From the IMG/VR virus record IMGVR_UViG_3300032007_000073, positions 8,402 through 72,401 of that record: DNA of 64,000 nucleotides; one strand, written 5' to 3'. The notes under the pieces were generated by a model that made no database searches, had not been told where the DNA came from, and saw nothing but the letters and a program-made list of their open reading frames with translations. Positions 1-64,000 of this stretch are shown here, piece after piece (positions within the stretch are counted from its first letter, which is position 1; every line of letters begins with the position of its first letter). This stretch comes from a virus (taxonomy: Duplodnaviria; Caudoviricetes). The position numbers were made by a program, and so were the translations under genes.

Positions 1-350
1 GCAAGAGCAAACTTACTATTGAGTTTGAGAGTCCGCTTGATGAAGCTCAAAAAAGTGAAGAAGCTATAAAGCTTAACAGATTTTTAGAAACTATAAGCGG
101 TTATGCTCAAGTGTATCCGGATATGCTTAATATTGTTAATCCTACCAAAACAGCTAAGATTATGGCAAGAAGTATAGGTGTACCGGCAAAAGCACTTTAT
201 TCGGAAGAAGAACTTAAAACAATTGAACAACAAAAGATTGAAGCGGCACAAGCTCAACAGATGCTTGCTGCTATGCCTACGGTTGCAAAGAGTGCAAGCG
301 ATTTAGCTAAAGCGGGTGTTGAAGCTCAAAGCGGAATAAAATTGATTTAA
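1..350 (+). CDS. Podovirus portal / head-to-tail connector, C-terminal part (5'-truncated)
   Basis: Frame is open from position 3 (KSKLTIEFESPLDEAQKSEE...VYPDMLNIVNP...IGVPAKAL...EQQKIEAAQAQQ), so the ORF-track start at 111 is internal. The 'IE(F/Y)xSPL..AQ' motif and Q/A-rich tail match T7 gp8/BPP-1-type portals; it is followed by a Bbp19-like gene. Confidence 0.8.
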   Translation, partial: KSKLTIEFESPLDEAQKSEEAIKLNRFLETISGYAQVYPDMLNIVNPTKTAKIMARSIGVPAKALYSEEELKTIEQQKIEAAQAQQMLAAMPTVAKSASDLAKAGVEAQSGIKLI

Positions 351-370
351 AAATAAAAGGCGGTAAAAAA

Positions 371-673
371 ATGGGTGTATTAACATGGGCTCAAAGATTT
401 GTTTCAAGAGTAAGATGTTATCAAAGAGTATTTAAAAAGGATAATCCGGATGTTAAAGCGGTGTTATGTGATTTAGGGAGAATTGCTCCGGTAGATCCGA
501 CAAGTAAGATTGCAGAGCCGTACGATGCAAATAAAATAAAGCTTTATATTATGATCGGCAGAAGGCAAGTTGTATCTCATATCTTAGCAAAGATAAATAT
601 GACGGAAGAAGAATTAAGCAATATTATTAAGCAAGAACAGTTGAAGCAGCAGCAAGAATCTTTTAAAGGATAA
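371..673 (+). CDS. Bbp19-like small phage protein
   Basis: YQRVF...VKAVLCDL...GRRQVVSHIL pattern; the usual position directly after podovirus portals. Confidence 0.7.
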   Translation: MGVLTWAQRFVSRVRCYQRVFKKDNPDVKAVLCDLGRIAPVDPTSKIAEPYDANKIKLYIMIGRRQVVSHILAKINMTEEELSNIIKQEQLKQQQESFKG

Positions 674-677
674 AAAT

Positions 678-1559
678 ATGACGACAAAATTAAATTTGTA
701 CAACAAAGCTTTAATTAAGTTGGGATGCGAAACAATAAGTGCATTAACGGATAATACAAAGCCGAGAAGATTAATTGATGAAATTTATGACGGGCTTGTT
801 AAAGAAGAATTGCAAAGGCATAATTGGATTTTTGCTAAGAGTAAAGCTGTATTGTTTGCAAATGATATTTTGGAAACGGTTGAAAATGTTGCAGCCGTTG
901 CGGTTAGTGATGTTGTGTTAACTTATAATAAAAATGTGTTGACGATAACTGCTGCAAATACAGGTGTTTCGGGAAACGATATCGTGATAAAAAGCACGAA
1001 TAAAAAAGTTGTTTGCAGCGGTGATACTTTGGTAGGCGGCAGTGCCGACACGAAAGCTGCCGGAAAAATAACTTTTTATACGAATATGGATAAGGGCGAC
1101 AGTATAACTATCGGCAGTACTACTCTTGTTGCCGGAACTGTTTTTGAGATAGGTGTTAGCGGTGTTGGTATGTTGCCGAGAGTTTTTGAGTTGCCGCAAG
1201 ATTTGTTGTTGTTGCTTGAAATTGACGGATTTAATGCATTATCTACTTATCCGTATCAGTACGGTGCTTACAGACAATATGATGTTGCCGGAAGAAATGT
1301 TTATTGTAATAAAGATAATATAACTGTTTTATATACGGCTTCTATAACTGAAGATAAGTTTGATTTTAATTTTGTTAATGTTGTTTGTTGCAGAATTGCT
1401 TATGAGTTGGCGGATGTGTTAACTCAAGACGATCAGAAAAAACAAACATATATGAACGAGTATCTTTTGGCTGTTAAGGATGCCAAGAGAGTTAATGCAA
1501 TACAGTTGCCTAATGCTTCGTTGGGTAGCGGTGTTACAGAAAGAGCAAGAGTGTGGTAA
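678..1559 (+). CDS. Tail tubular protein A / adaptor (T7 gp11-like) with a ~105-aa insertion
   Basis: N-terminus 'LYNKALIKLG..I.AL.D....RRLI..IYD.L..EELQRHNWIFA' and C-terminal 'FELPQDLL...NVVCCRIAYELA.VLT...A.R.NA' are adaptor motifs. Confidence 0.8.
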   Translation: MTTKLNLYNKALIKLGCETISALTDNTKPRRLIDEIYDGLVKEELQRHNWIFAKSKAVLFANDILETVENVAAVAVSDVVLTYNKNVLTITAANTGVSGNDIVIKSTNKKVVCSGDTLVGGSADTKAAGKITFYTNMDKGDSITIGSTTLVAGTVFEIGVSGVGMLPRVFELPQDLLLLLEIDGFNALSTYPYQYGAYRQYDVAGRNVYCNKDNITVLYTASITEDKFDFNFVNVVCCRIAYELADVLTQDDQKKQTYMNEYLLAVKDAKRVNAIQLPNASLGSGVTERARVW

Positions 1560-1569
1560 GGGGGTTTTT

Positions 1570-2133
1570 ATGGCTGGTATGGCTATAGCTTCTACGATAA
1601 TATCTGTTGTAAGTGCTGCTGCTCAAGCGGCAAACAGTTATCAAAATTATCAGGCACAAGCACAAGCTGCAAGTGCAAATGCACAAGTTGCCGAAAGTAA
1701 TGCAAGAAATGTTGCTGTGCAAGGTAATTATGCACAAGATGCAAAACTTCGTGAAGGCAAACAGTTTATATCTAATCAGTATGTTAGAAATTTGGTTAGC
1801 GGTGCGGGCGGTGCCGGTACTACCGGAGATAGAGCTGTTGCCAAAAGTGTTTATAATTTGGAAAACGATCTTAATCTTTTATCTTATAATTTTCAAACAA
1901 AGTCCATAGATTTTTTAAATCAGGCAAAAATGTATAAATACGAAAAAAAAGTTGCTAAAGCTAATGCGGCTAATTCGTTGATAGGCGGCGGATTGGGTGT
2001 TGCAAACAGTATTTTTTCAAGTAAAAGTTTTGACAGAAACAGTGTTAGCGGCACAAGTACAGGTGGTGCTAATGCTGCGGTTAGTCCTCTTAACAACAAT
2101 GTTCCAACAAGAATAAGTTATTTTTATGAATAG
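1570..2133 (+). CDS. Internal virion (ejection) protein, gp14-like
   Basis: ATG at 1570 after a GGGGG RBS. Hydrophobic N-terminus, then A/Q/N-rich 'QAQAASANAQVAESNA' and 'GAGGAGTTG'; typical small podovirus ejection protein. Confidence 0.65.
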   Translation: MAGMAIASTIISVVSAAAQAANSYQNYQAQAQAASANAQVAESNARNVAVQGNYAQDAKLREGKQFISNQYVRNLVSGAGGAGTTGDRAVAKSVYNLENDLNLLSYNFQTKSIDFLNQAKMYKYEKKVAKANAANSLIGGGLGVANSIFSSKSFDRNSVSGTSTGGANAAVSPLNNNVPTRISYFYE

Positions 2134-2141
2134 GTTATAAC

Positions 2142-5100
2142 ATGGCTAAAATCAGAACTATTAAATCAAGTTTTAACGGTGGAGAAATTTCTAAACAGCT
2201 TTTTGGCAGAGTTGATTTAGAGAGTTTTATTGCAAGTAACAAACAAATGAAAAATGTGTTGCCTACGATTTACGGCAGTGCTATGAATCGTGGCGGTACA
2301 GTGTTTGTTAATGATAACATAAAACATTTTTTTGAAACTTTACAGGAAGTTACCGGAGCAACAAACATTAATTGTGTAAGTATTGATTATACTTTCAGCC
2401 GTTATGTGTTCGGGTGCGACAGCGGATATATTGCAAGGTGCGATTTTGATTTTACTAATGTTGTTGTTGTTCAGCTGGTGGATTACAGCAGTAATCCGTT
2501 AGGAGATATTTTGCAAGTTGCTCAAACAGGTTGGTGGAGCGACAGAAACAGCTATAAAGTATCTACTTCTACGGCAAGTTATAATTTTATACCGAGTGTT
2601 GCCGATTGGAGCAGTTATTCTGTTATAAATACTACGGGCGACACAAATGCAGAAAAGTTGTTTGATTTAGAGCCGTATCGTAATCCGTTAAGAAATACGG
2701 GTAAATTGGCGAGTTTTGACGGGTTGGTGTTAAGATTTTTAACTGTAAAAATCGGCGGAAATTTTGATATTACAGACAGTTGTATAATAAGCGAAAACAT
2801 AACTAACGATTTTGACGGATTTAAAATTGATGATAATAATTTTGTTTTAAGAAATGAAACAAATTTGTATTTTTATCATGACGGAAATGCTGTAAGTTTG
2901 GGAATTGAAAGCGGTACTGTTACAGGTGCAAAGTTGCAAGGCGACAATGTTTATGTTTATGTTTACAAGCAGATTAACAGCAAGTATTGTGTTTGCTGCA
3001 ATATTTACAGTTTTACCGGAGAGTTGGTAAAGCAGTTGATACTTGCAAGATATGACAGTGATTTAGGTATAAATAGAGCTATTGTTGTTGATGATAAGGT
3101 TGTTTGTGTTGGTACTGTTAAAAGTGTTTGTATATACAGAAGTACCGTTTTTGAGCTTGATTTTACCGGCACTTGTTTATCTTTGGCAATTAATATCAGT
3201 AACAATGCAATTGTGTTTTGCGATGGCAGTGATAATTTACATATTTTGGACAGTTACAGCTATACCGATACAAACACAAAAAGAGTATTGATACCGTTTA
3301 GAGTTAACAAGCTGATTAATTATGTTGTTGAGTTTGGTAACAATGTAATTAGATTTTATAAAAACAGAGAGTTGGTTAAAGACGGTAACGGCGATGTGTA
3401 TGAGATTGGCAGCCCGTACGGTATAACCGATTTGATTGATGAAGAAGGCAAGTTAAAAATAAGTTATGTGCAAAATGTTGATGTACTTTATATATGCAAC
3501 AAAGATTTTCCGATACAAGTGTTAAAAAGGTATGCAGATGACAGTTGGGTATTAGAAAATTTTATTATTGAAAAAGGTCCGTTTGGTGAAGTAAATACAG
3601 TTAAAAATATGGGTTTAAAATGTTCGGATCATACAGGATTGATAACTGTTGAAACAGAACTTGCTAATTATAATTGTAATGTTGTGCTTTCTTCTTCCGG
3701 TATAAAAGGCTCGTCAAATAGTACAAAATGGTATATTGATGATGTTGAAATTGCATCGTCTAATGAGTATTTGGATTTAAACGAAGCTGCAAGTTTGTTA
3801 TATTCGGTAACAAATCAAGAGTTGATTATTACCGTTCAAGGAAAAGGTTTTTATGTAGAAACTGCTACTGCCGGATATTCCGGTAAAGAATTAAAGTTAA
3901 AAAGATGGACTGCTTTTTATAAAGATACATACAAGGGTACTTTTAATACATCCGGTGCTTCGTTTGATTTGTTTAGTGATAAAGATATAGGTAGGGTAAT
4001 AAGATTAAATTATACGGATTTAGGTACTCAAATGTGGGAATCCGGTAAGAGTATAACTACCGGCGATATAAGAAAAAGCGGTAATAATTATTATGAGGCG
4101 ACATCTTCCGGTACAACCGGACAAATTAAGCCGATACATACAGAAGGTAGTGTTAGTGATGGCGGTGTAACATGGTTGTATTTGCATAGCGGGTATGGTG
4201 TTGGAACTATTTGCGATGTTGTAAGTGCAAGCGAAGTTAAAGTTAATGTTGACGGATATATGCCGGATTTTACAGGTGGTACTTATTTGTGGGAGTTAGG
4301 TATTGTCGGCGGTGGGGTGTATCCGAACTGTTGTGCTTTTTATAAAGAAAGGTTTGTTTTTTCTATATCTACCGATAAAGGTACAAAGATTTGTGCTTCG
4401 TGTGCGGGAGATTATAATAATTTTAGCGATAACAGTTTTGGTGATATTCTTCCGGAAAATGCGATAACTGTTCTTTTGCAGGGTAATCAAGAAAGTATGG
4501 TGTTGTGGATGGCTGCGATGAATAAGTTGTATATAGGTACAGCTTGTGAAGAATTTATTTTTGGTGAGCAAACTATTGCGGAAGTGTTATCACCTACAAA
4601 TGTTATGTGTGTTAAAGTATCTTCGTTAGGATCTGCGGCAATTATGCCGTTACATATTCTTGATGAACTTTTCTTTGTTTCCAATAACGAAAAACAAATT
4701 GCTAATTTTACTTATATTGCCGAGAGAGATAGTTTTAGACCGATGAACATTTCCGTTATGTTTGAGCATTTATTACATAACGGAGTAAAGTGCTGGACCT
4801 ATACTTGTGAGCCGTATAAAACTATTTGGTTTAGCGATAAAGACGGCAATTTAAGAAGTATAAGTTATGATGCGGATAATAAAGTTTGTGCCGGTGCAAG
4901 ACACGATATAGGCGGTAAAGTTGTAAGTTTGGCTGTTATACCTGAGCCAAACGGCAACTATGATGAACTTTGGATGATAGTTGAAAGAGTTGTTGACGGG
5001 CAAACTTGCTATTTTACTGAAAGGTTGAGTTGGGGATTGCCGCAGGAAAATGTTAGTAACGAATATAAAAACAAGTGTCAAATATACAGTGATTGTGCAA

Positions 5101-5570
5101 AGGTGTTTGAGTTTGGAGATAATGTTACGGATGTTTGCGGACTTTACTTTTTGGAAGGTAAGACGGTAAATGTGTTGGTTGACGGAAAAATACAAAATCA
5201 AAAGACGGTTGTTGACGGGACAATTTCGTTAGATGTTGCCGGAAAGGTTATTGTTGTTGGTGTGGGGTATGAGTGGTTGATTGAAACTCTTTATGTAAAT
5301 GTCGGTGCTAATGACGGGACTGCTCAAGGGTTGCCGCAAAGAGTAAGCAAGATAATTGCAAGAGTAATTGATACAAGATATTTTGAAAGTAAAGCTACTG
5401 ACGGAAACAGATATGAAGTTATTTGTGATAAAGATGTTTTGACGGATGATGATTTTGATGTGCATATACCTTCCGACTATTCTAAAGTTATGACACAGTT
5501 TTTTAAGGGTGATAAGCCCGTAAGTTTTTGTATTTTGATGTTGGTTGGAGAGATGAAAACTTATCAATAA
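2142..5570 (+). CDS. Tail tubular protein B / nozzle (T7 gp12-like), enlarged
   Basis: Starts 'KSSFNGGEISKQLFGRVDL'; has 'LIPF...YVVEFGNNVIRFY', 'SYVQNVDVLYI', 'YPNCCAFYKERFVF' and 'SCAGDYNNF' motifs. Confidence 0.85.
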   Translation: MAKIRTIKSSFNGGEISKQLFGRVDLESFIASNKQMKNVLPTIYGSAMNRGGTVFVNDNIKHFFETLQEVTGATNINCVSIDYTFSRYVFGCDSGYIARCDFDFTNVVVVQLVDYSSNPLGDILQVAQTGWWSDRNSYKVSTSTASYNFIPSVADWSSYSVINTTGDTNAEKLFDLEPYRNPLRNTGKLASFDGLVLRFLTVKIGGNFDITDSCIISENITNDFDGFKIDDNNFVLRNETNLYFYHDGNAVSLGIESGTVTGAKLQGDNVYVYVYKQINSKYCVCCNIYSFTGELVKQLILARYDSDLGINRAIVVDDKVVCVGTVKSVCIYRSTVFELDFTGTCLSLAINISNNAIVFCDGSDNLHILDSYSYTDTNTKRVLIPFRVNKLINYVVEFGNNVIRFYKNRELVKDGNGDVYEIGSPYGITDLIDEEGKLKISYVQNVDVLYICNKDFPIQVLKRYADDSWVLENFIIEKGPFGEVNTVKNMGLKCSDHTGLITVETELANYNCNVVLSSSGIKGSSNSTKWYIDDVEIASSNEYLDLNEAASLLYSVTNQELIITVQGKGFYVETATAGYSGKELKLKRWTAFYKDTYKGTFNTSGASFDLFSDKDIGRVIRLNYTDLGTQMWESGKSITTGDIRKSGNNYYEATSSGTTGQIKPIHTEGSVSDGGVTWLYLHSGYGVGTICDVVSASEVKVNVDGYMPDFTGGTYLWELGIVGGGVYPNCCAFYKERFVFSISTDKGTKICASCAGDYNNFSDNSFGDILPENAITVLLQGNQESMVLWMAAMNKLYIGTACEEFIFGEQTIAEVLSPTNVMCVKVSSLGSAAIMPLHILDELFFVSNNEKQIANFTYIAERDSFRPMNISVMFEHLLHNGVKCWTYTCEPYKTIWFSDKDGNLRSISYDADNKVCAGARHDIGGKVVSLAVIPEPNGNYDELWMIVERVVDGQTCYFTERLSWGLPQENVSNEYKNKCQIYSDCAKVFEFGDNVTDVCGLYFLEGKTVNVLVDGKIQNQKTVVDGTISLDVAGKVIVVGVGYEWLIETLYVNVGANDGTAQGLPQRVSKIIARVIDTRYFESKATDGNRYEVICDKDVLTDDDFDVHIPSDYSKVMTQFFKGDKPVSFCILMLVGEMKTYQ

Positions 5571-5593
5571 TTTAACGGCAAAGGAGTTTTGAA

Positions 5594-7318
5594 ATGGCTA
5601 ATGATATATATAAAAAAAATGTGTTACCGGATGGCACTGTAAGACCTATTGCAAATGCTGCAAGAGTGATTAATCCGCTTGAGCCGTTAAATGATACCGC
5701 AAGAATAGCAAATAATTTAGCTGTGCAATATAAAAAAATTGAGCTTGAAAATGAGCAAGTAAAACAGGATCAGTTTGAAAGTGATTTAAAATTAAAGCAA
5801 GCAGAGTTTAACAATAAACTTGAAACTATAACTAATCAGCAAGAGTTTGATAATGCTATAGCAGATTTTAACAGCAGTATAGATACTTTAGGAGTTAAAG
5901 TTTTAGGAAGCGAAGATGCTTATAACAAGTGGAGCAACGAGAAAGGAAGAAACTATAAAGCACTTGCGAATTTGGGTTATAAAAGTATTTGGGCTAAAAA
6001 TTTACAGAAACAAAATTATGCAAATATGGGTACTACCGTAAGTAATTATGCGACACTTGCGGCACTTGATCCGGCAAGAAAAGATGCTTTTGTGAAACAA
6101 GCCGAAATGGATATAAACAGTAAAGCTCTTACTACGGAACAGAAACTATCTTTACAAAACAAATTTAAAGTGGAGCTTGCCAATGCGGAAGTTGTGAGAG
6201 ATATAAAAAATAATCCGGGCGATGCTTTGGATAAGTTAAAAGCAATAACTAAAGATAAAGACGGAAATGTTAAAAACGATAAACCTACTTATTATGACGG
6301 GTTAACTCCGGTGCAGCGACAAAAGTATATTGAGCAGGCAAAAAAAGAGTATGATGCACAATTAAATACTTATCAAGATAAAAAAATAAATAAGTTAAAA
6401 GAACAGTTTAATTATTTGTATCAAAACGAAGGATATGACAAAGCTTATCAATTTATGCAAGATTGTGTTAAAAATGTTGACGATATAGTTAAACAAGAAA
6501 ATATAACACAAGAGCAATTTCAATCTTTTAGATCTTATGCTTCCGGTATGCTTAAAGAACAGAACTCTGATTATGCACAAGTTAACCAAAACAAGTTTGG
6601 CGATTTGCAAGTTGAGATGAAAAAGTTGGGTATTAAGTTAGATAAGAAAGGTGATTATGTTGTTGATTTTAAAGAAAAAAGAAATGTTGAAAGTATTGTT
6701 GAAACGATAAACAATATTGATGAAGGTATAAAAGACGGCAGTTATTATACCAATCAAAAAGCCGTAACTAAAATGAGAAGTGCTTTGAGAGTTGCTTTAG
6801 GCGATATGGTAGATAAAAAAGTTAGATTGAGAGATACGGATGTTGAAGGACAAACAACTTTTGGCGGTATTTTGAAAGGTAACGGAATAGGCGGCGATAC
6901 AACTGCAAGCGAGTATATTGCAGATAGTATTTTGAAAGTTTTAAAAAACAAAACAAACAGAAATAATTTTAATTTAGACAAAATTTCCGTTACGGATAAG
7001 GGCGAAATATTTGAGCATGTGTATAAAACAGCTATGGCTGCCGGAATAGATTTGAAATCTTATTATATAAACGATAAAGAAAAGATAGATAAAATAACAC
7101 AATCTGTGTTTAATTGGATGATACAAAACAGATTTGATGTGCCGCAAAAAGAGTATGGTGCTGTTATAGGTGACGGCAATATGTATGATACAAATAATCC
7201 TAAAGCTAACAGTAATATTGGAAAAAAATCTGTAGGGTACGGAAATTATGTTATTGACCGTAACGGTGTTATAAAACTTACAGATAATAACGGTAATATT
7301 ATTGATGAGGTAAGGTAA
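5594..7318 (+). CDS. Internal virion (ejection) protein, gp15-like position
   Basis: 574 aa, predicted alpha-helical/coiled-coil, between the nozzle and the largest virion gene. Confidence 0.55.
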   Translation: MANDIYKKNVLPDGTVRPIANAARVINPLEPLNDTARIANNLAVQYKKIELENEQVKQDQFESDLKLKQAEFNNKLETITNQQEFDNAIADFNSSIDTLGVKVLGSEDAYNKWSNEKGRNYKALANLGYKSIWAKNLQKQNYANMGTTVSNYATLAALDPARKDAFVKQAEMDINSKALTTEQKLSLQNKFKVELANAEVVRDIKNNPGDALDKLKAITKDKDGNVKNDKPTYYDGLTPVQRQKYIEQAKKEYDAQLNTYQDKKINKLKEQFNYLYQNEGYDKAYQFMQDCVKNVDDIVKQENITQEQFQSFRSYASGMLKEQNSDYAQVNQNKFGDLQVEMKKLGIKLDKKGDYVVDFKEKRNVESIVETINNIDEGIKDGSYYTNQKAVTKMRSALRVALGDMVDKKVRLRDTDVEGQTTFGGILKGNGIGGDTTASEYIADSILKVLKNKTNRNNFNLDKISVTDKGEIFEHVYKTAMAAGIDLKSYYINDKEKIDKITQSVFNWMIQNRFDVPQKEYGAVIGDGNMYDTNNPKANSNIGKKSVGYGNYVIDRNGVIKLTDNNGNIIDEVR

Positions 7319-10300
7319 TGAACAGCGAAGAAATTTTTAATAATATCAAAAATAATACAAGAACTACTGTAACAAAAGAGTTTGATCCGCAAGAAGTATT
7401 GAAAAGTATAGGATTGGATAGAACACAAGATATAGATAAAAATGTTGCGGATCAGAAGGTAGAGCCGCAATATGTTGATGCTGATAAGCCGAAATTTGTG
7501 CAACCGGAAAGAAGAAGTTATTTTGTTGCCGGAAATGCTAATAATAACGAAATAAATACTACCGCACAAAGACCTAACGAAATTGAGTATGAAGCGGATG
7601 TTGTTGATGATGAGAAGAAAAAAGATAATTATTTTGGATTGTCTAAACTTGCTACAAATAAAAAAGATATTGTTAAAAATGCTTTAAAGTATGTTGTGCA
7701 AGCTCCGAACTTGATACAAAATGCTGCAAATACTATCGGTATGTTTACCGGTAAAAGCGGCGAAGATGTTATTAAAGAAGGTGTTAGAGGTTTTGCCGGA
7801 AGTACTGTTGATTTTGCAAGTGCTATGACAAGATTTTTCGGACAGAATTATATGTATTTTAAGGGTATGAAAGATAAGTTGATAGATGAAGCTGCTAATA
7901 TAGGCAGTGTTTTGACCGGTGGAGAAGATTTTAGTGATGATATAAAACAAAAATATACAGATTTTTATAACAGAATTGACAGACAGACACAAGAGTTTAA
8001 AGATAAAACAGAAAGATTTTTGCAATATACAGGTATAGGTAAAACAGATAAAGACGGATTTATTTATGATTTGGTTGGCGGCGGTGCTTCTTTGTTGTAT
8101 GCGATTGGAGCAACGGTTGTAACTAAAAGCCCGGCATCTGCTGCTGAAGTGTTTGGAGCTTATCAGTACCAAAGTTTGTATGAAGAAGGTATTGAAAAAG
8201 GGTTTTCTCCTATAAAAGCAAGAAGCATAGGTGTTGCCGGTGGTGCGGCAGAAGGTGCTTTAGAGCTTGTAGGGTTGCATGTTTTGATTGAAACTCTTGC
8301 GGCAAGAAAAAGTTTTGCAAAGATTTTAAAATCGGCTGCGACTGAGTTTATTCAAGAAGCTTCGCAACAAGGTGCGGAAGAAATATTAGCAACTACTTCC
8401 GGGATGAGAACTGAAAGTGTAAGCGAGATACTTGCTAATGTTGGGTATGCCGGTTTGATTGGTGCTTTGATTGGTGGCGGCAGTGCTACCGTAAGCAATA
8501 CAAGATTTGTGCAAAAAATGATTAGTGATAGTGCAACAAAAGAGCTTATAAATATCGGTGTTAAAGATGAGTATGCCAAACAGATGGTAAATAATATGTT
8601 AGATTTTTCCGTAAGCCCGCAAGTTGCCGATGAGTTAAACAGTATGCTTAAAGATGAGCAAAGCCCGGTAACTTATAAAAATGCTGATCCGAGAGAAACT
8701 TATAAAGAGTTTGGTGATACAGTTAAAAAAGCTTTAGATCCGCAACAGAAAAGAGGAGTTGAGCTTGAATTTTTGCAAGAAAAGAAAAAGAAAATACAAG
8801 AGTATGCGGATGCTTTAATTAACAGCGGTAAGGTTGCAAACAAAGATGAAGCTTACAGGCAAGCGGAAAATGCTGTAAGTTTTTATGATGATTTAGTTAT
8901 GGAAGCTTACAATCAAGACAATATAAGACCTGCCGAATATTATAAAAGGTTTAATGTTAATGCACAGAGTGGAGATATTGAAACAGACGAAAGAAATATT
9001 GATGATAATAACATAAGTTTGGATGACAGTTTTAATCCTATAGATTTTGATGAAACGGAAAGGGCTAAGTATGAAGCAGAGATTGAAGGGTACGAAGATT
9101 GGTTAGCGGATGAACAAAAAAGAAGCGGTATTAGAAATAATTTTAAAACACAAAAAAATATTCTTGCCGATATGGGTATAGGCAAGATCAGGAAGCTTGA
9201 TAAGGGTAATGACAGGTACGGAGAGTATGAAGCTTTAAGTCCGAGAATCAAAAGCTCTTTTTTTACGGATGTGCCTACGGCTATGACATGGGATGAGGCA
9301 GAACATATATTGCAGCAGCATAACGGCGACAGTGCTGATATTTTTGATTATTTTGATACGATTGATAAAAGTGTACCTGTAGGGCAAGAGGGATATTTAC
9401 AAAAAGGAATTTTCAATAAAGTTTTGGCTAAAGAGAAAGAAGATATAAAACAGAAAGCTGTTGCAGACGGTACATTTTTGAAAGCTCCGAACGGTAAAGA
9501 CAGTAATTTGCCGGAGCAGCTTTGGTTGGTCGTTAGAACAAAAGCTTTTAAAAATTGGTTTGGTGATTGGTTGAACGATCCACAAAATGCAAGTAAGATT
9601 GTGGATGAGAACGGAGAGCCGAAAGTTTGTTATCATGGAACACCACTAAGTAGGAAACAGAAAACAAAAAATACCGGATGGTACACAGACGAAAACGGAG
9701 AAGAACATTATCGTAGGCAGGAAGCACCATTTAATATTTTTAGAGGCGGTGCATATAATGGTTTGATATTTTTCTCTACTGATAGAGCAAAAGCAAAAGA
9801 AATTGCTAATTATAGAAGTATGCATATTCAAGATGATGAAAAAGGAAATGAACAATGGACTGAGGAAGGATATGTTTATGATGTATTTCTAAATTCTAAA
9901 AATCCGTTAAATGTTGCAAATAAGAAAGTTGTAAATGAAATTCTTGATAGCATTGGTAATATTGAAGCATACGATTTTTATACTAACAAATTAACGAAAA
10001 TAACAAAAGATGAAGCGGCTGAGATATTGTCCGGAAATAACTCGTGGATGGTTGCAGAAACAAAACAATTCCTTGATGCAATTAAGGCACAAGGATATGA
10101 TGCTTTGCAGGCAAAGGATGAAGGTGTTGAATATACAGCTGTATTCAAACCGAACCAAATAAAATCTATAAACAACAGAGGTACATTTGATACAAATAAT
10201 CCGGATATATATTATCAAGCTGCATATCATGGTACTCCGCACAGATTTGATACTTTTTCTACCGATAAGATAGGTACGGGAGAAGGAGCACAAGCTCATG

Positions 10301-13300
10301 GGTGGGGTTTGTATTTTGCAGAGAATAAAGATACGAGCGAAAAATACAGACAAGCTTTGTTATCTAAAAGATTGGGTGTTCCTTTATGGAATAGTAATAT
10401 AGAAGGAAATATATATGAAATTGAAGGTAAAAAGAATTTAAAAGAAATAAGTAAGCTTTTAAGTACAGAAGAAACAAATGAAGCAGTGTTAGAAGCAACA
10501 GAAAAAAACAACTACAAACCTATAAAAGATTTATTAAAAAATACAATAAAATACTTACAAGAGAATATTAATAATGAAGATAGAGAACAAATAGAAGGTA
10601 TAGACGATAAAAAATTATTAGAAGAATTGCAAAGTATAGATATAGATAATATTAAAATAACACAAGATAAAGGACAAACTTTTAAGGTAGATATACCGGA
10701 AAACGATGTGTTGTTAGACGAAGATAAAACTTTTGAAGAACAACCGGAAAAGGTACAAAAAGCATTAAAAGAAATCGCAGAAAAAGAACTTGAAAAAGAT
10801 GTGCAAACTGATTTTTTAAAAGGGTACGAGTATGAAATAAAATATCAAGAAGAACATCCCGAAGCAAAAGATTTTAATCTTAGTGCAGAAATAAATAACC
10901 TTGCGAAATCCGGAAAAGAAAGAACAATAGAACTTATTAAAAAATACAACTTTAATGAAGAAAGGCAAGTAAAAATAGATTTTATAAATTCTATAAAAAA
11001 TATTGATGATTTTATAATTAGCAGCAAACCTATTGATTTTAAGAATTATAAAGGAGAAGATTTTACAGGTAAAGAAATATATGATGCTATAACATTTAAT
11101 TTGAAAGGTAAAGATGCAGATCGTAAGGAAGCAAGTTTATTATTAAACAAATACGGTGTAAAAGGTATAAGTTATAACGGCGGTATTGACGGTAGAGCTT
11201 ATGTAATATTTGATGATAAAGCTGTAAAAGTTTTAGAGAAGTTTTATCAAGAACAGCAGCAAGAGCAGCCGAGAGGGAGTACTACGATTTACGACAGACA
11301 ATATTTTATTGATTTGTTCAGTGCTTCCGACAAGAGTACATTGTTGCATGAAACAGGACATGTGTTTTTGAGTGAGATACTTTATTTTGCAAGATCTAAA
11401 AATGCTTCTAAAAAAGTTTTGGAAATTAAAAAGAAGCTTGATGAGTGGTTGGGTGAGCCGGAAGATAACGGCAGATATTCTACAAGGCAACAAGAGTTGT
11501 TTGCGACAAGTGCCGAAGCTTTCTTTAGAGAAGGTAAAGCTCCGACTGCTAAACTTAAAACTGTGTTTGAAAGATTTAAAAAGTGGTTAAGTGATATATA
11601 TGACAGAATTAAAGATGATTTGCCGAAGATTAACGATGATGTTAGAGAGTTGTTTAATACAATCTTGAGCAGAAGTTATGATGTGCCGGACAGTAATATT
11701 TATGCCGGTAAAGAAAGTGCTATTAAAGAAGTTATTAAAAATATTCAAGAAGGCAGAGCGAGCGAAGTTGACGGTATAACTATTGATGATGTGTACAATT
11801 TGTTAAATGTTGCATACACAAGAAAGCCGAGTAAACCTTCCAAAAACTTAAAACAGTTATTAAATGATAAAAATATTTACGACTTTAATGAGTTGAATAA
11901 AGCCGGTGCGGATACCGTATTGCAAATTTTAAAAGACGGCGGATATGTTAAAGAAGATGCTACGGCGGAAGCTGCGGTTGAACTTGCAAAAGCCGCACTT
12001 GACGGGAATCCTGTTTACAGGTTAGCGGATCAGTGGAGAGTTGCAGGCGATATTGATTTTGCAAGAAATCTGCGAGTTTTGGAGAAGGTTATAGAGTTTA
12101 GCCAGATAGACAGCACTTTGGAAAAGATATTATCCTTGCAAGAAGAAGGGTACAGAAATGTGGAGCAGGGCGATGTTGATAAGGTGCAAGATGAGTATAA
12201 AAGGTTGATGAGTGCGGATGTTAAAGAAGCTAAAAAGATTGTGGAAGATATAATTAATCGTTTGCATAAAAAAAGATTTATTGACAGGGCTGCACAAAAG
12301 CAGATGATTAATGATTTAAAGTTTTCTGCTACGGCAGAAGAAATACAAGAGAGTGTGTTAAATGTTATTGAAGATTTGCAAGATGAAATTAAGTTGGTTA
12401 AAGAGCAGTTAAGGAATCCGAGAAAGCCGATAGTTAGAAAAGATAAAACTGTTTTGCCGCCGAAAAATGCTACGGAAGAAGAAAAGAATAATTATAAGAA
12501 GTATATGAGAAAACAGATAAACAGATTGTTGAAGCAGGCACTTCCGAGAAAACAAAATCAGCAGAAGTTTTCTAAGTTTGACGAGCAGACACAAAGATTT
12601 TTTACGGACCTTGAAAAGTATAACAAGATGACTATTGAGCAAGCTCAAGGAGAGTTGTATCAGAGAGCGACAAGTATTATTGATGATGAAGGTGTTGGAT
12701 TGGATAATTATGAGAAAATGAAAAATATGTTTTTATCTTATAAGGCTAATAAGGTAAATCAGAATACGACCGAGTTTTATAAGCAGCTTTATGATAATTT
12801 GATGCAGATTAATGTGTTTGGCAGAAATGCTAAAGAGATTGAAGAAACATTAAAAAAAGAGCAAATACAGAAAGATATAAATGATTTGGTGGTTAACATT
12901 GAAGATAATAAAAGTAAAAACGGGTTAACTGCCGGAGTAAAGAAACAGTATATAAAGTGGTTAGGTAATTGGTGGAGTACCATAAATGCTATTGCCGGAA
13001 AGAAGCAAGCTGATAAAGATAGTTTGGAAAGAATTGAAATTGATATTTTTAACAAGAATTATGAAACGACAGAAAACTTAAAAACAAAATGTGCTGCTGC
13101 TTTAGGTTTGAAAAATGCTACCGATTTGGATATGACCGTTAACAGATATTTGAACGAAGAATATACTTATGAAGAATTGGATGCAAGAAGCGGTACAAGT
13201 AATGCGGTTAAATTGAATAAGATGCAGCTTATATGTTGTTATATTTGGATGAAAAATGACAACTTAAAAGAGAGAATTGTAAGAGCTTTTGGTAATGTAC

Positions 13301-14853
13301 AGATTATGGATATGATGGATAAGCTCACAATTCAAGATAAAAAGTTTGGTGATGAATTACAAAAAGCAGTTGCTTCGTTGTATGACGATATTAACAAGGT
13401 GTATTTAAAGATGTACGGGTTGGATATGCCGCAAGCAGAAAATTATTTCCCTTCTTCTGTTGAAAGGATACAAGGTAATATGGATTTGCTTAAAGATAAT
13501 ATAGGGCAAGTATCATCGCCCGGATTTATTAAGGCAAGAGTGCAAAGTAATTTACCGTTAATGAATTTTGGTAATCCGGTAAAGATAGCTTTAGATCATA
13601 TAACGAAAGTAAATCATTTTATTTATATGCAAGAAAAACTTGCAGATTTGAATAAGGTTTATAAAACTACTGTAGTTAAAAGGCATATAACTAATGCTTA
13701 CGGTGATAGAGTATATAAATATATTTTGCAAGTGTTAGATAATGCAAAGTTTTCTACCGTTGCAAGAACTATTGACGGTATAAGCGATATAGGTGATTAT
13801 TTAGTTAACAATTATGTGTTAACTAAAATTGCTGTTAAGCCGAGTATTATGATTAAGCAGTTGTTATCGTGCATAAACTATGCGGAAGATATGAGTAGTG
13901 TAAAATGGTTTGAAGGGTTTTTGAAAGGTGTTACAACTCCGAAAAAAGTTATTGATTTTATGATGAAAAACAGTAAGTATTGCCAAAGCAGATTTGCAAA
14001 AGGCGGACAAACAGAAGCTTTGTTAAAAGCTATGGAAGGCAGTAATGCAACTTTTGCAAAGGTAAAAACTTTTAAGGGTATGCTTAGTTGGATGACAAGA
14101 GTTGGTGATATAGGTGCAATTATATTCGGTGGGTATCCGTATGTTGTGGATCAGATGAGCAAGGGTGTATCTTTGAAAACAGCTATTGAGAATTTTGAGA
14201 GAGCTACGATAAGAAGTCAGCAGGCAAGTTTACCTTCTACATTGAGTAATTTTCAGTATCGTGGTATGAATAGTTGGTTATATAGAGCTATGTTTGCTTT
14301 TGCTAATACTCCGAATCAGTACAGCAGAAAGATTGGTGATACGATGTATATGTATTTTCATGGCGATATAAATAAAAAGCAGGCGGCTAAAAATTTATTG
14401 ATTTACGGTGTGCTAAATTCTTTCTTATATACTTCGTTTACTTCTCTTGCGATTCTTTCCGGGTTGGTTAGCGGTGATTGGGATGATTTAAAAGATGATA
14501 TTATTATGAGTTTGATGCAGTGTAGTAATGTGTTGGCACTGCCGATAATATCGCAAGCTTATAACAGTTTTGTATCTAAAGTGGTTACAGGTGATTTTAC
14601 TCCGGATAAAGAGATACCGTTACTTGATGATATGGTTAAGATTATGAGGACCGCTACGAAAGATGAGCTTGAGTTTAAAGATTGGTTGACGATTATAGAT
14701 GAAGTTTCAAGTTTGGTTTTGGGTGTGCCGGTAAAGACATTGTACAATGAGTTTGTAGGATCTACCAAAGATTTACTTGACGGTGAGTATGGTAAGTTTG
14801 CAGTTAAGTTGTACGGTGCGACAGAAAGCAGGGCTAATAAAATTTTTGATTAA
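7318..14853 (+). CDS. Large internal virion / polyvalent protein (gp16-like position) with two ART-PolyVal-like domains and an HExxH metallopeptidase-like motif
   Basis: 2511 aa. 'KAPNGKDSNL...VRTKAFKNWFGDW...SKIVDENGEPKVCYHGT' (~9480-10200) and 'AYHGTPHRFDTFSTDKIGTGEGAQAHGWGLYFAEN' (~10220); 'STLLHETGH' (HETGH at 11347-11361); C-terminal hydrophobic segments typical of ejectosome proteins. Confidence 0.75.
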   Translation: MNSEEIFNNIKNNTRTTVTKEFDPQEVLKSIGLDRTQDIDKNVADQKVEPQYVDADKPKFVQPERRSYFVAGNANNNEINTTAQRPNEIEYEADVVDDEKKKDNYFGLSKLATNKKDIVKNALKYVVQAPNLIQNAANTIGMFTGKSGEDVIKEGVRGFAGSTVDFASAMTRFFGQNYMYFKGMKDKLIDEAANIGSVLTGGEDFSDDIKQKYTDFYNRIDRQTQEFKDKTERFLQYTGIGKTDKDGFIYDLVGGGASLLYAIGATVVTKSPASAAEVFGAYQYQSLYEEGIEKGFSPIKARSIGVAGGAAEGALELVGLHVLIETLAARKSFAKILKSAATEFIQEASQQGAEEILATTSGMRTESVSEILANVGYAGLIGALIGGGSATVSNTRFVQKMISDSATKELINIGVKDEYAKQMVNNMLDFSVSPQVADELNSMLKDEQSPVTYKNADPRETYKEFGDTVKKALDPQQKRGVELEFLQEKKKKIQEYADALINSGKVANKDEAYRQAENAVSFYDDLVMEAYNQDNIRPAEYYKRFNVNAQSGDIETDERNIDDNNISLDDSFNPIDFDETERAKYEAEIEGYEDWLADEQKRSGIRNNFKTQKNILADMGIGKIRKLDKGNDRYGEYEALSPRIKSSFFTDVPTAMTWDEAEHILQQHNGDSADIFDYFDTIDKSVPVGQEGYLQKGIFNKVLAKEKEDIKQKAVADGTFLKAPNGKDSNLPEQLWLVVRTKAFKNWFGDWLNDPQNASKIVDENGEPKVCYHGTPLSRKQKTKNTGWYTDENGEEHYRRQEAPFNIFRGGAYNGLIFFSTDRAKAKEIANYRSMHIQDDEKGNEQWTEEGYVYDVFLNSKNPLNVANKKVVNEILDSIGNIEAYDFYTNKLTKITKDEAAEILSGNNSWMVAETKQFLDAIKAQGYDALQAKDEGVEYTAVFKPNQIKSINNRGTFDTNNPDIYYQAAYHGTPHRFDTFSTDKIGTGEGAQAHGWGLYFAENKDTSEKYRQALLSKRLGVPLWNSNIEGNIYEIEGKKNLKEISKLLSTEETNEAVLEATEKNNYKPIKDLLKNTIKYLQENINNEDREQIEGIDDKKLLEELQSIDIDNIKITQDKGQTFKVDIPENDVLLDEDKTFEEQPEKVQKALKEIAEKELEKDVQTDFLKGYEYEIKYQEEHPEAKDFNLSAEINNLAKSGKERTIELIKKYNFNEERQVKIDFINSIKNIDDFIISSKPIDFKNYKGEDFTGKEIYDAITFNLKGKDADRKEASLLLNKYGVKGISYNGGIDGRAYVIFDDKAVKVLEKFYQEQQQEQPRGSTTIYDRQYFIDLFSASDKSTLLHETGHVFLSEILYFARSKNASKKVLEIKKKLDEWLGEPEDNGRYSTRQQELFATSAEAFFREGKAPTAKLKTVFERFKKWLSDIYDRIKDDLPKINDDVRELFNTILSRSYDVPDSNIYAGKESAIKEVIKNIQEGRASEVDGITIDDVYNLLNVAYTRKPSKPSKNLKQLLNDKNIYDFNELNKAGADTVLQILKDGGYVKEDATAEAAVELAKAALDGNPVYRLADQWRVAGDIDFARNLRVLEKVIEFSQIDSTLEKILSLQEEGYRNVEQGDVDKVQDEYKRLMSADVKEAKKIVEDIINRLHKKRFIDRAAQKQMINDLKFSATAEEIQESVLNVIEDLQDEIKLVKEQLRNPRKPIVRKDKTVLPPKNATEEEKNNYKKYMRKQINRLLKQALPRKQNQQKFSKFDEQTQRFFTDLEKYNKMTIEQAQGELYQRATSIIDDEGVGLDNYEKMKNMFLSYKANKVNQNTTEFYKQLYDNLMQINVFGRNAKEIEETLKKEQIQKDINDLVVNIEDNKSKNGLTAGVKKQYIKWLGNWWSTINAIAGKKQADKDSLERIEIDIFNKNYETTENLKTKCAAALGLKNATDLDMTVNRYLNEEYTYEELDARSGTSNAVKLNKMQLICCYIWMKNDNLKERIVRAFGNVQIMDMMDKLTIQDKKFGDELQKAVASLYDDINKVYLKMYGLDMPQAENYFPSSVERIQGNMDLLKDNIGQVSSPGFIKARVQSNLPLMNFGNPVKIALDHITKVNHFIYMQEKLADLNKVYKTTVVKRHITNAYGDRVYKYILQVLDNAKFSTVARTIDGISDIGDYLVNNYVLTKIAVKPSIMIKQLLSCINYAEDMSSVKWFEGFLKGVTTPKKVIDFMMKNSKYCQSRFAKGGQTEALLKAMEGSNATFAKVKTFKGMLSWMTRVGDIGAIIFGGYPYVVDQMSKGVSLKTAIENFERATIRSQQASLPSTLSNFQYRGMNSWLYRAMFAFANTPNQYSRKIGDTMYMYFHGDINKKQAAKNLLIYGVLNSFLYTSFTSLAILSGLVSGDWDDLKDDIIMSLMQCSNVLALPIISQAYNSFVSKVVTGDFTPDKEIPLLDDMVKIMRTATKDELEFKDWLTIIDEVSSLVLGVPVKTLYNEFVGSTKDLLDGEYGKFAVKLYGATESRANKIFD

Positions 14854-14877
14854 AATATTTTTTAAGGGGGTAGTGTA

Positions 14878-15168
14878 ATGAGTACTACTGCGATGAAGTT
14901 TGTAGATTTAGTTAAAGACAGTGTTGCTGTTGAGCAGGCAATAAGGCACGAAGGAAGAAACAATGTTATTTCCGTTAGCGGTATCACCGGGAACGGTATA
15001 TTGAAATTTGAAGTGTCTGTTGATGACGGTACAACATGGGTAGAAGATTCGTCTTTGGAGTTTAGCGAAGATGGTGTTAAAGTGTTACATAATGCTCCGG
15101 CAATTCTTAAAGCTAAGTTGGATGATGTAACGGATGCATCAGCTATAGCAGTACAGTTAGGTTATTAA
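14878..15168 (+). CDS. Small virion/tail-fibre-associated protein
   Basis: 96 aa, beta-rich, good RBS; positional counterpart of 61241-61516. Confidence 0.5.
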   Translation: MSTTAMKFVDLVKDSVAVEQAIRHEGRNNVISVSGITGNGILKFEVSVDDGTTWVEDSSLEFSEDGVKVLHNAPAILKAKLDDVTDASAIAVQLGY

Positions 15169-15181
15169 GGGGGTGTTTGAT

Positions 15182-15517
15182 ATGGGTATGGAAAAAGGTA
15201 GCGGTTTAAATTTTGCTTCCGCCGGAAACAACAGCGGTAAAGTGATTATAGACGGGGACAATACTAATCTTAATGTTAAGGGTGGAGAAGTATATAAGTT
15301 TGGTGTAATAGATGAGTTGGTATTGACAACAGTATCAACTTCCGACAATGAAAGTGTTATTTATTTTACTACGGACAGTACTTTTACTTTTACGGATAAC
15401 AGCGGTATCAGATGGGGTAACGGAAATGAGTTGCCGACCTTTGAAGCAAACACTGTGTATTGTATTGTTGTCCGCAACGGTCTTGCAGAGATAGATAATT
15501 TTGGCAGTGCTTCATAA
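15182..15517 (+). CDS. Tail fibre-associated protein ending in the shared '...RNGLAEIDNFGSAS' domain
   Basis: ATG 15182 after a G-rich RBS. About 90 C-terminal aa align by eye with the C-terminus of 61519-62517. Confidence 0.65.
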   Translation: MGMEKGSGLNFASAGNNSGKVIIDGDNTNLNVKGGEVYKFGVIDELVLTTVSTSDNESVIYFTTDSTFTFTDNSGIRWGNGNELPTFEANTVYCIVVRNGLAEIDNFGSAS

Positions 15518-15530
15518 AGGGGGTGCGACT

Positions 15531-16127
15531 ATGAGTATGTTTTACGAGTTGATGATGAAGAAAAAGGGGATACCTTCAAGATACCAAGAAGTAGAGTATA
15601 TTGAAAGCACAGGCACACAATGGATAGATACAGGAATAGTTCCAAGTGCAACTATTCAATTTGTTTGTGATGTTGAATTTACAGATATATTGGTTGGCAG
15701 AGTTGGAACAATTAAAAGTATTCCAGGGAAAAATTATGCAAATAGACACTATTTCGGAGTTCTTTCGTCTAGATTTATAGGTGCAAACGGAAATATATAT
15801 AATCATTCAATCACTAATGCAAACACGAATAGACATATTTTTAGTTTAGACAATAAAGGGTTGTCAATAGACAATGTTCTAGTATATTCGCATACAGGAG
15901 AATATGAAACAAATTTAAGTTTTTATTTATTTGCTTGCAACGACAACGGAAGTGCAAATTATTATTCAAAGGTAAAAATATACAACTCCCAAATCTATGA
16001 CAACAACAGATTAGTTCGTAATTTTATCCCTGTTTACGATACATTAACTAACAAGTATGGTATATGGGAAAGTGTGCAGGGCAAATTCTGCGGTAATGCA
16101 GGAACAGGAGATTTTATAGGAGCATAA
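15531..16127 (+). CDS. Putative receptor-binding / tail fibre tip protein (lectin-like)
   Basis: Likely start ATG 15531 (MSMFYELMMKKK, the same N-terminus as 62530). 'YQEVEYIESTGTQWIDTG...LVRNFIPV...GIWE.VQGKF.GNAGTGDF' is a motif I recognise from phage tail-tip proteins. Confidence 0.65.
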   Translation: MSMFYELMMKKKGIPSRYQEVEYIESTGTQWIDTGIVPSATIQFVCDVEFTDILVGRVGTIKSIPGKNYANRHYFGVLSSRFIGANGNIYNHSITNANTNRHIFSLDNKGLSIDNVLVYSHTGEYETNLSFYLFACNDNGSANYYSKVKIYNSQIYDNNRLVRNFIPVYDTLTNKYGIWESVQGKFCGNAGTGDFIGA

Positions 16128-16136
16128 GGGGGAAAT

Positions 16137-16544
16137 ATGTTTGGTAAAATAATTGACGGAAAACTTGTAATTGCAGGGCAGATAGTAAAAGACGGAAACA
16201 CAACGATAACAAATCCAACGGAAGAAAAGTTGAGAGAGTTAGGTTATAAAGAAATTGAATATACAGAAAAGCCGACATTTAACAAAGAAGAAGAAAAGTT
16301 GCAAGAGATTTATACTGACGGAGATAAGATAACAGTTAGTTATGAAGTTGTAGCACTAACGACAGAAGAACACAATGCTATTATTCAAGCCGAAATTGTT
16401 GCAGAAGAAAACAAGATTACACCGAGAAATATTCGTAATGCAATTAAGGGAGATACTTTTGCACTTGATAAGATAACGGAAATTGAAAGCAATATTTATC
16501 AGTTAAGACAAAAGTTAAGAACGGTAGAAGCCAATGAAGAATAA
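16137..16544 (+). CDS. Tail fibre assembly/chaperone-like protein
   Basis: 135 aa, follows the RBP gene; near-identical homologue at 63628->64000. Confidence 0.6.
   Translation: MFGKIIDGKLVIAGQIVKDGNTTITNPTEEKLRELGYKEIEYTEKPTFNKEEEKLQEIYTDGDKITVSYEVVALTTEEHNAIIQAEIVAEENKITPRNIRNAIKGDTFALDKITEIESNIYQLRQKLRTVEANEE
16380..16506 (+). repeat. 127-bp exact direct repeat, copy 1 (copy 2 = 63874-64000)
   Basis: Base-by-base identical; the base before differs (16379 t vs 63873 a). Offset 47,494 bp. Confidence 0.95.
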
Positions 16545-16767
16545 TTTAAAAAGATTATTTACTTTACCGAACATAGTAATAATATTATCTGCATTATATA
16601 TCTGCTTTCAAATTTACGAATTGCCGAGTAAAGTGTCTATTTTGGAAAACAGAGTTACTGCAGTAGAAAAAGAGAATATAACTCTTAAAACAAAATTAGA
16701 CCTTTGTCTAAATGCAATTTACGATATCAGGTCGGATATAAAGCAGTTGTTGAAAGATATCAAGTGA
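16534..16767 (+). CDS. Small membrane-anchored coiled-coil protein (lysis region, holin/antiholin-like)
   Basis: One N-terminal TM segment plus a coiled coil, at the start of the lysis cluster. Confidence 0.45.
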   Translation: MKNNLKRLFTLPNIVIILSALYICFQIYELPSKVSILENRVTAVEKENITLKTKLDLCLNAIYDIRSDIKQLLKDIK

Positions 16768-16915
16768 TAGGGTTGATATATAAGTAGTATTGCTCTTTCT
16801 TGAACACAATAACTATCGGCAACGAAGTTTGTTGATGCTCAAAAAACTCCATAAATATTTCAAAAGTATAACTGTTGCAGGGCTTCCTATCGGCTCTGCA
16901 CAAATAGGAGATAAA

Positions 16916-17149
16916 ATGTTTAAGAAATTAATTTACGATTTACTTTACAAAGCATTAGAATTTGTTTTAGTGGGTTTTTTAGGTTTTTGGATGTTTATAT
17001 TCATTGAGAAAACTTTTGCTACATTATGGGCAATTATAGGGCTTTCATTGATATTCTATTTCTTCAGTCCTATCATAAAGCCATATATTGACGAATTTAG
17101 AAAATGGATATATTCAAAGATAACAAAGAAAAATGAAAAAGATAATTAA
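16916..17149 (+). CDS. Holin candidate (2 TM)
   Basis: ATG 16916 after an AGGAG RBS; two hydrophobic segments and a basic C-terminus. Confidence 0.45.
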   Translation: MFKKLIYDLLYKALEFVLVGFLGFWMFIFIEKTFATLWAIIGLSLIFYFFSPIIKPYIDEFRKWIYSKITKKNEKDN

Positions 17150-17426
17150 TTATATCAAGTTAATGTTGCAAGATAGGGGTGGAACTCCGAACACAAAACT
17201 GCATTTCGGAAGTTTGTTTGCAATAGTTATGATAGTAGGTTTATTTGTGTCGGTAGATAATGCTTTATACCAAACATTTACTTTTGCGACATTATGCTTA
17301 TTTGGTATATCGGCAGTAGATAATTTAACTGCTCCGAAGATAGAAATAAACAAAAAAGAAACAAAAGAAACAAAGACGGAAATAGATGTTGACGGAATAG
17401 CCAAAACAATTAAAGGGAAGAAATGA
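17133..17426 (+). CDS. Holin candidate (2 TM, charged C-terminal tail)
   Basis: Hydrophobic helices 'LHFGSLFAIVMIVGLFV' and 'FTFATLCLFGISAV'; highly charged tail. Confidence 0.5.
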   Translation: MKKIINYIKLMLQDRGGTPNTKLHFGSLFAIVMIVGLFVSVDNALYQTFTFATLCLFGISAVDNLTAPKIEINKKETKETKTEIDVDGIAKTIKGKK

Positions 17427-17487
17427 TAGATTTTTACGATGATAAAGAGTATGAGTTAATTTATACAAGTTTCGGAACAGGAGCAAA

Positions 17488-17613
17488 ATGAAATATTGTG
17501 TTAATTGTATGAACTCAATAATAAAGTATAGTGGCAACGGATATTATTGTTGGTGCAGTAAATACAATAAGGAAGTTAGATTTTATGAGAAAGGTTGTCA
17601 GGAGCATAAGTGA
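17488..17613 (+). pseudogene. Disrupted small Cys-rich (CxxC) gene
   Basis: MKYCVNCMNSI* stops at codon 12. An offset frame reads KYSGNGYYCWCSKYNKE, then the original frame resumes LDFYEKGCQEHK*. Consistent with two compensating indels in a gene resembling 18025-18168. Confidence 0.4.
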
Positions 17614-17909
17614 GTGAAGTTAAAAACATTATTATTAGCATTATTATCTTTATTCTTTGGTCTGTCGGTTGCTTTTTGTCAGGATACATACTATCTAACC
17701 GACAAGCAATTAAACGAATTGAGCAATCAAATAACGAACTTGCAGAAAAACAACGAGAACTTGACGAACTTATTAAATCAACAGACGATAGAATTAGAAA
17801 CATTAGAGAACAGTTACTTGCAGAAATATCTAACAATGGAGCAACAACAAAAGAATTATCAAAACTTGTTGAACAGATACGAAAGCAGAGAATCAATATA
17901 CAGATATAG
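17610..17909 (+). CDS. i-spanin (Rz)-like protein
   Basis: GTG start, N-terminal TM, long coiled coil; upstream of the endolysin. Confidence 0.6.
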   Translation: MSEVKNIIISIIIFILWSVGCFLSGYILSNRQAIKRIEQSNNELAEKQRELDELIKSTDDRIRNIREQLLAEISNNGATTKELSKLVEQIRKQRINIQI

Positions 17910-17964
17910 CATTATCGGTGCTTTGGTGTTAGGTCTTTTAATCGGTGTAGTGGTAGCAAAGTGA
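17614..17964 (+). CDS. Second spanin-like protein overlapping 17610-17909 (signal peptide, coiled coil, C-terminal TM)
   Basis: GTG 4 nt downstream of the first start, in another frame; MKLKTLLLALLSLFFGLSVAFC signal-like N-terminus and C-terminal 'SIIGALVLGLLIGVVVAK'. Confidence 0.55.
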   Translation: MKLKTLLLALLSLFFGLSVAFCQDTYYLTDKQLNELSNQITNLQKNNENLTNLLNQQTIELETLENSYLQKYLTMEQQQKNYQNLLNRYESRESIYRYSIIGALVLGLLIGVVVAK

Positions 17965-18024
17965 TACCATATTTCCTAAACGGGAAAAAAGGTTATTTCA
18001 AGAAAATAGGGAAAATTGAAATAA

Positions 18025-18328
18025 ATGATTAAGTGTATTAATTGTCCTTACTTTGTGCAAAGTAATAACGGATATGAATATTGCTCATACTATTGTTGCG
18101 ATATAGATAGAGTTATATTGCTTAGTATGTGCCATTGGATAGAACAAGATGATAATAATAAAAACTAATATGGAAAAAATACCAACAAGTTGTAAAGAGT
18201 GCGACCTTAGAGTTGTAGCACCGAAGATGATAATGTGTCCTGTTTTGCACGATTGGATAGAGCCGTTTGAGTTTAAGAACGGTAAAGTAAAACTTGAAAA
18301 TTGTCCTTTGGAAGAACAAAAAAAATGA
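18025..18328 (+). CDS. Two small Cys-rich proteins (18025-18168, 47 aa; 18170-18328, 52 aa)
   Basis: Translated by hand: MIKCINCPYF...YCSYYCCD...; MEKIPTSCKEC...MCPV...NCPLEEQKK. The second is coupled to the endolysin by ATGA. Confidence 0.55.
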
Positions 18329-18747
18329 AACTAACTAAAAATTTTACTTTTGAGGAACTTACAAACACAAGCCACAAAGATTTATTGGCAGACAATATCT
18401 ATTATGCCGTAAACAATATGGATAAAGTTAAAGAGTTAGCTTTATTTGCTCAGGAAGTAAGAGAATTGTTAAATGTACCGATGACTGTAACAAGTGCCGT
18501 TAGATGTCCTTCGCTTAATACCAAAGTAGGTGGAACACCTACAAGCCAACATCAAAAAATAGAAGCAATAGATTTTATCCCTGCAAAAATATCATTGGAA
18601 AAAACATTTGATATTATAAGATATTCAAAACTCAAATTCGGACAATTAATAATTGAAAAGTCAGGAAATAAAGAATGGATACATATAAGTATCGGTAATA
18701 AAAGAGAAACTCTTTATTTTAACGGCAAAAAATATATAAAATTTTAG
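18325..18747 (+). CDS. Endolysin, peptidase M15A family (Zn peptidase)
   Basis: MKLTKNFTFEELT...VTSAVRCPSLNTKVGG..TSQH...AIDF...QLIIE...WIHIS (SxH...D...H zinc ligands). Confidence 0.88.
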   Translation: MKLTKNFTFEELTNTSHKDLLADNIYYAVNNMDKVKELALFAQEVRELLNVPMTVTSAVRCPSLNTKVGGTPTSQHQKIEAIDFIPAKISLEKTFDIIRYSKLKFGQLIIEKSGNKEWIHISIGNKRETLYFNGKKYIKF

Positions 18748-19601
18748 GTAAGCCATTTATTCTTATATATCTGTTCTATTACATAATCAGGCTTTAACTC
18801 TTTCATACATCTTGCTTGACAAGGTAAAGCATCTTTTGGCATTTTAAGTCTATATTTGTTGCTACCCCATTCATAGCAAGGCTCACAATAATTAGCTCTT
18901 AAATTCAAATTAAACGACCTTCCTTGATTCTCTATGGCAGTAGAGCCAAACAAAACAACTGATTTTCCACCTATATGTTGATTTAAGATTACTAATCCAC
19001 CTTCAATATCAATATGAAACAAAGCTCTTTTCATTACTTCGGCAGACTGTTGTATCGTAAGTTTATCTACCAAGTTTAAAACAGTATGTTTAATCGGAAA
19101 ACAACTTGCTCCACTACCTATTTGAACACAAGGAATCCCTATTTTCAAAACCAGTTCACTCCAATACTCAACCGACCAAGCCTTTGTGCATATTACATTC
19201 TTATCTAACGGATTTCCGCTTAAACGACCGTATCCGTTGTTTACTGTAACAAATTTCTTAGGTAAGACTAAATCTAATTTCGTTTTCCAATTTAAAGGAA
19301 CAATAGTATCAAAAGAGAAATCTATCCCTGCGTTTCTTGCAATACATTCATCACATTTATCTGTTTCATAAGTCTTTGGCAAATCGTAATTACAGAAATT
19401 CTTATATCCTATAAGACCACGCATTTTAGACCTATCTAACTCTCTTTTGAAACCTTCTCTTTCAAAAAGAAACCAATATCGGTCTGAATATATTGTGATA
19501 TTGTTTGTTGGATAGTCTTTCTGTTTACAATAAGTTAAAAGGAAAGCCCTTGCATTTAGAGCATCTCCTAATCCGTAAATAATTCCTGCTTTAGTTATCA
19601 T
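18744..19601 (-). CDS. Glycosyltransferase family 9 (heptosyltransferase-like, GT-B)
   Basis: 'KAWSVEYWSELV...CVQIG...NLVDKLTIQQSAEVMKRALFHIDIEGGLVILNQHIGGKSVVLFG' is the GT9 C-terminal signature. Start 19601 inferred from RBS spacing and ATGA coupling. Confidence 0.75.
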   Translation of the reverse strand: MITKAGIIYGLGDALNARAFLLTYCKQKDYPTNNITIYSDRYWFLFEREGFKRELDRSKMRGLIGYKNFCNYDLPKTYETDKCDECIARNAGIDFSFDTIVPLNWKTKLDLVLPKKFVTVNNGYGRLSGNPLDKNVICTKAWSVEYWSELVLKIGIPCVQIGSGASCFPIKHTVLNLVDKLTIQQSAEVMKRALFHIDIEGGLVILNQHIGGKSVVLFGSTAIENQGRSFNLNLRANYCEPCYEWGSNKYRLKMPKDALPCQARCMKELKPDYVIEQIYKNKWLT

Positions 19602-19894
19602 TCCCATTCTCCTGCTTTTTCTCTTAATATTAAAAATGCAGTATATAAATTTTTGCAAATAGGGTTAAGTTCTTTATTATTGATAATTTCGCATAATTCG
19701 CCTTTTATAAAAGCATATTTATATTTGCAAGAAAGAATCTGTATAACATTTGTTTTTAAATCTTTATCATAACGAATATTAACATATTTATTAAGTGCAG
19801 AATTATAAAGAAAATTTAAAATTTCTCCTTCGTTTTCAGGAATAATATCTTTTGATATTGAGCCATCTTCAAAAGTTATTCTTATGTTTTTCAT
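19598..19894 (-). CDS. Hypothetical protein
   Basis: 98 aa ORF, translationally coupled on both sides. Confidence 0.6.
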   Translation of the reverse strand: MKNIRITFEDGSISKDIIPENEGEILNFLYNSALNKYVNIRYDKDLKTNVIQILSCKYKYAFIKGELCEIINNKELNPICKNLYTAFLILREKAGEWE

Positions 19895-20568
19895 AATTCC
19901 TCCAAATACTTTTTAATGTTTCCGTCATAAGACCTTGAGCCTATCGAGAACCATTCTTTGTCTTTTAACGTATCCTTAAGTTCTTCCATAGGATAGTTTC
20001 TTATTAGTTTACAATCTTTTGTGAATTTTTTGTTGTCGCTTTCAAACCAATTTCCGTATAAGATTCTCGGATTGAGTTCTCGATTATACTTGTTCACATA
20101 CTCCCAATACATAGGGTCAATTTCAAGTATCTTTTTCTTGTTATAAATTATAGGACAATGCACTCCATAATGTAAAGTAGGTTTTCCGTGTTGCTTTAAG
20201 AACTCTTTTGTATTTAATATCTCTTTTAAATAATTATTAATAACTTGATAGTCCGGAATTTCTCCTGAGTGATATATAGGATAATTCTCAATATCAATTG
20301 GTTTAAGAATAAACACATCGTCCATCATATACAAGAAATCTTCAGAGATATCTGAATTTTCTGCAACCTCGCACAACTTACGGAATACATTTCTTGTCCT
20401 TGCCATCGTATCCTTAAAAGGTATAAACTCAATTCCTTCTATATTAGGGTTTTCTCCGATAACAAATATTCTATCGAACTTTGCATACTTCTTTATTAAC
20501 TTAATTGAAGTTTTTATTTCTGCATTTTGGTACAATGAGCCAGTTCCTAAGGTATATAGAATATCCAT
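19891..20568 (-). CDS. Stealth-like / glycosyltransferase-like protein
   Basis: 'AEIKTSIKLIKKY..FDRIFVIGE' and 'ISEDFLYMMDDVFILKP' resemble Stealth CR2-type (ELRYSLRS / FLYMNDD) motifs. Confidence 0.55.
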   Translation of the reverse strand: MDILYTLGTGSLYQNAEIKTSIKLIKKYAKFDRIFVIGENPNIEGIEFIPFKDTMARTRNVFRKLCEVAENSDISEDFLYMMDDVFILKPIDIENYPIYHSGEIPDYQVINNYLKEILNTKEFLKQHGKPTLHYGVHCPIIYNKKKILEIDPMYWEYVNKYNRELNPRILYGNWFESDNKKFTKDCKLIRNYPMEELKDTLKDKEWFSIGSRSYDGNIKKYLEEL

Positions 20569-20828
20569 TATTTTACCTCCTCAAACAATATATTAAATTC
20601 TTCAAGAGACACTACCAAATCCAAATCTTCATTTTTTATAATTACACCGCTACCCATAATTCTATCGCAACTATTACTTACACTCATAAAAGGCTGATAC
20701 GAAACTACATCAAATTCCGTGTTCGCTTTTATTGTTTTTTCTTTAAAACCGTAGTTAATAATCGTGTTATTTGTACGGCTTATATCTCTTATTTGAACAA
20801 TAAAGTCTATTTTCAATCTTACTTTCAT
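20568..20828 (-). CDS. Hypothetical protein
   Basis: Start 20828 inferred from ATGA overlap with the upstream gene. Confidence 0.5.
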   Translation of the reverse strand: MKVRLKIDFIVQIRDISRTNNTIINYGFKEKTIKANTEFDVVSYQPFMSVSNSCDRIMGSGVIIKNEDLDLVVSLEEFNILFEEVK

Positions 20829-21193
20829 AACATTCCTCCAATAGTAAATATTATCCACCACAAGAAAATCAAAAACAAATGTGTAAGTTGGTCTGTTATA
20901 AGATTTATCTTTTTATCGTTTGCTTTTAAATCGTCAATTAAAGCGTGAATTATTGCAAAAACACAAACAGAAAAAGACAATATCAATTCGTTCTTGCATA
21001 ACCAAATATATATCGGTATATGCACCATAAAAGAGTTCATAAAACCGTGTTCAAGCAAAGCAACAACATAATCGGCTTGATATTTCTTGTCATAAGGTTT
21101 CCAAAAATCTCTTTGCTTCAACTTAGCTAAAATACCTTGCAAAACATAATCATCAATCAAATGTAAATAAATCATACATAATAATACTTTCAT
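20825..21193 (-). CDS. DUF3307-like membrane protein
   Basis: 'HLIDDYVLQ...LLEH...IHALID.LK...DQLTHL' His/Asp pattern. Confidence 0.7.
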   Translation of the reverse strand: MKVLLCMIYLHLIDDYVLQGILAKLKQRDFWKPYDKKYQADYVVALLEHGFMNSFMVHIPIYIWLCKNELILSFSVCVFAIIHALIDDLKANDKKINLITDQLTHLFLIFLWWIIFTIGGML

Positions 21194-23658
21194 TTTCCCT
21201 CCACTATCCCTTTAAATACCCATCTTTTATTTTCAAATTGCTTACATAAATCTATTACAATCTGTTCTCTTCCTTTTTCAAAACTTAAACATTCTATAAT
21301 TTCAATTCTAAATTCTCCTTCTTCGTAAATTATATTTATATCGTGAAGATGATAATCTTCGGTTATAACCATCCATCGAGAAGGATTCTTATCGAATGTA
21401 TAACACTTAATAATTTTAGGTTTATCTTTAAAATAATCTTCAACAGACTTATCAATACAATTCTCAAACCTTTTTCTTAGTTCTAAAAACTTCTTTAGAC
21501 CTTCTATTTCTATTGGCTTTTCTGAATAAGTTGTATTCATCTATCCTCCTTAAACGGACAATCTTTTTGTGCAGAATCATTATCTTTGTATTCATCATCA
21601 ACCAAACAATAAAACTGTTCGCAATCTCCATATATGAAAAAATGCAAACAATGTGGACAACTGCAACAATATAATACCTCTGGTCTTTTATATCGCTTAG
21701 TCTTGACTATTTCATTCATTGTTTATCTCCAAATAACAATTTATAAGGTATTTCAAATGCTTCTGCAAATTGATTTCTAACTTCTTCAAGATTTTCTATT
21801 TCTTTTCCGTTAATCTTAATATTTATTGTATTTGGCTCTATATGGTTCATCCTTTGCCAATTTCCAAGCCTTTGTCTTTCGCTTGGTATTTGTATTGCTA
21901 TTGCTATTTTTCTTCCGAACTCACATAATATTTGTTCTTGTATTTCATTTAGATTTAAGGCATAATCCCAAACATCAAACTTAATCCATTCCATTGTTCT
22001 GCTCCTTAATCTTTTTAATTACAACACAATCTTCTTCCAAAGCACAAGTTAAATCTTCATATCTAAACTGACAGTTTTCTAATGGCAAACAACACTCTCT
22101 AACTTTAAACACATATTTTTCGTTTACATCTATCAGTTTATTCCCCATTTCTCCTCCTACACTCTTGTTCTGCTTTTTCTTTTGTGAAAAAACAGTTTTT
22201 TGCTAAATGAATCATAGACCCTTTATCTTTTCCAAAATTTAAAATAACAAATAAATCATTATTACCTGAAACAAATGTTTTTTCTATTGTTACTTCTGCA
22301 ATATCCCAAATTTTCTTATCTTTTCTTGCTCCAACAAACCAAACCTTATCTCCTTCTTTAAATCTTCTTCTTTTCATTATTCTTCTCCTTATAATAATTC
22401 AATATTCCGTTCCTTACAAAATTCTACTATTTCAGGATAATCTTTTGGATTTTCTATTTTTTTTACTTTTTTCCAATAAGCATATTCTTTGTTCCATATA
22501 TACATTATAAAATATAAACCAATATGGTGTATATTTCCCCAATGTTCAAATGTTTCCATAGCTGCAGCTTTGTTATCAAAATCCCACATACTTTTCACTA
22601 AACAAGCAATAAAAGTTTCTTCTTTTGGATATGTTTCAGTATCTCTATAAACTCTTAATTTTTTGTTTTCCATCTTCCACCCCCAAAAACTCTACTATTT
22701 TTTTGCTATTTCTTCCCATAAAATAGTTCTTTCGTATGGGATACATATTGCATTACTTCCTGTTTCTTTTGTTAATACTTGTGTTATCTTTTTTACCATA
22801 TATTCTTTTGTATCGCCATATTGAAATTTACCTTTGATATTAATACACTCTTTTGTACAATCTTCTAAATCTGCTAAGCATTTTTTAGATATTACTTCAT
22901 AATAAGGACATTTCTTTTGACTCTTTACTATTGTATATCGTTTTTCAGTCATATTTAATCATCCTCCTCATATAAATCATCATACCTTTCTTTTAATAGT
23001 ACAACGAAACCAAACGGTATTAATAATAATTTAGCCGTTCTTTTACTTGTTAACTCATCAAGTGCTAAAGCCGTTATACATATTATTATTGGAACAAATA
23101 TACTTAATATTAAAACTACAATTAAAAAGTTTATTAATATTATCATTTTTAAATTTCCCCCCATAATTTTCTTGGTAAAAAATGTTTCGTAATCAAATAA
23201 TTTAACTTTGCTTTGTCTATGCTTCTCTTTCCTATCATCTTCAATATCTCGTCTAATGTCTTTGTTTCGTAATTATCCATATAAATATCTATTGCTCTCT
23301 GTTCTTCCCTAAATTGCTTTGACATTTTGCAATAATTAAATGGCATAACTTCTGCTTGTTTCTTCTCACAGAAAAAATGACCTTCTCCTGCTTTACCTCG
23401 TGCTTGAACATACTGACAATCTATACACTGCATCTTGCCTACCCCCTATAACAAACTTATTTGTTTATTTTCAGATTCAAGTTTTTGCTTATAATCTTCA
23501 AGTATTTGTTCAAATATACCTATTCTTTTATCGCTTTGTTGTTGAGTTATTCTTCCTTGCAAAACCCAAGTAGGAAACACTCTTTTTCTCATATTTATTT
23601 CTCTTTGAACCTCTTTAATTATATCTTCAGTAGAAAACATTTCTTCCTCCCTAATCAA
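21190..23658 (-). CDS. Run of about 11 small, tightly packed hypothetical genes (21190-21540, 21537-21719, 21716-21994, 21981-22148, 22138-22377, 22389-22673, 22695-22952, 22955-23146, 23149-23433, 23446-23658)
   Basis: ORFs with GGAG/GGGG RBSs and stop/start overlaps. Several are Cys-rich; 23446-23658 is a common phage family ('EVQREINMRKRVFP.WV'). Confidence 0.65.
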
Positions 23659-23707
23659 AATTATTAAGCAATATAAGGATTATTATAAATAACAAAAAAC
23701 AAACCAT
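23651..23707 (-). CDS. 18-aa hydrophobic peptide MVCFLLFIIILILLNNFD
   Basis: Perfect AAAGGAGG RBS upstream; stop abuts the next gene's RBS. Confidence 0.5.
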   Translation of the reverse strand: MVCFLLFIIILILLNNFD

Positions 23708-23912
23708 TTTAATCCTCCTTTGCGAGTGCCAGAAACTCGCTTTGTAATATATTCCGTGCATTAATACGGATATTATCTGCAACTTACCTTAATAAGTCTA
23801 TTAACGGCTATGCTCTTATAAATTATTACAATTAATTTATTTTTTTAAATAAAAGTTATATATTTGAGCTTTAAAGTTTAACTCTAACTCTTTGTAAGAC
23901 TCTAATCTCTGG

Positions 23913-24437
23913 CTAATTAGAATCTTTTACCCATAAATCATATCCTTTGTTTGCGAACACTTGCTTTAAGTATTCATCTCTTTGTATAACACTTTTAAAC
24001 ACAAGAAAATATCCTTTAGAACCTTGTGTTTTGTTGTTGGTCTCTTCATTCAACTCCATTTTTGTAAGGTCAAACTTCTCACTTTGGTTGTGATAGCACT
24101 TTAAAGCATAGTTTTGGCTTAAGTATTTGCCATTATTTGCAAATAAAATGGTTACCCCTGCTATTCCACTACCCCCACAATAAAGACACTTAAATTTCGT
24201 ATTTATGGAGTTTTTAAAGCCATTGTCTATTTCTTTGGCTATTTTCAAGAATTGAGCTAATGTCGGAGGTATTTCATCGTTTTCCATCATAGTTTTTTCG
24301 GTCTCTTTTATCGTCTTATCGTAAAAACCTCTTGAAGAAATATCTTTGACCCAAACAGAAACGGTCTTTGAAGAAACATTCTTTGCTCTTGAAGCAAATA
24401 TATTATTTATTACCTCTTCCAATTCTTCGTATGTCAT
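23913..24437 (-). CDS. Replication-associated protein (loader-like N-terminus, CxxC domain)
   Basis: 'VWVKDI...IPPTLAQFLKIA' resembles helicase-loader/inhibitor folds; downstream CLYCGG zinc motif; follows the initiator. Confidence 0.45.
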   Translation of the reverse strand: MTYEELEEVINNIFASRAKNVSSKTVSVWVKDISSRGFYDKTIKETEKTMMENDEIPPTLAQFLKIAKEIDNGFKNSINTKFKCLYCGGSGIAGVTILFANNGKYLSQNYALKCYHNQSEKFDLTKMELNEETNNKTQGSKGYFLVFKSVIQRDEYLKQVFANKGYDLWVKDSN

Positions 24438-24699
24438 CTTTAGCTCCTATTTTATTTTGTTCTATCGTTTGCATTTCTTCTAAAAACTTTGATTCGTTTC
24501 TTACTTTAGCTATCAAACCATTTGCAAACAATTCGGTTTCTCTTTTTATAATTCTTTCAGCTGCTTGAAAAGCAAACTTAGGATTTATATCTTCCAGACA
24601 CTTAGACCATAAAGCCAATATAGCTTTTTTGTCTCCTTCAAACTTAACTCCTGCAATATTAAATAAAGCTAACAATTTACTTGTCTCTTCTTTTGTCAT
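24403..24699 (-). CDS. Replicative helicase loader/inhibitor (SPP1 G39P-like)
   Basis: MTKEETSKLLALF...LWSKCLEDI...AFQAA.RII...LIAKVR; directly downstream of the initiator. Confidence 0.65.
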   Translation of the reverse strand: MTKEETSKLLALFNIAGVKFEGDKKAILALWSKCLEDINPKFAFQAAERIIKRETELFANGLIAKVRNESKFLEEMQTIEQNKIGAKDDIRRIGRGNK

Positions 24700-25403
24700 T
24701 CTTCCCTCCCCAACTTTAAAAACTCATTAGCAGTATCTTCTTTTTTATTTTTTCTTTCCCAAGTTCTTACGGCAGATTTCCATCTTTTCATTTTTGATTT
24801 ACCCATCATCCAACCTCTTGCATCATTCCAATAGAAAAACTGCTTAGCATCTATGTCTATATTTTCTTCTTTGCAGAATTTTTCTATTTCCTCTATTGTA
24901 GGAGGGATAAATCTTTTTTGTGTCTCTCCTATAATATTTTTATTATTTGTTTTAATATATGTTTTATTATATGGTATAGGTAAGCCCATTTGGGCATTTC
25001 CATTTGCCTCTTTGGTAACTTCCATTTGCCCGTTTGGGCAAATGGATTTGCCTTTTTCTGATTCATCTTCTTTTGTTCCAATTGGTATAATTTTTTTTAA
25101 TTCTTCAGGTTCTTCTACAAAAGAATACCATAAAGTTCTATCGTATTTCTGAGAATTATAATTACCTACTTTTATAATATTTAATTCTTTCATTTTATCA
25201 AGTATTGTTCGTATTTGTTTAATAGAGAAATAAGGAAAAACACTTTGTAAAGAATTTATTGAAAAATAAGTCCAATAACATCCATCTCTAAAGTTTTTGT
25301 TGTGAGATTTGTTTTTTATTATCCAAAATAGAATATGTTTATAAACAATAGAAAGTTCTAATCCATATTTTATTGCTATTTCTATATCAAAAGAATGTTC
25401 CAT
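24696..25403 (-). CDS. Phage replication initiator (replisome organiser)
   Basis: N-terminal winged-HTH-like region, central iteron-encoded 'ICPNGQME...NGNAQMG.PIP', C-terminal 'FIPPTIEEI..FC...IDA.QFF.WN..RGW..G..KMK.WKSAVRTWE'. Confidence 0.8.
   Translation of the reverse strand: MEHSFDIEIAIKYGLELSIVYKHILFWIIKNKSHNKNFRDGCYWTYFSINSLQSVFPYFSIKQIRTILDKMKELNIIKVGNYNSQKYDRTLWYSFVEEPEELKKIIPIGTKEDESEKGKSICPNGQMEVTKEANGNAQMGLPIPYNKTYIKTNNKNIIGETQKRFIPPTIEEIEKFCKEENIDIDAKQFFYWNDARGWMMGKSKMKRWKSAVRTWERKNKKEDTANEFLKLGREE
24985..25052. promoter_or_regulatory. Putative replication origin: iteron cluster inside the initiator gene
   Basis: TTCCATTTGCC at 24998 and 25020; CCCATTTGGGC at 24985; inverted repeat CCATTTGCCC-gttt-GGGCAAATGG at 25022-25045; AT-rich tract adjacent (~24930-24970). 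Confidence 0.6.
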
Positions 25404-26005
25404 TATTTATTCTCCTTATGAATATTGTTATGACAAACTCCACAAACAACTTGTAAATCGTTTAAGTGTAATATTTCATATCCGTGATTTTCATAAGTTT
25501 TGTGATGAGTATGTAATTCTATTTTACTTCCACATATTTCACATTTGTTTTGTTTTATTTTCATATAAGTACTTATAGCTTTCCAATATGGAGTCTTAAG
25601 AAAATCTTGGTATTTCATAAGTTTTATTTTTGTTGCAATCTCTTCTTTGTAAGATGATGTAAGGTTATGTAATATATTAATTCTATTTCCTAATCCTATA
25701 CTTTTATCCCAATTTCTGTTACAATTCAAATATTCATCTATTGATTCAATTTTGTTTATATTTTTTATGTTCCTTTTTATTTTTCTTTTTATTGTTTTTC
25801 CTAATAAAGAATTTTGTATATCTTCTATTCCTTCTTCTTGTACAATAATTTCTGTTCCATTTTTAAGAAACAAAGATGCACAACTATATTCTTCTTCATA
25901 AAAATTAGTTGTTTCAAAATAATCAATACTATCTTTGTTTACAATACAAACACTATCACAACAGTTTTTATCAATAGACAATACTTTTATAAATTTATTT
26001 TCCAT
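25403..26005 (-). CDS. HNH endonuclease (C-terminal) fused to an unknown N-terminal domain
   Basis: 'YQDFLKTPYWK...KCEICGS..ELHTHHKTY...DLQVVCGVCHNNIH'. Confidence 0.8.
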   Translation of the reverse strand: MENKFIKVLSIDKNCCDSVCIVNKDSIDYFETTNFYEEEYSCASLFLKNGTEIIVQEEGIEDIQNSLLGKTIKRKIKRNIKNINKIESIDEYLNCNRNWDKSIGLGNRINILHNLTSSYKEEIATKIKLMKYQDFLKTPYWKAISTYMKIKQNKCEICGSKIELHTHHKTYENHGYEILHLNDLQVVCGVCHNNIHKENK

Positions 26006-26261
26006 TTTGCCTCCTTACTTTCTCTGTCATAGTAATTTCAAAAGTTTTAAATTTACCGAAGAAATGTAGTAATACAAACAAAGCATCTGATATTTTGTTA
26101 AATCCTTCAGAGCCAAACAGGACTCTTTCTACTATAATTTGTTCTGTTAAAAAATATCTGTCTGAGAAAATAAGTTCTTCTTTTACAAAATCGCAAAAAG
26201 TTATCGCATTAAATATATATGTTTTTTCACTTTCAAACATTTTAGTTTCTTTTTTATTCAT
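25995..26261 (-). CDS. Hypothetical protein
   Basis: 88 aa ORF between the MTase and HNH genes. Confidence 0.5.
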   Translation of the reverse strand: MNKKETKMFESEKTYIFNAITFCDFVKEELIFSDRYFLTEQIIVERVLFGSEGFNKISDALFVLLHFFGKFKTFEITMTEKVRRQNGK

Positions 26262-26269
26262 TGTTCCTC

Positions 26270-27001
26270 CTATAACATATCAAAATCGAACTCGCTATTT
26301 TTCTCTATTTGAGCATCCGATATTCTTTGTTTTGATATATTATAATACTCTTCAAAAATTTCTATTCCGTAAAACTTTCTTCCATACTTTATACAACTTA
26401 TTGCCGTAGTTCCTAATCCAGAAAACGGGTCCAAAACGAAGTCTCCTTTGAATGTAAGATTAGCAATTATTATATCGCTTAATTTCTGAGGCATCATCGC
26501 ACCGTGAATTTCCGAATAAGGATTGTTCGAATTAACAAAACATTCAATAACATTTCGAAAACACTTTATCCCTTCACCTGAAGTTTTTATTTGATAGTTC
26601 TTATCTTTTTTAATCAACAAAATGTGTTCGTAATTATTGTTGATTACATTCGGAGTTGCACTCGGTTGTCCGTTTACTTTGTACCAAATCATATCATCGT
26701 GTATTCGGTCTGCATAATGTCCTATTAATCTGTAAACATTTTCTCTATTCTCTTTTATTGCTCCTACATTATAAATTACATACTTTTTACTTACTCTTAA
26801 ACATTCGTCTATAACCTTTATTTGCCAATCTAACCAATCTTTTTTAAGTATCGTTTCGGAATTAATATATTTTTTATGCGAATTATTATCTTTCTTTGCA
26901 TTAAACCCGTACGGCGGCGAAGTAAAAGTTATATCAAATGTATCGTCAGAGATTGTCTTTAAATGATTTAAGCAATCGTCATTGATAATTTGATTCTCCA
27001 T
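26270..27001 (-). CDS. DNA methyltransferase, N4/N6 beta class (SPPY)
   Basis: 'DITFTSPPY' motif IV, 'HGAMMP', 'VLDPFSGLGTTA' motif I. Confidence 0.9.
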   Translation of the reverse strand: MENQIINDDCLNHLKTISDDTFDITFTSPPYGFNAKKDNNSHKKYINSETILKKDWLDWQIKVIDECLRVSKKYVIYNVGAIKENRENVYRLIGHYADRIHDDMIWYKVNGQPSATPNVINNNYEHILLIKKDKNYQIKTSGEGIKCFRNVIECFVNSNNPYSEIHGAMMPQKLSDIIIANLTFKGDFVLDPFSGLGTTAISCIKYGRKFYGIEIFEEYYNISKQRISDAQIEKNSEFDFDML

Positions 27002-27017
27002 AAATCCTCCAAATAAA

Positions 27018-27149
27018 GATAGCGGTGTTGCTTACGGAATTGAAAAGTTCCCACCGCTATCCTTAACTCGCAAATAAAAAGGGGGTAGCCTTTCTTCTTA
27101 TGCGAGATTATATTTAGTTAGTTAATTGATTGTTATTTACCGTAAGCAT
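27018..27149 (-). ncRNA. Candidate structured 5' leader RNA of the SPPY methyltransferase
   Basis: Two hairpins (27067-72/27101-06; 10-bp 27018-27/27052-61) and a 9-nt 5'-end-to-loop complement; see findings. Confidence 0.45.
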
Positions 27150-27155
27150 ATTTTA

Positions 27156-27184
27156 ATTCTACCATATTTGTTAAAACAAATCAA
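27156..27184 (-). promoter_or_regulatory. Sigma70-type promoter TTGATT-N17-TAGAAT with extended TG
   Basis: -35 at 27184-27179, -10 at 27161-27156, TG at 27164-63. Confidence 0.65.
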
Positions 27185-27878
27185 GTATTTTTTTCTCTTG
27201 TTCCATTCTATCGACGGCAATTTTATAAAACTTCTCGTTTTTTTCTATTCCTAAATACTTTCTTTTTAATTGATAACAAGCGACACAAGTTGTTCCACTT
27301 CCAACAAACGGGTCAAGTACCAAATCGCCTTCGTGAGTCGAGTTCTCGATAAGAATCTTTGTAATATCCACAGGTTTTGGTGTAGGATGCCCTAAATCTG
27401 CCTTGTCTTGAGAGTTCTTGTTTCTTATGTAATATGTTGCAGCCGAATAGTTATCCTTCGGTTGACAATAAGCCTCTTTACGAAAATAAAGACAATACTC
27501 TTTGTCGGAATTATACTTGCAATTATGCAAAGGCATCGCATCGGGCTTGAGCCATAGAATAAACTCATAACTTGCTTTTTTGTTGACAAAATAATTTAAG
27601 TATTCAGGAATTTGAAACTTTGACATCCAAATATAGATGTTGATTTTCTTTAATATCCTACAAGCCTCGTCCAACCATTTGATATCTATTCCCTTGTCTA
27701 TCTCTGTCTCTTCAAGTTCTACTCTTGTTTTCATTACTGCTTTGTATAAGTGGCTCTTTGGAGAAGGTTTTTTCTCGGAATAAAGATAAGGAATATCGGT
27801 CATAATGAGGTCGATTGACTTGTCAGGGATTTTCTTCATTAGTTCCAAACTGTCTCCCAACCATATTTGATTTTCCAT
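27171..27878 (-). CDS. DNA methyltransferase, N4/N6 beta class (DIPY variant)
   Basis: 'DLIMTDIPY', 'HPTPKPV', 'VLDPFVGSGTT'; start 27878 overlaps the RusA stop. Confidence 0.88.
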   Translation of the reverse strand: MENQIWLGDSLELMKKIPDKSIDLIMTDIPYLYSEKKPSPKSHLYKAVMKTRVELEETEIDKGIDIKWLDEACRILKKINIYIWMSKFQIPEYLNYFVNKKASYEFILWLKPDAMPLHNCKYNSDKEYCLYFRKEAYCQPKDNYSAATYYIRNKNSQDKADLGHPTPKPVDITKILIENSTHEGDLVLDPFVGSGTTCVACYQLKRKYLGIEKNEKFYKIAVDRMEQEKKILDLF

Positions 27879-28297
27879 TAAATCTCCTTTATTTCTATCA
27901 AACATCTCGGTTCTTCGGAATAAATTTTCCTTGTGTTTAAAACAGCCACTTGGCTATCATCTTCCCAAATACCAACATTATTTATTGCATCCATCACTGC
28001 CTTGCTCAAATTATCTAAATCGGGCTTTTTGATTACATAGTGCAACTCTGCCCTCTTCTTTTTGCTTATACTCTTAGGTATTGGCATACAAAAGATTAGA
28101 TTTAATTCTAAAGCCCCTGAGAGCTTTATTTTTAAGCTATTTTTTAGTTTAAGTGTTTCCGTATATACCAAATGAAACCAATCAGTTTTTGGCGAATATG
28201 TGGTTACAAAAGGTTTTCCACTTTTTAAAGTCCGATGAAACGTTTTCGGTCTTGATTGTGGTTTTGGTATCCCTACTACTGTGTATTTTATTTCCAT
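27878..28297 (-). CDS. rusA: RusA-family Holliday junction resolvase
   Basis: 'KPDLDNLSKAVMDA...WEDDSQV' catalytic motif. Confidence 0.9.
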   Translation of the reverse strand: MEIKYTVVGIPKPQSRPKTFHRTLKSGKPFVTTYSPKTDWFHLVYTETLKLKNSLKIKLSGALELNLIFCMPIPKSISKKKRAELHYVIKKPDLDNLSKAVMDAINNVGIWEDDSQVAVLNTRKIYSEEPRCLIEIKEI

Positions 28298-28509
28298 TAT
28301 CCCTCCAATGAATATTGAGCAACATAAGCCCAGCCTACTTTTGTCGGTACTCTTACACTCTCTTTCTTTATTTTATATCCCATTTTCTTGAGATTGTATA
28401 TCGCGGCACTCAATCTTGAAGTGCTACAATGTTGCCAAGCATCCAAAGGTGTTATCGTATGATACTTTTTAATATAATCAAGCACTCGTTGTTCTCTGTT
28501 CTTTTCCAT
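28297..28509 (-). CDS. Small winged helix-turn-helix protein
   Basis: 'VLDYIKK..TITPLDA...SRLSAAIYNLKK.GY.I'. Confidence 0.75.
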   Translation of the reverse strand: MEKNREQRVLDYIKKYHTITPLDAWQHCSTSRLSAAIYNLKKMGYKIKKESVRVPTKVGWAYVAQYSLEG

Positions 28510-28813
28510 AAAGCCCTCCTATCTCGTAATAGTTTACATAAGGAATGTTACAATATAGAGCCAAATCTCTTTCTATATTTACTCCTTTAGATTGTATCCC
28601 ATCCGTTATAATAGTAAATAAATCTGCTTGTTTTAATAAATCAAGAGACTCAAACATACAAAACTTATAAGGAAGTTTCTTTTTATAAGCATCTGTATCC
28701 AAAGGACTCAAAACCTCAAAGCCAAGAGCCTCCAACTTTTGTTTTGCTTCCGTAAAATCTTTTATGTAGTTATCGTTATTACTTATTGCTCCGGAAATAT
28801 AAATCTTATACAT
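28478..28813 (-). CDS. DUF4406-like (nucleoside deoxyribosyltransferase fold)
   Basis: 'KIYISGAIS...F..AK.KL..LGFEVLSP...S.G..IE..LA'. Confidence 0.75.
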   Translation of the reverse strand: MYKIYISGAISNNDNYIKDFTEAKQKLEALGFEVLSPLDTDAYKKKLPYKFCMFESLDLLKQADLFTIITDGIQSKGVNIERDLALYCNIPYVNYYEIGGLYGKEQRTTSA

Positions 28814-28987
28814 TATTTCTCCATTTTCATATAATATTTTATTATCCAACCAATAAATCCAAACGGAATAGCAAGAAAAATAATAGTTGATTTTTCTTCT
28901 ATTGTTTCAAATATACATCCTAAGACAAGAATCATAATTTGAGAAACATAAATCATAATACTTGCCCATATAAAAAAGAGTTCCATT

Positions 28988-29649
28988 TTATCCCTCCACT
29001 ATTATCTTTCTTTGTCTTACTCCGCGTCCTGTCTTTTTGATTTCTATCCCATTCTCTTTTATTATTCTTACCAATGTTGCAACAGAAACTCCAAAGGTTT
29101 TAGCCAAATCACTTGTTCTTGTAGTATTATATAGTCTCTTAAGCTCTTCTTTGCTTATTCTTATAGCCTTTTTAGGTTTATATCCTCCGTTTGTTTTTTG
29201 TGGTAGCCCATACTTTTTTGCCAAACTTACTATCGTACTCCTACTTACATTAAAAAACTTGGTTAAATCTGTTACGGTCATTTTATCGTAATTTTCTCTA
29301 AAAGATTCTTCTGTAATTTTGCACATAATACCTCCTAATCCATAAATTCTTTAATCACTTTAATTTTTCTTTCTATAATATCCTTCTCTAATAAGAGTTG
29401 GTCGTATCTTATACTTATACTCTCATTCCTATCACAAATATGTTTTTTCAAAACTCTCTCTGTGTTTTCTCTCTCTTGTCTCTCAACCACTTGTGTTAAA
29501 TAATCCTCTCTCATTTCCTTAGCTATTTTCTTATCAGGAAATCCCAATATTATAGACTTTGTCAATTTGTTAAGGTCGTGAGGATTGTTGATATCGAAAT
29601 CAGGTTGAGCCTCTTTTGCCTCTTTTATTATTTCATCTAATATTCCCAT
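28988..29649 (-). CDS. Repeated-HTH protein (28988-29326) and hypothetical protein (29335-29649)
   Basis: Two 'DL.K.F.VS..T.V' HTH-like units in the first ORF. Confidence 0.6.
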
Positions 29650-29650
29650 A

Positions 29651-29920
29651 TTACCCCCATTTAAGTTTTTTTATTCTGTCTATTGTTTCACGTGAAACAA
29701 ATCTTTTAAAGTATATGCTTGGTGGTTTTATACCTTTATCGTGTACTAATCTGTGATGCTTGGCACATAGCATAATCCCATTCTCAAGCATATACCTTGT
29801 ATTTTTGTATTTTCTTGTGTTAATCCAATGATGTGCCTCTCCGACTATACTGTTACATCCTGCAAATTGGCACGTTTTATCTCTTTCTTTAATCAATTTA
29901 GACCATTCTGCGTCTGTCAT
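29651..29920 (-). CDS. NinG-like / HNH protein
   Basis: 'WSKLIKERDKTCQ..GC...EAHH...TRY.LENG..LC..HH'. Confidence 0.7.
   Translation of the reverse strand: MTDAEWSKLIKERDKTCQFAGCNSIVGEAHHWINTRKYKNTRYMLENGIMLCAKHHRLVHDKGIKPPSIYFKRFVSRETIDRIKKLKWG
29684..29699. promoter_or_regulatory. parS: parS site, perfect 16/16 (TGTTTCACGTGAAACA)
   Basis: Exact match to the bacterial chromosomal parS palindrome; encodes 'VSRET' in 29651-29920. Confidence 0.8.
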
Positions 29921-30954
29921 AGTATATTAACCTTTTTGCATTTGCCTTGTTCTTTATCCCATTCAACCAACTCTACGGTCATTCCTTTTTGATAATCTTT
30001 TTTATCATAAGTCTTTACCATAGTTCCGTCTGTAAAAGTCAATGTCGATAATGTGTAATCTCTACCCGCATTTGTCTTGCCTGTCTTTTGCATAATATCA
30101 CTTATAACAAAGATATTGTCTGTTATATCTACTTCGGTTGCAGTATCTCCTTTAATCTCTTGTTCTACAACTTGTTCTTGTTGAGCAATAACATCGGCTT
30201 TATTCGGTTGAATTTCTTTTGGCATTTCTTTTGGTTGGTCGTAATCTATATGGACAGGTTCTTGTTGAACATCGAAATTCTTGTTGTCTATATCTTCCAT
30301 TATTGCTATCTTGGGGTCGCCTATAAATAAAGTCTTACATAATCTACGAACAACCGCCTTCTTTGCCATCTCTCCAAACCAATCATTCCATACAAAAGCA
30401 GTTTTTGCCTTACCTTTTATCTTTAATACCTCATCTTTACTCATAGTTTCAATGAATGAATACTCTTTACCTTTATCTGTGTATTGAATATAAGCATAAA
30501 CACCAACCATATCCTTGATATGTGCAAATGGATTAGCAACTTTGTGAGTATATTTTGCCTTACCATCTATTTTTTCTACGGTAAAAACATCTCCCGTATA
30601 AACCAACTCTGCCTTAACTTGTGCCGTAGGATATATTTCCTTAATCCTTGAAATAAATCCCTTAAAACCAATTTGATACTCAATCTTGCTACCATACTTA
30701 ACCACATAAGCGAGTTGCCTTTTATCAACAGGTATCCCAGTATCCAAAGAAGCCTTAAAAGCCTCTCTTATACTCTGCGGGTCTAAATTTGATAATGGTT
30801 GTTTACTTGCATCCAACATCGCTTTTGTTGCATAAGCAAACGAAATCAATTTGCTTTGCAATTCTTGTTGATTTAATCCTGTTGCTTTAATTAAAATAGG
30901 AACTTGCTCTTGTATCGCATTGTTAAAAGTTTGTACTACTAATTCTTGAGCCAT
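29917..30954 (-). CDS. recT: RecT/Red-beta family single-strand annealing protein
   Basis: 'AYVVKYG...YQIGFKGFI', 'VGVYAY', 'W.DWFGEMAKKAVVRRLCK'. Confidence 0.85.
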   Translation of the reverse strand: MAQELVVQTFNNAIQEQVPILIKATGLNQQELQSKLISFAYATKAMLDASKQPLSNLDPQSIREAFKASLDTGIPVDKRQLAYVVKYGSKIEYQIGFKGFISRIKEIYPTAQVKAELVYTGDVFTVEKIDGKAKYTHKVANPFAHIKDMVGVYAYIQYTDKGKEYSFIETMSKDEVLKIKGKAKTAFVWNDWFGEMAKKAVVRRLCKTLFIGDPKIAIMEDIDNKNFDVQQEPVHIDYDQPKEMPKEIQPNKADVIAQQEQVVEQEIKGDTATEVDITDNIFVISDIMQKTGKTNAGRDYTLSTLTFTDGTMVKTYDKKDYQKGMTVELVEWDKEQGKCKKVNIL

Positions 30955-30965
30955 AATGCCCTCCT

Positions 30966-31721
30966 TTAAATATTTTTTATTGACAATGTGTTTTCAAATG
31001 TTAATCTTCCGTTTTTCTTTTTGTAATTATATATATCTGTGAATAATTGCAAATATTCCTCCGATGTAGTACAAAGATATAGTTTTGCTTGATATTTCAT
31101 AACATTATCGATTAAAAAGTCCAAATCAAAATCTTTTATTTTTCTCAAGCATTTAACACATCTTACAATTTTATTTACAATGTTTCTTTTTCCTTTTATT
31201 ATGTAACAAAGCCTCATCATTTTTTGAACAAAATCGACACTCTCTTCAATGTCTTTTTCAAAAACCACTCTTCCTTCTTTAAAAACCTCATTTTTGTATC
31301 CACTTGCATTAAACAAACATTCTATCAATCCGTTTATACTAACACCAGTTTTGTTTTTGATTTCTAATAATCTTTGATAGTTTTTATTGCCTTGAGATGC
31401 CCAATATTGAGCATAATCTTCCAATCCCCATTTTTCTTGATATGTATTATAAATAGGAATGTTTTTTGTGTTATCCTTAAAAACGACATAATGAACAGGT
31501 ATCCCCATTCTCTTACAAGCCTCTAATCTGTGTTGCCCATCGATAATGTTAAATTCCTTATCGACAATTATCGGCTTTGACATTGACATCCCACCAGTCA
31601 ACTCAAAACTCTTCATTAATCTCTCTACGTTTTTGTTTTTTATACTTCTGTTTAATCCCACTCTTTTAAATTTTTCATAATTTTTTGTACTCGTGATAAT
31701 AGTTTTTGTGATTTTTTCCAT
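30966..31721 (-). CDS. ParB/Srx N-terminal-domain protein
   Basis: 'KPIIVDKEFNIIDGQHRLEACK.MGIPV' (GxxR motif). Confidence 0.75.
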   Translation of the reverse strand: MEKITKTIITSTKNYEKFKRVGLNRSIKNKNVERLMKSFELTGGMSMSKPIIVDKEFNIIDGQHRLEACKRMGIPVHYVVFKDNTKNIPIYNTYQEKWGLEDYAQYWASQGNKNYQRLLEIKNKTGVSINGLIECLFNASGYKNEVFKEGRVVFEKDIEESVDFVQKMMRLCYIIKGKRNIVNKIVRCVKCLRKIKDFDLDFLIDNVMKYQAKLYLCTTSEEYLQLFTDIYNYKKKNGRLTFENTLSIKNI

Positions 31722-31751
31722 TTTTTGCCCTCTCTTTTTAATTTTTATATG

Positions 31752-31780
31752 ATTATAACATATAATTTACATAAAGTCAA
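31752..31780 (-). promoter_or_regulatory. Strong sigma70 promoter TTGACT-N17-TATAAT (extended TG) for the ParB-like/RecT operon
   Basis: -35 at 31780-31775; -10 at 31757-31752. Confidence 0.75.
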
Positions 31781-31783
31781 TAT

Positions 31784-33490
31784 TTATTTTGACGGGCAGA
31801 AATATCCTTTTTTTCTTCTCTTGTTTCCAGACACATCTGCCTTGTCTTTTTTGAACTTCTTTAATTTGTTCTCTTTTCTTACTTTTGCGATTTGTTTCAT
31901 CGTAAAACTGCCGTATCTCATTTTCCCTCCTTGCCAAACAAAAAGTTTGGATTTTTATAAGTTTTTTTTATAAATTCCATATCCATTTTAATAATTTTAG
32001 CTAATCCAAGAGGTTTTATTGTTACTACCAAATCAAAATCTATTTTTCCAAAATCGTGGTATATTTGTTGTAAAATAAAAGGTCTGTTTTTAACCCAATG
32101 AAAAGCATCTATTATAAGTGTAGGTCTTTTCATAAATTTATCCTCCAATGTTTCTTGAATCTACTTAACGATTTAAAATACACCAAAGTTCTGCTCACAA
32201 AATCCCTAATTACACTCATCGATGTTTCCAATTTAAAATCGTGCAGAATTATACAGAAATTATCTTTTGCCAATATAAATCTGTATCCATTTTTAAACAA
32301 GCAACAGAAAATTTTAAAATCCCCAACTTGCCTAACAAACATTCTGTACGGAATACCATCTCCAAGTTCTTTGAACTTAGCAGGTTTTAGACATTCTTTT
32401 ACTATATCCATTTTATTCCTCCTGTGATAATAAAATTACTTCATTGTTTTGTAACTCTTTCAAAATATCCCCAATTTCTACAACTTCAATATCTTCTACC
32501 GTTTGCAGATATTTTATCGCAAGTTCTATGTTTGTAATTTCTTCTACCTCTGCATCGTTTCTTTTAACAAATCCCATATCAAGCAGTCTATCTTGGTATA
32601 AATACATCCATTTTTTGCCTTTGTCGTTTAATTTATCGTTAGCAAATCTAATAACTGCTTTTTCTGTTCCCAAAAACAAATCTTTTGTGTCTGTGTTTAT
32701 AAGTTTATATATATTTCCGTCTTTTTCTATCGCCTCAATACCATAAAAATCTTCTGCACAATAAAAACATTGATAAACATAGCCGTCTATATCACTTTTT
32801 GCCAATGGAGTTTTACAATGACGACATAAATGTTTTTCATCCAATGGATATAGTTTTACACTATACTTTTTAGTTATAGTTTCAATATCTATTTCGTGAA
32901 AATACTCTTTTATTTGACTCTCTGTCATCGGTGGCAATTCTCCACCGAATTGATTTGTGTATAATTCCAAAGTGTCTATATCTACCAAACAATATCTTGT
33001 TTCCATATTATACCTCCTTTATTCTCTTTCAAAGTTTTTCAACATCTCCAATATAGACAATCTTCTAACTAACAGATTGTAAAGTTTTCTTGTTTTTTCA
33101 AACAAAAGTCCATAATCGGCGGAGGATATATTATCTATTTCTTTTTTTGCATTTTTTATTTTGTTTTCAAGTGTTTCTTTTTTGTTTTTCAAATCATCTA
33201 TCTTTAATTTTATATTCATTTATTCACTCCGTTGTTATTTTTTTACAATTATTGTTTTCTTCCATTATTCCTTTTATAATCATCCAAGAATGAGAAATAT
33301 CAATTGCCATCGATAAAGAAAAAAATCTTATTCTATTGTGTGTTATTTGACATATCTCATAACGCCCTCTTCTAATAGATAAATATTCTTGTCCGTTATC
33401 CAAATAATGTTTTAGTATTACATATATTCCATTTTTTCTTTTTGGAAAAGCCAAAGATTTTTCTTTTAATTCTATCCAATTCATAGGCAT
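31784..33490 (-). CDS. Six small hypothetical genes (31784-31921, 31918-32148, 32130-32411, 32413-33006 with Zn finger, 33019-33219, 33224-33490)
   Basis: ORFs with RBSs; 32413-33006 has 'CRHC...CFYC'. Confidence 0.6.
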
Positions 33491-34353
33491 TATTCTCCCA
33501 TTTCCGATAATTTTCTATCAAAAGACAAAGAAAAAGCACTCTCTTGATATCCTTCAAAGCCTTTTTCTACCAAATCTGTCCTGAAACTATCATCCGTAAA
33601 ACCTTTATCAAATCTCTTTTTGATTTTATCGATAACCAAATCAGTATAAACTCTACAAACTTCAATATCTTTTTGTTCTACGGAACGAATTTCTATCCAG
33701 TTTTCCTCATCGGGTCTTGAAGATTGAATAATAAACACCATTTTTACGGGAGTTTGTCCATACAAAGACTCAATTGCTTTGCATTGCATCCCAACATCGT
33801 AAGTATAGCCACCTACATCGATACCTCTAATATTTTTTTCTATTGTTGCCGTAGTTTTGTACTCAATTAAAACAATCCCTTGTGGAGTATTTTTTACGGC
33901 ATCCAATTTTGCTTTTAAAACCAAACCTCTATCTTCCCAAATCACAGGTTTTTCAATTGAAATCCCACTTAAAATAGTTTTTACCAAGTCATAACTCAAT
34001 AAAGTTTTTATCCTTAAATACCAATTATCGAACTCACTTTGTAAAACCAAGTCTTTTCCACTTTTTTCATTGGCTATCGCATCTTGGAAGGCTTTTGTTT
34101 TACGAGAACTAAAACCTTTGCCATCAGGAATAATTTTGTACTCATCGTGAAATTTGTTAGGTTCTAACAATAAAGTATGAGCCAATCTCCCATTTACCAA
34201 AGCATCTGTTACTCCCTCATCAATCCTATTAGGATTGAAAAGGCAGTTTTTCCAAAACCACATCGGATTTTGGTCATTCCATTTTTTAATTTGACTTTTG
34301 CTTAATCCTTTGTAAGCAAAATAGTCTTTGTCGCTTAGTCTTTGCATAAGCAT
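33490..34353 (-). CDS. RecE/exonuclease VIII-like PD-(D/E)XK nuclease (DUF3799-type)
   Basis: 'GLSKSQIK', 'GRLAHTLLLEP', 'KAKLDAV...IEYKTT', 'Y..GMQ'; functional partner of RecT. Confidence 0.8.
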   Translation of the reverse strand: MLMQRLSDKDYFAYKGLSKSQIKKWNDQNPMWFWKNCLFNPNRIDEGVTDALVNGRLAHTLLLEPNKFHDEYKIIPDGKGFSSRKTKAFQDAIANEKSGKDLVLQSEFDNWYLRIKTLLSYDLVKTILSGISIEKPVIWEDRGLVLKAKLDAVKNTPQGIVLIEYKTTATIEKNIRGIDVGGYTYDVGMQCKAIESLYGQTPVKMVFIIQSSRPDEENWIEIRSVEQKDIEVCRVYTDLVIDKIKKRFDKGFTDDSFRTDLVEKGFEGYQESAFSLSFDRKLSEMGE

Positions 34354-34620
34354 CTACCTCCTTTTTAAATTTCTTTTTGTTAATTTTCTTGCAATCTTTA
34401 CACATCTACGAATTTGCTCTCTTGTTTGCTCTCTATTTAACAAATAAGTATCTTTTGTTACTATCAGTTTTTCTTTGTAGAAAAATCTAATCTCAAGCAT
34501 AAACACAATTTTTATTGTTATAATATCGTTTATAAGATACATATATTTTCCGCATTTGCGATATTCAAAACCTTTAAATCTTTTTAAATAGTTTTCCATA
34601 ATATCATATTCATATCTCAT
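34354..34620 (-). CDS. Hypothetical protein
   Basis: 88 aa ORF with an AGGAGG RBS. Confidence 0.55.
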   Translation of the reverse strand: MRYEYDIMENYLKRFKGFEYRKCGKYMYLINDIITIKIVFMLEIRFFYKEKLIVTKDTYLLNREQTREQIRRCVKIARKLTKRNLKRR

Positions 34621-34680
34621 ATAGTCCTCCTTTTAATAGATTTTAATGAATAGCTCCATATAGGAGCTATCCCTTAAAAG

Positions 34681-35382
34681 CTACCTCCAATTTAAAATAT
34701 TTTTCTGCGGTTTATATGTTTGTGTTATTTTATCCCATTCCATCCAAGCTTGTTGTTCGTTATCCCAATATCCACCATACCAATATGAATAAGATACTGG
34801 CTCAGGTTTTTGATAACTTGTATTACTATACCATATTCCGTTATCCCAAACACCTGCTTTTTCGTTTATGATTTTATATTTTCCGTTTTTGTTTAACAAA
34901 ATCATTTTATTTGACGAACCAATATATCCTTCAATTAATTGAAACAGAACATCGTTTTTTCCTTCTATCATATCATTGAGGCAACTTTTTGCTATTCTTT
35001 GAAGGATTTTTTTATTAAACATCATAGTGTCGCTATCGTTAGAAGTTTTAGAAACTCCGTAATCGTGTCTCAAAATTCCGTTATGACAAAACACTATCTC
35101 GTCATTTACAACAAACGGATGAGTACATCTTTTAGATATTAGCCCGTGAGTTGCTATTCTAAAATGTACCAAAAACGGCTTATCTATATACTTGTCTCTT
35201 GTTTCAATAAAATTATCAATATTTTTGATAATTTTCTTTTTATTTGATTCTTTTACCATTTTTATTTGATTGTTTTCATCAAAATAAGCATATCCAAATC
35301 CGTCCCTGTTCGTTTCGTTACATCTAATTAAAGTATCTCTATCTAAAACTTTGCCTTCTGGCAATAATATTGCTATGCACAT
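34681..35382 (-). CDS. Class II glutamine amidotransferase (Ntn hydrolase)
   Basis: N-terminal M-C; 'NRDGFG', 'HFRIATHG', 'THPF', 'HNGIL', 'SDT'. Confidence 0.9.
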   Translation of the reverse strand: MCIAILLPEGKVLDRDTLIRCNETNRDGFGYAYFDENNQIKMVKESNKKKIIKNIDNFIETRDKYIDKPFLVHFRIATHGLISKRCTHPFVVNDEIVFCHNGILRHDYGVSKTSNDSDTMMFNKKILQRIAKSCLNDMIEGKNDVLFQLIEGYIGSSNKMILLNKNGKYKIINEKAGVWDNGIWYSNTSYQKPEPVSYSYWYGGYWDNEQQAWMEWDKITQTYKPQKNILNWR

Positions 35383-37070
35383 ATTGTTTTTACCTCCTTT
35401 AAATATTTTACCTTCATTTCATAGAATTTTATCAATTGTTTTAATATCTTACTATGAGCATTTTGTTTTAAATACTCAAACATCTCTTTTGCATTTAAAG
35501 ACTCTTCGTTTTCTTTATCTCTTGAATATTCAACTAACAATTTACAGAATTGAATATGAGCAAATATAACATCGGTTCTCAAAGTTCCGTTAAACATTCT
35601 TATTTCTATCGTTTTGGCGTGTTTAAAGTTTACGATGTGATATTTATCTCCAAAAACACCGGCATTATTCAATCCATTAATGAAATAATTTTTATCTCTT
35701 GCTATACCATAATCAAACTGAGCATAATGATTAAAACTTCTACAAGCAAAATGTTCGGTTAAATATTTATCCAAATAAAAACATCTTGCAAATCTTGCAA
35801 TATGATAATTATCCTTAAAACCTGCTCTACTTAAATGAATATGGAGACCTGTTGTTGTTGCTTCATCACTGTATCCACCCCCATTAATTACACTTTGAAA
35901 AGTTCTTTTGAAATCGCATAGTGCCAAATACCATCTTTTATACGTCATTGCATAAGATACGACTTCAAATCCATTACTTATACTACTATCTGATTTTAAA
36001 TAAACAAATTGTTTTAACGATTTATTTATCTTTTTTGCACATTCTTCTATACTACTATCCATATCTACTTCCATTTCTATTTCTGCGCCATAGAACATTT
36101 TTTCGTTTACATCGTCTGTTCTTGCTCTTAAAAATCTCTCAATTTTTGTTGAATAAGGATTAATTCTTGTCAATTTACACTCAGAGCAAAGAGTATCCTC
36201 TTCATCTTCTCTAACATAATAACAATCGCATTTATAACAACATCTAATTGTTTCTGGAAGTTCCGAATTAATAACATTCATCTCATCTTTATACAAATTC
36301 AATTCTTTTTGAACTGCTTTTTTATCTTTCTCGCAAGAAAATTTTAATCTAACTCTAAATCCCATCTTGCCAGTCAAATCACATTTTCCGTAATTTTTTT
36401 CTATCAAACAATCATCGCAATAAGTTCCATCGTTTACTTCTGTAATATTAAATGTCGGTTGTTGATAACAAATTACTTCCGTCCTTCCACAACAATTACA
36501 ATATCTCCTATATTTTTTATTAAAATTTGTCTCCCACCACTCTATCACTTTATCTTCAAACTCAGGTCTATAAAACCATCCTGAGAAATCCTCAATCGTA
36601 CAATTCGGCATAGCTCTCTTTGTCTTTTTAACAAAATCATAAACTATCGTATCTTCTAATCCTGTAATTCTTATACAATAAAACAATCTTCCAAAAATTT
36701 TCTCCATTTCTGCATAATCTACATCAAATTTTTTGATTGTTTTAAGGTATTTTCTCATCTTAGAAACCCTTATCAAAAACGGCAAGTTTCTACTTCTTCT
36801 ACAATCGCTCAATCTACTAATGCCGTACACAGGAGAAAAACTATCCTTTTCCTGCTCCACATTGAACGATTTTAAAGACCTTGCAGAAAAATTAATACTT
36901 GAGATAACCGAATCTCCTTCTCTTTTATCCCATCTTGTGTTTTTAATCCATCCTTCTACATTCAAATCTGCCTCTTGCAGACTTCTTGACAACTTGTACG
37001 CCTCATCTTTTGCGATTTCATAATAAGAATCGCACGTCTTTGACCTATGGAGTTTGTTCATTATATCCAT
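35373..37070 (-). CDS. Amidoligase (COOH-NH2 ligase type 2) with N-terminal Cys-rich zinc ribbons
   Basis: 'YGAEIEME', 'KSDSSI..GFEVVS', 'TGLHIH', 'TIEIRMFNGT'; adjacent to the GATase. Confidence 0.85.
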   Translation of the reverse strand: MDIMNKLHRSKTCDSYYEIAKDEAYKLSRSLQEADLNVEGWIKNTRWDKREGDSVISSINFSARSLKSFNVEQEKDSFSPVYGISRLSDCRRSRNLPFLIRVSKMRKYLKTIKKFDVDYAEMEKIFGRLFYCIRITGLEDTIVYDFVKKTKRAMPNCTIEDFSGWFYRPEFEDKVIEWWETNFNKKYRRYCNCCGRTEVICYQQPTFNITEVNDGTYCDDCLIEKNYGKCDLTGKMGFRVRLKFSCEKDKKAVQKELNLYKDEMNVINSELPETIRCCYKCDCYYVREDEEDTLCSECKLTRINPYSTKIERFLRARTDDVNEKMFYGAEIEMEVDMDSSIEECAKKINKSLKQFVYLKSDSSISNGFEVVSYAMTYKRWYLALCDFKRTFQSVINGGGYSDEATTTGLHIHLSRAGFKDNYHIARFARCFYLDKYLTEHFACRSFNHYAQFDYGIARDKNYFINGLNNAGVFGDKYHIVNFKHAKTIEIRMFNGTLRTDVIFAHIQFCKLLVEYSRDKENEESLNAKEMFEYLKQNAHSKILKQLIKFYEMKVKYLKEVKTICA

Positions 37071-37102
37071 ATAGCCCTCCTTGTTTTAAGTCCAGTGGAC
37101 TG

Positions 37103-38972
37103 TTTAGTACTCAATAAGCCCCTGATATCTCTATCAGGGATATACAAAATACTAAAATCCAAAACTTTTAATATATTTTTTAGCATTGCATAAATTTTTA
37201 CAAACTTCATTTGCAAGAGCTTTAGTTATAAACATCGTTTGTTTGGAATGAATAGACGTATCGTAATATCTCTTTTTTTCTTTTTTATCGTAAAATTCCA
37301 ATTGAATTTCATATAGTATCTCAACTCCTCCCTTTTTTAAATTTATACAAAAATCCACCACTTTACCTTCAACTACTTCAAAAGCATCTCCAATAAGAGC
37401 CCTTCTAACACAAAACACTCTTTGTCCGATTTCATAATCGGTTTTAATTGTGATTTCCATAATATCCTCCTTTATAATGTTTAATTAGACCCCGATATCT
37501 CTATCGGGGCTAAACAAAACATTACAACTCAGCAAGTTTTTCAACTAATTTCTCTCTCTCCAAAGTGAGTCTGTCAACTATCACTTTCCTTGCCTTCTCA
37601 GTTGTTTTTGGATAAGATTTTAAAGTAACACCTATCGAATCAAACGTAAGATTCTTGGCAGACTCAATCATCTTATCCTTCCTATCAATTTTTTCCAACA
37701 ACGTCAATACTTCATTTCTGTTAGATAACTTCATAGCTATCCCCCTTTTATTTTATTTCTGCCTTAAAGGCAGTTTTTTATAAAAATATCCTTTTACATA
37801 TTTCATATCAAAATAACTTGCTATAGCAAAACAATCTGCCAATGTAGGATGATGAGATATCGTATTGATTATCTCCCATCGTTCATAATGGTTGCCTTTG
37901 AAATCAACTACTTCGGTCATTATCGCATCCCATTCTTGATTTAACACTTTTACTGCTTGTTCAAATAAAAGCATATTAAACCTCCTTTAGTGTTTAATAA
38001 GGTCCTGATATCGCTATCAGGACTATACAAAGCACTAATATTTAATATTATCACAGGCTTGTTTGAATTGTTCTTCTGTTATACAATCGGGCAAATACTC
38101 TTTAATATCTTTTATTTCATAAAATCCGCTGCAACAGTCTATTGTCTCTCCATAGTTATCATAAACTTCAAATCCGTAAAAGTCTCCATCTGAGCATTTT
38201 TGCCAAACTTTCAAAAACTTTTTAAACACTTCGTATCCAAAATGAACATCTTTACTATGATGTTTTATTGCAATAATTCCAGCAATTCCCGAATCCCAAC
38301 GGTCTCTTAAAGCTCCTGAATATTCATATAGCCAAATCCCGCTATGTATCGTTGCCTCACAATAAAACAACTGATATCCATTTGCTAATAACTCTTCTTT
38401 GTCAAAGTAATCTGCGTTTTCTACTTCATAATTTTTGCATAAGGTATAATCTTTCAAACAATTTAAAATCTTAACATCGTCAATTTCATCTCTATCAAAC
38501 ACAAGATTAATTTCATCTTCATAATCTACAAAATCATACCTGAAAATTCTCAAATAATACTTTCTTTCTACCAAAGAATTAGCAAAGTTTAAAATCTTAT
38601 CATACTGCTCCGGACTTAAATCTTTAATAGTTAAATCCATAATAATCCTCCTTTTTAAAGTCCATAAGGACTGTTTTAATATTTAATCCTATCTCCAATA
38701 AAGAGACAGGACAAAACATTAAATTTTGTTTTCAATTATAAATCCCATAATATTATTGAGTATTTCTAATTTCCCATTATTTCTTGCCGTATCTCTCAAA
38801 TACTCCAAATCCCCAATAATTTCCTTTTTTTTCTTCTCTTCTATCATATCTGACTCTTTTCTTGTCTCTTCTCCAAGTTTTAACACAAATTCTTTTAGTG
38901 TCATATTAAACCTCCTTTATTAGTATTTAATCAAACTCCCTGATTATCTCAGGGAGCTAAACAAAATACTAA
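37103..38972 (-). repeat. Dispersed intergenic hairpin repeat, five copies (37103-37156, 37475-37524, 37987-38038, 38675-38723, 38920-38972); divergent relative at 34641-34679
   Basis: Each copy is a ~50-nt imperfect inverted repeat starting at the upstream stop codon and ending just upstream of an AGGAGG RBS. Three share the core CC(C/T)GATAG(A/C)GATATC(A/G)GG. Confidence 0.85.
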
Positions 38973-39279
38973 AAATGTTTCATATTACCTCCTAACAAAC
39001 TGTTATAATCCCATCGTTATCCCATTCTACTATACATTTCCATAATTCAACTTTATAGCCATACTCTTCCAATACTTTTATCGCATCTTCGGCCGTATTT
39101 ACCACTTTATTGCTTTTTTCTTGTTTCAAAACCTGATTTGCAAACTTTGGAAGAGCTTTATCCGTAATATAGCTCTCCAAATCTTCAAAAGTCATTTTTA
39201 CCTTGTAAATATGGACTGCAAACTCACATTTTTTTTCTAATCCGTGTGTTATTTCTTTTGCTATTTCATTGATTCCCAT
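37152..39279 (-). CDS. Array of small early-type genes (37152-37460, 37522-37734, 37753-37974, 38035-38640, 38719-38904, 38992-39279) plus mini-ORF MKHF (38969-38983)
   Basis: Most have a GGAGG RBS; products unknown. 38035-38640 carries 'HSGIWL...DRWDSG..GII'. Confidence 0.7.
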
Positions 39280-39680
39280 AATATCCTCCTTAGTATTTAT
39301 TTAAAATCCCACTCAGAACCTTAAACAAATCCTAATCGCCACTCTACAAGACCTGAAGCCCAAAATAGCCGAAGGACTTATTCAAATCCCCCGGCTACCA
39401 TAGCAAGAAAATGATAAAAAACTTGCTATACCGTTTTTATACTACCATTTTTGTCTATTATTCTTTCTATCTCATCCATTTTCTACCCCCTTAGTATATA
39501 AATATAAGTGCATATAATAATATACAAGCACAAACAAATATCAAAACAAACAAACCAAACATCATTATCCATAATACACAATAATATATCTTATCCAAAT
39601 TCATATCTACCCCCTTTTAAGTAAATCTTTTAAATTTTTAGCATAATAAACAGCTATAAAATACCGTACAAACAACAAAA

Positions 39681-39710
39681 ACAAGCTAAATTTTTAATTT
39701 TTTAGCTTGT
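39681..39710 (-). terminator. Intrinsic terminator
   Basis: ACAAGCTAAA/TTTAGCTTGT 10-bp stem followed on the minus strand by TTTTGTTGTTT. Confidence 0.65.
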
Positions 39711-39763
39711 CTTTAATATATATACCTATTTTATAAAAAGTCTTTTAAAAGTCAATTATAAAG

Positions 39764-40538
39764 CTATAAATTGATTTTATTGTTTTGTATATTTTCATAT
39801 TTTTGTATTAATTCATACAAGTATTTTTCTAAATAATACTTATACCAATTTATTTTTGAATGTAATTCAACTAAATTATAAACTTTATCAATTTTGTTAA
39901 AATAAATTGTATTATTTTTATTTTGTAAATTAATTATTTTTTTTGCTTTTTTTTGTTGTTTAATTCTGTTTATTATTGATTTTTCAATAATTAATTCTTT
40001 TTTTAATTTGATAAAATCATTTATATTATTTATCATTTTTTTACACTCTCTTTTTTTATTTTTTTAATAACTCTTTAAAAATTGCCTTTGCTATTTGTTT
40101 TTTTTATTTATTTTCTAATTCAATTTTTATTGCTAAATTCAACAATTTTTCATATTGTAAAAAGTTGTTTGTGTTTATTGTTATAATTTTGAAATTGTCG
40201 TTTTTATCTTTTTTGCAAAATAATTGTTGTAATTTTTCAAAATCTGTTTTGTTTTCAAAATTATTTTTATTTAACAAGTAAAAATATTTATTAGCTTTTC
40301 TTTTTTCTACAAAATTAATATTGTTTAATTGTTCCATAACATTCATTAATTTTGTATAATTTTCATTTTTTTTGTCGGTATTTTCATAACATATAACAAC
40401 TCTAATTAAAAAATTAGCTTCATTTATTTTACTTGTATTTGTTTGTATTTCCTTTGCTATTGTTTCAAAATCTGTTAAAATTTCATTAATTTTTATCATT
40501 TTTTTGTACCTCTTTTTTAAAGATTTTAGCAAAGGCAA
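39764..40538 (-). CDS. Two extremely AT-rich hypothetical genes (39764-40036; 40104-~40499/40538)
   Basis: N/K/I/L-rich ORFs in a visibly AT-richer island. Confidence 0.5.
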
Positions 40539-40691
40539 TTATTAAAAAGTTATTATTTTTATAGTACATTCATAATCAAAAACAATTGTTGACTTTAAGT
40601 AAAGTTGCTTTGTTTTTAGAATGTTTTTTATGTCAAATAGCTTTTGCTTTAAAGGTCGGTTCTTTAAAGACTGTTTATTTTTTCTATTATT

Positions 40692-40847
40692 AGTATAATA
40701 TATATTTAATTATATATCAAGTATTTTAATTAGATTTTACATTTTTTTTGCAATTTGTATTATATATAGTATTATATTATATTTGTATTATAAATATTCA
40801 ATTTTATATACAAAATACTTGACTTTTTAGTTAAAATTTGCTATAAA
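40692..40847. promoter_or_regulatory. Divergent sigma70 promoters: minus TTGATA-N17-TATACT (40720-40692); plus TTGACT-N17-TATAAA with TG (40819-40847)
   Basis: Spacings counted directly. Confidence 0.6.
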
Positions 40848-41053
40848 AAAAGCATTCTTTTTTTTGGCAAGGAGGTAAGCACTTCCACCAATTTTCTCAC
40901 AAAAAACCGATATTTTGCTTGGCTACCAATGTTATAATTTGATTTATAGGTATTTATAGGCGATATTTTGAGATATTTTGGGTTTTATGAATAAAAGGTC
41001 AACTTTGCTATAAAAAAGAGTAAATAGGTGGTATAGGGATAAAAAATTTTGAG

Positions 41054-41090
41054 AAAAAAAAATAATATATGTCTGAATACTCAGCATATT
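41054..41090 (-). terminator. Intrinsic terminator of the candidate sRNA and of the terminase operon
   Basis: AUAUG-CUGA-GUAU-UCAG-A-CAUAU stem followed by a run of U. Confidence 0.65.
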
Positions 41091-41213
41091 TTAAGATTGG
41101 TTAGAGATGACATATCTTCCGTTCGGCTTAGCATATAGCCAGTACTTGCAACATTAGATACATTACTACGGTAGGAGTTATCGGCTTACCATAAAGGCAG
41201 TCTGCAAGTTCCT
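41054..41213 (-). ncRNA. Candidate ~160-nt stand-alone small RNA
   Basis: Own TTGACA-N17-TACAAT promoter, no credible ORF, internal stems, ends in a hairpin plus U9. Confidence 0.55.
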
Positions 41214-41219
41214 GAGATA

Positions 41220-41248
41220 ATTGTAATATATTTGGAATCGGATGTCAA
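41220..41248 (-). promoter_or_regulatory. Sigma70 promoter TTGACA-N17-TACAAT
   Basis: -35 at 41248-41243; -10 at 41225-41220. Confidence 0.75.
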
Positions 41249-41250
41249 GA

Positions 41251-41637
41251 TTAAAGAGTACCGTTTTCGATAGCTTCAAAGACAATAGGAAGCACCTTAT
41301 CTTTAGTTCTTAGGTTTAAAGGGAACGTTTTTTTAAATCCTTTAGGTCTTTTAACGAGATAAACGGAAGCACGTCCGTCAAGAGTCCTTCTGTCAGGAAG
41401 TATAGACAGGATAAAGTTCACAAGGTCGTCTTGCTCTTTTTTGTACCCTCTGACACAACAAACACAATAATCGTCCTTGTTGAACTTTGGTTGAGGCTTT
41501 TTGAGGTACTCTTCCAAGATAGGCTTAAGATGTTCCGGTAATTTGTAAGTAGTTCTTGCGGCATAATACTCTCTTGGTCTGCGTTTGAAAGTATTTTTTG
41601 GCATATAGTAAGGGTCTTTGTACGGAGATACAGGCAT
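41251..41637 (-). CDS. Hypothetical basic protein downstream of TerL
   Basis: 128 aa; start overlaps the TerL stop. Confidence 0.6.
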   Translation of the reverse strand: MPVSPYKDPYYMPKNTFKRRPREYYAARTTYKLPEHLKPILEEYLKKPQPKFNKDDYCVCCVRGYKKEQDDLVNFILSILPDRRTLDGRASVYLVKRPKGFKKTFPLNLRTKDKVLPIVFEAIENGTL

Positions 41638-43091
41638 TATATAACCTCCAATAAACTTGGGATATGTTTGTAAATGAGTTTTGCACCATCTACGATACAG
41701 TCAACCATATCATCGTGCCTACCATCAGGGAACTCGATACATTCAGAGATACAATCTTGAATTATTGATTGGTTCATATCGCAATTAAATGTTACTTTAT
41801 AATTATACACATCGGGAAGAACCACGTTTGCTCTTATTACTTTATCTCTCTTACGGTCTTTATAGAACTCTTTTAATACTCCTTCCGATTGAGTGATTAT
41901 CCCTTCCTGTGCAAAAAATTGGTTTAAAAAGATTCCGTGTCCTTTCGGTTCAATATAACATCCGATAAAATCTTCTCTGATAGACCACAACTTCATAAAA
42001 GGTAAGAAATATTCCACTATCTTGTCCGAATTTACTTTCGCCCTCTTTATGTCTAACACATAGAACCGCCCGTTAGCCTTTCCTACCGCCATAAAGACTG
42101 TCCAATCGTTTCTTTCTGAACCTCTGTATGCAGTATCTGCTATTACGGCAGTAAAATCAAAATATTCAGGTAATGCATCTATTTGGAACATATCTTTCGT
42201 AAACAACGAGCCTCCTGTTGCTCTTGGCTCTTGCTGGTACTGCGAATAATATAACTCAGGTGTCCTTATTTTAAGTTCTTCTAACTTTTTTATCGGAAAC
42301 TTCTCTTCCCAAAACGATACCTTCTTCTCTTCATCATATGCTCTTACCGTAACCACATCCCAATCATTTGTCTCGGCATCCATTACATATTGAGCTAAAT
42401 CGTTTGTTGATAATCTCTGCATTATAAGAATTATCGGAGTATGACTCGTTCTTAATCTTGTCTTGAGCTTGTCCGTATAATTCCTGATACATTCGTTTAA
42501 CATTACTTCAGAAGTCGCATTTGATACGTCCAATGGGTCATCGATAATTAAATCTCCATTGTATCCTGGTATTGACGGATTACCTGCATCAATACCTGTC
42601 AATGCACTTCCTATCGGAGCAGCCGTCATTCCACTTCTTGTTCCTGCATCCTTGAAATTGTATTGTGTACTTGATTTTTGGTCTAACTCGTGTCCAAACA
42701 AGTCTTGCCAAAATATCGATTCGATTATCTCTAACGTTTCTCTTGATAACTTCGTTATGAGCAAATCGGAATGTGATACATATAAATGCTTAACACTCGG
42801 ATTTCTTGCAAATGTCCAAGTAATGAATAACTCCACTATTAACGATTTTCCCGCTCCTACAGGTATGTTTATAAGTAAGTTCGGTTTATCGTTCTTTTGG
42901 TCTGCTATATCCTGTAACTTTTGGATAATCTTATCGTGAAAAGGCTTGAATGTGAACTCAGTCCTGTTTATCAGGAAGAACATCAGGGTTATGTACTCCC
43001 TCAGACTCCCCAGACACGTCAACCTCAACAACTCTTTCGTCTCCGGGTCTTTCATCGCCTCTTCCAATTGGGATATTTTGTCTAAGTCCAT
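41637..43091 (-). CDS. terL: Terminase large subunit
   Basis: Walker A 'NIPVGAGKS', Walker B 'LIIDDPL', 'IILIMQRL', 'SQYQQEP', RNase H-like 'IADTAY...DWTV' and 'HDDMVD'. Confidence 0.93.
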   Translation of the reverse strand: MDLDKISQLEEAMKDPETKELLRLTCLGSLREYITLMFFLINRTEFTFKPFHDKIIQKLQDIADQKNDKPNLLINIPVGAGKSLIVELFITWTFARNPSVKHLYVSHSDLLITKLSRETLEIIESIFWQDLFGHELDQKSSTQYNFKDAGTRSGMTAAPIGSALTGIDAGNPSIPGYNGDLIIDDPLDVSNATSEVMLNECIRNYTDKLKTRLRTSHTPIILIMQRLSTNDLAQYVMDAETNDWDVVTVRAYDEEKKVSFWEEKFPIKKLEELKIRTPELYYSQYQQEPRATGGSLFTKDMFQIDALPEYFDFTAVIADTAYRGSERNDWTVFMAVGKANGRFYVLDIKRAKVNSDKIVEYFLPFMKLWSIREDFIGCYIEPKGHGIFLNQFFAQEGIITQSEGVLKEFYKDRKRDKVIRANVVLPDVYNYKVTFNCDMNQSIIQDCISECIEFPDGRHDDMVDCIVDGAKLIYKHIPSLLEVI

Positions 43092-43686
43092 CTGTTATAC
43101 TTGCTCTCCTTAATCCATCCAAGATTTCTTTTACTTTGTTTACTTTATCTTTATCTATATTTACATCTATAATCTTCTGTTGTATTCCTGTACTTATAAT
43201 CTCGTTGGCAGGTTTCTCTCCTACCGTATCTCTTATTATCTCAAGTCCTCTTAACTGATTCGCAGTTATGTCTCCTGATAATACCCCGTTAACTATCATC
43301 TCTGCCAATAACATACGTTTGGACTTAACTTTCTCTTGTCCGTCTTTTACATCTACTATTCCGGGTGTATCTAAAATTTCATTAAAACAATCTTTAAATA
43401 TTTCTTTTACCATTTTCTTGGTTACCAAAGGCAACTTCTGTGCCCTGTATATCCCTTTTCTTAAATCATCATCCTCTTTTATATAATCCCAAATTAATTG
43501 GTCTATTTCAAAAATCTTAAATCCTACTTGCCCGTCTTTAAGCTCTTTTATCTTCTGATATTTCGGTTTATACTTGGCTTTTATTTTCTCTGCAAACTCT
43601 CTTACATCCTCTTTTATTGCCTCGTATAACACTTTTTCCGACATATAATCTTTGGTAACTTCGCCCTTACCTCTAAATACTGTCAT
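42958..43686 (-). CDS. Terminase small subunit (putative)
   Basis: Immediately upstream of TerL; 'LEIIRDTVGEKP' motif; its C-terminus overlaps TerL by 134 nt. Confidence 0.6.
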   Translation of the reverse strand: MTVFRGKGEVTKDYMSEKVLYEAIKEDVREFAEKIKAKYKPKYQKIKELKDGQVGFKIFEIDQLIWDYIKEDDDLRKGIYRAQKLPLVTKKMVKEIFKDCFNEILDTPGIVDVKDGQEKVKSKRMLLAEMIVNGVLSGDITANQLRGLEIIRDTVGEKPANEIISTGIQQKIIDVNIDKDKVNKVKEILDGLRRASITDGLRQNIPIGRGDERPGDERVVEVDVSGESEGVHNPDVLPDKQD

Positions 43687-44027
43687 AATAAGTATAAGTG
43701 CCTATCAAACATTTCTAAAATATCTATAACTACATTTGCTTCCGTGTCTTTTACCGACAATGCAAGTAACGTAAACTCTCTCTTTGCCATAGACAAATAC
43801 TCTTTTATCTCGGTATCAGGAAGTTCTACTCCCTTGAACTTCGCATAATCTACCTGCGTAATCCCTCTTGACCCCATATATACCTCAACAAATCTGTCTA
43901 ACAACGGGTCTATATCTCCCATCAATCTCTCAAAAAGAATATGGTTCGCATACTCTTTCGCCGTGTTCCAATGCAAAAACTGAAGTTTATCTTTATATGT
44001 CTTTAATATGGCTATGTATTTCTCCAT
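43683..44027 (-). CDS. Ferritin/Dps-like four-helix protein (DUF5856-like)
   Basis: 'LQFLHWNT...NH..FE.L...ID..LD.FVE.YMG' metal-ligand pattern. Confidence 0.7.
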   Translation of the reverse strand: MEKYIAILKTYKDKLQFLHWNTAKEYANHILFERLMGDIDPLLDRFVEVYMGSRGITQVDYAKFKGVELPDTEIKEYLSMAKREFTLLALSVKDTEANVVIDILEMFDRHLYLL

Positions 44028-44209
44028 TTTTCCCCCTCGTGCTTCTTTATAAATGTATCTATATTGTTAATCGTTAAACAGACGGCTTTGGCTTTCCTTA
44101 ACCCCATTGTCAATAACGGATATCTCTTGTTATCGCCTGTCGCCTCATCGTCATATAACGAAATTATTGGTCTGCCTTTAAATGTGCTTTCTTCTATCCT
44201 GATTTTCAT
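44012..44209 (-). CDS. Small conserved phage hypothetical protein
   Basis: 'FKGRPIISL...MGLRKAKAV'. Confidence 0.6.
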   Translation of the reverse strand: MKIRIEESTFKGRPIISLYDDEATGDNKRYPLLTMGLRKAKAVCLTINNIDTFIKKHEGEKWRNT

Positions 44210-44226
44210 TTCCCCTCCGTAGTATA

Positions 44227-44297
44227 TATATAATACATTAAGAAAAAAATGTCAAGCAAAAAAAAGACTTGACAAAATAAAAAATATAATGTATTAT
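44227..44297. promoter_or_regulatory. Back-to-back sigma70 promoters: minus TTGACA-N17-TATATA (44255-44227); plus TTGACA-N17-TATTAT (44269-44297)
   Basis: Inverted TGTCAAG...CTTGACA pair at the strand switch between the terminase and head operons. Confidence 0.7.
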
Positions 44298-44303
44298 TCA
44301 TAA

Positions 44304-44465
44304 TGTAGTTGAGATAATAAGTTTATCCGAAAAACTTTTTATCTCGTTGAAAATTAAAACATAGACAATTAAAGACATTTTGTAGTGTTCCTGTCTGTTA
44401 TTATATTTTGTCTATGGATATAAGAAACAGGTCGGAACAGGAATACTACAAAGTGTCTTTTTTTT
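44304..44465 (+). ncRNA. Candidate ~160-nt leader/attenuator RNA upstream of the head genes
   Basis: Hairpin 44311-44345; 24-bp stem 44371-94/44437-60 followed by a U-tract; loop complement at 44360-68. Confidence 0.5.
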
Positions 44466-44843
44466 GTTTAACCGTTTTTAGAGTCTTTTTTTTTAAAAAA
44501 AACCAAAAGCCGAATGATAGCAACAAGAATCTGCAAAAGTTTTATGTTTTGTAATTGCGATTACTTCTGACAACAGTGATAAGTATGAAAAATACGGAAG
44601 CAAATCCTACAAAATATGAAATTTCCTGTCATAATCAGAAAAGGTATCTGTTTTGTAAACCTTTTAAAGAGTTGCGTAGAAATACGGATAAGAAAGACAT
44701 AAACAGATAAAAGATTTGATATCTTCTAAATGTTCGGGTTGTTTTAAAAGACAACTCTTATCCCCCCCCCTATTAAAAAAAGTACTTGACATTTTTTAAA
44801 ATATTTGCTATTAGTTGGATATAAAAAGATAGAGATAGGGGAG

Positions 44844-46427
44844 ATGACAAAGAAAAATAAAACCAAATCAATGTTTTCGGACGGATACCAAGAAGGATTT
44901 GAAGCCGCATTAAAAGAAAATTCCTTATCGTCTTTTGTCGGCTCTATTTCAGGATTTAACGGTGGTTGGGAAGGTGCCGCTTTAATCGCAAGAGGAGTTC
45001 AAGCCTCACAAGTAGATACACTCGCAAAAAATAATCGTAATTATTTTATATCAAATTTCAGATACTTACTTTCTGAATCTTATGTTGAACACGGTCTCAT
45101 ACAAACAATGGTAGATTTGCCGGTAGATGATGCATTTAGGTCGGAAATTGAGTTCAAAACCACAGAATTAACCAAAGACGAACAACTTAAAATCAAAGAA
45201 TTTATGGAAGATAAGGACTTTGTTGAAAAGTTCAAATATTCTATTAAATGGGCAAGACTTTTTGGTGGTGGTGCTTTGATTATAATGACAGGCGAAGATG
45301 ATTTGTCTGTTCCTATGGATATGACAAAATTAAAAGGTATGCCTGTAGAGTTTGTTCCTGTAGATTTGTGGGAACTTTATTATGGAGATTATGATGTAAA
45401 CGACCAACAACTCGATTATTTTAGAGATGTTGAGTTGAGAAAACTTCTTTATAGACCTGAAGTTTATAATTATTACGGAGAAAGGATACATAAATCAAGA
45501 ATTTTCAGAGTTGAAGGAAAAGAAGCTCCTTCTTTTGTAAGACCTCGTCTTAGAGGTTGGGGATTTTCTGTTCTTGAAACTCTTGTAAGAGGCTTTAATC
45601 AGTATTTAAAAGGTGTAGATTCTACTTTCGAAATGCTTGACGAAGTTAAAGTAGATGTGTATTCGATAAACAATTTTGCAACTGCATTAATGAGTAAGAA
45701 CGGAGAAGCCAATGTTAGAAGAAGAATTATGTTGGCAAACCAATTAAAATCTTACTTAAATGCTCTTGTTTTAGATAAAAACGATGATTATCAATCAAAA
45801 AGTCATAGTTCTTCTTTCTCAGGATTAGCAGAAGTAATGAAAGAAATTCGTTATCAGATAGCTTCTGACCTTCGTATGCCTTTATCAAAATTGTTTGGTA
45901 TAGGTAGCTCAGGATTTAGTTCAGGAGAAGATGATATTAAGAACTATAATACAATGGTTGAAACAGAGATAAGAAGTAAAGTTAAAAATAATTTAAAGAA
46001 CTTATACAAATTGTTCTGTTTGTTTGTTTTAGGTAAAGAGATACATAATGTTGATGTAGTTTTTGGTTCATTGGATTATGAAACTCCGAAAGATTTGAGT
46101 ATTCGTAAAAACTCTGAGTTCCAAAGAGCTATAATAGCTTATAACAAAGGTTTTGTTAATGTTTCTCAAGTAAAAGAAATGTTTAATAAAAACAATATGT
46201 TGCCTATTACAATAGACGTTAATGATAATCTTTACAATACTTTACCTTTGGAAATGGCAAAAAAACAAGGACAAGAAGATGACGAGACAGATATAAGTAC
46301 TAAAGACTTAAAAACTCGTACATTTACAAGCGAATCTGAAAGAGCAAAAAGAAAACAAGAACTTTTAGCAGAGTTGGAAGAGATAGAAAAAGAAGAATTA
46401 AAGGATAAACAAAATGTTCAAAATTAA
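44844..46427 (+). CDS. Portal protein (DUF1073 family)
   Basis: Likely ATG 44844. 'LIQTMVDLPVDDAFR', 'WARLFGGGA', 'RIHKSRI', 'WGFSVLE', 'RMPLSKLFG.GSSGFSSGEDD..NY'. Confidence 0.88.
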   Translation: MTKKNKTKSMFSDGYQEGFEAALKENSLSSFVGSISGFNGGWEGAALIARGVQASQVDTLAKNNRNYFISNFRYLLSESYVEHGLIQTMVDLPVDDAFRSEIEFKTTELTKDEQLKIKEFMEDKDFVEKFKYSIKWARLFGGGALIIMTGEDDLSVPMDMTKLKGMPVEFVPVDLWELYYGDYDVNDQQLDYFRDVELRKLLYRPEVYNYYGERIHKSRIFRVEGKEAPSFVRPRLRGWGFSVLETLVRGFNQYLKGVDSTFEMLDEVKVDVYSINNFATALMSKNGEANVRRRIMLANQLKSYLNALVLDKNDDYQSKSHSSSFSGLAEVMKEIRYQIASDLRMPLSKLFGIGSSGFSSGEDDIKNYNTMVETEIRSKVKNNLKNLYKLFCLFVLGKEIHNVDVVFGSLDYETPKDLSIRKNSEFQRAIIAYNKGFVNVSQVKEMFNKNNMLPITIDVNDNLYNTLPLEMAKKQGQEDDETDISTKDLKTRTFTSESERAKRKQELLAELEEIEKEELKDKQNVQN

Positions 46428-47367
46428 AACGGCAGAAGTTTTCTATGCAAGACACATAACTCACGGAATATCGAGATATAAAGCAGGTAATGTTTTGATA
46501 ACTAAACCCGTTTTAGATAAAATGAATGATTCGTTTAGTGGAAAACCTGTTGTTATAACTCATAAAGATTGGGAAAAACAAGAACCTGTTGGATATGTTG
46601 TAAAATCGTTCTATTTGCCGCAAGATGGCTATTTTTGGGTAGAATTTATTGTAAGCAATAAACAAGCCTTAGAGTTCATAAAGAACCAAAATTTTAGGGT
46701 TTCCAACGGTTATTTGACAACTGCTTCAGGAGTTGGTGGAAAGTTTCACGATATTGAGTATGTTGAAGAAGTTTTGGATGGAGAGTATGTACATTTGGCA
46801 TTGACAAAAGAACCAAAATTCGATGAAGCGATAATAATGAATACAGAAGATTTTAAGAAATTCAAAAAAGATTTAGAGAAAATAGATAATAAATTTAACG
46901 AGAAGGAGGATAAGATGGGATTTAATTTGTTTAAGAAACAAAAAGTAGAAAATTCAGAAGAAATTTTAAATACATCTTTTGAATTAGGTGGAAAATCATA
47001 TACCGTAAAGGATATGATAGGAATGTTATCCGAAAAACTTAACGAAGGCGAAAAAAAGTATGCAACTTGTAATGGAGAGTTTACGGCAGAAGAGTTGGTT
47101 GGAAAATACAACGATGCTTGTGCAACGATAAAGAAAAATGAAGAAGAAAAGAAAGCAGAGGAAGAAAAGAAAAAAGAAGCAGAGAAAAAAGCAGAAGAAG
47201 AAAAGAAACAAGCCGAAGAAGAAGCTAAAAAGAAAGAAGAAGAAGAAAAGAAAAAACAAAATGAAAAACTTAACTCAAGAATGAATGTAAACGAACCGAA
47301 AGGCGAAGTGAAACACATAGTTTTTCAAGCAACAAAAGATGGAAGAATACAAATAATTGAAGAATAA
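46414..47367 (+). CDS. Head maturation protease/scaffold (DUF2213-like)
   Basis: 'SFSGKPVVITH', 'SNGY', 'HLALTKEPK'; K/E-rich scaffold-like C-terminus. Confidence 0.75.
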   Translation: MFKIKTAEVFYARHITHGISRYKAGNVLITKPVLDKMNDSFSGKPVVITHKDWEKQEPVGYVVKSFYLPQDGYFWVEFIVSNKQALEFIKNQNFRVSNGYLTTASGVGGKFHDIEYVEEVLDGEYVHLALTKEPKFDEAIIMNTEDFKKFKKDLEKIDNKFNEKEDKMGFNLFKKQKVENSEEILNTSFELGGKSYTVKDMIGMLSEKLNEGEKKYATCNGEFTAEELVGKYNDACATIKKNEEEKKAEEEKKKEAEKKAEEEKKQAEEEAKKKEEEEKKKQNEKLNSRMNVNEPKGEVKHIVFQATKDGRIQIIEE

Positions 47368-47379
47368 GGAGATTAAAAA

Positions 47380-47823
47380 ATGACTCAAACATTAAACCAG
47401 TTTAAGACGGAAGTAGTAGCAGGTCAGATAGCATTAGATGCAGTTGAAGGTAAAGCGATAAATGTAATGATTAGTGAAGATTATGCAGGAACAGGAGTTA
47501 AAAACGGAGATGCAGTTTCTTTGGTTGCAACTTCTAAAGCTCCTTTCATAACCGTAGCTCCTAAAACAACAGGTGCAATTGCTGGTGTTGTTGCATTTAA
47601 CGCAGTAAAAAATAAATATGGTGCAAAAGATTTATGTACGATATTTATTAACGGAAAATTCATCTATGCTAATGTAGGCGAAGCAGTAGAAGCAGGAGAT
47701 GAACTTACTTGGGATTCTTCAACAATGAAATTTGTTAAAAAAACAGACGGAACTGTTGATGCAATCGCATTGGACAAAGCAGCAGCAGGATTAACAAGAA
47801 TCGTAGTAAAAGGTATATTTTAA
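47380..47823 (+). CDS. Capsid decoration/cement protein
   Basis: 147 aa, beta-rich, immediately upstream of the major capsid gene. Confidence 0.65.
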   Translation: MTQTLNQFKTEVVAGQIALDAVEGKAINVMISEDYAGTGVKNGDAVSLVATSKAPFITVAPKTTGAIAGVVAFNAVKNKYGAKDLCTIFINGKFIYANVGEAVEAGDELTWDSSTMKFVKKTDGTVDAIALDKAAAGLTRIVVKGIF

Positions 47824-47839
47824 TAAAGGAGAGATATAA

Positions 47840-48916
47840 ATGAAACTTACAAAAGAACAAATCTTAAGTGGAGAATTTAAGGACGTATATGGTAATGTTG
47901 TAAAGTTGAATGAAGCTGAAATTTTAATGGCAAAACAGTCTCAACAGGCTTTAGATTTGGCATTAAAAGTAAATGCTGCACAAACAGGTCTTGGAGCAGA
48001 AATGGATATAACAACTTTAACAGTTTTGTTAAAAACCATTTCTCAACAGAAATTCTATCAAGTAAATCTTGAAGATTATTTGCCTGAAGAAATAGATGGT
48101 GGTTGGGCAAAACAATTGCTCCAAGTGAGAGAGTACTTGACATCTGATATCGATGAAGGATGGCAAGAAAACAATGTTGCTCAAGCTAAGATACCTGTTG
48201 CAGAAGCAGTTGTTGACGGAAGATACATTCCGGTTGTAACTTGGTTGAAAAAGATTCAATTCACAATCGAAGAATTGAAACAAGCAGCATTGATAAACAA
48301 CTACTCTTTGATAGCAGGTAAAGAAAGAAGTAGAAAAAAATCTTTCGATTTGGGATTACAGAAAATTGCTTTCTTGGGTAACAAAATCGTTAAAGGTCTT
48401 TTGAACCAAGACGATGTTACAATCGATACGACTACAATACCTAAATCATTGAAAGAAATGAGCTTCAATGAAATCAACGTATTTGTAGCAGATGTAATCG
48501 AAAAATACAGAGCAAATTGTAACAGAACTGAGTATCCGAATGTATTTATGATTCCTGAATCAGATTACAACGGATTGGCATCTCAAGTTTCTCCTCAATT
48601 CCCTGTAAAGAACAAATTGATGTTGATTAAAGAAGCCTTTGATACAATAGCAAGAAAACCTGTTGCAATTCTTCCTTGTGTATATTCTGACGAAGGATAT
48701 AACAACTTAGGATTGACCAGATATGCTTTGTATAACAAAGATATCGACTCTATCAAACTTGTAAAAGCAATTGATTATACTCCTACAATGTTCAATAACA
48801 TTGATGGATGGAACTTAGTTAATACAGCTTTCGCAAGGGTTGGTGGTGTATTCGTAAACAGACCACAAGAAGTATTGTATTTTGACAGAACCGAAGAAAG
48901 CTCGAGTTCTATATAA
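47840..48916 (+). CDS. Major capsid protein (DUF2184 / HK97 fold)
   Basis: 358 aa; 'FTIEELKQA', 'QKIAFLGN...GLLNQ', 'ARVGGVFVNRP' motifs; highly biased codon usage. Confidence 0.88.
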   Translation: MKLTKEQILSGEFKDVYGNVVKLNEAEILMAKQSQQALDLALKVNAAQTGLGAEMDITTLTVLLKTISQQKFYQVNLEDYLPEEIDGGWAKQLLQVREYLTSDIDEGWQENNVAQAKIPVAEAVVDGRYIPVVTWLKKIQFTIEELKQAALINNYSLIAGKERSRKKSFDLGLQKIAFLGNKIVKGLLNQDDVTIDTTTIPKSLKEMSFNEINVFVADVIEKYRANCNRTEYPNVFMIPESDYNGLASQVSPQFPVKNKLMLIKEAFDTIARKPVAILPCVYSDEGYNNLGLTRYALYNKDIDSIKLVKAIDYTPTMFNNIDGWNLVNTAFARVGGVFVNRPQEVLYFDRTEESSSSI

Positions 48917-48930
48917 TCTCTTAAGAGAAC

Positions 48931-48965
48931 AGTAAGGGAGGGAGATGCCCTCCCCCTCCCTTACT
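48931..48965 (+). terminator. GC-rich hairpin after the major capsid gene
   Basis: AGTAAGGGAG/CTCCCTTACT stem; weak U-tract. Confidence 0.55.
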
Positions 48966-48978
48966 TATTGGAGAAGAT

Positions 48979-49224
48979 ATGAAAATTTTAAATACAAGTT
49001 CGGCAAATTTTATAGTTAAGGATAAAAGAGGAAATACTGTAATCTTAGAACCTAATATGACGGTAGAAATTACCGAACAAGTAGGCAAAAAGGTTACAAG
49101 ATATCCTTTTATAAAAGTATTGCAAGAACCGAAAAAAGAGACTAAAATTGAAGTAAAAGAAGAAGTTAAAGAAGAAAAAGTAGAAGAAGTTTCACGTGAA
49201 ACAAAGAAGAAAAGGAAAAAATAA
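48979..49224 (+). CDS. Small head-associated protein
   Basis: 81 aa with a K/E-rich tail containing VSRET. Confidence 0.6.
   Translation: MKILNTSSANFIVKDKRGNTVILEPNMTVEITEQVGKKVTRYPFIKVLQEPKKETKIEVKEEVKEEKVEEVSRETKKKRKK
49188..49203. promoter_or_regulatory. parS: parS site, 15/16 (AGTTTCACGTGAAACA)
   Basis: One mismatch, at the outer base; encodes VSRET. Confidence 0.7.
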
Positions 49225-49652
49225 TGGATTTTCCAATAACAATTGCAGAGTTTAAAACATTTTTCGCCAAAGATTTTGAGTATGGCTCAGAACCTGAACA
49301 AGTGTCCGATGCCGATATATCAAGAGCTATGACAGAAGCAAGTATGAACTTTAACGGAGATATGTTTGATACAGAGGACGAAAGAAAGCTCATATTTTCT
49401 TATTTAGTAGCTTATTATTTGGTTGTAGATATAAACAATGCAAATACACAAGGAGCTTCAAATAATGGTGGATTGGTAACTTACAGACAAGTTAGAAATG
49501 TGTCTGAAAGTTTCAAAGTTCCTAAATGGGTTGAAGAAAACCCTATGATTTCAATGTTTGCACAAAACGGATATGGATTAAAATATATAACAATGGTATA
49601 TCCTTATTTGATAGGTCGTGTTGGGATAGCACCGGGAAGGACTTTACCGTAA
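49224..49652 (+). CDS. Head-tail adaptor (DUF4054)
   Basis: 'EFKTFF..DF', 'YLVAYYL', 'VSESF', 'QNGYGLKY'. Confidence 0.8.
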   Translation: MDFPITIAEFKTFFAKDFEYGSEPEQVSDADISRAMTEASMNFNGDMFDTEDERKLIFSYLVAYYLVVDINNANTQGASNNGGLVTYRQVRNVSESFKVPKWVEENPMISMFAQNGYGLKYITMVYPYLIGRVGIAPGRTLP

Positions 49653-51066
49653 TGGGAAAAAGTAGAGTTACTTTTAGCTCAAGTCCAAAAAGTTTTTTTA
49701 AAGCGTTTTTGCCGAAAAAAGGAAATATTGAATTTTTTGTTGAGGATACTCCTCACGTGTATGTTGAAGGAAAATCAGGAAAGCCTGTTGTAAGTTCTTT
49801 GTCAACAAAACAGATAGGAGCTATTCACGAATACGGATTAGGAGGTATGCCAAAAAGAAGTTTTATTGAAATGCCTCTTAAATCAAAACTACCTGAAATC
49901 TTTAGATGGATAAATTTTTATTCACATACCTATAAATCTCTTGAAGAGTTGTTTGAAAGAATAGCACAAATGGCTTATGATGAGATAATGTTAGCTTTTG
50001 AAACAAACGGATATGGAAAATGGAAAAAATTGTCTCCTCTTTATAAAAAGATTACAGGAAGAACAGAACCAGCTCTTACAGATACAGGAATATTAAAAGA
50101 TTCTATAAATTGTAATTACAAAGTAAACAAAACAGGAACAATGGGAAGGATAGGAATATCTCCATTGACAAGAAGAACAAGGGGAAAATAAGTGTTACCA
50201 AACCTTTCAGGACCAGTTAAAGCATATTTACAGAAGATAACTTTTGATTTAGTTTCTAAATCGATTGTTGATTATGAAGAAAAAGAGACAAGAACGACAA
50301 TAACAACAAGAGGTGTAAGACAACCGATTGACCCTCAAAAACTTCAAATCACAAAAGAAGGTCAAAGGGCTTGGAAATATGAGTGCCTCCATCTTCTTCC
50401 TAAACCACAAATAAAGATAGACGATGTAGTAATTTTTAATGGTGTTCAATATAGAGTAATCGAGAAATACGATTGTACAGAGTACGGATATATAGAATAT
50501 ATAATAGCACAGACTTTTGAAGAAAATAACGGTTCTTCGGAGAGTAATTAATGGATGTTTTAAAGATTGTTTGCGATATTATCAAGAATCAATTAGGTTT
50601 ACAAAACGACCAAATTTGGTTATACAATCAAAAGGTTGATATTCCAAATGACGGGAGAATGTATGTTGTTGTCTCTGTTGATAATGAAGATGTTTTTGGT
50701 TCGAATATAGAAAAAAGAGAAGTTGATACAGGGGAAGAAGCAGATACTTGGATGAACATTAAAACAAACATCTCTATAAATACTTTTTCTTATGGAAACG
50801 ATTGTTTGGAAAAAAGATATGATATAATATCTGCAATAAGAAGTGTTTATAGCATACAACAACAAGAGAAATATCATATGCAAATATCGAGAGTTCCGAG
50901 AATATTTATGGATGCAAGTTTTGCAACTCCGACTGCAAGATTATTTTCTTATCATTACGAGTATTCTATATTGCACATTGAAAAAAGAACTCATAAGGTT
51001 GATTATTTTGACGATTTCAGTAGAGCCGATATGAGTGATACTAATAATTTAAAAATAGATAAATAA
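49652..51066 (+). CDS. Neck genes: tail completion-like (49652-50191), head closure (50192-50551), tail terminator (50551-51066)
   Basis: 'IGAIHEYG..GMPKRSF', 'L.DTG.LK.SI'; synteny with DUF4054/DUF3383 myoviruses. Confidence 0.7.
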
Positions 51067-51077
51067 GGAGATTAAAA

Positions 51078-52247
51078 ATGGGTAATGAATTAAGTTTGTC
51101 AAATGTAATAAATGTTACTTTAGTTCCTTCGCCAACAGGATTAAAAGAATTTAAAACTGCTAATTTGTTATTGTATAGTACAGAAGTTCCGATAGTTGAT
51201 TTTGGAACAGATAAGTTCAGATTGTACTATTCCGCTGCTAATGTAGCAAACGATTTCGGTGTAAACTCTTTAACTTACAAGATGGCTTTAGGAGTATTTT
51301 CTCAAGCTCCAAACATTTTGAGCAATTCAGGAGTATTGATAATCGCTCTTAAAGAAGGAAACGAAAGTCAAGTAGAGGCTTTTAACAGATTAAAAGGATT
51401 GACTCTTTTCTGTGGTTGGATGACAACGGATACAATTTCTAATGATTTAGCAGCAATAGATGTAAGCGAAAGTTCAGGAGATTCTGTTGAAGTTGCTTCG
51501 TTATCTGCAGCCGTAAATGCAGAAAATAACAAGATTCAATTTGTTGTTTCCAATATTGATAGTGATGTTCAAGGTGTATTTAAAGATATAAAGGATATGT
51601 CTTTTTCAAAAACAAGATGTATTTTTTATGGTGGAACAGAAACAGAGGCTAAAGTTATGATGGCATCTTATGCTTCAAGAGCTATGTCAACGATATTTGA
51701 AGGTTCAAGAACTACTCAAACAATGCACTTAAAGACATTGACAGGTATATTGCCTGACCCGATAATGTACGAAACTTTGTTTGGAAAATGTAAAGAAAAC
51801 GGTGTAGATTCTTATGTTTCAATTGAAGGTGTACCTTGTGTTTTCTCTAACGGAGCAAATGGTTTCTTCGATGAAGTATTTAATGAAATATGGTTCGTAA
51901 ATGCTATACAAGTAGCAGGATTTAATGCTTTAAAAAAGACAGGAACAAAGATAACTCAGACAGAAGAAGGTATGACAACCTTGAAATCTTATTATTCTTC
52001 TGTTTGTGGCAGAGCCGTAACTAACGGATTTATTGCTCCTGGAGAATGGACTTTACCTGATACTTTTGGAAATCCTGAAACATTTAAAGCAAATATTTCA
52101 AAATTGGGATATTATATTTATTCTTTACCTGTAGCACAACAGTCTCAAGCAGATAGAGAAGAAAGAAAAGCTCCATTAGTACAGATAGCAATAAAAGCTG
52201 CTGGTGCAATACATTCTTCCAACATAACAATTAATATAAATTTATAG
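51078..52247 (+). CDS. Contractile tail sheath (DUF3383)
   Basis: 'LSLSNVINV', 'TMHLKTLTG', 'TKITQTEEG', 'R.ERKAP.VQIAIKAAGAIHS'. Confidence 0.88.
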   Translation: MGNELSLSNVINVTLVPSPTGLKEFKTANLLLYSTEVPIVDFGTDKFRLYYSAANVANDFGVNSLTYKMALGVFSQAPNILSNSGVLIIALKEGNESQVEAFNRLKGLTLFCGWMTTDTISNDLAAIDVSESSGDSVEVASLSAAVNAENNKIQFVVSNIDSDVQGVFKDIKDMSFSKTRCIFYGGTETEAKVMMASYASRAMSTIFEGSRTTQTMHLKTLTGILPDPIMYETLFGKCKENGVDSYVSIEGVPCVFSNGANGFFDEVFNEIWFVNAIQVAGFNALKKTGTKITQTEEGMTTLKSYYSSVCGRAVTNGFIAPGEWTLPDTFGNPETFKANISKLGYYIYSLPVAQQSQADREERKAPLVQIAIKAAGAIHSSNITININL

Positions 52248-52257
52248 GAGGTTTAAT

Positions 52258-52728
52258 ATGCAATTTTCAATAACTGGCGATGACCAATTTATTTTTCAAG
52301 GTTTAAGTGGAGTAGATAACATATCAAACGATTTGGCAGACGGAGATATTGGAGTTTTAACCGTTCCTAATAATTTGATAAACTTGGCAGTAGGTAAAAA
52401 CAAAAATGCGATATATGCTTTGGATGAAAGTGGGAGACAATTTGAATTAGAATTGAGAGTTTTAAAAGGTTCTAATACAGATGCTGCCTTTGTAGATAAA
52501 GTAAATTCTTATCTTGGTGGTAACTTTGCAGGATTGACTTTCTTAACAGGGTCAGTAACAAAAATGCTTGGAGACGGTCAAGGCAATCTTAAGAAATGGG
52601 TTGTTCAATTAAGTGGTGGTGTTGTAAGAAAGTTACCTGAAACAAGAACTAATGTAAATGGAGATACGGAACAGTCTGTCTCTATATATACAATAGTTGG
52701 TGTTATAGATAGTTTATCGATAGAGTAA
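52258..52728 (+). CDS. Tail tube protein
   Basis: 156 aa, directly after the sheath gene. Confidence 0.75.
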   Translation: MQFSITGDDQFIFQGLSGVDNISNDLADGDIGVLTVPNNLINLAVGKNKNAIYALDESGRQFELELRVLKGSNTDAAFVDKVNSYLGGNFAGLTFLTGSVTKMLGDGQGNLKKWVVQLSGGVVRKLPETRTNVNGDTEQSVSIYTIVGVIDSLSIE

Positions 52729-52745
52729 AATAATAGGAGGGCAAA

Positions 52746-53296
52746 ATGGAAGTATTTAAAAGTGTAGAAGAAGTAGATATTCAAGGACATAAATTAGAAG
52801 TTCATTTAGGAACTTTTATTGAAAGTGAAAAATTGTTCACGGAAGTTATTAAGTGTTACAAAGAGGGCAAAGAAGGAGTTGAGCTTCTTACGGTAGATAG
52901 TGTAAAAGAAGCTCTTTTACCTTTGTTAAAGAAAAGTTTTTTTGATAACCAAGAAATAAAAGATTGGTCTTTTTTTAATGATATTAAAATGAGGGGATTT
53001 TATGTTCCTATAAGTTTAAAAGTATTGGACCTGAATACTGCCCCTTTTATGACAAGTCCTTTGTAATTCTTAAATCAAGTTTTATAAAGGACGATGATTC
53101 TTACAGTCCAAAAATAGAAGTTAGAGATACGGTAGCTTTAGCAATATTCAGAATAGTAAAATTAGGATATGGAACATTAGAGCAAGTAAAAAAGTTTACT
53201 GCAAGAGAAGTGATACAAATATTGAAGTACGAAGATTTTATATCAAACTATGAAAGAATAGTAGTAGAAAGACAAAAAAACGATTATAGAGGTTAA
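52746..53296 (+). CDS. Tail assembly chaperone (52746-53066) with a predicted -1 frameshift extension to 53296
   Basis: Slippery heptamer C CCT TTT at 53042-53048; the -1 frame stays open to TAA 53294-96 and has no ATG of its own. Confidence 0.7.
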
Positions 53297-53298
53297 AA

Positions 53299-54639
53299 AT
53301 GGGTCCTGAAGTAAAAGGCAAGATAGCAATAGATGCAGATTTCTCACAAGCCGAAAAAAGATTAGCAGACTTTGTTCGTGCGATAGAGAGAAATGCAAAA
53401 TTAAAAAAATCTTCTATAAACAGAATGACCCAGCCTTTACTTAAAGATATTTTTGATAAATGGCAAAGGCACAAAACATACGATTCTAATTATAGAGAAT
53501 ATTTAAAAGAAAGAACAAAGTCGTATCTTACAAGCAAAGCTCGTATGGGAGCTTTTGGAGAAGAATATAAAAATCTTTCTAAAGAAGCAAAGCAAACATT
53601 TATAGAAAATATGTTAAAAGATTTTTTGCCTTATATGTCAAAGACTATTAAAGAAGAAGGATTAGAAAGAAAAAGACAAAAAATACAACTTAAAAGAGAC
53701 CAAGAAGAAAGAGCAAGAAAATTTATGAGTGAAGAAAAATGGAACACAAAAATGAATCTTCTTCACGATAAAGCTCTTAAAGAAAACAAAGCCTTCGATG
53801 AAAAGAAAAAGAAATTAGAACTTAAAGAACAACAAAAAGAGTTCAAAGAAAAAGAAAAAAATCGTAAGAAATTGTTTAATGCTTTGCTTTTTAAATGGGG
53901 AAAACTTGGTATAGCTGGTATGATAGCAGGTCAAGCTATCAGATATATTTCGAAAGGTGTTGGTTTAGCAAATTCAGTTGCACAAACTTCTTTAGGATAT
54001 GAAAGAACAATTGAAGGAGGAGCTTCTGAAGGTGGTTTTTTTGGTGGTAGCTTAGCTGCGATGCAAAGAGCTGGTATTTCTGCTCAAACTTATGGAAGTT
54101 GGAAAAGAAGTATGCTTGGCAAAGTTGGAGCTATCAAACTCGGTATGGGAAATGCTGCTCCGTTTGCGATGTTAGGTGTAAGTGCTTTAGACAAAATGGA
54201 CGATATAGAACTTGAAATCGAGAAAAGACTACAAAGACTTCCTGCGGAAACTTCTTGGGCTTTAGGTAGCCAAATGGGATTATCTTATGATTTGTGGGCT
54301 GCTATGTATAGAGGCGAAATAGATAGAACAAAACCTGGTTATGATGAAGATGCAATAAAGGCTTGGGCAGAAGCCGCTAAAAATATAAACGAATTTATTA
54401 CAGCCATAAAAGTTCCAATGTATAATGTACTTGGATACTTAGCAAAAATGTTGACAACAAAAGAAGGATGGGCTGGACTTGCGACAGGAGGATTAGGTTC
54501 AAGTATGTATTTGCCAGGCTCATCTGCACAAAGAGCTATTGAAATGCTTATAAAGATAGATAATGAAGGAAAAGCTAAAGTTGAAACAAATAATATTGAA
54601 AATGAAAATATAAGAACTTTTATTGAACTTAATCAATAG
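53299..54639 (+). CDS. Tape measure protein (short, 446 aa)
   Basis: Follows the chaperone; helical, with G/A-rich hydrophobic stretches. Confidence 0.75.
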   Translation: MGPEVKGKIAIDADFSQAEKRLADFVRAIERNAKLKKSSINRMTQPLLKDIFDKWQRHKTYDSNYREYLKERTKSYLTSKARMGAFGEEYKNLSKEAKQTFIENMLKDFLPYMSKTIKEEGLERKRQKIQLKRDQEERARKFMSEEKWNTKMNLLHDKALKENKAFDEKKKKLELKEQQKEFKEKEKNRKKLFNALLFKWGKLGIAGMIAGQAIRYISKGVGLANSVAQTSLGYERTIEGGASEGGFFGGSLAAMQRAGISAQTYGSWKRSMLGKVGAIKLGMGNAAPFAMLGVSALDKMDDIELEIEKRLQRLPAETSWALGSQMGLSYDLWAAMYRGEIDRTKPGYDEDAIKAWAEAAKNINEFITAIKVPMYNVLGYLAKMLTTKEGWAGLATGGLGSSMYLPGSSAQRAIEMLIKIDNEGKAKVETNNIENENIRTFIELNQ

Positions 54640-54647
54640 GAGAAAAT

Positions 54648-57157
54648 ATGGACTTAAGTCAATTAAAACTAAACTCTAAAATAGATGTTAATCAAAAGAT
54701 TGGTAATTGGAATCTTGGAACTATTAACCAAATAACAGGATTGGCGAACAATGCTATAAGTTCCTTACAAGCACTTATATTCCCGCAAGAAGGATATAAT
54801 GAAGATATAAATCCTACTGACGAAACAATAGTAGGTATAACTGCAAATCTAAAAGAAGGTGGAAATAAGGGCTTTATTTTTGATTTAAAAGAAGATTACA
54901 GAATTAATCTTACTTCCGATATAACAGACCATTATGTAGAAGAAAATATAGCAATTCAAGACCATATAGCTTTAAAACCTATAATACTTGAAGTCTCAGG
55001 AAAGATATCCGAAAAAACACTCATAACTCCTTATGATGAAGAAGAGAATACAGATTCTATACAAAAGGCTTTTAATAAGGTAAACTCTTATTATAATAGA
55101 ATGGGGTCGTTATCAACCTTCGTTCCAAACATAATGAACCAAGCTAAAGATATATTAAATACGGCTCAAAGTGCTTATAACACATATAAGAGTTTGTCGA
55201 ATTTTATAAAATCTTCAAAGGGAGACGATAAACCTCAAACAAGACAATCTAAAATCGTTTCTATGTTTAGAGACTATTGGATGAACAGAACACAGTTTAC
55301 GATAGTTACTCCTTTTTGTATTTTAGATAGTATGTATATATTAGATTTCTCTGCTAACCAACCTAAGAACACAAAGTATGTTACAGAGATAAAAATAAAA
55401 TTCAAACATTTAAGAAAAGCAGAAGTTAAATACACATATACAAAAGTTAAATGTCAAGGATTAGCAATAGAAGAGAATAAGAAACAAGTTACCGAGTTGC
55501 CTCCTGAAATAGTAGGACAATCTGCATTTCCTCCGATAGCAACAGAAGAAAAGATGGCAGGAGATTTTGTTAAACAAACTCTTAATGTAGTAAAACAATC
55601 TGTAATTACGACAGAAGAGAAGGTTTCTTCGATATTTAAAAGTTTACAATCTTCTCCTGTTTCAAAGATTACAGAAGTTACGAATATCGCAAATACTGAT
55701 ACTTTGTATAATACACAGACTCTTATGAATAATACAAGCCTTTTACCTAAAAACATACAAATGGGTATAGGTTTTTAAGGAGTTTTTATGCAACAGATAG
55801 AATTGACAGAACAAGGAACATACAATATAATAAACTCAAAACAAGAGAACTATCAATTGGTATTTAATTATAACCAAGCAGTACAAGGATGGTTTTTAGA
55901 TTTAGTTTCGGAAAACTTTAAGATATACGGAATAAGAGTTACAAGTGTTCCGAATATATTGAAACAATGGTCTGATAAAATAGGTTTTGGAGTCGCCGTA
56001 AAGTGCGAACAAGATAGTGAACCTATGTTTTTTGAAGATTTTACTACTAAAAGAGCAAGAGTATATTTGTTAGAGCCAGACGATTTAATTACACAAAAGG
56101 TATTATGGAAAAATATAAATTTAATAGACAATATTTAATTTCTATACAGTTTGGAGAACATCCCGTAACAAAGCAAAAAACACTTGCTAACGGAGAAACT
56201 ATCGATGCTATTGAATTTATAGAGGGTACTCACGAACTTATTATAAGACCTCAGTTTACGATAAATTTAACAATTGACAGAAGTATATATGCTACTACAA
56301 ATAAAATGAGTTTGGATATATATAATTTGTCTAAAGATACGAGGCATAATATATACTACGATGCTATATTACACGGAGCAGTATATAAGAAAATAATTAT
56401 ATATGCAGGGTATAGTGAAGAAGATTCTACTAAGTATGATAAAAAAATACTCACAGGAAAGAATATAGAGAAAACTATAAACGGTATGCCTTTAGTTTTT
56501 TACGGAAGGATACAAAGAGCTTACTCGTATAGACAAGGCACTAATATGATTACTCATATTGAGGCTTTTGATTTGCCTGAAAAAAATGAAGTTGATTTGT
56601 CAACCGAATTTAAAGCAGGAACAACTGAAAAAGAAGTCTTTAAAAGATTAGCCAAAGATATGGGAATAAACGAAGAAAACTTAAAAATAAGTAAAGATTT
56701 TAAATTTAAGTTTACAAGAGATAAATCTTTTACAAAAAAAAGTACTTGGGATGTTGTGAATGATATAGTTAAATCAATGAATGATTTAATTAAACAACAA
56801 CAGAATGACAATGCTCCTTTATATAGAATGTATTTTGATTATCCTGATTTATGTGTATTGAAAGATAACGAATATATTAAAAGTAAAGATATAACTATAA
56901 CCTCTAAAACAGGTCTTTTAAGTACTCCGATAAGACAATGGGCTACTGTAAAGTTTGTTTCTTTATTTGAGCCTTCTTTTAGATGTGGAGGAAGTATTTA
57001 TTTAGATTCGAGAACTACTGAGTATGGTATAGGTGGAAGATTAAAAGTTGTAGGATTTAAGCATAGTGGAACAATATCTCCTGCCGTATGTGATACTTTA
57101 AGAACTGAATTTACTTGTTTTATGGGAATAGATAAATTGGTGGCAATAAATGATTGA
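54648..57157 (+). CDS. Baseplate centre genes: Dit-like (54648-55778), plug (55788-56138), hub (56105-57157)
   Basis: 'SDITDHYVEEN..IQDHI..KP'; 'GWFLDL'; hub with 'GLLSTP' and 'F.CGG'; conserved order. Confidence 0.72.
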
Positions 57158-57746
57158 TTATGAAACTATGGGAAATATCAACCAAAAGAATGTTCTTGAA
57201 AGAAATAAAGCAAATCTTTTAAAGAGCTTCAATTGTGTTAAGGTTGGAAAGATAAAGGCTTTCTATGCAAACAAACAAACTGCCGATATTAAGATAGACA
57301 ATTATCCTTTATTGTCAGGAGTACCTGTAAGTTTTATAAGTGGAGCAAACTTCAGTATTCAAGTTCCTATACAAGAAGGAGATGACTGTATAGTTTTGTT
57401 TTGTGATGGAGACCTTGATAATTGGGTTGAGGGAAAAGGTTATAAACCTGCTTTTTCTCAAGATATGCACGGATTAAATGGTGCGGTAGCTCTTCTTGGA
57501 ATAAAGAACATCTTGACAAAAATCGATAATTATATTACAAATGGAGTAAGAATTAAATATAAAAATAGTGAGATTGAACTTAGCGATAGTGGTATTGTTA
57601 TAAATGGGAATGTTACAGTAAACGGAACGATTAAATCTTCAGGAGAAATAACAGGAACAGGAGAAGCAGGAGAGATAAAACTTACACAACATACTCACGG
57701 TGGAGTTACGAGTGGAAGCAGTAACACATCTGTTCCTAATCCGTAG
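57150..57746 (+). CDS. Baseplate spike (Gp138/gpV-like)
   Basis: 'VPVSF..G', 'GDDCIVLFCD.DLDNW', 'MHGLNGAVAL', and terminal 'LTQHTHGGV.SG' HxH tip. Confidence 0.85.
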   Translation: MIDYETMGNINQKNVLERNKANLLKSFNCVKVGKIKAFYANKQTADIKIDNYPLLSGVPVSFISGANFSIQVPIQEGDDCIVLFCDGDLDNWVEGKGYKPAFSQDMHGLNGAVALLGIKNILTKIDNYITNGVRIKYKNSEIELSDSGIVINGNVTVNGTIKSSGEITGTGEAGEIKLTQHTHGGVTSGSSNTSVPNP

Positions 57747-57755
57747 GAGTAAAAA

Positions 57756-59979
57756 ATGTTTGTAAAAATGAGAAATATAGACAAAAATGGCGATTGGTGT
57801 TTTGGAAACAATCTTCAAGATTATGGAGATAATTTAGTTTCTACAATCAACAATATAAAGACAAGATTAAAGTCTATTAAATATGATTGTTTCTTTGATT
57901 TGACCGCTGGTATAGATTGGTTTAATATTCTTGGTAACAGAGGACAATATACTAAGGATATAGTAGAAATAAATGTTAGACTTTGTATTTTGCAATCTTT
58001 GTATGTAAAAGAAATAATAAGTTTGAATATAATAGAAAATGAAGATAGAAGTTTGATTTTAGAATATACAGTAGATACGATTTTTGGTACAATAACAGAT
58101 AGTACGGAAGTAGGGGGATAATAATGCCAAACATATTAGATTCTAACGGATTGCAAGTAAATAGTGTAACAGAGTTATTAAACAATTTAATAAATTCGTT
58201 TAACACAATTTATGGAGCAAATATTAATTTAGACCAAAATACTCCTGATGCACAATTGATAAATGTAATTTCTCAATTAATGGTTAGTTATGGAGAGTTG
58301 CTTCAAGATATAAATGCTTCTTTTGACCCGGACCAAGCAGTAGGAGTTATATTAGACCAAAGAGTTAAACTTAACGGAATAACAAGAAAACAAGGCACTA
58401 AAACGATTACAAATATAAAGGTAACTTTTAACGGTTCGGCGGTTTTAAAAGGTCAAGACCTTTATCCGATAGAAGAATGTTTTAAAGTTTCTGATAACTC
58501 AGGAAATGCTCTTGTTCCGGTAACAACAACTTCAGGAGTAGATGGAAACGAATTGACTATACCTTTTGTTGCTATAAATTACGGTGCATTAAATTTTACA
58601 GAAGGAACAATTACAAATATAGATACTCCAATTGCAGGAGTTGAAAGTGTAACCAATGAAGCAACTTTGACTGAAAATATAGGAACAGATGAAGAAAGTG
58701 ATTCTTCTTTGAGAATAAGAAGAACTGCATCGGCAGAGCAAATTGGGAATTTTGGAACGATTGAAACATTAAAGCAAGCATTATACAATATTTCTCCTGA
58801 TATACAATATGTTGGAGTTGAAGAAAATAAAGGAAACTCTGAAGATGTTAATCAAATACCTGCTCACGGAATTTGGATAGTAATTAAAAATGCAGTATCA
58901 GACGGAGAAACAAATAAGAAGATAGCAGAAACTATATTGTATTATAGAATAGCAGGAACTCCAATGAGACATTTAGGAGACAGTTCTTCAAGCTCAGGAG
59001 AAGAGATAACTGAAATTTCTTATTCTCTTCAAAGACCTGACGAAGATAATTTCGTAGCATATTGGACTTTAGCAAAAGAAAAACCTATATATTGTAGAGT
59101 AACTTGTTTTATATTGGACGAAACTTTGAATCAAGGTTTAATTAAATCAATTATAAGTGATAATACAAAACCTCAAGTAAAACAAACTTTGAGTGTTACT
59201 TCTATAATGAAAGCATTATCAGATGGAGTTGAGAATATAGTTATTACTTCTTTAGAGATATCGGAAGATAATTCTAATTGGATAACATTTATAAACCCAA
59301 ATCCTGACGAATTTATAAGAATACCTGTGGCAAATATCACAGTAACGGAGTATAATCAATAATGGAAAATTTAAAAAAATATTTTACCAACTTGTTGATA
59401 TTACAATATAAAAACAAACCGAAAGCTAAAGCTACAATTGAGGCTTTAGTTACGGCAATGTTTTCAGATACTAACGGAAATATATTTCCAACACAAATAC
59501 AAAATGCTTATAATTTAGATACTGCTATTGGAAAACAATTAGATGTTATAGGAAAATATGTTGGTTACGACAGAGTTCTTCCTATACCAATTGATAACAC
59601 TTTTAAATATGCAGAATACGATGGAAGTATTAACCCGTCTGAAGGGTATAGCGAATATACAGAATCTAAAAAGACTTATCCGTATGCAGAGTATAGATAT
59701 TCAAGTTATCAATATTACAACATTTCTGATGAAACATATAGAAAGATATTAAAAATGATTATCTCTCTTAAGAACAAACCTCTTTCGTTAGGTTTTATAG
59801 ACCAAGCTCTTTCTGTTTTTGATAATAAGATATATGTAGTTGAAAATGATAAAAACTTAGAGTATCATATAAGTAGTGATTTATATGAGGTTTCAAATAA
59901 CCAAGATATCTTAAATGTTTTTTTTAATAAATATTTCCCAAGACCTATGGGATGTTCTTTAACGGTCGTAAGGGATTAA
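57756..59979 (+). CDS. Baseplate wedge genes: gp25-like (57756-58121), baseplate J-like (58124-59362), DUF2612 (59362-59979)
   Basis: 'RN.DKNGDW.FG'; 'DPDQAVG..LD...KLNGITRK', 'ESDSSLR.RR'; 'LILQYKNKPKAKATI...AIGKQLD.IG'. Confidence 0.82.
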
Positions 59980-59991
59980 AAGGAGTAAAAT

Positions 59992-61230
59992 ATGGCTTTA
60001 GATAGAGTATATCAAAAGATTTTCGGTAAAAATGCAAATTTATCTGATTTAGGAGTGGTTGGTTCTCATAATAATAGTAACGACCAATATTCTAAGGATG
60101 TAGGAATATTACAAAGTTTAGCAAATTGGGAAACGGGTATGAGAGCAATTGTAACTTCTTCTGATGCTCCTTATCTTCAAGATCACAATTCTTTATTTTA
60201 TGTGATAACTTCTCAGTTAGCTTACTTGTTTCAAGCCGGTATAGCAGAGTGGAACTCTCAAACCGAATATTTTTCAAACAGAAGTATTGTTTTGAAAAAC
60301 GGAAAGATATATATAGCAATAACAGATAACACAAATATAGAGCCCGAAGTTACTGCCGGTTGGGCTACTTATTGGAAAACATTGAATAATTGGGGTTCTG
60401 TTATAGGAAATATATATAATCAAACAGATTTATGGAACATTCTATTAAAAGGAATGTCTTTTGATAGTGCCGTTTCTACTGCAATATCAGGATACCCAAA
60501 AGGAACAGTTCTTAAATTCTCTCAAGGATTAAATCATTATGATATAAAGGCATTGAAAAATTCTCCAAATGAGCCTGTTGAAGATGTTTTAGGCAACACA
60601 GGAAATATTTATTTCGCAAGAAAGATTGAACAGATGTATAGAATAGTAGCAACACAAGGCGATTTACCGACTCCAAGTGTAGATACACAAGGAAAATGGT
60701 GTTTCGTTACTTCCGAAAACTCGTTTTATATTGGAGGTGTTGACGGAGGAGGAAATTATAATTGGACTTCTATGGGAAACGACCTTTATGCTATAATTGG
60801 AGCAGATGTATTTACTTATGATAATATAACATTTTACAAACAAAATAGCAGTTATCAATGGGTAGATTTGGGATTATCTTACGATTGGTTATACTTCTCG
60901 CAAAGAGCAGTAATTAAAGAAGAAAAAATAACAGGTGTAAGATATAGATTATGGAGTAATGGTTGGATAGAACAATATGGAATACAAGTGTTTAATGACA
61001 CACAATATTCAACAAATTTTGATGTTGCTTTTGCAATAGAAATGGAAGATACAACTTACGATGAACATTATACTTGCGAAAGAGAAAGTAAATCAGGAGC
61101 GGTAAATTTCGGTGGTGGTATAAGATTAAAAACAACGACAGGAATGAATATACAAATATTAAGAGTCGGCTCGGATGATAGATGCAAATCTGTTTCTTGG
61201 AAAATAGAGGGATTTAAAGCATTAGCATAG
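59992..61230 (+). CDS. Proximal tail fibre protein
   Basis: 'LAYLFQAGIAEWNSQTEYF', 'GYPKG'; C-terminal 'YRLWSNGWIEQYG' gp53-like domain. Confidence 0.78.
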   Translation: MALDRVYQKIFGKNANLSDLGVVGSHNNSNDQYSKDVGILQSLANWETGMRAIVTSSDAPYLQDHNSLFYVITSQLAYLFQAGIAEWNSQTEYFSNRSIVLKNGKIYIAITDNTNIEPEVTAGWATYWKTLNNWGSVIGNIYNQTDLWNILLKGMSFDSAVSTAISGYPKGTVLKFSQGLNHYDIKALKNSPNEPVEDVLGNTGNIYFARKIEQMYRIVATQGDLPTPSVDTQGKWCFVTSENSFYIGGVDGGGNYNWTSMGNDLYAIIGADVFTYDNITFYKQNSSYQWVDLGLSYDWLYFSQRAVIKEEKITGVRYRLWSNGWIEQYGIQVFNDTQYSTNFDVAFAIEMEDTTYDEHYTCERESKSGAVNFGGGIRLKTTTGMNIQILRVGSDDRCKSVSWKIEGFKALA

Positions 61231-61240
61231 GAGGAAGAAA

Positions 61241-61516
61241 ATGGCGAACATTGGACAGTTTAAAGTAGGAAAAGTATGGAAAAAGTTGGACGAAGTAACG
61301 GGATATTCTTTTGTGGCAGATAGTTCTTATACTATCCAAAATAAAGGATATCAACCGTTATATCTTTGTATTAAAGCAGATGCTCCAACGACAGACAAAA
61401 TTGGTTTTATTATTCAACAAAACGAAAAGGTCGGTTATACTTGTGAAAGTGGCAATTTTCTTTGGATAAGGTCAGAGAAAAATGTTGCAGAATTTAATGT
61501 TGCAGAGGGGGTATAA
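61241..61516 (+). CDS. Small tail-fibre-associated protein
   Basis: 91 aa; positional counterpart of 14878-15168. Confidence 0.55.
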   Translation: MANIGQFKVGKVWKKLDEVTGYSFVADSSYTIQNKGYQPLYLCIKADAPTTDKIGFIIQQNEKVGYTCESGNFLWIRSEKNVAEFNVAEGV

Positions 61517-61518
61517 CT

Positions 61519-62517
61519 ATGCCTTTACATTTTGAAAATATGGGATTTGGTGGCTCAGGTGGTGGCGGAGGAACAACCGGCAAAATAAAAATATTAAATG
61601 TTGTTGAAAATGGAACTGTAACGAGAGAAGGCACAAAATATAGTGGTTTTGCAAACGATAAATATTTGCAAATAGGCAACAAAGTTGATGGAGATATAAT
61701 TGCATTATCTAATGAAATTAAAGATTTCGGTGCAATGATTACAACAGCAAATAGTTTTGAATGTGTTTTTTTATGCAATTATAAGACAAAAACAAAACAA
61801 TATTTATTCGGCGAAAGTGGCAGTTGGTCGTCAAAAATAGGAATAGAAAATGGAGATGTTGTTCTGCAACTTAATTTTGAGGGAGGTCAAAGTTTAGATT
61901 GGCTTATAATTGAAAGAGGAAGTTACACATTTACCGAAAATGCCGATTATTATTTTAAATTTGCTTTTGACGGAACTGCTTACACTTTATCAATCAAAGG
62001 GAAAAACGAAACGAGCTATACAATAGTAATAACAATTGCGGATAGCACAAAATTTTCTTCAGGCAGAGAGTGGATTATAGGTTATGTAGATACTCAAGAC
62101 ACGGATAACGAATGGGGAAGTTATATTGATATGGAAGGTTGCTCAATTAAATCTAACGGCGATTTTTGGTGGAAAGGTGTAGAAGAAATAAATGCGACAG
62201 GTGATATAGATTTGCCTTCGTATCTCAAGAAACCTACAATAGTAACAGACGGAGATGCGACAGGTTTGGCAGTAGAAGGAAATACGATATACAAGTTTGG
62301 AACTGCTTTGACTTCATTAACGATATCAAGTGTAGAAACAAGTGATTATGAAAGCATAATATATTTTACAACAGGAGCAGGAACGATAACATTGTCCGTT
62401 CCAAATACATTGAGATGGGGTGGTGGCTCTGCACCTGAACTTGAGAGCGATACCGTCTATTGTATCGCAATTCGTAACGGACTTGCAGAGATAGATAATT
62501 TTGGCAGTGCTTCATAA
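61519..62517 (+). CDS. Tail fibre/RBP with a lectin-like domain and the shared '...RNGLAEIDNFGSAS' C-terminal domain
   Basis: G-rich linker, one 'SGF...YL' beta domain, C-terminus homologous to 15182-15517. Confidence 0.65.
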   Translation: MPLHFENMGFGGSGGGGGTTGKIKILNVVENGTVTREGTKYSGFANDKYLQIGNKVDGDIIALSNEIKDFGAMITTANSFECVFLCNYKTKTKQYLFGESGSWSSKIGIENGDVVLQLNFEGGQSLDWLIIERGSYTFTENADYYFKFAFDGTAYTLSIKGKNETSYTIVITIADSTKFSSGREWIIGYVDTQDTDNEWGSYIDMEGCSIKSNGDFWWKGVEEINATGDIDLPSYLKKPTIVTDGDATGLAVEGNTIYKFGTALTSLTISSVETSDYESIIYFTTGAGTITLSVPNTLRWGGGSAPELESDTVYCIAIRNGLAEIDNFGSAS

Positions 62518-62529
62518 AGGGGGTGGCTT

Positions 62530-63618
62530 ATGTCAATGTTCTATGAACTTATGATGAAGAAAAAGACACAAGTAATGTATGCAACGATTAAGGGAACATT
62601 AACCGAAAATGACGGTGTTTTTAGTGGGTTTAGTAGTAGTAATTATTTGGCTTTGCAAGAAAATCTTACTTTTTCTCAGAAAACTGAAATAACTTTGTGT
62701 CTAACAATGCCAAGTTCTTCTTTGACACAAATAAATACATTTTTGATGTTTGGAACGAATTATATCTATATTGCTACAAATAGAAAAATATCTGCACAGT
62801 TAAGAAAAAGCGGAAGTAATCATTGGTTAGACGGAGCAACTGCTTTAACTTTGGGAGAAAAATATTGGATAAAGATTATAAATGATGTAGCCAATAATAC
62901 TTTTGAATTGCTAATATCAACTGATGGAATAAATTATACAAGAGAATTATACTCTGACACATACATATTATCCGAAGATTTGGGAACTTCTAATATTGGA
63001 GCAAGAACAACAACTTATTTCACAGGAAGTATAAGCCTACCCAATTCCTACATCAAGCTCGGCTCAACGAAATACAATCTCCAAGCAGTAGTAGGCTACA
63101 CGATAGTCGGCAGTCCTACGATTGTTGACGGTGTGGTTAGTGGGTTTAATAATTCAAACTACTTAAAAATTGATAATGCAATTATTTTATCTCAAGCAGA
63201 CGATTGGGAAATTAAAATCAAAATTGGCACAAATACAGGTTCTTATATTCTCGGCTCAAATTTACAAAACATAATAACTTGTAGTATAGGAACATCATCA
63301 TTGTATTTATCTTCTAATGGCTCATCTTGGGATATTGCAAGTGGTGTCGGTTTAAGTTCAAGAATACCTGAAAATAGTTATCTTAGATTAAGATTTACGG
63401 GAACACATTATATTTTGGATTATTCAACAGATAATGTTACTTGGACAACTTGTGCAGATGTAACTTCGTCAAGCAAATTGTCAAGTTCATTGTCTTATTT
63501 AAGAATTGGAAATTGGGGTGGTGGTGGAGACACAACTTTGTTTACAGGTACAATAGATTTAAAAGAAACATACATAAAAATCAACAACAAATTATGGTTT
63601 AACGGACAACAAGGATAA
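62530..63618 (+). CDS. Receptor-binding protein with two tandem lectin (ConA/LamG-like) repeats
   Basis: Starts MSMFYELMMKKK. Repeats 'GTLTENDGVFSGFSSSNYL' and 'GSPTIVDGVVSGFNNSNYL', each ending near 'FTG(S/T)I.L..(S/T)YIK'. Confidence 0.65.
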   Translation: MSMFYELMMKKKTQVMYATIKGTLTENDGVFSGFSSSNYLALQENLTFSQKTEITLCLTMPSSSLTQINTFLMFGTNYIYIATNRKISAQLRKSGSNHWLDGATALTLGEKYWIKIINDVANNTFELLISTDGINYTRELYSDTYILSEDLGTSNIGARTTTYFTGSISLPNSYIKLGSTKYNLQAVVGYTIVGSPTIVDGVVSGFNNSNYLKIDNAIILSQADDWEIKIKIGTNTGSYILGSNLQNIITCSIGTSSLYLSSNGSSWDIASGVGLSSRIPENSYLRLRFTGTHYILDYSTDNVTWTTCADVTSSSKLSSSLSYLRIGNWGGGGDTTLFTGTIDLKETYIKINNKLWFNGQQG

Positions 63619-63627
63619 GGGGGAAAT

Positions 63628-64000
63628 ATGTTTGGAAAACTTATAGACGGAAGATTAGTAGTTGCAGGAAGAATAGTAAAAGACGGAAACACAACGATAA
63701 CTAACCCAACGGAAGAAAAGTTAAAAGAGTTAGGTTATAAGACGATAGAATATACAGAAAAGCCGACATTTAACAAAGAAGAAGAAAAGTTAGTTGAAAG
63801 ATATACCGAGCAAGAAGATGTTATAGTTGTTGATTATGATATAGTAGCACTAACGACAGAAGAACACAATGCAATTATTCAAGCCGAAATTGTTGCAGAA
63901 GAAAACAAGATTACACCGAGAAATATTCGTAATGCAATTAAGGGAGATACTTTTGCACTTGATAAGATAACGGAAATTGAAAGCAATATTTATCAGTTAA
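63628..64000 (+). CDS. Tail fibre assembly/chaperone-like protein (3'-truncated), homologue of 16137-16544
   Basis: MFGKLIDGRLVVAGRIVKDGNTTITNPTEEKL...; patchy then complete identity to the first copy. Confidence 0.75.
   Translation, partial: MFGKLIDGRLVVAGRIVKDGNTTITNPTEEKLKELGYKTIEYTEKPTFNKEEEKLVERYTEQEDVIVVDYDIVALTTEEHNAIIQAEIVAEENKITPRNIRNAIKGDTFALDKITEIESNIYQL
63874..64000 (+). repeat. 127-bp exact direct repeat, copy 2
   Basis: Identical to 16380-16506 up to the window edge. Confidence 0.95.

Follow-up and report, generated by a model that had tools for sequence, protein, structure and literature searches.

Unrelated tailed phages exchange tail-fibre and lysis modules, as described by comparisons of the tail-fibre genes of P2, Mu, P1 and lambda and by Hendrix's model of mosaicism. 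Similar regions in co-existing viruses are also a cause of chimeric contigs in metagenome assemblies, and among large contigs metaSPAdes makes more of these than MEGAHIT (Roux et al. 2017, PMC5610896). Here, we analysed a stretch of 64,000 nucleotides (the window), which corresponds to C1:8402-72401, where C1 is the single-contig, 72,401-bp record IMGVR_UViG_3300032007_000073; positions are window coordinates unless marked C1. Our results indicate that C1 is very probably an assembler mis-join, in which part of the genome of a temperate podovirus (P, about 37 kb) is linked to a complete, contractile-tailed myovirus of 47,494 bp (M). As in the chimeric contigs of Roux et al. 2017 (PeerJ 5:e3817), a highly similar region that is longer than reads bridge is found in co-existing viruses, an arm of one genome is joined to the other, and the terminal overlap has the length of the largest k (127). 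In contrast to those chimeras, C1 follows a rho-shaped path, that is, a stem plus a full circle, and its overlap runs from the end to an internal site. Since the overlap is not end-to-end, the record escapes circularity checks, and it is filed in IMG/VR as linear and 100% complete.

The same locus resembles the known cases of mosaic exchange in that a variable receptor-binding gene lies between conserved arms (44 bp on the left; chaperone-like and lysis genes on the right), the arms are common to phages of different tail types, and identity decays on either side of an identical core. There is no difference in principle from those cases; the lineages and the host here have not been cultured, GenBank holds no phage related to them at the DNA level, and a megablast comparison with GenBank phages gave no match to either the P arm or the M arm. 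The comparison genomes were one podovirus (G001) and two myoviruses (G002 and G003), of which G001 and G002 are sibling IMG/VR records. The comparison contigs were L097 (JGI 3300028886), L102 (JGI 3300026539), and L098 and L099 (Logan, SRR11060116 and SRR11060117). Contigs of the ENA assembly ERZ27256887 were known from their gene tables, not from their DNA.

Two phage types in one record

The window part of the P arm (1-16379, plus strand) is collinear with the podovirus G001 and is assigned by PHROG matches. It begins within the 3′ end of a T7-type portal gene (to 350; phrog_332, PF12236), which is followed on the plus strand by a tail-tubular-A-like gene (678-1559), an internal virion protein (1480-2133) and a tail-tubular-B-like gene (2142-5570), then by a 574-aa protein, a polyvalent ejection protein of 2511 aa (7318-14853) and small fibre-region genes. 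Besides the portal, matches to phrog_394, phrog_376 and phrog_418 and a weak T7_gp14 match identify a podovirus-type virion, and no sheath or tape-measure matches were found within the P arm. The 8.4 kb of C1 upstream of the window encode a small terminase, a large terminase, a major head protein and most of the T7-type portal. The earlier note had counted only one terminase and major-capsid set, which is true inside the window only, as the second set lies in these upstream 8.4 kb; with terS, terL, capsid and T7-type portal there besides M's own genes, C1 carries two full packaging and head sets. In total, P contributes 24.8 kb to C1 (terS, terL, capsid, T7-type portal, tail and ejection proteins). 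The podovirus genome G001 (37,102 bp, DTR, CheckV 100% complete) closes alone with a 127-bp overlap and is collinear with C1:74-26713 at 80-88% nucleotide identity, with a terL that is 98% identical in amino acids; its integrase and early region, about 8-10 kb, are absent from C1. In addition, the Logan contig L103 is 100% identical to window positions -4406 to 10269. A host search with the podovirus terL against 185,579 species genomes returned remote matches only, at 25-35% identity.

Downstream of the lysis membrane genes, the M path encodes an endolysin (Peptidase_M15_3; 18301-18747, plus strand), which is different from the 138-aa endolysin of the podovirus path. The early and replication block (18744-44027, minus strand) is collinear with the closed genome G002 and with G003, and it encodes a replication initiator, two DNA methyltransferases, RusA, RecT, an exonuclease and a ParB-like protein, together with the large terminase (41637-43091) and a probable small terminase (42958-43686), also on the minus strand. 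The virion module on the plus strand (44805-63618) comprises a portal, protease, decoration protein, major capsid protein (47840-48916), connectors, sheath (51078-52247; phrog_205), baseplate (56105-59979) and fibres (59992-63618). A myovirus-type virion is evident from the phrog_205 sheath and from matches to phrog_196, phrog_11, phrog_120 and phrog_6, and an identical ENA contig has precomputed Pfam matches to Sheath_initiator and Phage_Wedge1. A search of IMG/VR for related loci with the baseplate wedge protein found no relative, and no integrase was recognisable in M. A myovirus scaffold, L112, shares 97% nucleotide identity over 54278-60982. The myovirus genome G002 (47,471 bp, or 47,344 bp without the overlap; DTR, 100% complete) closes alone with a 127-bp overlap, and both G002 and G003 (46,529 bp) are collinear with the loop, including the order from fibres through lysis genes to the minus-strand block.

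The two complete-looking tail systems described in the earlier note were thus confirmed, with a short-tail module at 1-16.4 kb and a contractile-tail module at 44.8-63.6 kb. Each of the component genomes exists alone as a closed, 100% complete record (37.1 kb for G001 and 47.5 kb for G002).

The junction repeat and the shared cassette

The last 127 bases of the window (63874-64000) are identical to 16380-16506, both on the plus strand, and the preceding base differs (T at 16379, A at 63873). The internal copy is the first k-mer common to both incoming arms, and the terminal copy is the contig end, as the window stops at C1 72401 of 72,401. The exact repeat with a mismatch directly before it, as well as a closed loop of 47,494 bp (63873-16380+1), had been noticed from the letters of the window and are borne out by sequence comparison. 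The maximum k of SPAdes is 127. The end overlaps of the sibling records G001 and G002 are also exactly 127 bases each, so a k=127 assembly fits; the terminal overlap of C1 matches an internal site over the presumed largest k of the assembler. A real direct terminal repeat was rejected, because the repeat runs end-to-internal rather than end-to-end and the start of the contig is unique. Exact-pattern scans of viral and metagenome contigs, from which C1 itself was excluded, returned no match to the junction k-mer.

The 127-mer does not stand alone: it is where two homologous 135-aa genes, 88% identical over 389 bp and with the same ribosome-binding site at their start, become identical towards the 3′ end. 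Two different incoming arms thus converge at the junction, with 88% identity upstream of the shared k-mer. The P copy of this chaperone-like gene (135 aa; 16137-16544, plus strand) contains the junction and has 87% amino-acid identity to the M copy (63628-64000, plus strand), which is cut by the contig end and is present in full, at 136 aa, in L098. An AF2 model of the 135-aa protein has a pLDDT of 85, and its best BFVD matches are annotated as 'phage tail assembly chaperone' or DUF4376, at E-values of 5e-5 to 2e-4 and a TM-score of only about 0.5. The protein had no Pfam or PHROG match, and a PDB fold search returned nothing at E <= 0.001. Like the DUF4376-like tail (fibre) assembly chaperones, the junction gene directly follows a receptor-binding-like gene and its best fold matches are so named; it differs from them in having no sequence-family or PDB match. 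It is plausibly a tail-fibre assembly chaperone or a chaperone-like protein.

Upstream of this gene, a left homology arm of 44 bp is identical in P (15482-15525) and M (62482-62525), both on the plus strand; it spans the end of the fibre gene upstream together with a ribosome-binding site, and lies in a patch of 115 bp with 83% identity between P and M. The receptor-binding-like gene that follows the left arm has the same 12-aa N-terminus in both phages. In P this gene starts with an ATG at 15531 (15531-16127, plus strand) and encodes 198 aa, as in the ENA gene call, and its body is unrelated to the 362-aa gene of M. An exact-protein look-up returned nothing for a 208-aa reading of the receptor-binding-like gene, for the 148-aa endolysin or for the 135-aa P copy; for the 208-aa and 148-aa readings, both TTG-started, the null may reflect differently called starts.

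Downstream of the junction lies the shared segment S (16380-17872, plus strand), which comprises the 3′ third of the chaperone-like gene as well as lysis genes for membrane proteins of 77, 104, 97 and 116/99 aa with TM segments. Along S, the podovirus-exit path (L097) does not differ from the myovirus path (C1, L098 and L099). The two paths are identical over at least 1,493 bp, and the first difference in L097 is at 17873. In the decay zone that follows (17873-18220, plus strand), L097 has 18 SNPs and a 42-bp deletion, and all similarity is lost at about 18220, within a small CxxC gene.

Exits from the shared segment and rival readings

L097, L102 and one ENA contig begin exactly at 16380. In the tail of L097 lies an endolysin 91% identical to that of G001, and L108 extends the L097-type tail into an integrase 97% identical to that of G001. 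According to its gene table, the ENA contig of 6,418 bp runs from 16380 into a 138-aa endolysin, a 346-aa integrase and an HTH repressor. A second exit therefore leaves the shared stretch after 17872-18220 into podovirus-type, G001-like genes. The single lysis set of the earlier note is accordingly a by-product of the mis-join, as the podovirus has its own endolysin on an exit path which C1 did not follow. For the myovirus path, two independent assemblies (L098 and L099) run from 63435/63748-64000 into 16507-18183 with 0 differences. In the ENA assembly ERZ27256887 (k=141), P and M are not joined: the P arm forms a contig of 24,317 bp and M one of 46,647 bp, and both stop exactly 141 nt into the shared stretch. 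A search for a single contig with P arm, cassette and P exit found none; the link from P arm through cassette to P exit is suggested by synteny with G001 and by graph logic.

We propose that a rho-shaped path through a k=127 de Bruijn graph joined two phages of one sample. P and M would share an identical stretch of about 1.0-1.5 kb from 16380 through the holin and lysis membrane genes. The assembler would enter this shared edge from the P arm, take the M exit instead of the P exit at its far end, round the whole M circle and stop where the M arm re-enters the already used junction vertex, which would leave the 127-base terminal overlap. Such is the exact graph path that we infer for the assembler. 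The P genome of the source sample probably has more than 127 bp of the identical cassette; L097 may come from a different sample than C1. The earlier note had ranked as most likely a graph join between two phages that co-occur and have the sequence from 16380 on in common, and all tests that were run agree with this reading, including the independent closure of G001 and G002, the closure of M with 0 differences and the podovirus-type exit.

The gene order of C1 is also that which a single crossover in the cassette would give, and a physical co-integrate or tandem could place P arm, cassette, M, cassette and P exit on one molecule, for example with M inserted in a P prophage. The cassette has the length and identity needed for homologous recombination, P-type phages have the integrase that is not recognisable in M, and short reads cannot separate a real molecule of this kind from a graph artefact. 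However, in other samples P-type and M-type genomes each form a closed circle of their own, the k=141 assembly has P and M on different contigs, contigs run from the M arm through the cassette to the M exit at 100% identity, and C1 is without host DNA or att sites. In addition, a molecule of 84 kb would probably exceed the capsid capacity suggested by relatives of 37 or 47 kb. We consider such a molecule improbable, and still less probable the event in which the integrase-less M recombined via the cassette into the temperate P genome to give a co-integrate or tandem prophage. If true, the shared cassette would be a homology landing pad, and one phage would ride the lysogeny machinery of another.

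That C1 is a correct linear stretch stopping at the repeat, with another copy of the lysis region as its true continuation after 64000, is very improbable. C1 alone does show just 127 identical bases at its end, and nothing lies beyond them in the record, but in L098 and L099 the M arm is followed by 16507-18183 without a single difference, the same circular order is found in G002 and G003, and the 47,494-bp loop matches G002 (47,344 bp without its overlap). C1 simply stopping at a paralogue was likewise rejected, as L098 and L099 run into the same sequence. The 'exciting alternative' of the earlier note was one element that encodes both podoviral and contractile virions, sharing one lysis, replication and packaging arm. 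Both virion modules are indeed on one record, and the window shows one terminase and one capsid gene; this premise arose because the window cut off the rest of C1. With the upstream 8.4 kb included, terminase, major capsid gene and portal each occur twice on C1 instead of as one shared set. Moreover, each module is part of a genome type that is complete although it lacks the other, and a second exit from the shared segment, which the earlier note had named together with different read depths as evidence against a dual virion, was found in L097, L108 and the 6,418-bp ENA contig and leads to the podovirus's own endolysin, integrase and repressor. Two tail morphotypes on one element are contradicted by gene content, and this alternative is effectively refuted, with a probability close to nil.

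Meaning of the probable mis-join and of the shared DNA

Read as a mis-join of P to M, the record is really about two-thirds of one phage and the whole of another, and its importance lies mainly in data quality. Taxonomy, genome-size statistics, gene-sharing networks and host prediction would all be distorted by its use in unaltered form. An overlap of length k between the contig end and an internal site is a simple, searchable signature of such errors, which standard end-to-end repeat checks miss.

The identity of the two paths along S supports the proposal of a recent exchange of DNA between a podovirus and a myovirus, and the cassette was probably exchanged by recombination in a common host. 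In a second case, a myovirus scaffold and an integrase phage of 33 kb have 2,725 bp in common at 99.2% identity. Taken together, a cassette of receptor-binding, chaperone-like and holin/lysis genes moves at 99-100% identity among short-tailed, contractile-tailed and other phages of one uncultured community, and the underlying biology is a clean example of well-known phage mosaicism, not a new process.

Two routes through the shared segment

The contig ends where the window ends (bases 8402-72401 of a single-contig record of 72,401 bp), and its last 127 bases (63874-64000) are identical to 16380-16506, preceded by A at 63873 and by T at 16379. This confirms the terminal repeat and preceding mismatch described in the earlier note. 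The loop spans 47,494 bp (16380 to 63873), and no repeat of the contig start was found anywhere in the contig. Two homologous genes, one at 16137-16544 and the other from 63628 onward, are identical in their 3′ part, and this part is the 127-mer; the genes have the same ribosome-binding site at the start and share 88% identity over 389 bp. Another 44 identical bases form a second, short arm at 15482-15525 and at 62482-62525, and the gene that follows it opens with the same 12 residues in both phages.

Other assemblies were compared at this junction. Two Logan contigs from two other runs (L098 and L099), which cover the myovirus arm from 63435 or 63748 to 64000, carry on across the closure point into 16507-18183 with zero differences, which shows that the closure of the 47,494-bp myovirus circle proposed from the sequence is real. 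Two JGI contigs, L097 and L102, have their first base exactly at 16380. L102 corresponds to 16380-17426, while L097 is identical to our contig up to 17872; beyond that it differs by 18 SNPs and a 42-bp deletion, and no similarity is left after 18220. The endolysin encoded in the tail of L097 shares 91% identity with that of G001, a closed podovirus relative. This tail is overlapped at 99.7% by a further metagenome contig, L108, which extends the path to an integrase that matches the G001 integrase at 97%. Thus, the shared segment has the second exit that had been looked for, into a G001-type endolysin and integrase.

In the independent ENA assembly ERZ27256887 (k=141), for which only gene tables were used, the podovirus arm is a contig of 24,317 bp and the myovirus a contig of 46,647 bp, and both of them extend into the shared stretch for exactly 141 nt and end there. 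A third contig, of 6,418 bp, has its first base at 16380; it encodes the same lysis genes and then an endolysin of 138 aa, an integrase of 346 aa and an HTH repressor. The lengths of the contigs in this assembly suggest exact sharing up to about 17508. In the Logan run SRR9008756, both phages are present at 100% identity.

Two packaging and head gene sets on one contig

The small terminase, large terminase and major head protein (phrog_3437) of the podovirus, with most of its T7-type portal (phrog_332), lie in the 8.4 kb of the contig that precede the window. Inside the window, the podovirus arm encodes tail-tubular-A-like and tail-tubular-B-like proteins, internal virion proteins and a 2511-aa ejection protein (7318-14853). 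This last protein shares 89% identity with a G001 ORF of 2720 aa, and the precomputed Pfam hits on an identical ENA gene include an ART-PolyVal domain (PF18760). The loop contains a full myovirus gene set: its own large terminase (41637-43091, minus strand), portal, protease and major capsid, the sheath, baseplate and fibres, an M15 endolysin (18301-18747), and a block for recombination and replication in the lambdoid style. Between 18744 and 44027, a ParB-like protein (30966-31721), RecT with an exonuclease, RusA and two DNA methyltransferases are encoded. No recognisable integrase was found in the loop, and the myovirus may be either virulent or, in lysogeny, plasmid-like. Since the upstream podovirus set adds to that of the myovirus, the contig holds two terminases, two capsid genes and two portals. 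The earlier note had counted a single terminase and major-capsid set because the second lies beyond its reader's view; the premise of one element with two tails arose because the window cut off the upstream part of the contig.

Origin of the join

Each genome type is also found by itself. G001 (IMG/VR record 3300028832_000056; 37,102 bp, end overlap of exactly 127 bp, CheckV completeness 100%) is collinear with contig bases 74-26713 at 80-88% nucleotide identity, and its TerL is 98% identical at the amino acid level; a region of about 8-10 kb, which includes a tyrosine integrase gene, separates its endolysin from terS and has no counterpart in this contig. Two myovirus relatives, G002 (47,471 bp, end overlap of exactly 127 bp, 100% complete) and G003 (46,529 bp), are collinear with the loop, including the passage from the fibres through the lysis genes to the minus-strand block. 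A physical co-integrate of the two phages, formed by recombination in the cassette, is the sole exciting reading left, and we consider it very improbable. The architecture is an assembly artefact built on a genuine but ordinary mosaic cassette.

Most likely, the artefact arose in a k=127 graph, in which the vertex at 16380 would be entered by both the podovirus arm and the myovirus arm, and the shared edge would be too long for read pairs to bridge. At its far end the path would have left by the myovirus exit, circled the myovirus and halted on re-entering the junction vertex. Such assemblers are known to produce chimeric assemblies from co-existing viruses with similar regions, and among large contigs the chimera rate is higher in metaSPAdes than in MEGAHIT (PMC5610896); the proposed course agrees with both this behaviour and this difference in rate. 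IMG/VR files the whole record as linear with a CheckV completeness of 100%, a listing that deserves flagging, and checks for end repeats miss an end-to-internal overlap of length k.

The shared cassette and its exchange

The shared stretch starts with the 3′ third of the 135-aa gene (16137-16544) and continues with small membrane-protein genes (77, 104 and 97 aa) and a 116-aa protein (17614-17964) with an N-terminal signal and Cys and a C-terminal TM segment. The 135-aa protein has no match in Pfam or PHROG; the best matches of its AlphaFold model (pLDDT 85) are viral proteins whose annotation is tail assembly chaperone or DUF4376, and its very conserved family comprises 429 homologues on contigs of 33-56 kb. 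An Elusimicrobia MAG includes a 2-kb contig on which one homologue (P0089, 76% identity) is annotated, a weak lead to the host. The 116-aa frame is almost fully overlapped by a 99-aa ORF in a different frame (17610-17909), which is the choice of public gene calls, and TM segments are found in both. Homologues of the 116-aa frame occur in G001, G002 and G003 (40-54%), and the unimolecular-spanin-like layout of this frame would suggest a diderm host.

Just 5′ of the endolysin, a gene for a small CxxC...C protein (18149-18328) has its first 19 residues in common between the podovirus and myovirus paths; the remainder differs, and similarity stops here. The M15 endolysin itself has no homologue in G001, G002 or G003, and G001 matches the 285 bp just before it (18028-18312) at 84% identity. 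By sequence comparison, this border looks like another mosaic joint.

For the cassette genes 3′ of the junction, the myovirus G003 is the nearer relative and the podovirus G001 the more distant one (80% versus 31% for the 97-aa protein), which hints that the podovirus lineage was the recipient. A second case was found in other samples, in L112, a 47.7-kb myovirus scaffold that is 97% identical to our myovirus across the baseplate. All that it has in common with L110 and L111, two 33-kb integrase phages with a different structural module, is a 2,725-bp cassette at 99.2% identity (L110:8556-11277, L112:8553-11277), comprising the fibre tip, a 371-aa RBP-like gene, the 135-aa gene and holin-like genes. 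The sharing of the cassette is classic modular exchange between conserved arms.

Follow-up and report, generated by a model that had tools for sequence, protein, structure and literature searches.

The 72.4-kb virus record analysed here is not one genome: it consists of two uncultured phages, a podovirus (A) and a myovirus (B), merged by the assembler at a shared repeat. Together with the mechanism proposed below, we consider it likely that both carry the same three-part tail-fibre slot, which has moved between backbones: an adaptor gene, a payload gene that begins with a short conserved N-peptide, and a gene for a protein of about 135 aa. A sequence-only reading had described a receptor-binding gene held between homology arms common to a podovirus and a myovirus; both phages do carry the slot, but not within one genome. 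Coordinates refer to the window, the 64,000-nt stretch of the record that was analysed (Table 1).

Table 1. Features of the slot and its surroundings in phages A and B (window coordinates).
Feature	Position	Strand	Evidence or remark
96-aa gene, podovirus-A backbone marker just upstream of slot	14878..15168	+	Homologues in A-like podoviruses
Adaptor A, 111 aa	15182..15517	+	N-anchor match, domain alignment, AF2 model
Left-arm core, exact 44-mer copy 1 (adaptor end, stop codon, RBS)	15482..15525	+	Identity comparison
Payload A, 198 aa: 12-aa N-peptide (15531-15566), then one 'EYIESTGTQ...GTGDFIGA' module	15531..16127	+	Translation
Conserved 135-aa slot gene, copy A (the 'chaperone' of the sequence-only reading)	16137..16544	+	Family search
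Exact 127-mer copy 1, merge node of podovirus path and myovirus circle in assembly graph	16380..16506	+	Repeat comparison; L015/L016
Small membrane and coiled-coil genes (77, 119, 97 aa), lysis cassette start	16534..17426	+	L037/L039, ERZ27256887
RecT-family annealing protein of phage B, candidate exchange catalyst	29917..30954	-	PF03837 8.8e-24; phrog_148 1e-33
91-aa gene, myovirus-B backbone marker just upstream of slot	61241..61516	+	phrog_4770
Adaptor B, 332 aa	61519..62517	+	Translation, domain alignment, pairwise comparison
Exact 44-mer copy 2	62482..62525	+	Identity comparison
Payload B, 362 aa: N-peptide, two tandem 'GVxSGF..NYL' LamG-like modules, ending ...INNKLWFNGQQG	62530..63618	+	Translation
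Conserved slot gene, copy B, truncated by record end	63628..64000	+	Continues as 16507-16544

Two phages joined at one repeat

Phage A, a fragment of a podovirus with T7 architecture, runs from the record start to 16379, and phage B, a complete circular or permuted myovirus of 47,494 bp with an E217/Pam3-like baseplate, occupies 16507-64000. The final 127 nt of the record (63874-64000) are an exact copy of 16380-16506 with a mismatch immediately before it, and this second copy is truncated by the record end exactly where the 127-mer stops. Because the record ends on the 127-mer, 16507-64000 closes into myovirus B. The top k value of metaSPAdes in JGI runs is 127, and a contig that ends, as here, on an exact copy of an internal stretch as long as the assembler's k bears the mark of a repeat-induced chimera along a de Bruijn path. 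Self-BLAST of the whole record returned no repeats besides the 44-mer and 127-mer arms; the idea that the record start repeats a site near 44.5 kb, such that A and B would share a whole early region, was rejected on the same comparison.

Independent sequences resolve the two components separately. One contig (L015, JGI 3300037696) matches 53628-64000 at 100% and continues into 16507-20506 with 2 mismatches in 4,000, and another (L016) likewise reads from 64000 into 16507 with 0 mismatches in 1,677. The 46,529-bp genome G002 (CheckV 98%) follows 16092-64000 collinearly in circularly permuted form; it has the TerL of B, lacks that of A and shows no match to 1-15400. In the ENA assembly ERZ27256887, A lies on a 24,317-bp contig and B on a separate contig of 46,647 bp, both ending at the equivalent of 16520 (16380+141-1); these contigs suggest that A and B may have a path of about 1.1 kb in common. 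The restriction sites avoided also differ between the two: A contains 0 TCGA, 0 ACGT and 93 CCGG (18 expected), and B contains 1 GATC and 0 CATG. Morphotype markers of A include a T7-type portal (PF12236, 5e-72), T7_gp14 and the tail families phrog_394 and phrog_376, and B-like contigs carry Pfam families for sheath, tube, sheath-initiator and wedge.

Homology arms of the slot

The 44 identical bp reported for the left arm (15482-15525 and 62482-62525) are indeed there, and the exact run is no longer than that. It takes in the final 12 codons of the upstream gene together with its stop codon and the RBS. Along the DNA, A and B agree at 56-57% of positions farther upstream in the adaptor domain and at 70% immediately ahead of the 44-mer, are identical within it, and agree at 71% over the following 41 nt. 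The right arm is patchy to perfect, as had been claimed: 16121-16506 and 63612-64000 are 87.9% identical over 389 columns, with successive stretches at 83%, 90%, 58% and 97% before the exact 127-nt run. A repeat of 44 or 127 nt within 64 kb is far beyond chance. The virome search that had been proposed for the 44-mer returned no exact copy elsewhere in IMG/VR, but close variants at the same junction occur in 15 other loci.

A conserved protein domain makes up the left arm, and there are two crossover zones, one after the N-terminal anchor of the adaptor and one at the 44-mer. A change of codon style in A had been placed at about 15565; a compositional switch is present, at or after 15222, though its position cannot be fixed at 15565. 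CCGG occurs 0 times in the A slot after 15222 against about 4.6 expected, unlike in the CCGG-rich A backbone. On the other side, the three small genes at the start of the lysis cassette (Table 1) probably belong to the right arm as well: a segment 99.2% identical between two other phages, described below, extends across the equivalent 76-aa and 67-aa genes. Breakpoints cluster in three places. One lies directly behind the N-anchor and linker, a second, around the 44-mer, covers the end of the adaptor, the RBS and the N-peptide, and a third falls within the 135-aa gene or the opening genes of the lysis cassette.

The three proteins of the slot

Adaptors A and B are similar only in a C-terminal domain of about 93 aa (54% identity, E 4e-29), which can be aligned across 19 loci. 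In A this domain (about 15240-15514) follows a podovirus-specific N-anchor, MGMEKGSGLNFA (about 15182-15226), and a Gly/Asn linker; the anchor is 70% identical over 23 aa to that of an A-like podovirus (L042), and homologues of the 96-aa gene just upstream (41-88% identical) stand in the same place, after an internal protein of about 2,300-2,500 aa, in L041-L043. In B the domain (about 62239-62514) follows a myovirus N-anchor, MPLHFENMGFGGSGGGGG, and an inserted module of about 220 aa; the 116-aa adaptor of a B-like myovirus (L039) has the same anchor without the insert, and the 91-aa marker gene of B is also found in L006, L015, L039 and L040. Linkers of the GGSGGGGG type come directly after the adaptor N-anchors.

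Pfam and PHROGs searches with the adaptor gave nothing meaningful. Its AF2 model (adaptor A, pLDDT 83.7) is a beta-sandwich at residues 20-110, and the best PDB matches are TSP4 residues 58-181, T4 gp9, T4 gp10, CpaA (6O38) and StcE (4DNY). All are weak, with Foldseek E of at least 0.017 and scores within the range that the tool rates as common: 7rfv at Z 6.2 (98 aligned, rmsd 6.4), 9f4a at Z 5.8 (81 aligned, rmsd 2.9), 6o38 at Z 5.1, 4dny at Z 4.3, 1qex at a Foldseek TMq of 0.44, and gp10 (2fl8) at a Foldseek E of 1.7 only. The set coincides with the XD1 homologues in Table 2 of PMC8825819 and is coherent, at scores below the tool's confidence range; no XD2- or XD3-like match is listed among the PDB matches. 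In BFVD the adaptor has 42 matches at E <= 1e-3, mostly to tail-fibre proteins. The model thus suggests, through weak matches, that the conserved domain of about 90 aa has a gp9/TSP4-XD1-like fold.

Both payloads begin with the same 12 residues, MSMFYELMMKKK, in different codons, as the sequence-only reading had observed: 8 of the 36 nucleotides differ, and all 8 changes are synonymous (dN = 0). The consensus MSMF[YH]ELMM[RK]KK precedes 16 payload clusters. Past residue 12, BLASTP finds nothing in common between the proteins of 198 and 362 aa, which agrees with their description as unrelated. A protein identical to payload A, in the same podoviral context, is present in ERZ27256887. Pfam and PHROGs searches gave nothing meaningful for either payload apart from weak Pfam ConA-like matches to the B-type modules, with a weak Laminin_G_3 match in the related L034 payload; the AF2 model of payload A is poor (pLDDT 66), and its best matches are weak (1w0o, E 0.065, prob 0.95; perlecan LG3, E 0.1). 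The modules may accordingly be called lectin-like (ConA/LamG-like) on weak fold-level similarity, and position and fold make 'receptor-binding' a putative label. Likewise, the codon pattern of the N-peptide, together with analogy to known systems, suggests that it could dock on the adaptor.

The third gene lies immediately 3' of the payload gene in all loci. The 5' part of copy A is specific to A, and the sequence is common to B from 16380 on; copy B, completed through 16507-16544, encodes a 136-aa protein (P0012), and the two copies are 88% identical. The family has at least 602 members, none with a Pfam match or a name, in 222 representative clusters; both protein families involved (at least 602 members; at least 101 long forms) are without Pfam or PHROGs annotation. 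Six members searched for PF02413, PF16778 or DUF4376 gave no match even at E 10, although 1 of 71 remote relatives matches DUF4376 (3.7e-4) and some remote relatives of the N-domain belong to tail-fibre PHROGs. There was no specific Pfam or PHROGs assignment for the protein and no link to chaperones, no tblastn match in INPHARED phages, and only chance-level matches in a PDB sequence search with its profile. The nearest named ESM Atlas clusters are of Caudo_TAP type (0.87-0.89), which serves as a lead only. Conservation within the protein is highest in its C-terminal half, and identical (P0115) or near-identical copies accompany different payload types; the C-terminal co-variation with the fibre tip that marks Tfa and Caudo_TAP proteins is not seen. 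'Chaperone' is thus a tentative label, drawn from position and fold. In A-like podoviruses that lack the adaptor domain, the same lysis cassette is kept and the 135-aa gene is missing too.

Reuse across unrelated backbones

About 30 related loci follow one plan, with an adaptor, an N-peptide payload carrying variable lectin-like modules, and the 135-aa gene. The order of the genes and the motifs at their junctions recur on at least 6 backbones, and one 300-kb phage has two such slots. The flanks are reused with other payloads (16 payload clusters among about 22 distinct loci), and payloads do not follow the backbone: at least 2 backbones carry each of the clusters R1, R2 and R3. A P22-like podovirus (L037; this backbone type has P22_portal and an integrase) and a B-like myovirus (L039) share 2,725 bp of slot at 99.2% and otherwise no DNA similarity, and the common segment begins 17 codons into the adaptor. 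Conversely, B and L039 are 97.2% identical over 6.7 kb of baseplate genes, yet their payloads differ.

These sequence comparisons show transfer between unrelated backbones, of the whole slot or of just the payload. The proposal that it is a plug-in slot exchanged across virion morphotypes is supported by the tract common to L037 and L039 and by the differing payloads on near-identical myovirus backbones, and the data support movement of slot and payload gene among short-tailed, contractile-tailed and jumbo phages. All slot contexts are metagenomic contigs, and the present record itself shows assemblers jumping at the arms. Profile-driven locus scans were too degenerate, returning 2 loci in IMG/VR and 1 in GTDB genomes. 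The sole match in a cellular genome is a 35.6-kb contig (L014) in a Bacteroidales MAG, which we read as a mis-binned phage contig, given its strong AGGGGG ribosome sites. Such sites are atypical for Bacteroidota.

Alternative explanations

Could the record be one real 72-kb genome that encodes two virion programmes and has its fibre slot in two paralogous copies? It is listed in IMG/VR as a single contig and rated 100% complete by CheckV. We give this next to no credence, given that the record terminates on an exact repeat of 127 nt, that independent contigs close B on itself, that a 46.5-kb relative has the B part only, that A and B lie on separate contigs in ERZ27256887 and that restriction-site avoidance is opposite in the two parts. 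The chimera raises a further doubt, that the arms are purely an assembly artefact and that chimeric contigs mimic one slot in several backbones where no exchange took place; several contigs do stop exactly at the arms. This too is very improbable. The A slot is not a copy of the B slot, its adaptor domain being 54% identical and its payload unrelated, and the podoviral N-anchor of A is joined to the adaptor domain in one intact ORF that recurs in a second assembly (ERZ27256887). Moreover, the segment common to the P22-like podoviruses (L037/L038) and the B-like myoviruses (L039/L040) is 99.2% and not 100% identical, has different DNA on either side, and in each pair comes from two separate assemblies.

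If the two phages and their slots are real, the arms might still be alike through purifying selection on an old, vertically inherited module in which payloads diverged in place, with no recent exchange. The junction is kept at the protein level even in the very distant L005 and in the jumbo phage (L007/L028), and the N-peptide shows synonymous divergence. Against this, synonymous sites are identical over 44 and 127 (probably about 1,100) nt while other genes have no DNA similarity, the 2.7-kb tract is nearly identical in a podovirus and a myovirus, payload clusters are scattered over backbones, and the A slot lacks the CCGG richness of its backbone; we regard purely vertical descent as improbable. 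A real exchange with the wrong labels attached deserves more thought: the payload could be a non-essential lectin-like decoration or a superinfection or adhesion accessory, not a host-range determinant, and the 135-aa gene could be the first lysis gene. Neither protein is assigned to a family, just upstream B encodes another, separate protein of 412 aa with PHROG matches to tail fibres, and the 135-aa gene adjoins lysis genes and is transferred together with them. However, the fold and BFVD neighbours of the adaptor are tail-fibre modules, every tail module has the slot at its distal end, and some remote N-domain relatives of the 135-aa protein fall in tail-fibre PHROGs; its gene is missing in A-like podoviruses that have the same lysis cassette but no split adaptor and payload, and it follows each of the two slots of the jumbo phage, far from lysis genes. 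We therefore think mislabelling unlikely, though it has some weight, and retain the reading of a mobile tail-fibre slot.

A proposed mechanism

In the arrangement that we propose, the adaptor starts with some 15 aa of backbone-specific anchor, followed by a linker rich in Gly and by a beta-sandwich of about 90 aa that ends the chain, and the payload consists of the 12-aa N-peptide and one to three interchangeable lectin-like modules. The distal face of the adaptor domain, which is free, would hold the N-peptide by non-covalent docking, the payload would bind a cell-surface glycan, and the 135-aa protein, found only alongside the split arrangement of adaptor and payload, may aid their joining or assembly. 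Exchange would take place by homologous recombination during co-infection, as suggested by the RecT or Sak-type annealing proteins that these phages encode. RecT and RecE had both been claimed for this DNA: B does encode a RecT (Table 1), but RecE was not found. The gene next to RecT, a candidate for RecE, was rejected as such, being a ParB-like nuclease, and no exonuclease was identified among 10 early proteins scanned.

More tentatively, and with somewhat less than even confidence, we suggest a universal socket for receptor-binding proteins (RBPs): the free C-terminal face of the XD1-like domain, a type of domain not known to bind partners, would capture the 12-residue peptide with the aid of the 135-aa factor, so that T7-like, P22-like, contractile and jumbo phages of the same diderm host could fit any lectin-like payload to their tails after a change of no more than some 15 N-terminal anchor residues in the adaptor.

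Relation to known systems

The slot is a natural version of a plug-in design, adaptor plus docking peptide, of which Klebsiella, K1-5/SP6 and CBA120 phages already provide known examples. Klebsiella phages of the KP32 and KP34 types and K1E, K1-5 and SP6 have anchor-branch RBP systems with an adaptor and N-peptides of 7 or 11 residues (Latka et al. 2019, PMC6872550), a design validated in PMC13352976. As in those systems, a tail-attached protein with a (here putative) docking domain is paired with a separate RBP that has a very short conserved N-peptide, the variable body is swapped horizontally and the architecture stays constant; the payloads here show the short conserved N-peptide on a separately encoded protein with a variable body that characterises such RBPs. 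There, however, the peptide varies by phage group and the docking site is T4gp10 D2/D3-like, inside a full-size first RBP, whereas here one pair of peptide and domain occurs on T7-like, P22-like, contractile and jumbo backbones, and docking would fall to the putatively XD1-like C-terminal domain of a minimal adaptor that measures about 110 aa. Instead of depolymerases the payloads carry modules that look lectin-like, a 135-aa partner gene travels along, and there is no sequence similarity between the systems.

In CBA120 TSP4 an anchor domain and a GGGG linker (Gly76-79) precede XD1 (PMC8825819), and in the adaptors here, similarly, the putatively XD1-like beta-sandwich comes after an anchor and a flexible linker of Gly residues. 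XD1 of TSP4 and T4 is stated not to bind trimeric partners, partner spikes being bound in TSP4 and gp10 by XD2 and XD3 (PMC8825819); the adaptors here, whose fold matches are weak, differ from TSP4 and T4 gp10 in that they appear to have neither XD2 nor XD3. Docking on the XD1-like domain would therefore be a new use of it, possible only because the adaptor chain ends after that domain. T4 gp9, itself the socket for the T4 long tail fibres, is among the weak fold matches.

Joint movement of payload and following small gene recalls the fibre-chaperone cassettes of P2 (H/G), Mu (S/U), lambda (stf/tfa) and P1, in which a fibre gene and a small downstream gene move between phage families, with the chaperone and the conserved N-terminus of the fibre serving as homology arms. 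Each of those fibres is one long protein with an extensive conserved N-terminal region, and the C-terminus of Tfa-type chaperones co-varies with the fibre tip. The 135-aa protein departs from Tfa in two ways: it gives no match to Caudo_TAP, and it is most conserved in its C-terminal half.

For virome data, the finding means that a 72-kb record rated '100% complete' is really one and a half phages, and that the slot arms break or mis-join assemblies. If docking proves true, the slot would be a natural standard connector for host-recognition proteins over four virion architectures, where the Klebsiella, SP6 and CBA120 systems are group-specific. It would give phage biologists a compact pair of a 12-aa tag and a socket of about 90 aa, and would help explain how host range spreads within a phage community.

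Two phages in one record

Two copies of a tail-fibre slot, each made up of an adaptor gene, a putative receptor-binding payload gene with a 12-residue N-peptide and a conserved 135-aa gene, lie in separate genomes, those of a podovirus (phage A) and a myovirus (phage B). The last base of the 72,401-bp IMG/VR record, of which the window is bases 8402-72401, is also the last base of an exact 127-nt run (16380-16506 = 63874-64000), and JGI runs metaSPAdes with k values up to 127. The contig therefore ended on a graph node already traversed, so that 16507-64000 joins up into a circle of 47,494 bp (phage B) and record bases 1-24,780, up to window position 16379, form a side branch (phage A). A JGI contig of 23,685 bp is identical to 53628-64000 and then carries on through 16507-20506, where it differs at 2 positions, and a Logan contig (L016) makes the same passage from 64000 to 16507 with 0 mismatches. 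G002, a circularly permuted IMG/VR relative (46,529 bp, CheckV 98%), is collinear with 16092-64000, has the large terminase of phage B (85% identity) and not that of phage A, and gives no match to window positions 1-15400. Its large-terminase match (G002:C1:26857-28386, locus L010) holds two in-frame TGA codons, which could reflect a frameshift, an intron or recoding. ENA assembly ERZ27256887 has A and B on different contigs, of 24,317 and 46,647 bp respectively, both of which end at the equivalent of 16520, 141 nt past the merge point, as expected of an assembler with a presumed k of 141; from these contigs we infer an identical A/B path of about 1.13 kb, from 16380 to ~17508.

By gene content, phage A is a podovirus with a T7-like virion architecture (small and large terminase, T7-type portal [PF12236, 5e-72], major capsid protein, tail proteins of phrog_394 and phrog_376, a T7_gp14-like internal protein and a 2,511-aa internal protein), and phage B is classed as a myovirus by sheath, tube, sheath-initiator, baseplate-J and wedge families of the E217/Pam3 type, present also in its relatives. 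The slot arms are common to both morphotypes, as the sequence-only reading had proposed. Of the RecT and RecE it had listed, RecT stands in phage B (PF03837, 8.8e-24; phrog_148), but RecE was not found among the 10 early proteins scanned, the neighbour of RecT being a ParB-like nuclease. Two nearly coincident ORFs look like an embedded Rz/Rz1-type spanin pair, the partner of the Rz-like ORF having a lipoprotein-like signal at its start in relatives, and the Rz-like spanin suggests a host with an outer membrane (diderm). The source material consists of metagenomic contigs of uncultured phages, and sample names hint at rumen and buffalo gut. The A backbone (record 1-23573, to window position 15172) has 0 TCGA, 0 ACGT, 0 CTAG, 44 GATC and 93 CCGG sites (18 expected for CCGG), and B (16507-64000) has 1 GATC, 0 CATG and 56 TCGA; this opposite avoidance of four-base palindromes supports the division of the record into two genomes and suggests that the two, although recombining, met different restriction systems or different methylation.

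Features of phages A and B, and adaptor N-anchors by backbone
Feature	Window coordinates	Strand	Remark
Internal virion protein of A (2,511 aa)	7318-14853	+	ART-PolyVal Pfam match in identical ENA copy
Slot of A: adaptor; payload; 135-aa gene	15182-15517; 15531-16127; 16137-16544		
Two ORFs overlapping almost fully, different frames	17610-17909 and 17614-17964	+	one Rz-like (phrog_739, 7e-5)
Endolysin	18301-18747		downstream of Rz-like ORF pair
ParB-like nuclease adjoining RecT	30966-31721	-	phrog_12305, 2e-29; not RecE/lambda-Exo-type exonuclease
Slot of B: adaptor; payload	61519-62517; 62530-63618		
Insert-bearing part of B adaptor	61519-62238	+	~220-aa insert between Gly linker and adaptor domain
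N-anchor, A-type podoviruses			MGMEKGSGLNFA
N-anchor, myoviruses			MPLHFENMGFGG or MSIRIKKGIGN
N-anchor, P22-like group			MSKGTLVKSF.KG

Slot architecture

The left arm is an exact 44-mer (15482-15525 = 62482-62525), with no longer exact run, that comprises the last 12 codons of the adaptor (...GLAEIDNFGSAS), the stop codon and the ribosome site AGGGGGTG. Nucleotide identity between the copies is 56-57% in the body of the adaptor domain, 70% directly 5' of the 44-mer, 100% within it and 71% over the 41 nt after it. Both payloads open with MSMFYELMMKKK, for which 8 of 36 nucleotides differ with no amino-acid change, and past residue 12 BLASTP finds no similarity between them (198 aa in A, 362 aa in B). 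The common part of the adaptors (111 and 332 aa) is limited to a C-terminal domain of ~93 aa (54% identity, E 4e-29). The right arm (16121-16506 versus 63612-64000) is 87.9% identical, patchily so, and ends in the 127-nt run; no further repeats were found in the record. The earlier description of a 44-bp arm, an N-terminus shared through different synonymous codons and otherwise unrelated enclosed genes is borne out; for the right arm, read as RBS plus chaperone gene, the patchy-to-perfect identity held, but the 135-aa protein has no chaperone-family match.

The 135-aa family has at least 602 members in a 5.8-billion-protein set and 222 clusters in a representative library, with no Pfam domain and no named members. 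Across about 30 loci fetched around its gene, the order is constant (small backbone gene, adaptor, RBS, payload, 135-aa gene), and the adaptor ends in ...Y.I.I.NGLAEID.FG.. and the payload starts with MSMF[YH]ELMM[RK]KK. Each adaptor begins with a backbone-specific N-anchor, which a Gly-rich linker connects to the conserved domain; long forms (up to 1,251 aa; at least 101, all unannotated) have additional modules inserted N-terminal to that domain. Payloads use at least two module types, single, doubled or combined: one runs from EYIESTGTQ to GTGDF.G, and the other, LamG-like with GV.SGF..NYL, frequently ends in YIKINNKLWFNGQQA. The insert of the B adaptor has a KYSGFANDKYL motif resembling the start of the LamG-like modules, and by analogy with the first RBP of branched systems this adaptor may itself carry a binding module. 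A jumbo phage (L028, a 300,445-bp IMG/VR contig) has two complete slots (6067-10411 and 15719-20409), with adaptors of 752 and 1,251 aa, payloads of 550 and 211 aa and a 135-aa gene copy after each, and between them two more large fibre-like genes with EY[IL][EQ]S.GTQY. In one B-like myovirus (L022:8549-9400) the adaptor gene lacks the domain's first ~55 codons and is frame shifted, with the domain end ...CIAIRNGFAEIDNFGSAS kept in another frame, and a MSMFHELMMRKK payload of normal form lies downstream; either the slot is decaying or the assembly is in error.

Exchange across backbones

One member of the 135-aa family (P0115) and one 371-aa payload occur both on temperate P22-like podoviruses (L037 and L038; P22_portal, Terminase_6N, integrase) and on B-like myoviruses (L039 and L040), with two separate assemblies behind each pair. 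L037 and L039 have a single common tract of 2,725 bp at 99.2% identity, spanning the adaptor beyond its first 17 codons, the payload, the 135-aa gene and two small lysis genes; outside it, the only other match is the lysin (78%). Conversely, B and L039 agree at 97.2% over 6.7 kb of baseplate genes and at 94.8% over a 91-aa gene and the N-anchor, whereas within the slot identity is 77% for the adaptor domains and 81% for the 135-aa genes, and the payloads are unrelated. Payloads fall into 16 clusters among ~22 distinct loci; clusters R1, R2 and R3 each occur on at least two backbones, and one myovirus backbone is found with R2, R7 and R10. Because the flanks are reused with other payloads and the payloads do not track the tail backbone, the main proposal, exchange across morphotypes, stands.

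Phage A acquired its slot, since A-type podoviruses L041-L043 have the 96-aa gene, N-anchor and lysis cassette but neither adaptor domain nor 135-aa gene. The CCGG-rich signature of A (3.9 per kb) agrees with this, ending at 15222 with 0 sites in the following 1,157 nt against ~4.6 expected. A 1,293-bp stand-alone contig from another metagenome matches 15210-16502 exactly, and the podoviral context of A's slot recurs in a second assembly.

Adaptor fold and protein roles

The adaptor model is confident (pLDDT 83.7) and has a beta-sandwich at residues 20-110, and its best PDB neighbours are CBA120 TSP4 residues 58-181 (Z 6.0-6.2) and a Klebsiella KP1 baseplate protein (Z 5.8), together with CpaA 6O38 (Z 5.1), StcE 4DNY (Z 4.3), T4 gp9 and T4 gp10. 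This is the same set as the homologue list of Chao et al. for the TSP4 XD1 domain; in TSP4, a GGGG linker separates that domain from the anchor domain before it (PMC8825819). The scores lie in a range counted as common, so the predicted XD1-like fold is a coherent lead, not proof. Against predicted viral structures the adaptor gives 42 matches at E <= 1e-3, mostly with tail-fibre or tail annotations and from all morphotypes. The N-peptide is conserved as protein although its codons have drifted, and jumbo and L005-type slots pair divergent adaptor endings with divergent peptides, a pattern compatible with a protein-protein contact between adaptor and peptide. The chain terminates directly after the adaptor domain and thereby leaves its distal face free, unlike that of TSP4 XD1; the N-peptide would dock on this face.

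The weak model of payload A (pLDDT 66) has ConA/LamG-like lectins as its sole neighbours, which makes glycan binding plausible. The 135-aa protein has two separable halves, a few remote relatives in tail-fibre PHROGs and ESM features near Caudo_TAP clusters (0.87-0.89). Its gene goes with the split adaptor/payload arrangement, not with any given payload, and in L041, where a payload-A-type module is fused straight to the N-anchor and the adaptor domain is absent, no 135-aa gene lies nearby; this distribution favours a joining or assembly role over tip folding.

Discussion

A docking protein that receives an RBP by a short peptide is an established design, to which the slot adds no new principle. 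In K1E/K1-5/SP6 and Klebsiella KP32/KP34-type phages, a tail-bound docking protein is paired with a separate RBP that has a very short conserved N-peptide and a variable body that moves horizontally (PMC6872550); a recent study reports experimental validation of the docking-peptide design (PMC13352976), and the branched complexes of CBA120 and G7C rely on gp10-like domains (PMC8825819). Compared with the K1E/K1-5/SP6 and Klebsiella systems, the protein families of the slot all lack annotation, its candidate socket, predicted to be XD1-like, is part of a minimal adaptor, its payloads are predicted lectin-like modules, and a conserved partner gene, that of the 135-aa protein, moves with it. Whereas in Klebsiella phages the peptide varies by group (PMC6872550), the slot uses a single peptide and domain pair over four virion architectures.

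Follow-up and report, generated by a model that had tools for sequence, protein, structure and literature searches.

A predicted pseudoknotted leader RNA at the head of a replication-gene block in related uncultured phages

Phage lambda carries promoter-proximal terminators both ahead of O and P (tR1, with N and nutR) and after the PR′-6S RNA (tR′, with Q). In the guanidine-IV riboswitch (mepA, or GGAM-1), an upstream RNA segment contacts the loop of a Rho-independent terminator hairpin located just before the start codon (PMC7736828). In the hbs mRNA of Bacillus subtilis, long-range pairing of the leader governs the access of RNase Y and RNase J1 as well as mRNA stability; a strong Shine-Dalgarno (SD) sequence adjoins the pairing, and a 14-bp duplex between the 5′ and 3′ untranslated regions overlaps the RNase Y site (PMC5737220).

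The sequence comparisons presented here indicate that a phage locus encodes a real, conserved pseudoknotted leader RNA of ~135 nt, shared by a few related uncultured phages. Its predicted architecture is unusual: the transcript begins, at a fixed distance from the promoter, with nucleotides that are held in the loop of a terminator-like hairpin next to the ribosome binding site. The RNA is best placed among structured 5′ leaders of the attenuator type, with a narrow distribution and a putative function. It is apparently undescribed in the sense that it has no counterpart in Rfam, the 10,006 candidates of the IMG/VR structured-RNA survey (PMC10690425) lying outside the comparison.

Gene context and anatomy of the leader

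The window (the whole 64-kb stretch of DNA that was analyzed) is part of a 72.4-kb IMG/VR virus record and carries a leftward early block spanning from 32 kb down to 22 kb. Within this block, a minus-strand gene of the ParB-like/nuclease family (30966–31721; phrog_12305, 2.2e-29) lies just upstream of RecT (29917–30954), and RusA is found at 27878–28297; small HTH and HNH genes and a nucleoside deoxyribosyltransferase-like gene (between RecT and RusA) are also present. Two minus-strand genes of the N6_N4 DNA methylase family (Pfam PF01555), MTase-A (27171–27905; 5.6e-30) and MTase-B (26270–27001; 1.1e-27), share only 30% identity. The MTase-A ORF as listed begins nine codons ahead of MENQI, which aligns with the MTase-B N terminus (27878–27905); the true MTase-A start may be an internal ATG, in which case the overlap with RusA would vanish. 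Downstream of MTase-B, the same strand continues at 24696–26261 (PHROG matches phrog_119 and phrog_11233, 1.9e-33) with an 88–amino acid ORF (25995–26261), an HNH endonuclease-like gene (25403–26005), and a replication-initiator/DnaD-like gene (24696–25403).

The two methyltransferase genes are separated by a 169-nt spacer (27002–27170, minus strand), and no terminator was found between MTase-A and the elements described below. A predicted promoter, TTGATT-N17-TGnTAGAAT, occupies 27156–27194 of the minus strand. It comprises an A-tract (27194–27188), the −35 hexamer TTGATT (27184–27179), and the −10 hexamer TAGAAT (27161–27156), with a TG at 27164–27163 inside the 17-nt spacer (“TG yes” in the promoter scan). 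The promoter sequence places the predicted +1 at A27149. The start site and strand a of the pseudoknot together cover 27140–27149; strand a itself, UGCUUACGG (27148–27140), is the exact 9-nt complement of strand a′, CCGUAAGCA (27037–27029). The linker L1 (27107–27139) is A/U-rich, single-stranded, and unpaired in all folds and contains a conserved AAYAAUCA motif at 27134–27127. In hairpin H1 (27067–27106), an outer stem (27106–27101/27072–27067) encloses an inner stem (27095–27089/27082–27076), and the hexaloop CUACCC (27088–27083) lies within a near-invariant GGYUACCCCC sequence with one C-to-U change across lineages. In hairpin H2 (27018–27061), arm b (27061–27052) and arm b′ (27027–27018) form a perfect stem of 10 bp, or 14 bp if one G-U pair is allowed, closed by a 24-nt loop (27051–27028) in which strand a′ of the window lies 1 nt from arm b′. 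The rest of the leader and the start codon occupy 26999–27017: the 7 nt between the H2 stem and the SD sequence GGAGG (27010–27006) are UUUAUUU (27017–27011), and the start codon of MTase-B is at 27001–26999.

An earlier note, made from the sequence alone, had described this promoter with a +1 near 27149, the 9-nt complementarity between the 5′ end and a hairpin loop, the perfect 10-bp stem 7 nt before GGAGG, and the second hairpin at 27106–27101/27072–27067. All four were recovered on the minus strand, the +1 as a prediction and the second hairpin with an additional inner stem. The leader of the window has a minimum free energy (MFE) z-score of −3.2. Among 2000 mononucleotide shuffles of the 149-nt leader, a 5′-anchored perfect complement of at least 9 bp occurred in 0.35% and any complement of at least 9 bp in 4.8%. 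Compensatory changes in homologs are far stronger support for pairings than such single-sequence statistics.

Elsewhere in the window, a promoter-like TTGACT ... TAAAAT sequence (39700–39790, minus strand) is directly followed by a hairpin, AAGCUAAA/UUUAGCUU, and a U-tract and then by two tiny ORFs for a 37–amino acid hydrophobic peptide and a 17–amino acid peptide, the latter with a homolog in contig L213. This element may be a second promoter-proximal terminator, located at the start of the early region.

Distribution of the cassette and covariation of the fold

Close homologs of MTase-B (74 to 90% identity) led to contigs L005 to L008, L009, and L010, and scans with DNA patterns brought in two IMG/VR contigs, L058 and L131, and two from metagenomes, L247 and L255; L006 to L008 repeat L005, and the record behind L131 appears to be the source of L247 as well. 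The whole 169-nt spacer is conserved as a cassette, eight further contigs and the window representing three sequence lineages: the window with L009; L005 with L058, L131, L247, and L255; and L010. Exactly one copy was present in each of three IMG/VR records, including a complete 47.5-kb genome with terminal repeats.

About 160 looser DNA-pattern matches were rejected as chance hits by their GC content, by the missing 5′ strand, or by the covariance model. The H2-stem pattern retrieved just unrelated high-GC palindromes from IMG/VR, and scanning of representative prokaryote genomes gave three chance matches and no real copy, so that these genomes yield no host assignment. No relative of the window phage was found among GenBank phages with megablast, blastn, or tblastn with RecT. 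RecT-based scans of IMG/VR returned only the two known relatives and distant phages devoid of the element, and a sample of 400 Clostridia genomes contained no RecT relative. In Logan/ENA, about 60 clusters of close RecT relatives (51 to 99% identity) were found, one of them named “MAG: Clostridia bacterium”; from this one relative, the host is probably Gram-positive. The structural comparison covers the three independent lineages and leaves out these RecT-relative clusters.

The gene upstream of the cassette is either a methyltransferase or an HNH gene. The first downstream gene is a methyltransferase in the window, L005, and L010, the replication initiator in L009 and L131, and a 111–amino acid ORF, followed by the initiator, in L058. 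In L009, the MTase-B homolog precedes the cassette and itself lacks a leader, and among 80 loci with more distant methyltransferase relatives, the element was present in none. The gating of the methyltransferase that the earlier note had proposed therefore finds no basis in these genomes: the association is an accident of gene order, and experiments with SAM or SAH would be misdirected. In every copy, a replication-initiator gene is the first gene of the downstream block or close to it, and, as far as the available sequences go, what stays constant is that the cassette heads the replication block.

Genes around the cassette have been shuffled between relatives (window 26270–27905; L009:3001–4448; L010:567–2200; L005:2170–3735). 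In L009, the MTase-B–type gene precedes the cassette; in the window, L005, and L010, it comes after. Genes for HNH endonucleases adjoin the cassette region in L005 (upstream) and in the window (25403–26005). The exchange boundary between relatives falls between the SD sequence and the start codon.

The predicted promoter has the hexamers and the 16- to 18-bp spacing of σ70/σA promoters, and it is conserved among homologs. The A-tract and both hexamers are kept in all lineages, as TTGA(C/A/T), 17 nt, and TAnAAT or TAATAT, with varying sequence between the hexamers. Since all four sequence types have the same distance between the −10 hexamer and strand a, transcription is predicted to start 0 to 2 nt before strand a. 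The A-tract and the −35 hexamer lie within the last MTase-A codons in the window and L009 and are noncoding in L005 and L010 (window 27171–27200). Conserved unpaired elements include GGYUACCCCC at the H1 apex, AAYAAUCA in the linker, an H2-loop tract ending in UUCCGU, and UCUUUA...UGGAGG, which is invariant in every copy whatever gene comes next.

For structural alignment of the copies, a covariance model was built from H1 and H2 only. The pseudoknot was left out, and the alignment is therefore not fitted to it. All nine pairs of the pseudoknot are kept (100% of cells), with two compensatory changes and one U-G pair; L010 has GGCUAAUGG/CCGUUAGCC where the window has UGCUUACGG/CCGUAAGCA. The 9-nt complementarity of the earlier note is thus not only exact but retained through compensatory change. 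All 10 pairs of the H2 stem are likewise kept in all lineages (100% of cells), 4 of them with changes on both sides (arm sequences GAUAGCGGUG, GGUGGCAGAG, and GACGGCGGUG), and the outer stem of H1 has both-side changes in five of six pairs. Over all helices, 96.6% of cells are paired, compared to 43 to 53% in slid controls, and 11 pairs carry double changes. None of 500 shuffles attained the observed pairing values, a statistic that overstates independence since there are three lineages only. The conserved helices contain six G-U cells and no A-C cell, and the structure is therefore that of sense-strand RNA rather than of DNA or antisense RNA. Overall, compensatory changes, sense-strand pairing, and a position directly 5′ of the SD sequence and start codon come together in the three lineages, as expected of a structured cis-regulatory leader RNA.

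The topology of the fold follows from the spacing of its strands. Strand a′ lies 0 to 1 nt 5′ of b′, so helix a-a′ stacks on the loop end of b-b′. Strands a′ and b′ must then be continuous, with the 5′ terminus of the RNA abutting the 3′ end of b and buried at the nick. Modeled in this way, the stacked helices would form a rod of about 19 to 22 bp, bridged by H1 and the A-rich linker; by a geometric argument, the 7 to 14 nt between b and a′ suffice to cross helix a-a′. The pseudoknot spans ~100 nt. Helix a-a′ has an energy of −14 kcal/mol as a duplex and reaches 12 bp in L005 and L010. When the RNA is truncated just before b′, a-a′ is the MFE helix in all four types; the pseudoknot helix should therefore form first during transcription.

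Proposed function and alternative explanations

H2 has several features of an intrinsic terminator. Its 10-bp stem is GC-rich (six to seven G-C pairs, −14 to −15 kcal/mol as a hairpin) and is directly followed by UUUAUUU, UUUAUUUU, UUUAAUUU, or UUUAUCU in the four types, as a GC-rich stem with an immediate U-rich tract requires. Its loop of 19 to 24 nt exceeds the about 3 to 8 nt typical of such terminators, and a simple terminator scan did not list H2. Nothing in the fold appears to relieve this hairpin. In an exhaustive search, the helices present in all lineages were only a-a′, H1, H2, and weak 4- to 5-bp pairings with the invariant SD sequence, and no conserved SD-sequestering helix was found in any lineage. 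The best alternative partners of b and b′ reach −5 to −10 kcal/mol, compared to −16 to −17 kcal/mol for b-b′, and none is conserved. The mutually exclusive terminator/antiterminator or sequestering folds expected of a transcriptional riboswitch are thus missing, and with no conserved competing structure, the fold looks static rather than switchable. The earlier note had described a cis-regulatory RNA acting as a switch; what holds is a structured sense-strand RNA upstream of replication genes, whereas the switch, for which neither the stem arms nor the SD sequence has a conserved alternative partner, falls away together with the gating of the methyltransferase and the sensing of SAM or SAH.

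A pT181/pIP501-type, antisense-controlled rep attenuator was also considered and rejected. There is no plus-strand promoter-like site within 27002–27150 from which a countertranscript could arise, which argues against an attenuator of the pT181 type, and the 5′ strand of the leader pairs with the loop rather than with a terminator arm.

The reading that we favor, tentatively, since it could somewhat more easily prove wrong than right, is that the leader acts in cis as a combined attenuator and 5′-end lock on the downstream operon. The spacer would be a portable expression cassette heading the replication-gene block, made up of a strong host-type promoter, a structured leader of ~135 nt, and an SD sequence. 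H2 with UUUAUUU would stop some of the polymerases, coming both from the cassette’s own promoter and from the upstream early operon, before they reach the replication genes. The pseudoknot would form before b′ exists and then lengthen the terminator helix. In a Firmicute host, the buried 5′ end may escape enzymes of 5′-dependent decay such as RNase J or RppH (that the host has RNase J is suggested solely by the one RecT relative mentioned above), while the SD sequence, 7 to 8 nt downstream, would remain open. The fusion of UCUUUA...UGGAGG to the start of whichever gene comes next supports action in cis. The U-rich sequence ahead of the SD sequence could instead be a translation enhancer, as such sequences are common in AT-rich genomes. 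A simple 5′ hairpin would suffice to protect the 5′ end, so that protection leaves the near-invariance of the H1 loop and the conservation of the linker motif unexplained.

A further step, which we consider quite unlikely, would make H2 a composite terminator, a riboregulator of a new kind in which the upper half of the helix is supplied by the transcript’s own 5′ terminus. If this were true, whether a transcript terminates and how long the mRNA survives would be set by its 5′ end, which may be free, capped or processed, occupied by a ribosome, or extended, as in RNA reading through from the upstream operon, and the phage could treat RNAs from the cassette promoter differently from those that arrive from the early promoter.

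The most serious competitor, which we nevertheless consider unlikely, is a stand-alone, trans-acting small RNA (sRNA) of ~135 to 140 nt ending at H2 and the U-tract, with both ends protected. Its exposed, conserved C/U-rich loops (CUACCCCC in H1, UUUCC/UUCC in the H2 loop) would pair with SD regions of phage or host mRNAs, and the replication genes would be expressed by read-through. C-rich sRNAs of Firmicutes do pair with SD regions of mRNAs, and a strong promoter of its own, a terminator-like 3′ end, and a compact static fold are all consistent with such a molecule. Moreover, an SD context that recurs in these phages, AAGGGGGUAG, is exactly complementary to the H1 apex, CUACCCCCUU. However, this complementarity is to a generic SD motif present on both strands and not to particular conserved targets; it therefore identifies no targets, and a specific trans target for the H1 loop was rejected. 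In addition, half of the motif is buried within the H1 stem, no match to RsaE or another Rfam family was obtained at E ≤ 10, and the cassette is always fused to the SD sequence and start of the next gene, with no separate promoter seen for the replication genes.

As to the motif itself, the H1 apex resembles an anti-SD sequence. Sites with AAGGGGGUAG are located at 39614, 39490, 29658, and 23446 on the minus strand and at 14851 and 62501 on the plus strand of the window, and at L213:5711 and L212:3117; on the minus strand of the window, 4 of 18 GGGGG sites have UAG next.

All stems covary, yet unpaired nucleotides of the linker and the H1 loop are near-invariant, as would be expected if the leader were an antitermination site of the nut/boxB or put kind. 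The H1 hexaloop and AAYAAUCA would be recognized by an early phage protein or by RNA polymerase itself, and polymerase would then pass H2, so that expression of the replication genes is timed after the early genes, much as lambda N works at nutR/tR1 upstream of O and P. The promoter-proximal, terminator-like hairpin ahead of the replication block fits this scheme, as does the lack of an RNA-only alternative structure able to relieve termination. On the other hand, the early region yielded no candidate for an antiterminator protein, the scan showed no further downstream minus-strand terminators that call for processive antitermination, and nut and put sites contain nothing comparable to the pseudoknot. 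We therefore regard this mechanism as quite unlikely.

A ligand-sensing riboswitch, in which a ligand stabilizes the pseudoknot against the terminator loop and so changes termination, is less probable still. General hallmarks of riboswitches are present, namely, a terminator-like hairpin ahead of varied, nonhomologous genes, a pseudoknot, and unpaired nucleotides that are conserved, and guanidine-IV sets a precedent for a tertiary contact with a terminator loop that regulates termination without a classical antiterminator (PMC7736828). Yet the downstream genes are those of replication, with no metabolic theme and with the methyltransferase link broken in L009, L058, and L131; helix a-a′ of 9 to 12 bp should form ligand-free; and no alternative expression-platform fold exists. 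The Rfam search proposed in the earlier note, run on the whole 64-kb window at the gathering score and on 26950–27220 at E ≤ 10 with permissive filters, returned nothing relevant and no riboswitch family. For a sensor of SAM or SAH in particular, which that note had suggested, neither a match to the Rfam covariance models SAM-I to SAM-VI, SAM-SAH, and SAH nor a consistent association with SAM-metabolism or SAM-dependent genes was found, and we give it almost no chance of being correct.

The earlier note had also raised a switch coupled to a leaderless upstream ORF, in which a 70S ribosome at the 5′-terminal AUG would occupy strand a and block the pseudoknot, making downstream termination or translation dependent on translation status. 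An 11-codon ORF does open at AUG 27149, the predicted +1 coincides with an AUG in the window, L005-type, and L009 copies, and every lineage has a 10- to 17-codon ORF ending before H1 (with a GUG start in L010). However, such lengths are expected by chance in AU-rich sequence, and the pseudoknot already accounts for two of the AUG nucleotides, U and G. The encoded peptides are unrelated, AAYAAUCA being read in different frames, so a conserved leader peptide was rejected; in L010, the AUG was lost through a compensatory change, leaving only a GUG shifted by 1 nt. The ORF of the note thus exists without being conserved in frame, and the switch built on it is very improbable. Even less credible is a DNA-level operator or replication origin, with inverted repeats and an AT-rich unwinding region: although the element adjoins replication genes and has an AT-rich stretch of 33 to 42 bp between GC-rich inverted repeats, the six G-U and zero A-C cells mean that pairing works only on sense-strand RNA, the pseudoknot arms keep their complementarity by compensatory change rather than as a fixed protein-binding sequence, and the distance from a conserved promoter is fixed.

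Relation to described systems

The leader adds a covariation-supported structured RNA without Rfam counterpart, one that travels as a promoter-leader-SD module. If it is an attenuator or a 5′-end protector, it would show how phages of Gram-positive anaerobes time or boost the expression of their replication genes, and the cassette could become a compact part for expression or insulation.

As in the SAM-II, SAM-V, and SAM-SAH riboswitches, the pseudoknot adjoins the SD sequence, and in the window the downstream gene encodes a SAM-dependent enzyme. However, those aptamers are 45 to 60 nt long, and their 3′ strand sequesters the SD sequence, which the phage leader leaves free. The phage pseudoknot further differs from them in its ~100-nt span, in the lack of an Rfam match, and in its link to replication rather than SAM metabolism.

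Like the exonuclease-resistant RNAs (xrRNAs) of flaviviruses and plant viruses, the leader is a viral RNA fold whose 5′ end is held by a pseudoknot (PMC5760640). In xrRNAs, a three-way junction or a small hairpin gives rise to a ring that encircles the 5′ end, whereas the phage leader shares the topology of a 5′-end pseudoknot only, from which a ring is not inferable. The xrRNAs act on decay intermediates of long RNAs and not, as the phage leader would, at the start of transcription. Flaviviral xrRNAs reportedly also stop bacterial RNase J1, and a composite terminator might serve as a bacterial counterpart of these viral RNAs.

As in lambda, a terminator would stand between an early promoter and replication or later genes, giving timed or attenuated expression, and lambda too yields a short terminated leader RNA. 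In contrast to lambda, no N- or Q-like protein and no boxA or boxB was found, and the host is probably Gram-positive; lambda leaders, for their part, have no 5′-end pseudoknot. Unlike in hbs, the pairing stays inside a single leader of 135 nt, with the terminal nucleotides themselves taking part in it, and stabilization of the phage mRNA is only putative. With guanidine-IV, the phage leader shares a conserved upstream segment that base-pairs with the loop of a terminator-like hairpin. It has no sequence or covariance-model similarity to that riboswitch and stands upstream of phage replication genes. In guanidine-IV, the loops of two hairpins make a short contact that depends on the ligand, whereas the extreme 5′ end of the phage leader would form a helix of 9 to 12 bp that is predicted to be stable without a ligand.

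Follow-up and report, generated by a model that had tools for sequence, protein, structure and literature searches.

The 64,000-nucleotide stretch of viral DNA analysed here, referred to as the window, carries two 16-bp palindromes of the chromosomal parS type, separated by 19.5 kb and embedded in the coding sequence of two unrelated genes. Both lie too close to the parS consensus to be expected by chance, and comparison with related phages argues that they are real sites under selection at the level of the DNA. We favour, with a little more confidence than doubt, the reading that they are functional host-type ParB-binding sites, at which host ParB would load on phage DNA and tie this DNA to host segregation.

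The phage is uncultured and originates from the rumen. It is of the contractile-tail type, and its recombination and replication module is lambda-like. The 72-kb record from which the window was taken looks chimeric, and both sites fall in its myovirus part of ~47.5 kb. No tRNAs were found in the phage. A DNA search of both site regions against 50,697 phage records gave no matches, two scans of bacterial genomes, run with profiles of the capsid and of RecT, gave no prophage relatives, and a profile scan of viral contigs gave no additional relatives.

Coordinates of the two parS-type sites and of the neighbouring genes in the window.
Feature	Position	Strand	Sequence	Remarks
HNH-endonuclease-like gene, 89 aa	29651..29920	-		PHROG HNH E about 2e-5; weak Pfam HNH_2 match
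parS site 1	29684..29699		TGTTTCACGTGAAACA	16/16; codons 75-79 of the HNH-like gene
RecT-like annealing protein gene	29917..30954	-		Pfam RecT E = 9e-24; phrog_148 E = 1e-33
ParB/Srx-fold gene, 251 aa	30966..31721	-		DGQHR (GxxR) motif; phrog_12305 E = 2e-29
Major capsid protein gene	47840..48916	+		Relatives with precomputed Pfam Major_capside (PF09950) match
81-aa gene downstream of the capsid gene	48979..49224	+		Lys/Glu-rich C-terminal tail carries site 2
parS site 2	49188..49203		AGTTTCACGTGAAACA	15/16; codons 70-74 of the 81-aa ORF

The consensus used for matching, TGTTNCACGTGAAACA, is a 16-bp palindrome, and sequences with ≤1-2 mismatches were taken as members. Site 1 agrees with this chromosomal consensus without a mismatch, and the sole mismatch of site 2 is its outermost base. 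Both independent positions agree exactly with the universal parS over its 14-bp core, and the variants present in relatives do not depart from the consensus either. No further parS was found at ≤3 mismatches elsewhere in the window, nor any parS in the 8.4 kb that complete the record. Markov models of order 0 to 2 predict ~1e-3 sites with ≤1 mismatch per genome, and a probability of about 3e-7 (range 1.5e-7 to 7.5e-7) for two or more. Shuffling gave a mean of 0.44 sites, but at ≤3 mismatches, and so has no bearing on matches as close as these. The initial annotation had described the two 16-mers, equated their palindrome with the conserved chromosomal parS and judged two near-perfect copies to be very unlikely by chance; on all three points our analysis agrees. 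It had also observed that both sites lie within genes and translate as V-S-R-E-T, which is correct. We gave the shared frame no weight: the palindrome has a TGA in one of its three frames, which leaves only two open, and a common reading frame is thus unremarkable. Given the peptide VSRET, the chance of the parS codon set is 0.0025 for each site, and both sites encode the arginine with CGT, a rare codon that accounts for only 6% of those used for Arg. Neither site is inside a promoter region.

Site 2 is located in a small gene that directly follows the major capsid gene and for which no Pfam or PHROG match was found; homologues of its product were recovered (P0003-P0006). The tail of this protein varies in length and sequence, except for the parS motif and a terminal KKKRKK. 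The site is kept in five diverged lineages (G001, G002, L012, L013/L014 and L016), where changes are limited to the N position of the consensus and to base 16, both of which parS tolerates. The former is a T to C change in the complete relatives G001 and G002 that replaces Ser by Pro, and the latter is a silent A to C change in L016. Across these relatives, 14 of the 16 columns of the site are invariant versus 79 of 188 (42%) across the remainder of the gene (Fisher P = 4e-4), and 5/6 third codon positions are conserved in the site versus 16/62 elsewhere. The synonymous-site constraint that the initial annotation proposed to look for is thus present. In a close relative, L015, the core of site 2 was lost by a 6-nt in-frame deletion, so the VSRET peptide is not needed by the 81-aa protein. 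Part of the conservation of site 2 may nevertheless act on the protein, given the conserved KKKRKK flanking it.

Site 1 has a narrower distribution. It resides in an HNH-like gene that follows RecT in every relative that has this gene, and which is missing after RecT in G001. Among the HNH orthologues compared, only those of the window phage and of one further lineage (L136/L137) contain site 1. The 16-mer is identical there, with none of 15 coding nucleotides changed versus 53 of 249 (21%) in the rest of the gene. Five other orthologues do not have the site and differ from it at 7-8 of 15 nucleotides and 4-5 of 5 residues, versus a divergence of about 20% over the rest of the HNH gene; in most orthologues VSRET is replaced by ITQER. 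Site 1 may have arisen inside the HNH gene through clustered substitutions. It is absent from G001 and G002, and as L015 lost site 2, neither site is indispensable. G001 and G002 have an extra 14/16 site, TGTTTCACAAGAAACA, in the orthologue of 19891-20568, with no counterpart in the window, which we treated as incidental. Taken together, the third codon positions, the invariant columns, the unchanged site 1, the CGT codons, the tolerated Ser to Pro change and the deletion point to selection on DNA and not on protein. Each test of selection is modest (P from 4e-4 to 0.03), and the lineages compared are not fully independent.

We searched the window phage (G000) and the complete relatives G001 and G002 for partition genes, and no matches to ParB_N, HTH_ParB, CbiA or AAA_31 were found. 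All domain searches gave matches in control genomes. The empty CbiA and AAA_31 results agree with the initial annotation, which had seen no ParA in this DNA. The window phage thus encodes neither ParA nor a canonical ParB, its divergent ParB/Srx-fold protein being accessory, and there is no parA/parB cassette of the P1 or N15 type serving the sites. Phage_integrase, Resolvase, HTH_3 and Peptidase_S24 also gave no matches in these three genomes, and no lysogeny or plasmid-maintenance genes were found in the phage. Its lifestyle is apparently purely lytic, although a lack of domain matches does not prove virulence, and the sequence gave no indication of a carrier or episomal state. As for the host, the endolysin is a single-domain M15_3 peptidase with homologues in phages of Gram-negative bacteria, and a spanin-like ORF is also present. 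The host looks diderm and is probably non-sporulating. The nearest cultured capsid is the major head protein of Bdellovibrio phage phi1422 (39% identity), and no parS was found in that phage.

A precedent for parS without partition genes is provided by the virulent Bacillus phages phi29 and Nf, which carry host-type parS and undergo Spo0J-dependent segregation into the prespore, as outlined in PMC2731898. According to the summary of Meijer et al. 2005 given there, the phi29 sites are used through host Spo0J and phage DNA is segregated into the prespore. This lowers the novelty first assumed for the present sites. A control scan of phi29 revealed four exact TGTTCCACGTGAAACA sites versus 0.1 expected, at 10445 in gp10, 15903 in gp15, 17243 just after gp16 and 18760 in gp17, so that three of the four are inside genes. 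Both genomes thus combine the absence of a lysogeny module and of ParA/ParB with host-type parS, above chance in number, that are scattered and mostly inside genes. They differ in that phi29 is a 19-kb protein-primed podovirus with five sites, whereas the present phage has a 47.5-kb genome, a contractile tail and one or two sites, no Spo0A boxes, and is known from sequence alone. Since the host looks diderm and is probably non-sporulating, the spore-entry rationale of phi29 does not transfer.

Parallels with other systems are more limited. On bacterial chromosomes, parS sites cluster near oriC, and ParB/Spo0J bound to them forms a spreading CTP clamp that loads SMC. The phage sites share the same 16-bp palindrome, and chromosomal sites are also often inside genes; however, the phage sites form no origin cluster and accompany no parAB operon, and the virus encodes neither protein. 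Because they are on a virus, far apart and without parAB, they are parS-type sites and not a chromosomal centromere locus. Lin and Grossman are said to have found in 1998 that a single parS is enough to stabilise a plasmid through host proteins. The P1 ParAB-parS and N15 SopAB systems rely on their own ParA/ParB and their own centromere sequences and belong to stable plasmid prophages. They resemble the present case in having centromere sites on phage DNA, which in N15 are dispersed palindromes among phage genes, but no self-encoded ParA/ParB and no plasmid-prophage features were found here.

Because the sites are selected, ParA and a canonical ParB are missing from the phage, and phi29 offers a precedent, the use of host ParB is the most economical reading. 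ParB proteins in many phyla, among them Bacteroidota, use this parS consensus (PMC10197239). Once the phage DNA has been injected, dimers of host ParB would nucleate at the two sites, form closed, CTP-bound clamps there and spread into the adjacent phage DNA. The unintegrated phage genome would thereby be tied to the ParA-driven segregation and positioning machinery of the host. The most likely benefit would be that phage DNA is carried with host origins into daughter cells during delayed lytic growth, for instance in a carrier state or in starved hosts, comparable to the entry of phi29 into spores. The binding is inferred only from the sequence match and the phi29 precedent, and what the phage would gain is likewise an inference.

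Host ParB might instead bind to the benefit of lytic growth and not of segregation, a possibility that we consider unlikely. As a sponge, the hundreds of site copies produced by replication would soak up ParB and dismantle the host partition complexes; otherwise, host SMC would be loaded on the phage DNA and help to order or disentangle the genomes during replication. This explanation shares its DNA evidence with segregation, and nothing in the sequence tells the two apart. An apparently lytic lifestyle fits it, as does the established recruitment of SMC by ParB at parS (PMC10197239). One or two sites per genome are few for a sponge, however, and in phi29, the only studied precedent, the sites serve segregation as PMC2731898 summarises it.

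The ParB/Srx-fold gene, 1.27 kb from site 1, raises a further explanation, that the palindrome is an operator for a phage protein, either this one or a small HTH protein, and resembles parS by coincidence or mimicry. We regard this as improbable. The initial annotation had noted a ParB-N (GxxR) gene at 1.3 kb, which is indeed present with its DGQHR motif, and had suggested that its product could modulate the ParB clamp. The AlphaFold2 model of the protein (pLDDT 92) is predicted to resemble ParB and Noc in their N-terminal and helical domains, with Noc, ParB, pNOB8 ParB-N and KorB as best Foldseek matches; there is no Pfam ParB_N or HTH_ParB match. Several HTH proteins are encoded near site 1 and this gene, and selection on a DNA motif would fit any sequence-specific binder. 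The gene is nevertheless absent from G001 and G002, which are complete and keep site 2, and we therefore rejected its product as a general binder of the sites. L136 carries site 1; the gene found there upstream of RecT ends differently and is apparently not the same one, and no parS is present within 4 kb of a 52% homologue. These comparisons also speak against a role in modulating the clamp, and the gene is probably accessory and not part of the parS feature. An operator unrelated to parS would hardly be expected to match the universal core exactly at two independent positions, and both sites are outside promoter regions. Of the initial annotation as a whole, the parS identity, the excess over chance, the synonymous constraint and the missing ParA stand, and its proposed hijack of host ParB is the most economical reading, but the modulating ParB-N protein is not supported.

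It is very unlikely, in our view, that the sites have no function as DNA and that VSRET is kept for the sake of the proteins, the parS match then resulting from shared ancestry and codon bias. Codon identity at identical residues between these phages already reaches 0.6-0.78, the neighbouring KKKRKK is conserved too, and both proteins are small and uncharacterised. They are unrelated to each other, however, and share the rare CGT in a codon choice of P = 0.0025 each. The peptide tolerates Ser to Pro exactly where parS is degenerate, can be deleted as in L015, and is ITQER in most HNH orthologues; in addition, third positions are more constrained in site 2 than in the rest of its gene, and two near-perfect parS are unexpected a priori (about 3e-7). 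Other roles were set aside: a packaging (pac) site is unlikely with the sites 6 kb and 12 kb from the TerL gene and the G001 site about 9.7 kb from the terminal repeat, an RNA hairpin or terminator was rejected as a loopless perfect palindrome gives at best a 5-bp stem (a terminator-like GC hairpin is found upstream of site 2, between the capsid gene and the 81-aa gene), and the half-site arrangement fits none of the CRP, FNR, Rex and LexA-type boxes.

At least 119 IMG/VR contigs contain the exact parS 16-mer, versus 2 for a reversed palindrome of the same composition, a count that host DNA within viral contigs could inflate. Among the matches listed, a ParB_N match accompanies only 2 of 69 records with the exact 16-mer. 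Orphan host-type parS might thus be widespread and repeatedly evolved across phage lineages and hosts, including non-sporulating diderms, as a general link to ParB/ParA/SMC, a generalisation that we offer tentatively. The papers found on phage parS, apart from those on phi29, dealt mostly with engineered ParB-GFP reporters.

Host-type parS on a phage is already known from phi29, and the present case establishes no new principle. It adds evolutionary evidence, in the form of synonymous constraint at site 2 and a site 1 that is limited to few lineages yet intact there, and it provides testable reagents, namely the two 16-mers and the natural knock-out alleles of relatives. If host ParB does load on this DNA, the strategy of phi29 would not be limited to spore-formers or to small podoviruses. 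That would point to a broader and little-studied contact between lytic phages and the apparatus that segregates bacterial chromosomes, which might play a part in carrier states, in persistence within slow-growing gut or rumen hosts, or in host takeover.

A pattern scan confirms the two near-perfect parS 16-mers reported in the initial annotation and reveals no further site at up to three mismatches in the window; the remainder of the 72.4-kb virus record also contains none. Under Markov models (orders 0-2), about 1e-3 sites with at most one mismatch are expected, and the probability of two or more is 1.5e-7 to 7.5e-7, in line with the earlier view that chance occurrence of both is very unlikely. 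Site 1 falls in an 89-aa HNH-like gene (codons 75-79) located immediately 3' of the RecT gene, and site 2 in an 81-aa gene (codons 70-74) located immediately 3' of the major capsid gene. In the two complete relative genomes, G001 and G002, a 14/16 parS-like match, TGTTTCACAAGAAACA, is found at 28743-28758 and 5905-5920 (loci L010 and L009), respectively, within the orthologue of window 19891-20568. This match is probably incidental, since the window has no counterpart.

Features of the window phage, with positions in the window
Feature	Position	Strand	Sequence or remark
parS site 1	29684-29699		TGTTTCACGTGAAACA; perfect match to the parS consensus
parS site 2	49188-49203		AGTTTCACGTGAAACA; 15/16 match
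Two adjoining orphan N6/N4 DNA methyltransferase genes	26270-27001 and 27171-27905	(-)	
Amidoligase-like 565-aa gene and adjoining class-II glutamine-amidotransferase-like 233-aa gene	34681-37070	(-)	early region
Lysis-type ORFs	17610-17964 and 18301-18747	(+)	spanin-like ORFs with M15_3 endolysin
ParB/Srx-fold gene	30966-31721	(-)	251 aa; 1.27 kb from site 1

The Lys/Glu-rich tail is variable, both in length and in sequence, among homologues of the 81-aa protein, which share 41-60% identity with the window protein. The site 2 motif A GTT TCA CGT GAA ACA is unchanged in loci L012 and L013/L014. The sole change in L016 is a silent A to C substitution at base 16, and that in G001 and G002 is a T to C substitution at the N position of the consensus, which replaces Ser by Pro. 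Across five lineages, 14 of the 16 motif columns are invariant versus 79 of 188 in the remaining gene (Fisher P = 4e-4). Synonymous-site constraint, suggested initially as a check, was assessed at site 2 and is evident there, with 5/6 third codon positions of the motif invariant in the five lineages versus 16/62 outside it. The Arg codon of site 2 is CGT, which represents 6% of the phage's Arg codons, and the probability of the parS codon set, given the peptide, is 0.0025. Site 2 is thus conserved at the DNA level. A GC-rich hairpin, probably a terminator or attenuator, lies 3' of the capsid gene, between it and the 81-aa gene (window ~48930-48965); it is kept at the same position in L005 and L006, and its stem is unlike that of G001/G002 at several positions.

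The HNH gene lies directly after RecT in every relative that carries it, and is absent from G001. Among the HNH orthologues compared, TTT GTT TCA CGT GAA ACA occurs only in the window phage and L136/L137. Loci L138, L139, L140, L141 and L142 are of an ITQER type, in which 7-8 of the 15 motif bases and 4-5 of the five residues differ, while the orthologues differ by about 20% outside the motif. The window phage and L136 differ at 0/15 motif positions and at 53/249 positions elsewhere in the gene. Because the ITQER type is widely spread, a gain of site 1 rather than a loss is favoured as the direction of change in this unrooted tree. Whether by gain or loss, change in the HNH gene is concentrated on the motif, which afterwards stayed intact.

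Both sites fall within a ~47.5-kb part of the record. Window 16121-16506 is repeated at 63612-64000 with a spacing of ~47,494 bp, and the genomes of the phage's two closest relatives, both complete, measure 47.5 and 46.5 kb. The 72.4-kb record has the look of a chimera or an alternative assembly, in which a ~47.5-kb myovirus circle (window ~16.5k-64k) seems fused to a second virion module. The repeats between window 15452-16506 and 62452-64000 are 88-94% identical at this spacing, and the apparent junction of the two modules comprises a shared tail-fibre end and a chaperone gene. The ~47.5-kb part encodes a portal, a capsid, a sheath-type tail and a large terminase, together with a RecT/exonuclease pair, RusA, an O/DnaD-like replication initiator and the two DNA methyltransferases, which probably guard against restriction. 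The amidoligase-like/glutamine-amidotransferase-like pair, kept in a relative (contig of protein P0022), may act on DNA or nucleotides. A single-domain M15_3 endolysin adjoins a spanin-like ORF; a 116-aa ORF, which carries a signal or lipobox-like sequence at its N terminus and a membrane helix at its C terminus, is overlapped in another frame by a 99-aa ORF that has both a membrane helix and a coiled coil, and the pair looks spanin-like. These lysis genes hint at a diderm host, as do the nearest cultured relatives, and sample names point to rumen metagenomes as the source. Searches for integrase, resolvase, HTH_3 and S24 peptidase, and for CbiA, AAA_31, ParB_N and HTH_ParB, each of which gave matches in control genomes, gave none in the window phage and its two complete relatives. 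The phage therefore looks virulent and devoid of partition genes, including ParA, as first noted.

The initial annotation proposed that the phage hijacks the host ParABS/SMC machinery. Both sites are confirmed and are under selection as DNA, and we infer that host ParB most likely loads at them on phage DNA. Such loading would, somewhat more probably than otherwise, serve the positioning or inheritance of this DNA. It could instead serve ParB titration or the use of SMC in lytic growth, which we consider unlikely.

Binding of the sites by a phage-encoded protein is still less probable. The obvious candidate, the ParB/Srx-fold product, belongs to a large family (more than 6,000 cluster representatives), carries a DGQHR motif and has no Pfam ParB_N or HTH_ParB match. 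Its confident AlphaFold2 model (pLDDT 92) resembles Noc, ParB, pNOB8 ParB-N and KorB across both domains, with low TM-scores. Its gene is absent from G001 and G002, although site 2 is kept there, so that a general role as modulator at the sites, as initially suggested, is not supported. The gene that precedes RecT in L136, a carrier of site 1, ends differently; on the P0022 contig the ParB/Srx-fold gene upstream of RecT is seemingly split into two 123-aa ORFs and may be frameshifted or decaying; and no parS lies within 4 kb of a 52% homologue. By this distribution, which does not track the sites, it is a variable accessory gene that cannot account for them in general; a role in the window phage alone is possible.

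A purely protein-level motif is very improbable. Both sites read VSRET, a shared frame that carries little weight because one of the three frames of the palindrome contains TGA. In L015 (5500-5748), whose capsid is nearest to that of the window, a 6-nt in-frame deletion and one substitution have removed the site 2 core. The peptide is therefore dispensable for the 81-aa protein, and site 2 is not indispensable; this deletion represents a natural null allele of the site.

The parS consensus serves to locate parS across phyla, including Bacteroidota (PMC10197239). The exact 16-mer is present in at least 119 IMG/VR contigs (loci L017-L135), versus 2 for a reversed palindrome of identical composition, but host DNA in viral contigs could inflate this count, which is thus a lead and not a result. 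Among the matches listed, 26 loci hold 2-5 copies, and some multi-site contigs are phi29-like (L080, L029, L086); at least one, L076, is a different kind of phage, with an SU10-type portal and five sites. A ParB_N match was found in only 2 of the 69 parS-bearing records checked (67 without), and 14 of the 15 rated at least 90% complete lack one.

In PMC2731898, the virulent phage phi29 is described as having five parS sites for host Spo0J, which participates in transfer of its genome into the prespore. The same pattern recovered four exact TGTTCCACGTGAAACA sites in phi29, versus 0.1 expected by chance, three within genes (gp10, gp15, gp17) and one immediately after gp16. Like phi29, the window phage has host-type parS scattered in coding sequence and no lysogeny module, ParA or ParB; unlike phi29, it is of a different phage type, has few sites and probably infects a non-sporulating host. 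Any benefit must therefore differ from spore entry. The window phage would thus join the phi29-type class, an instance of a known principle for which the evolutionary evidence is unusually clear.
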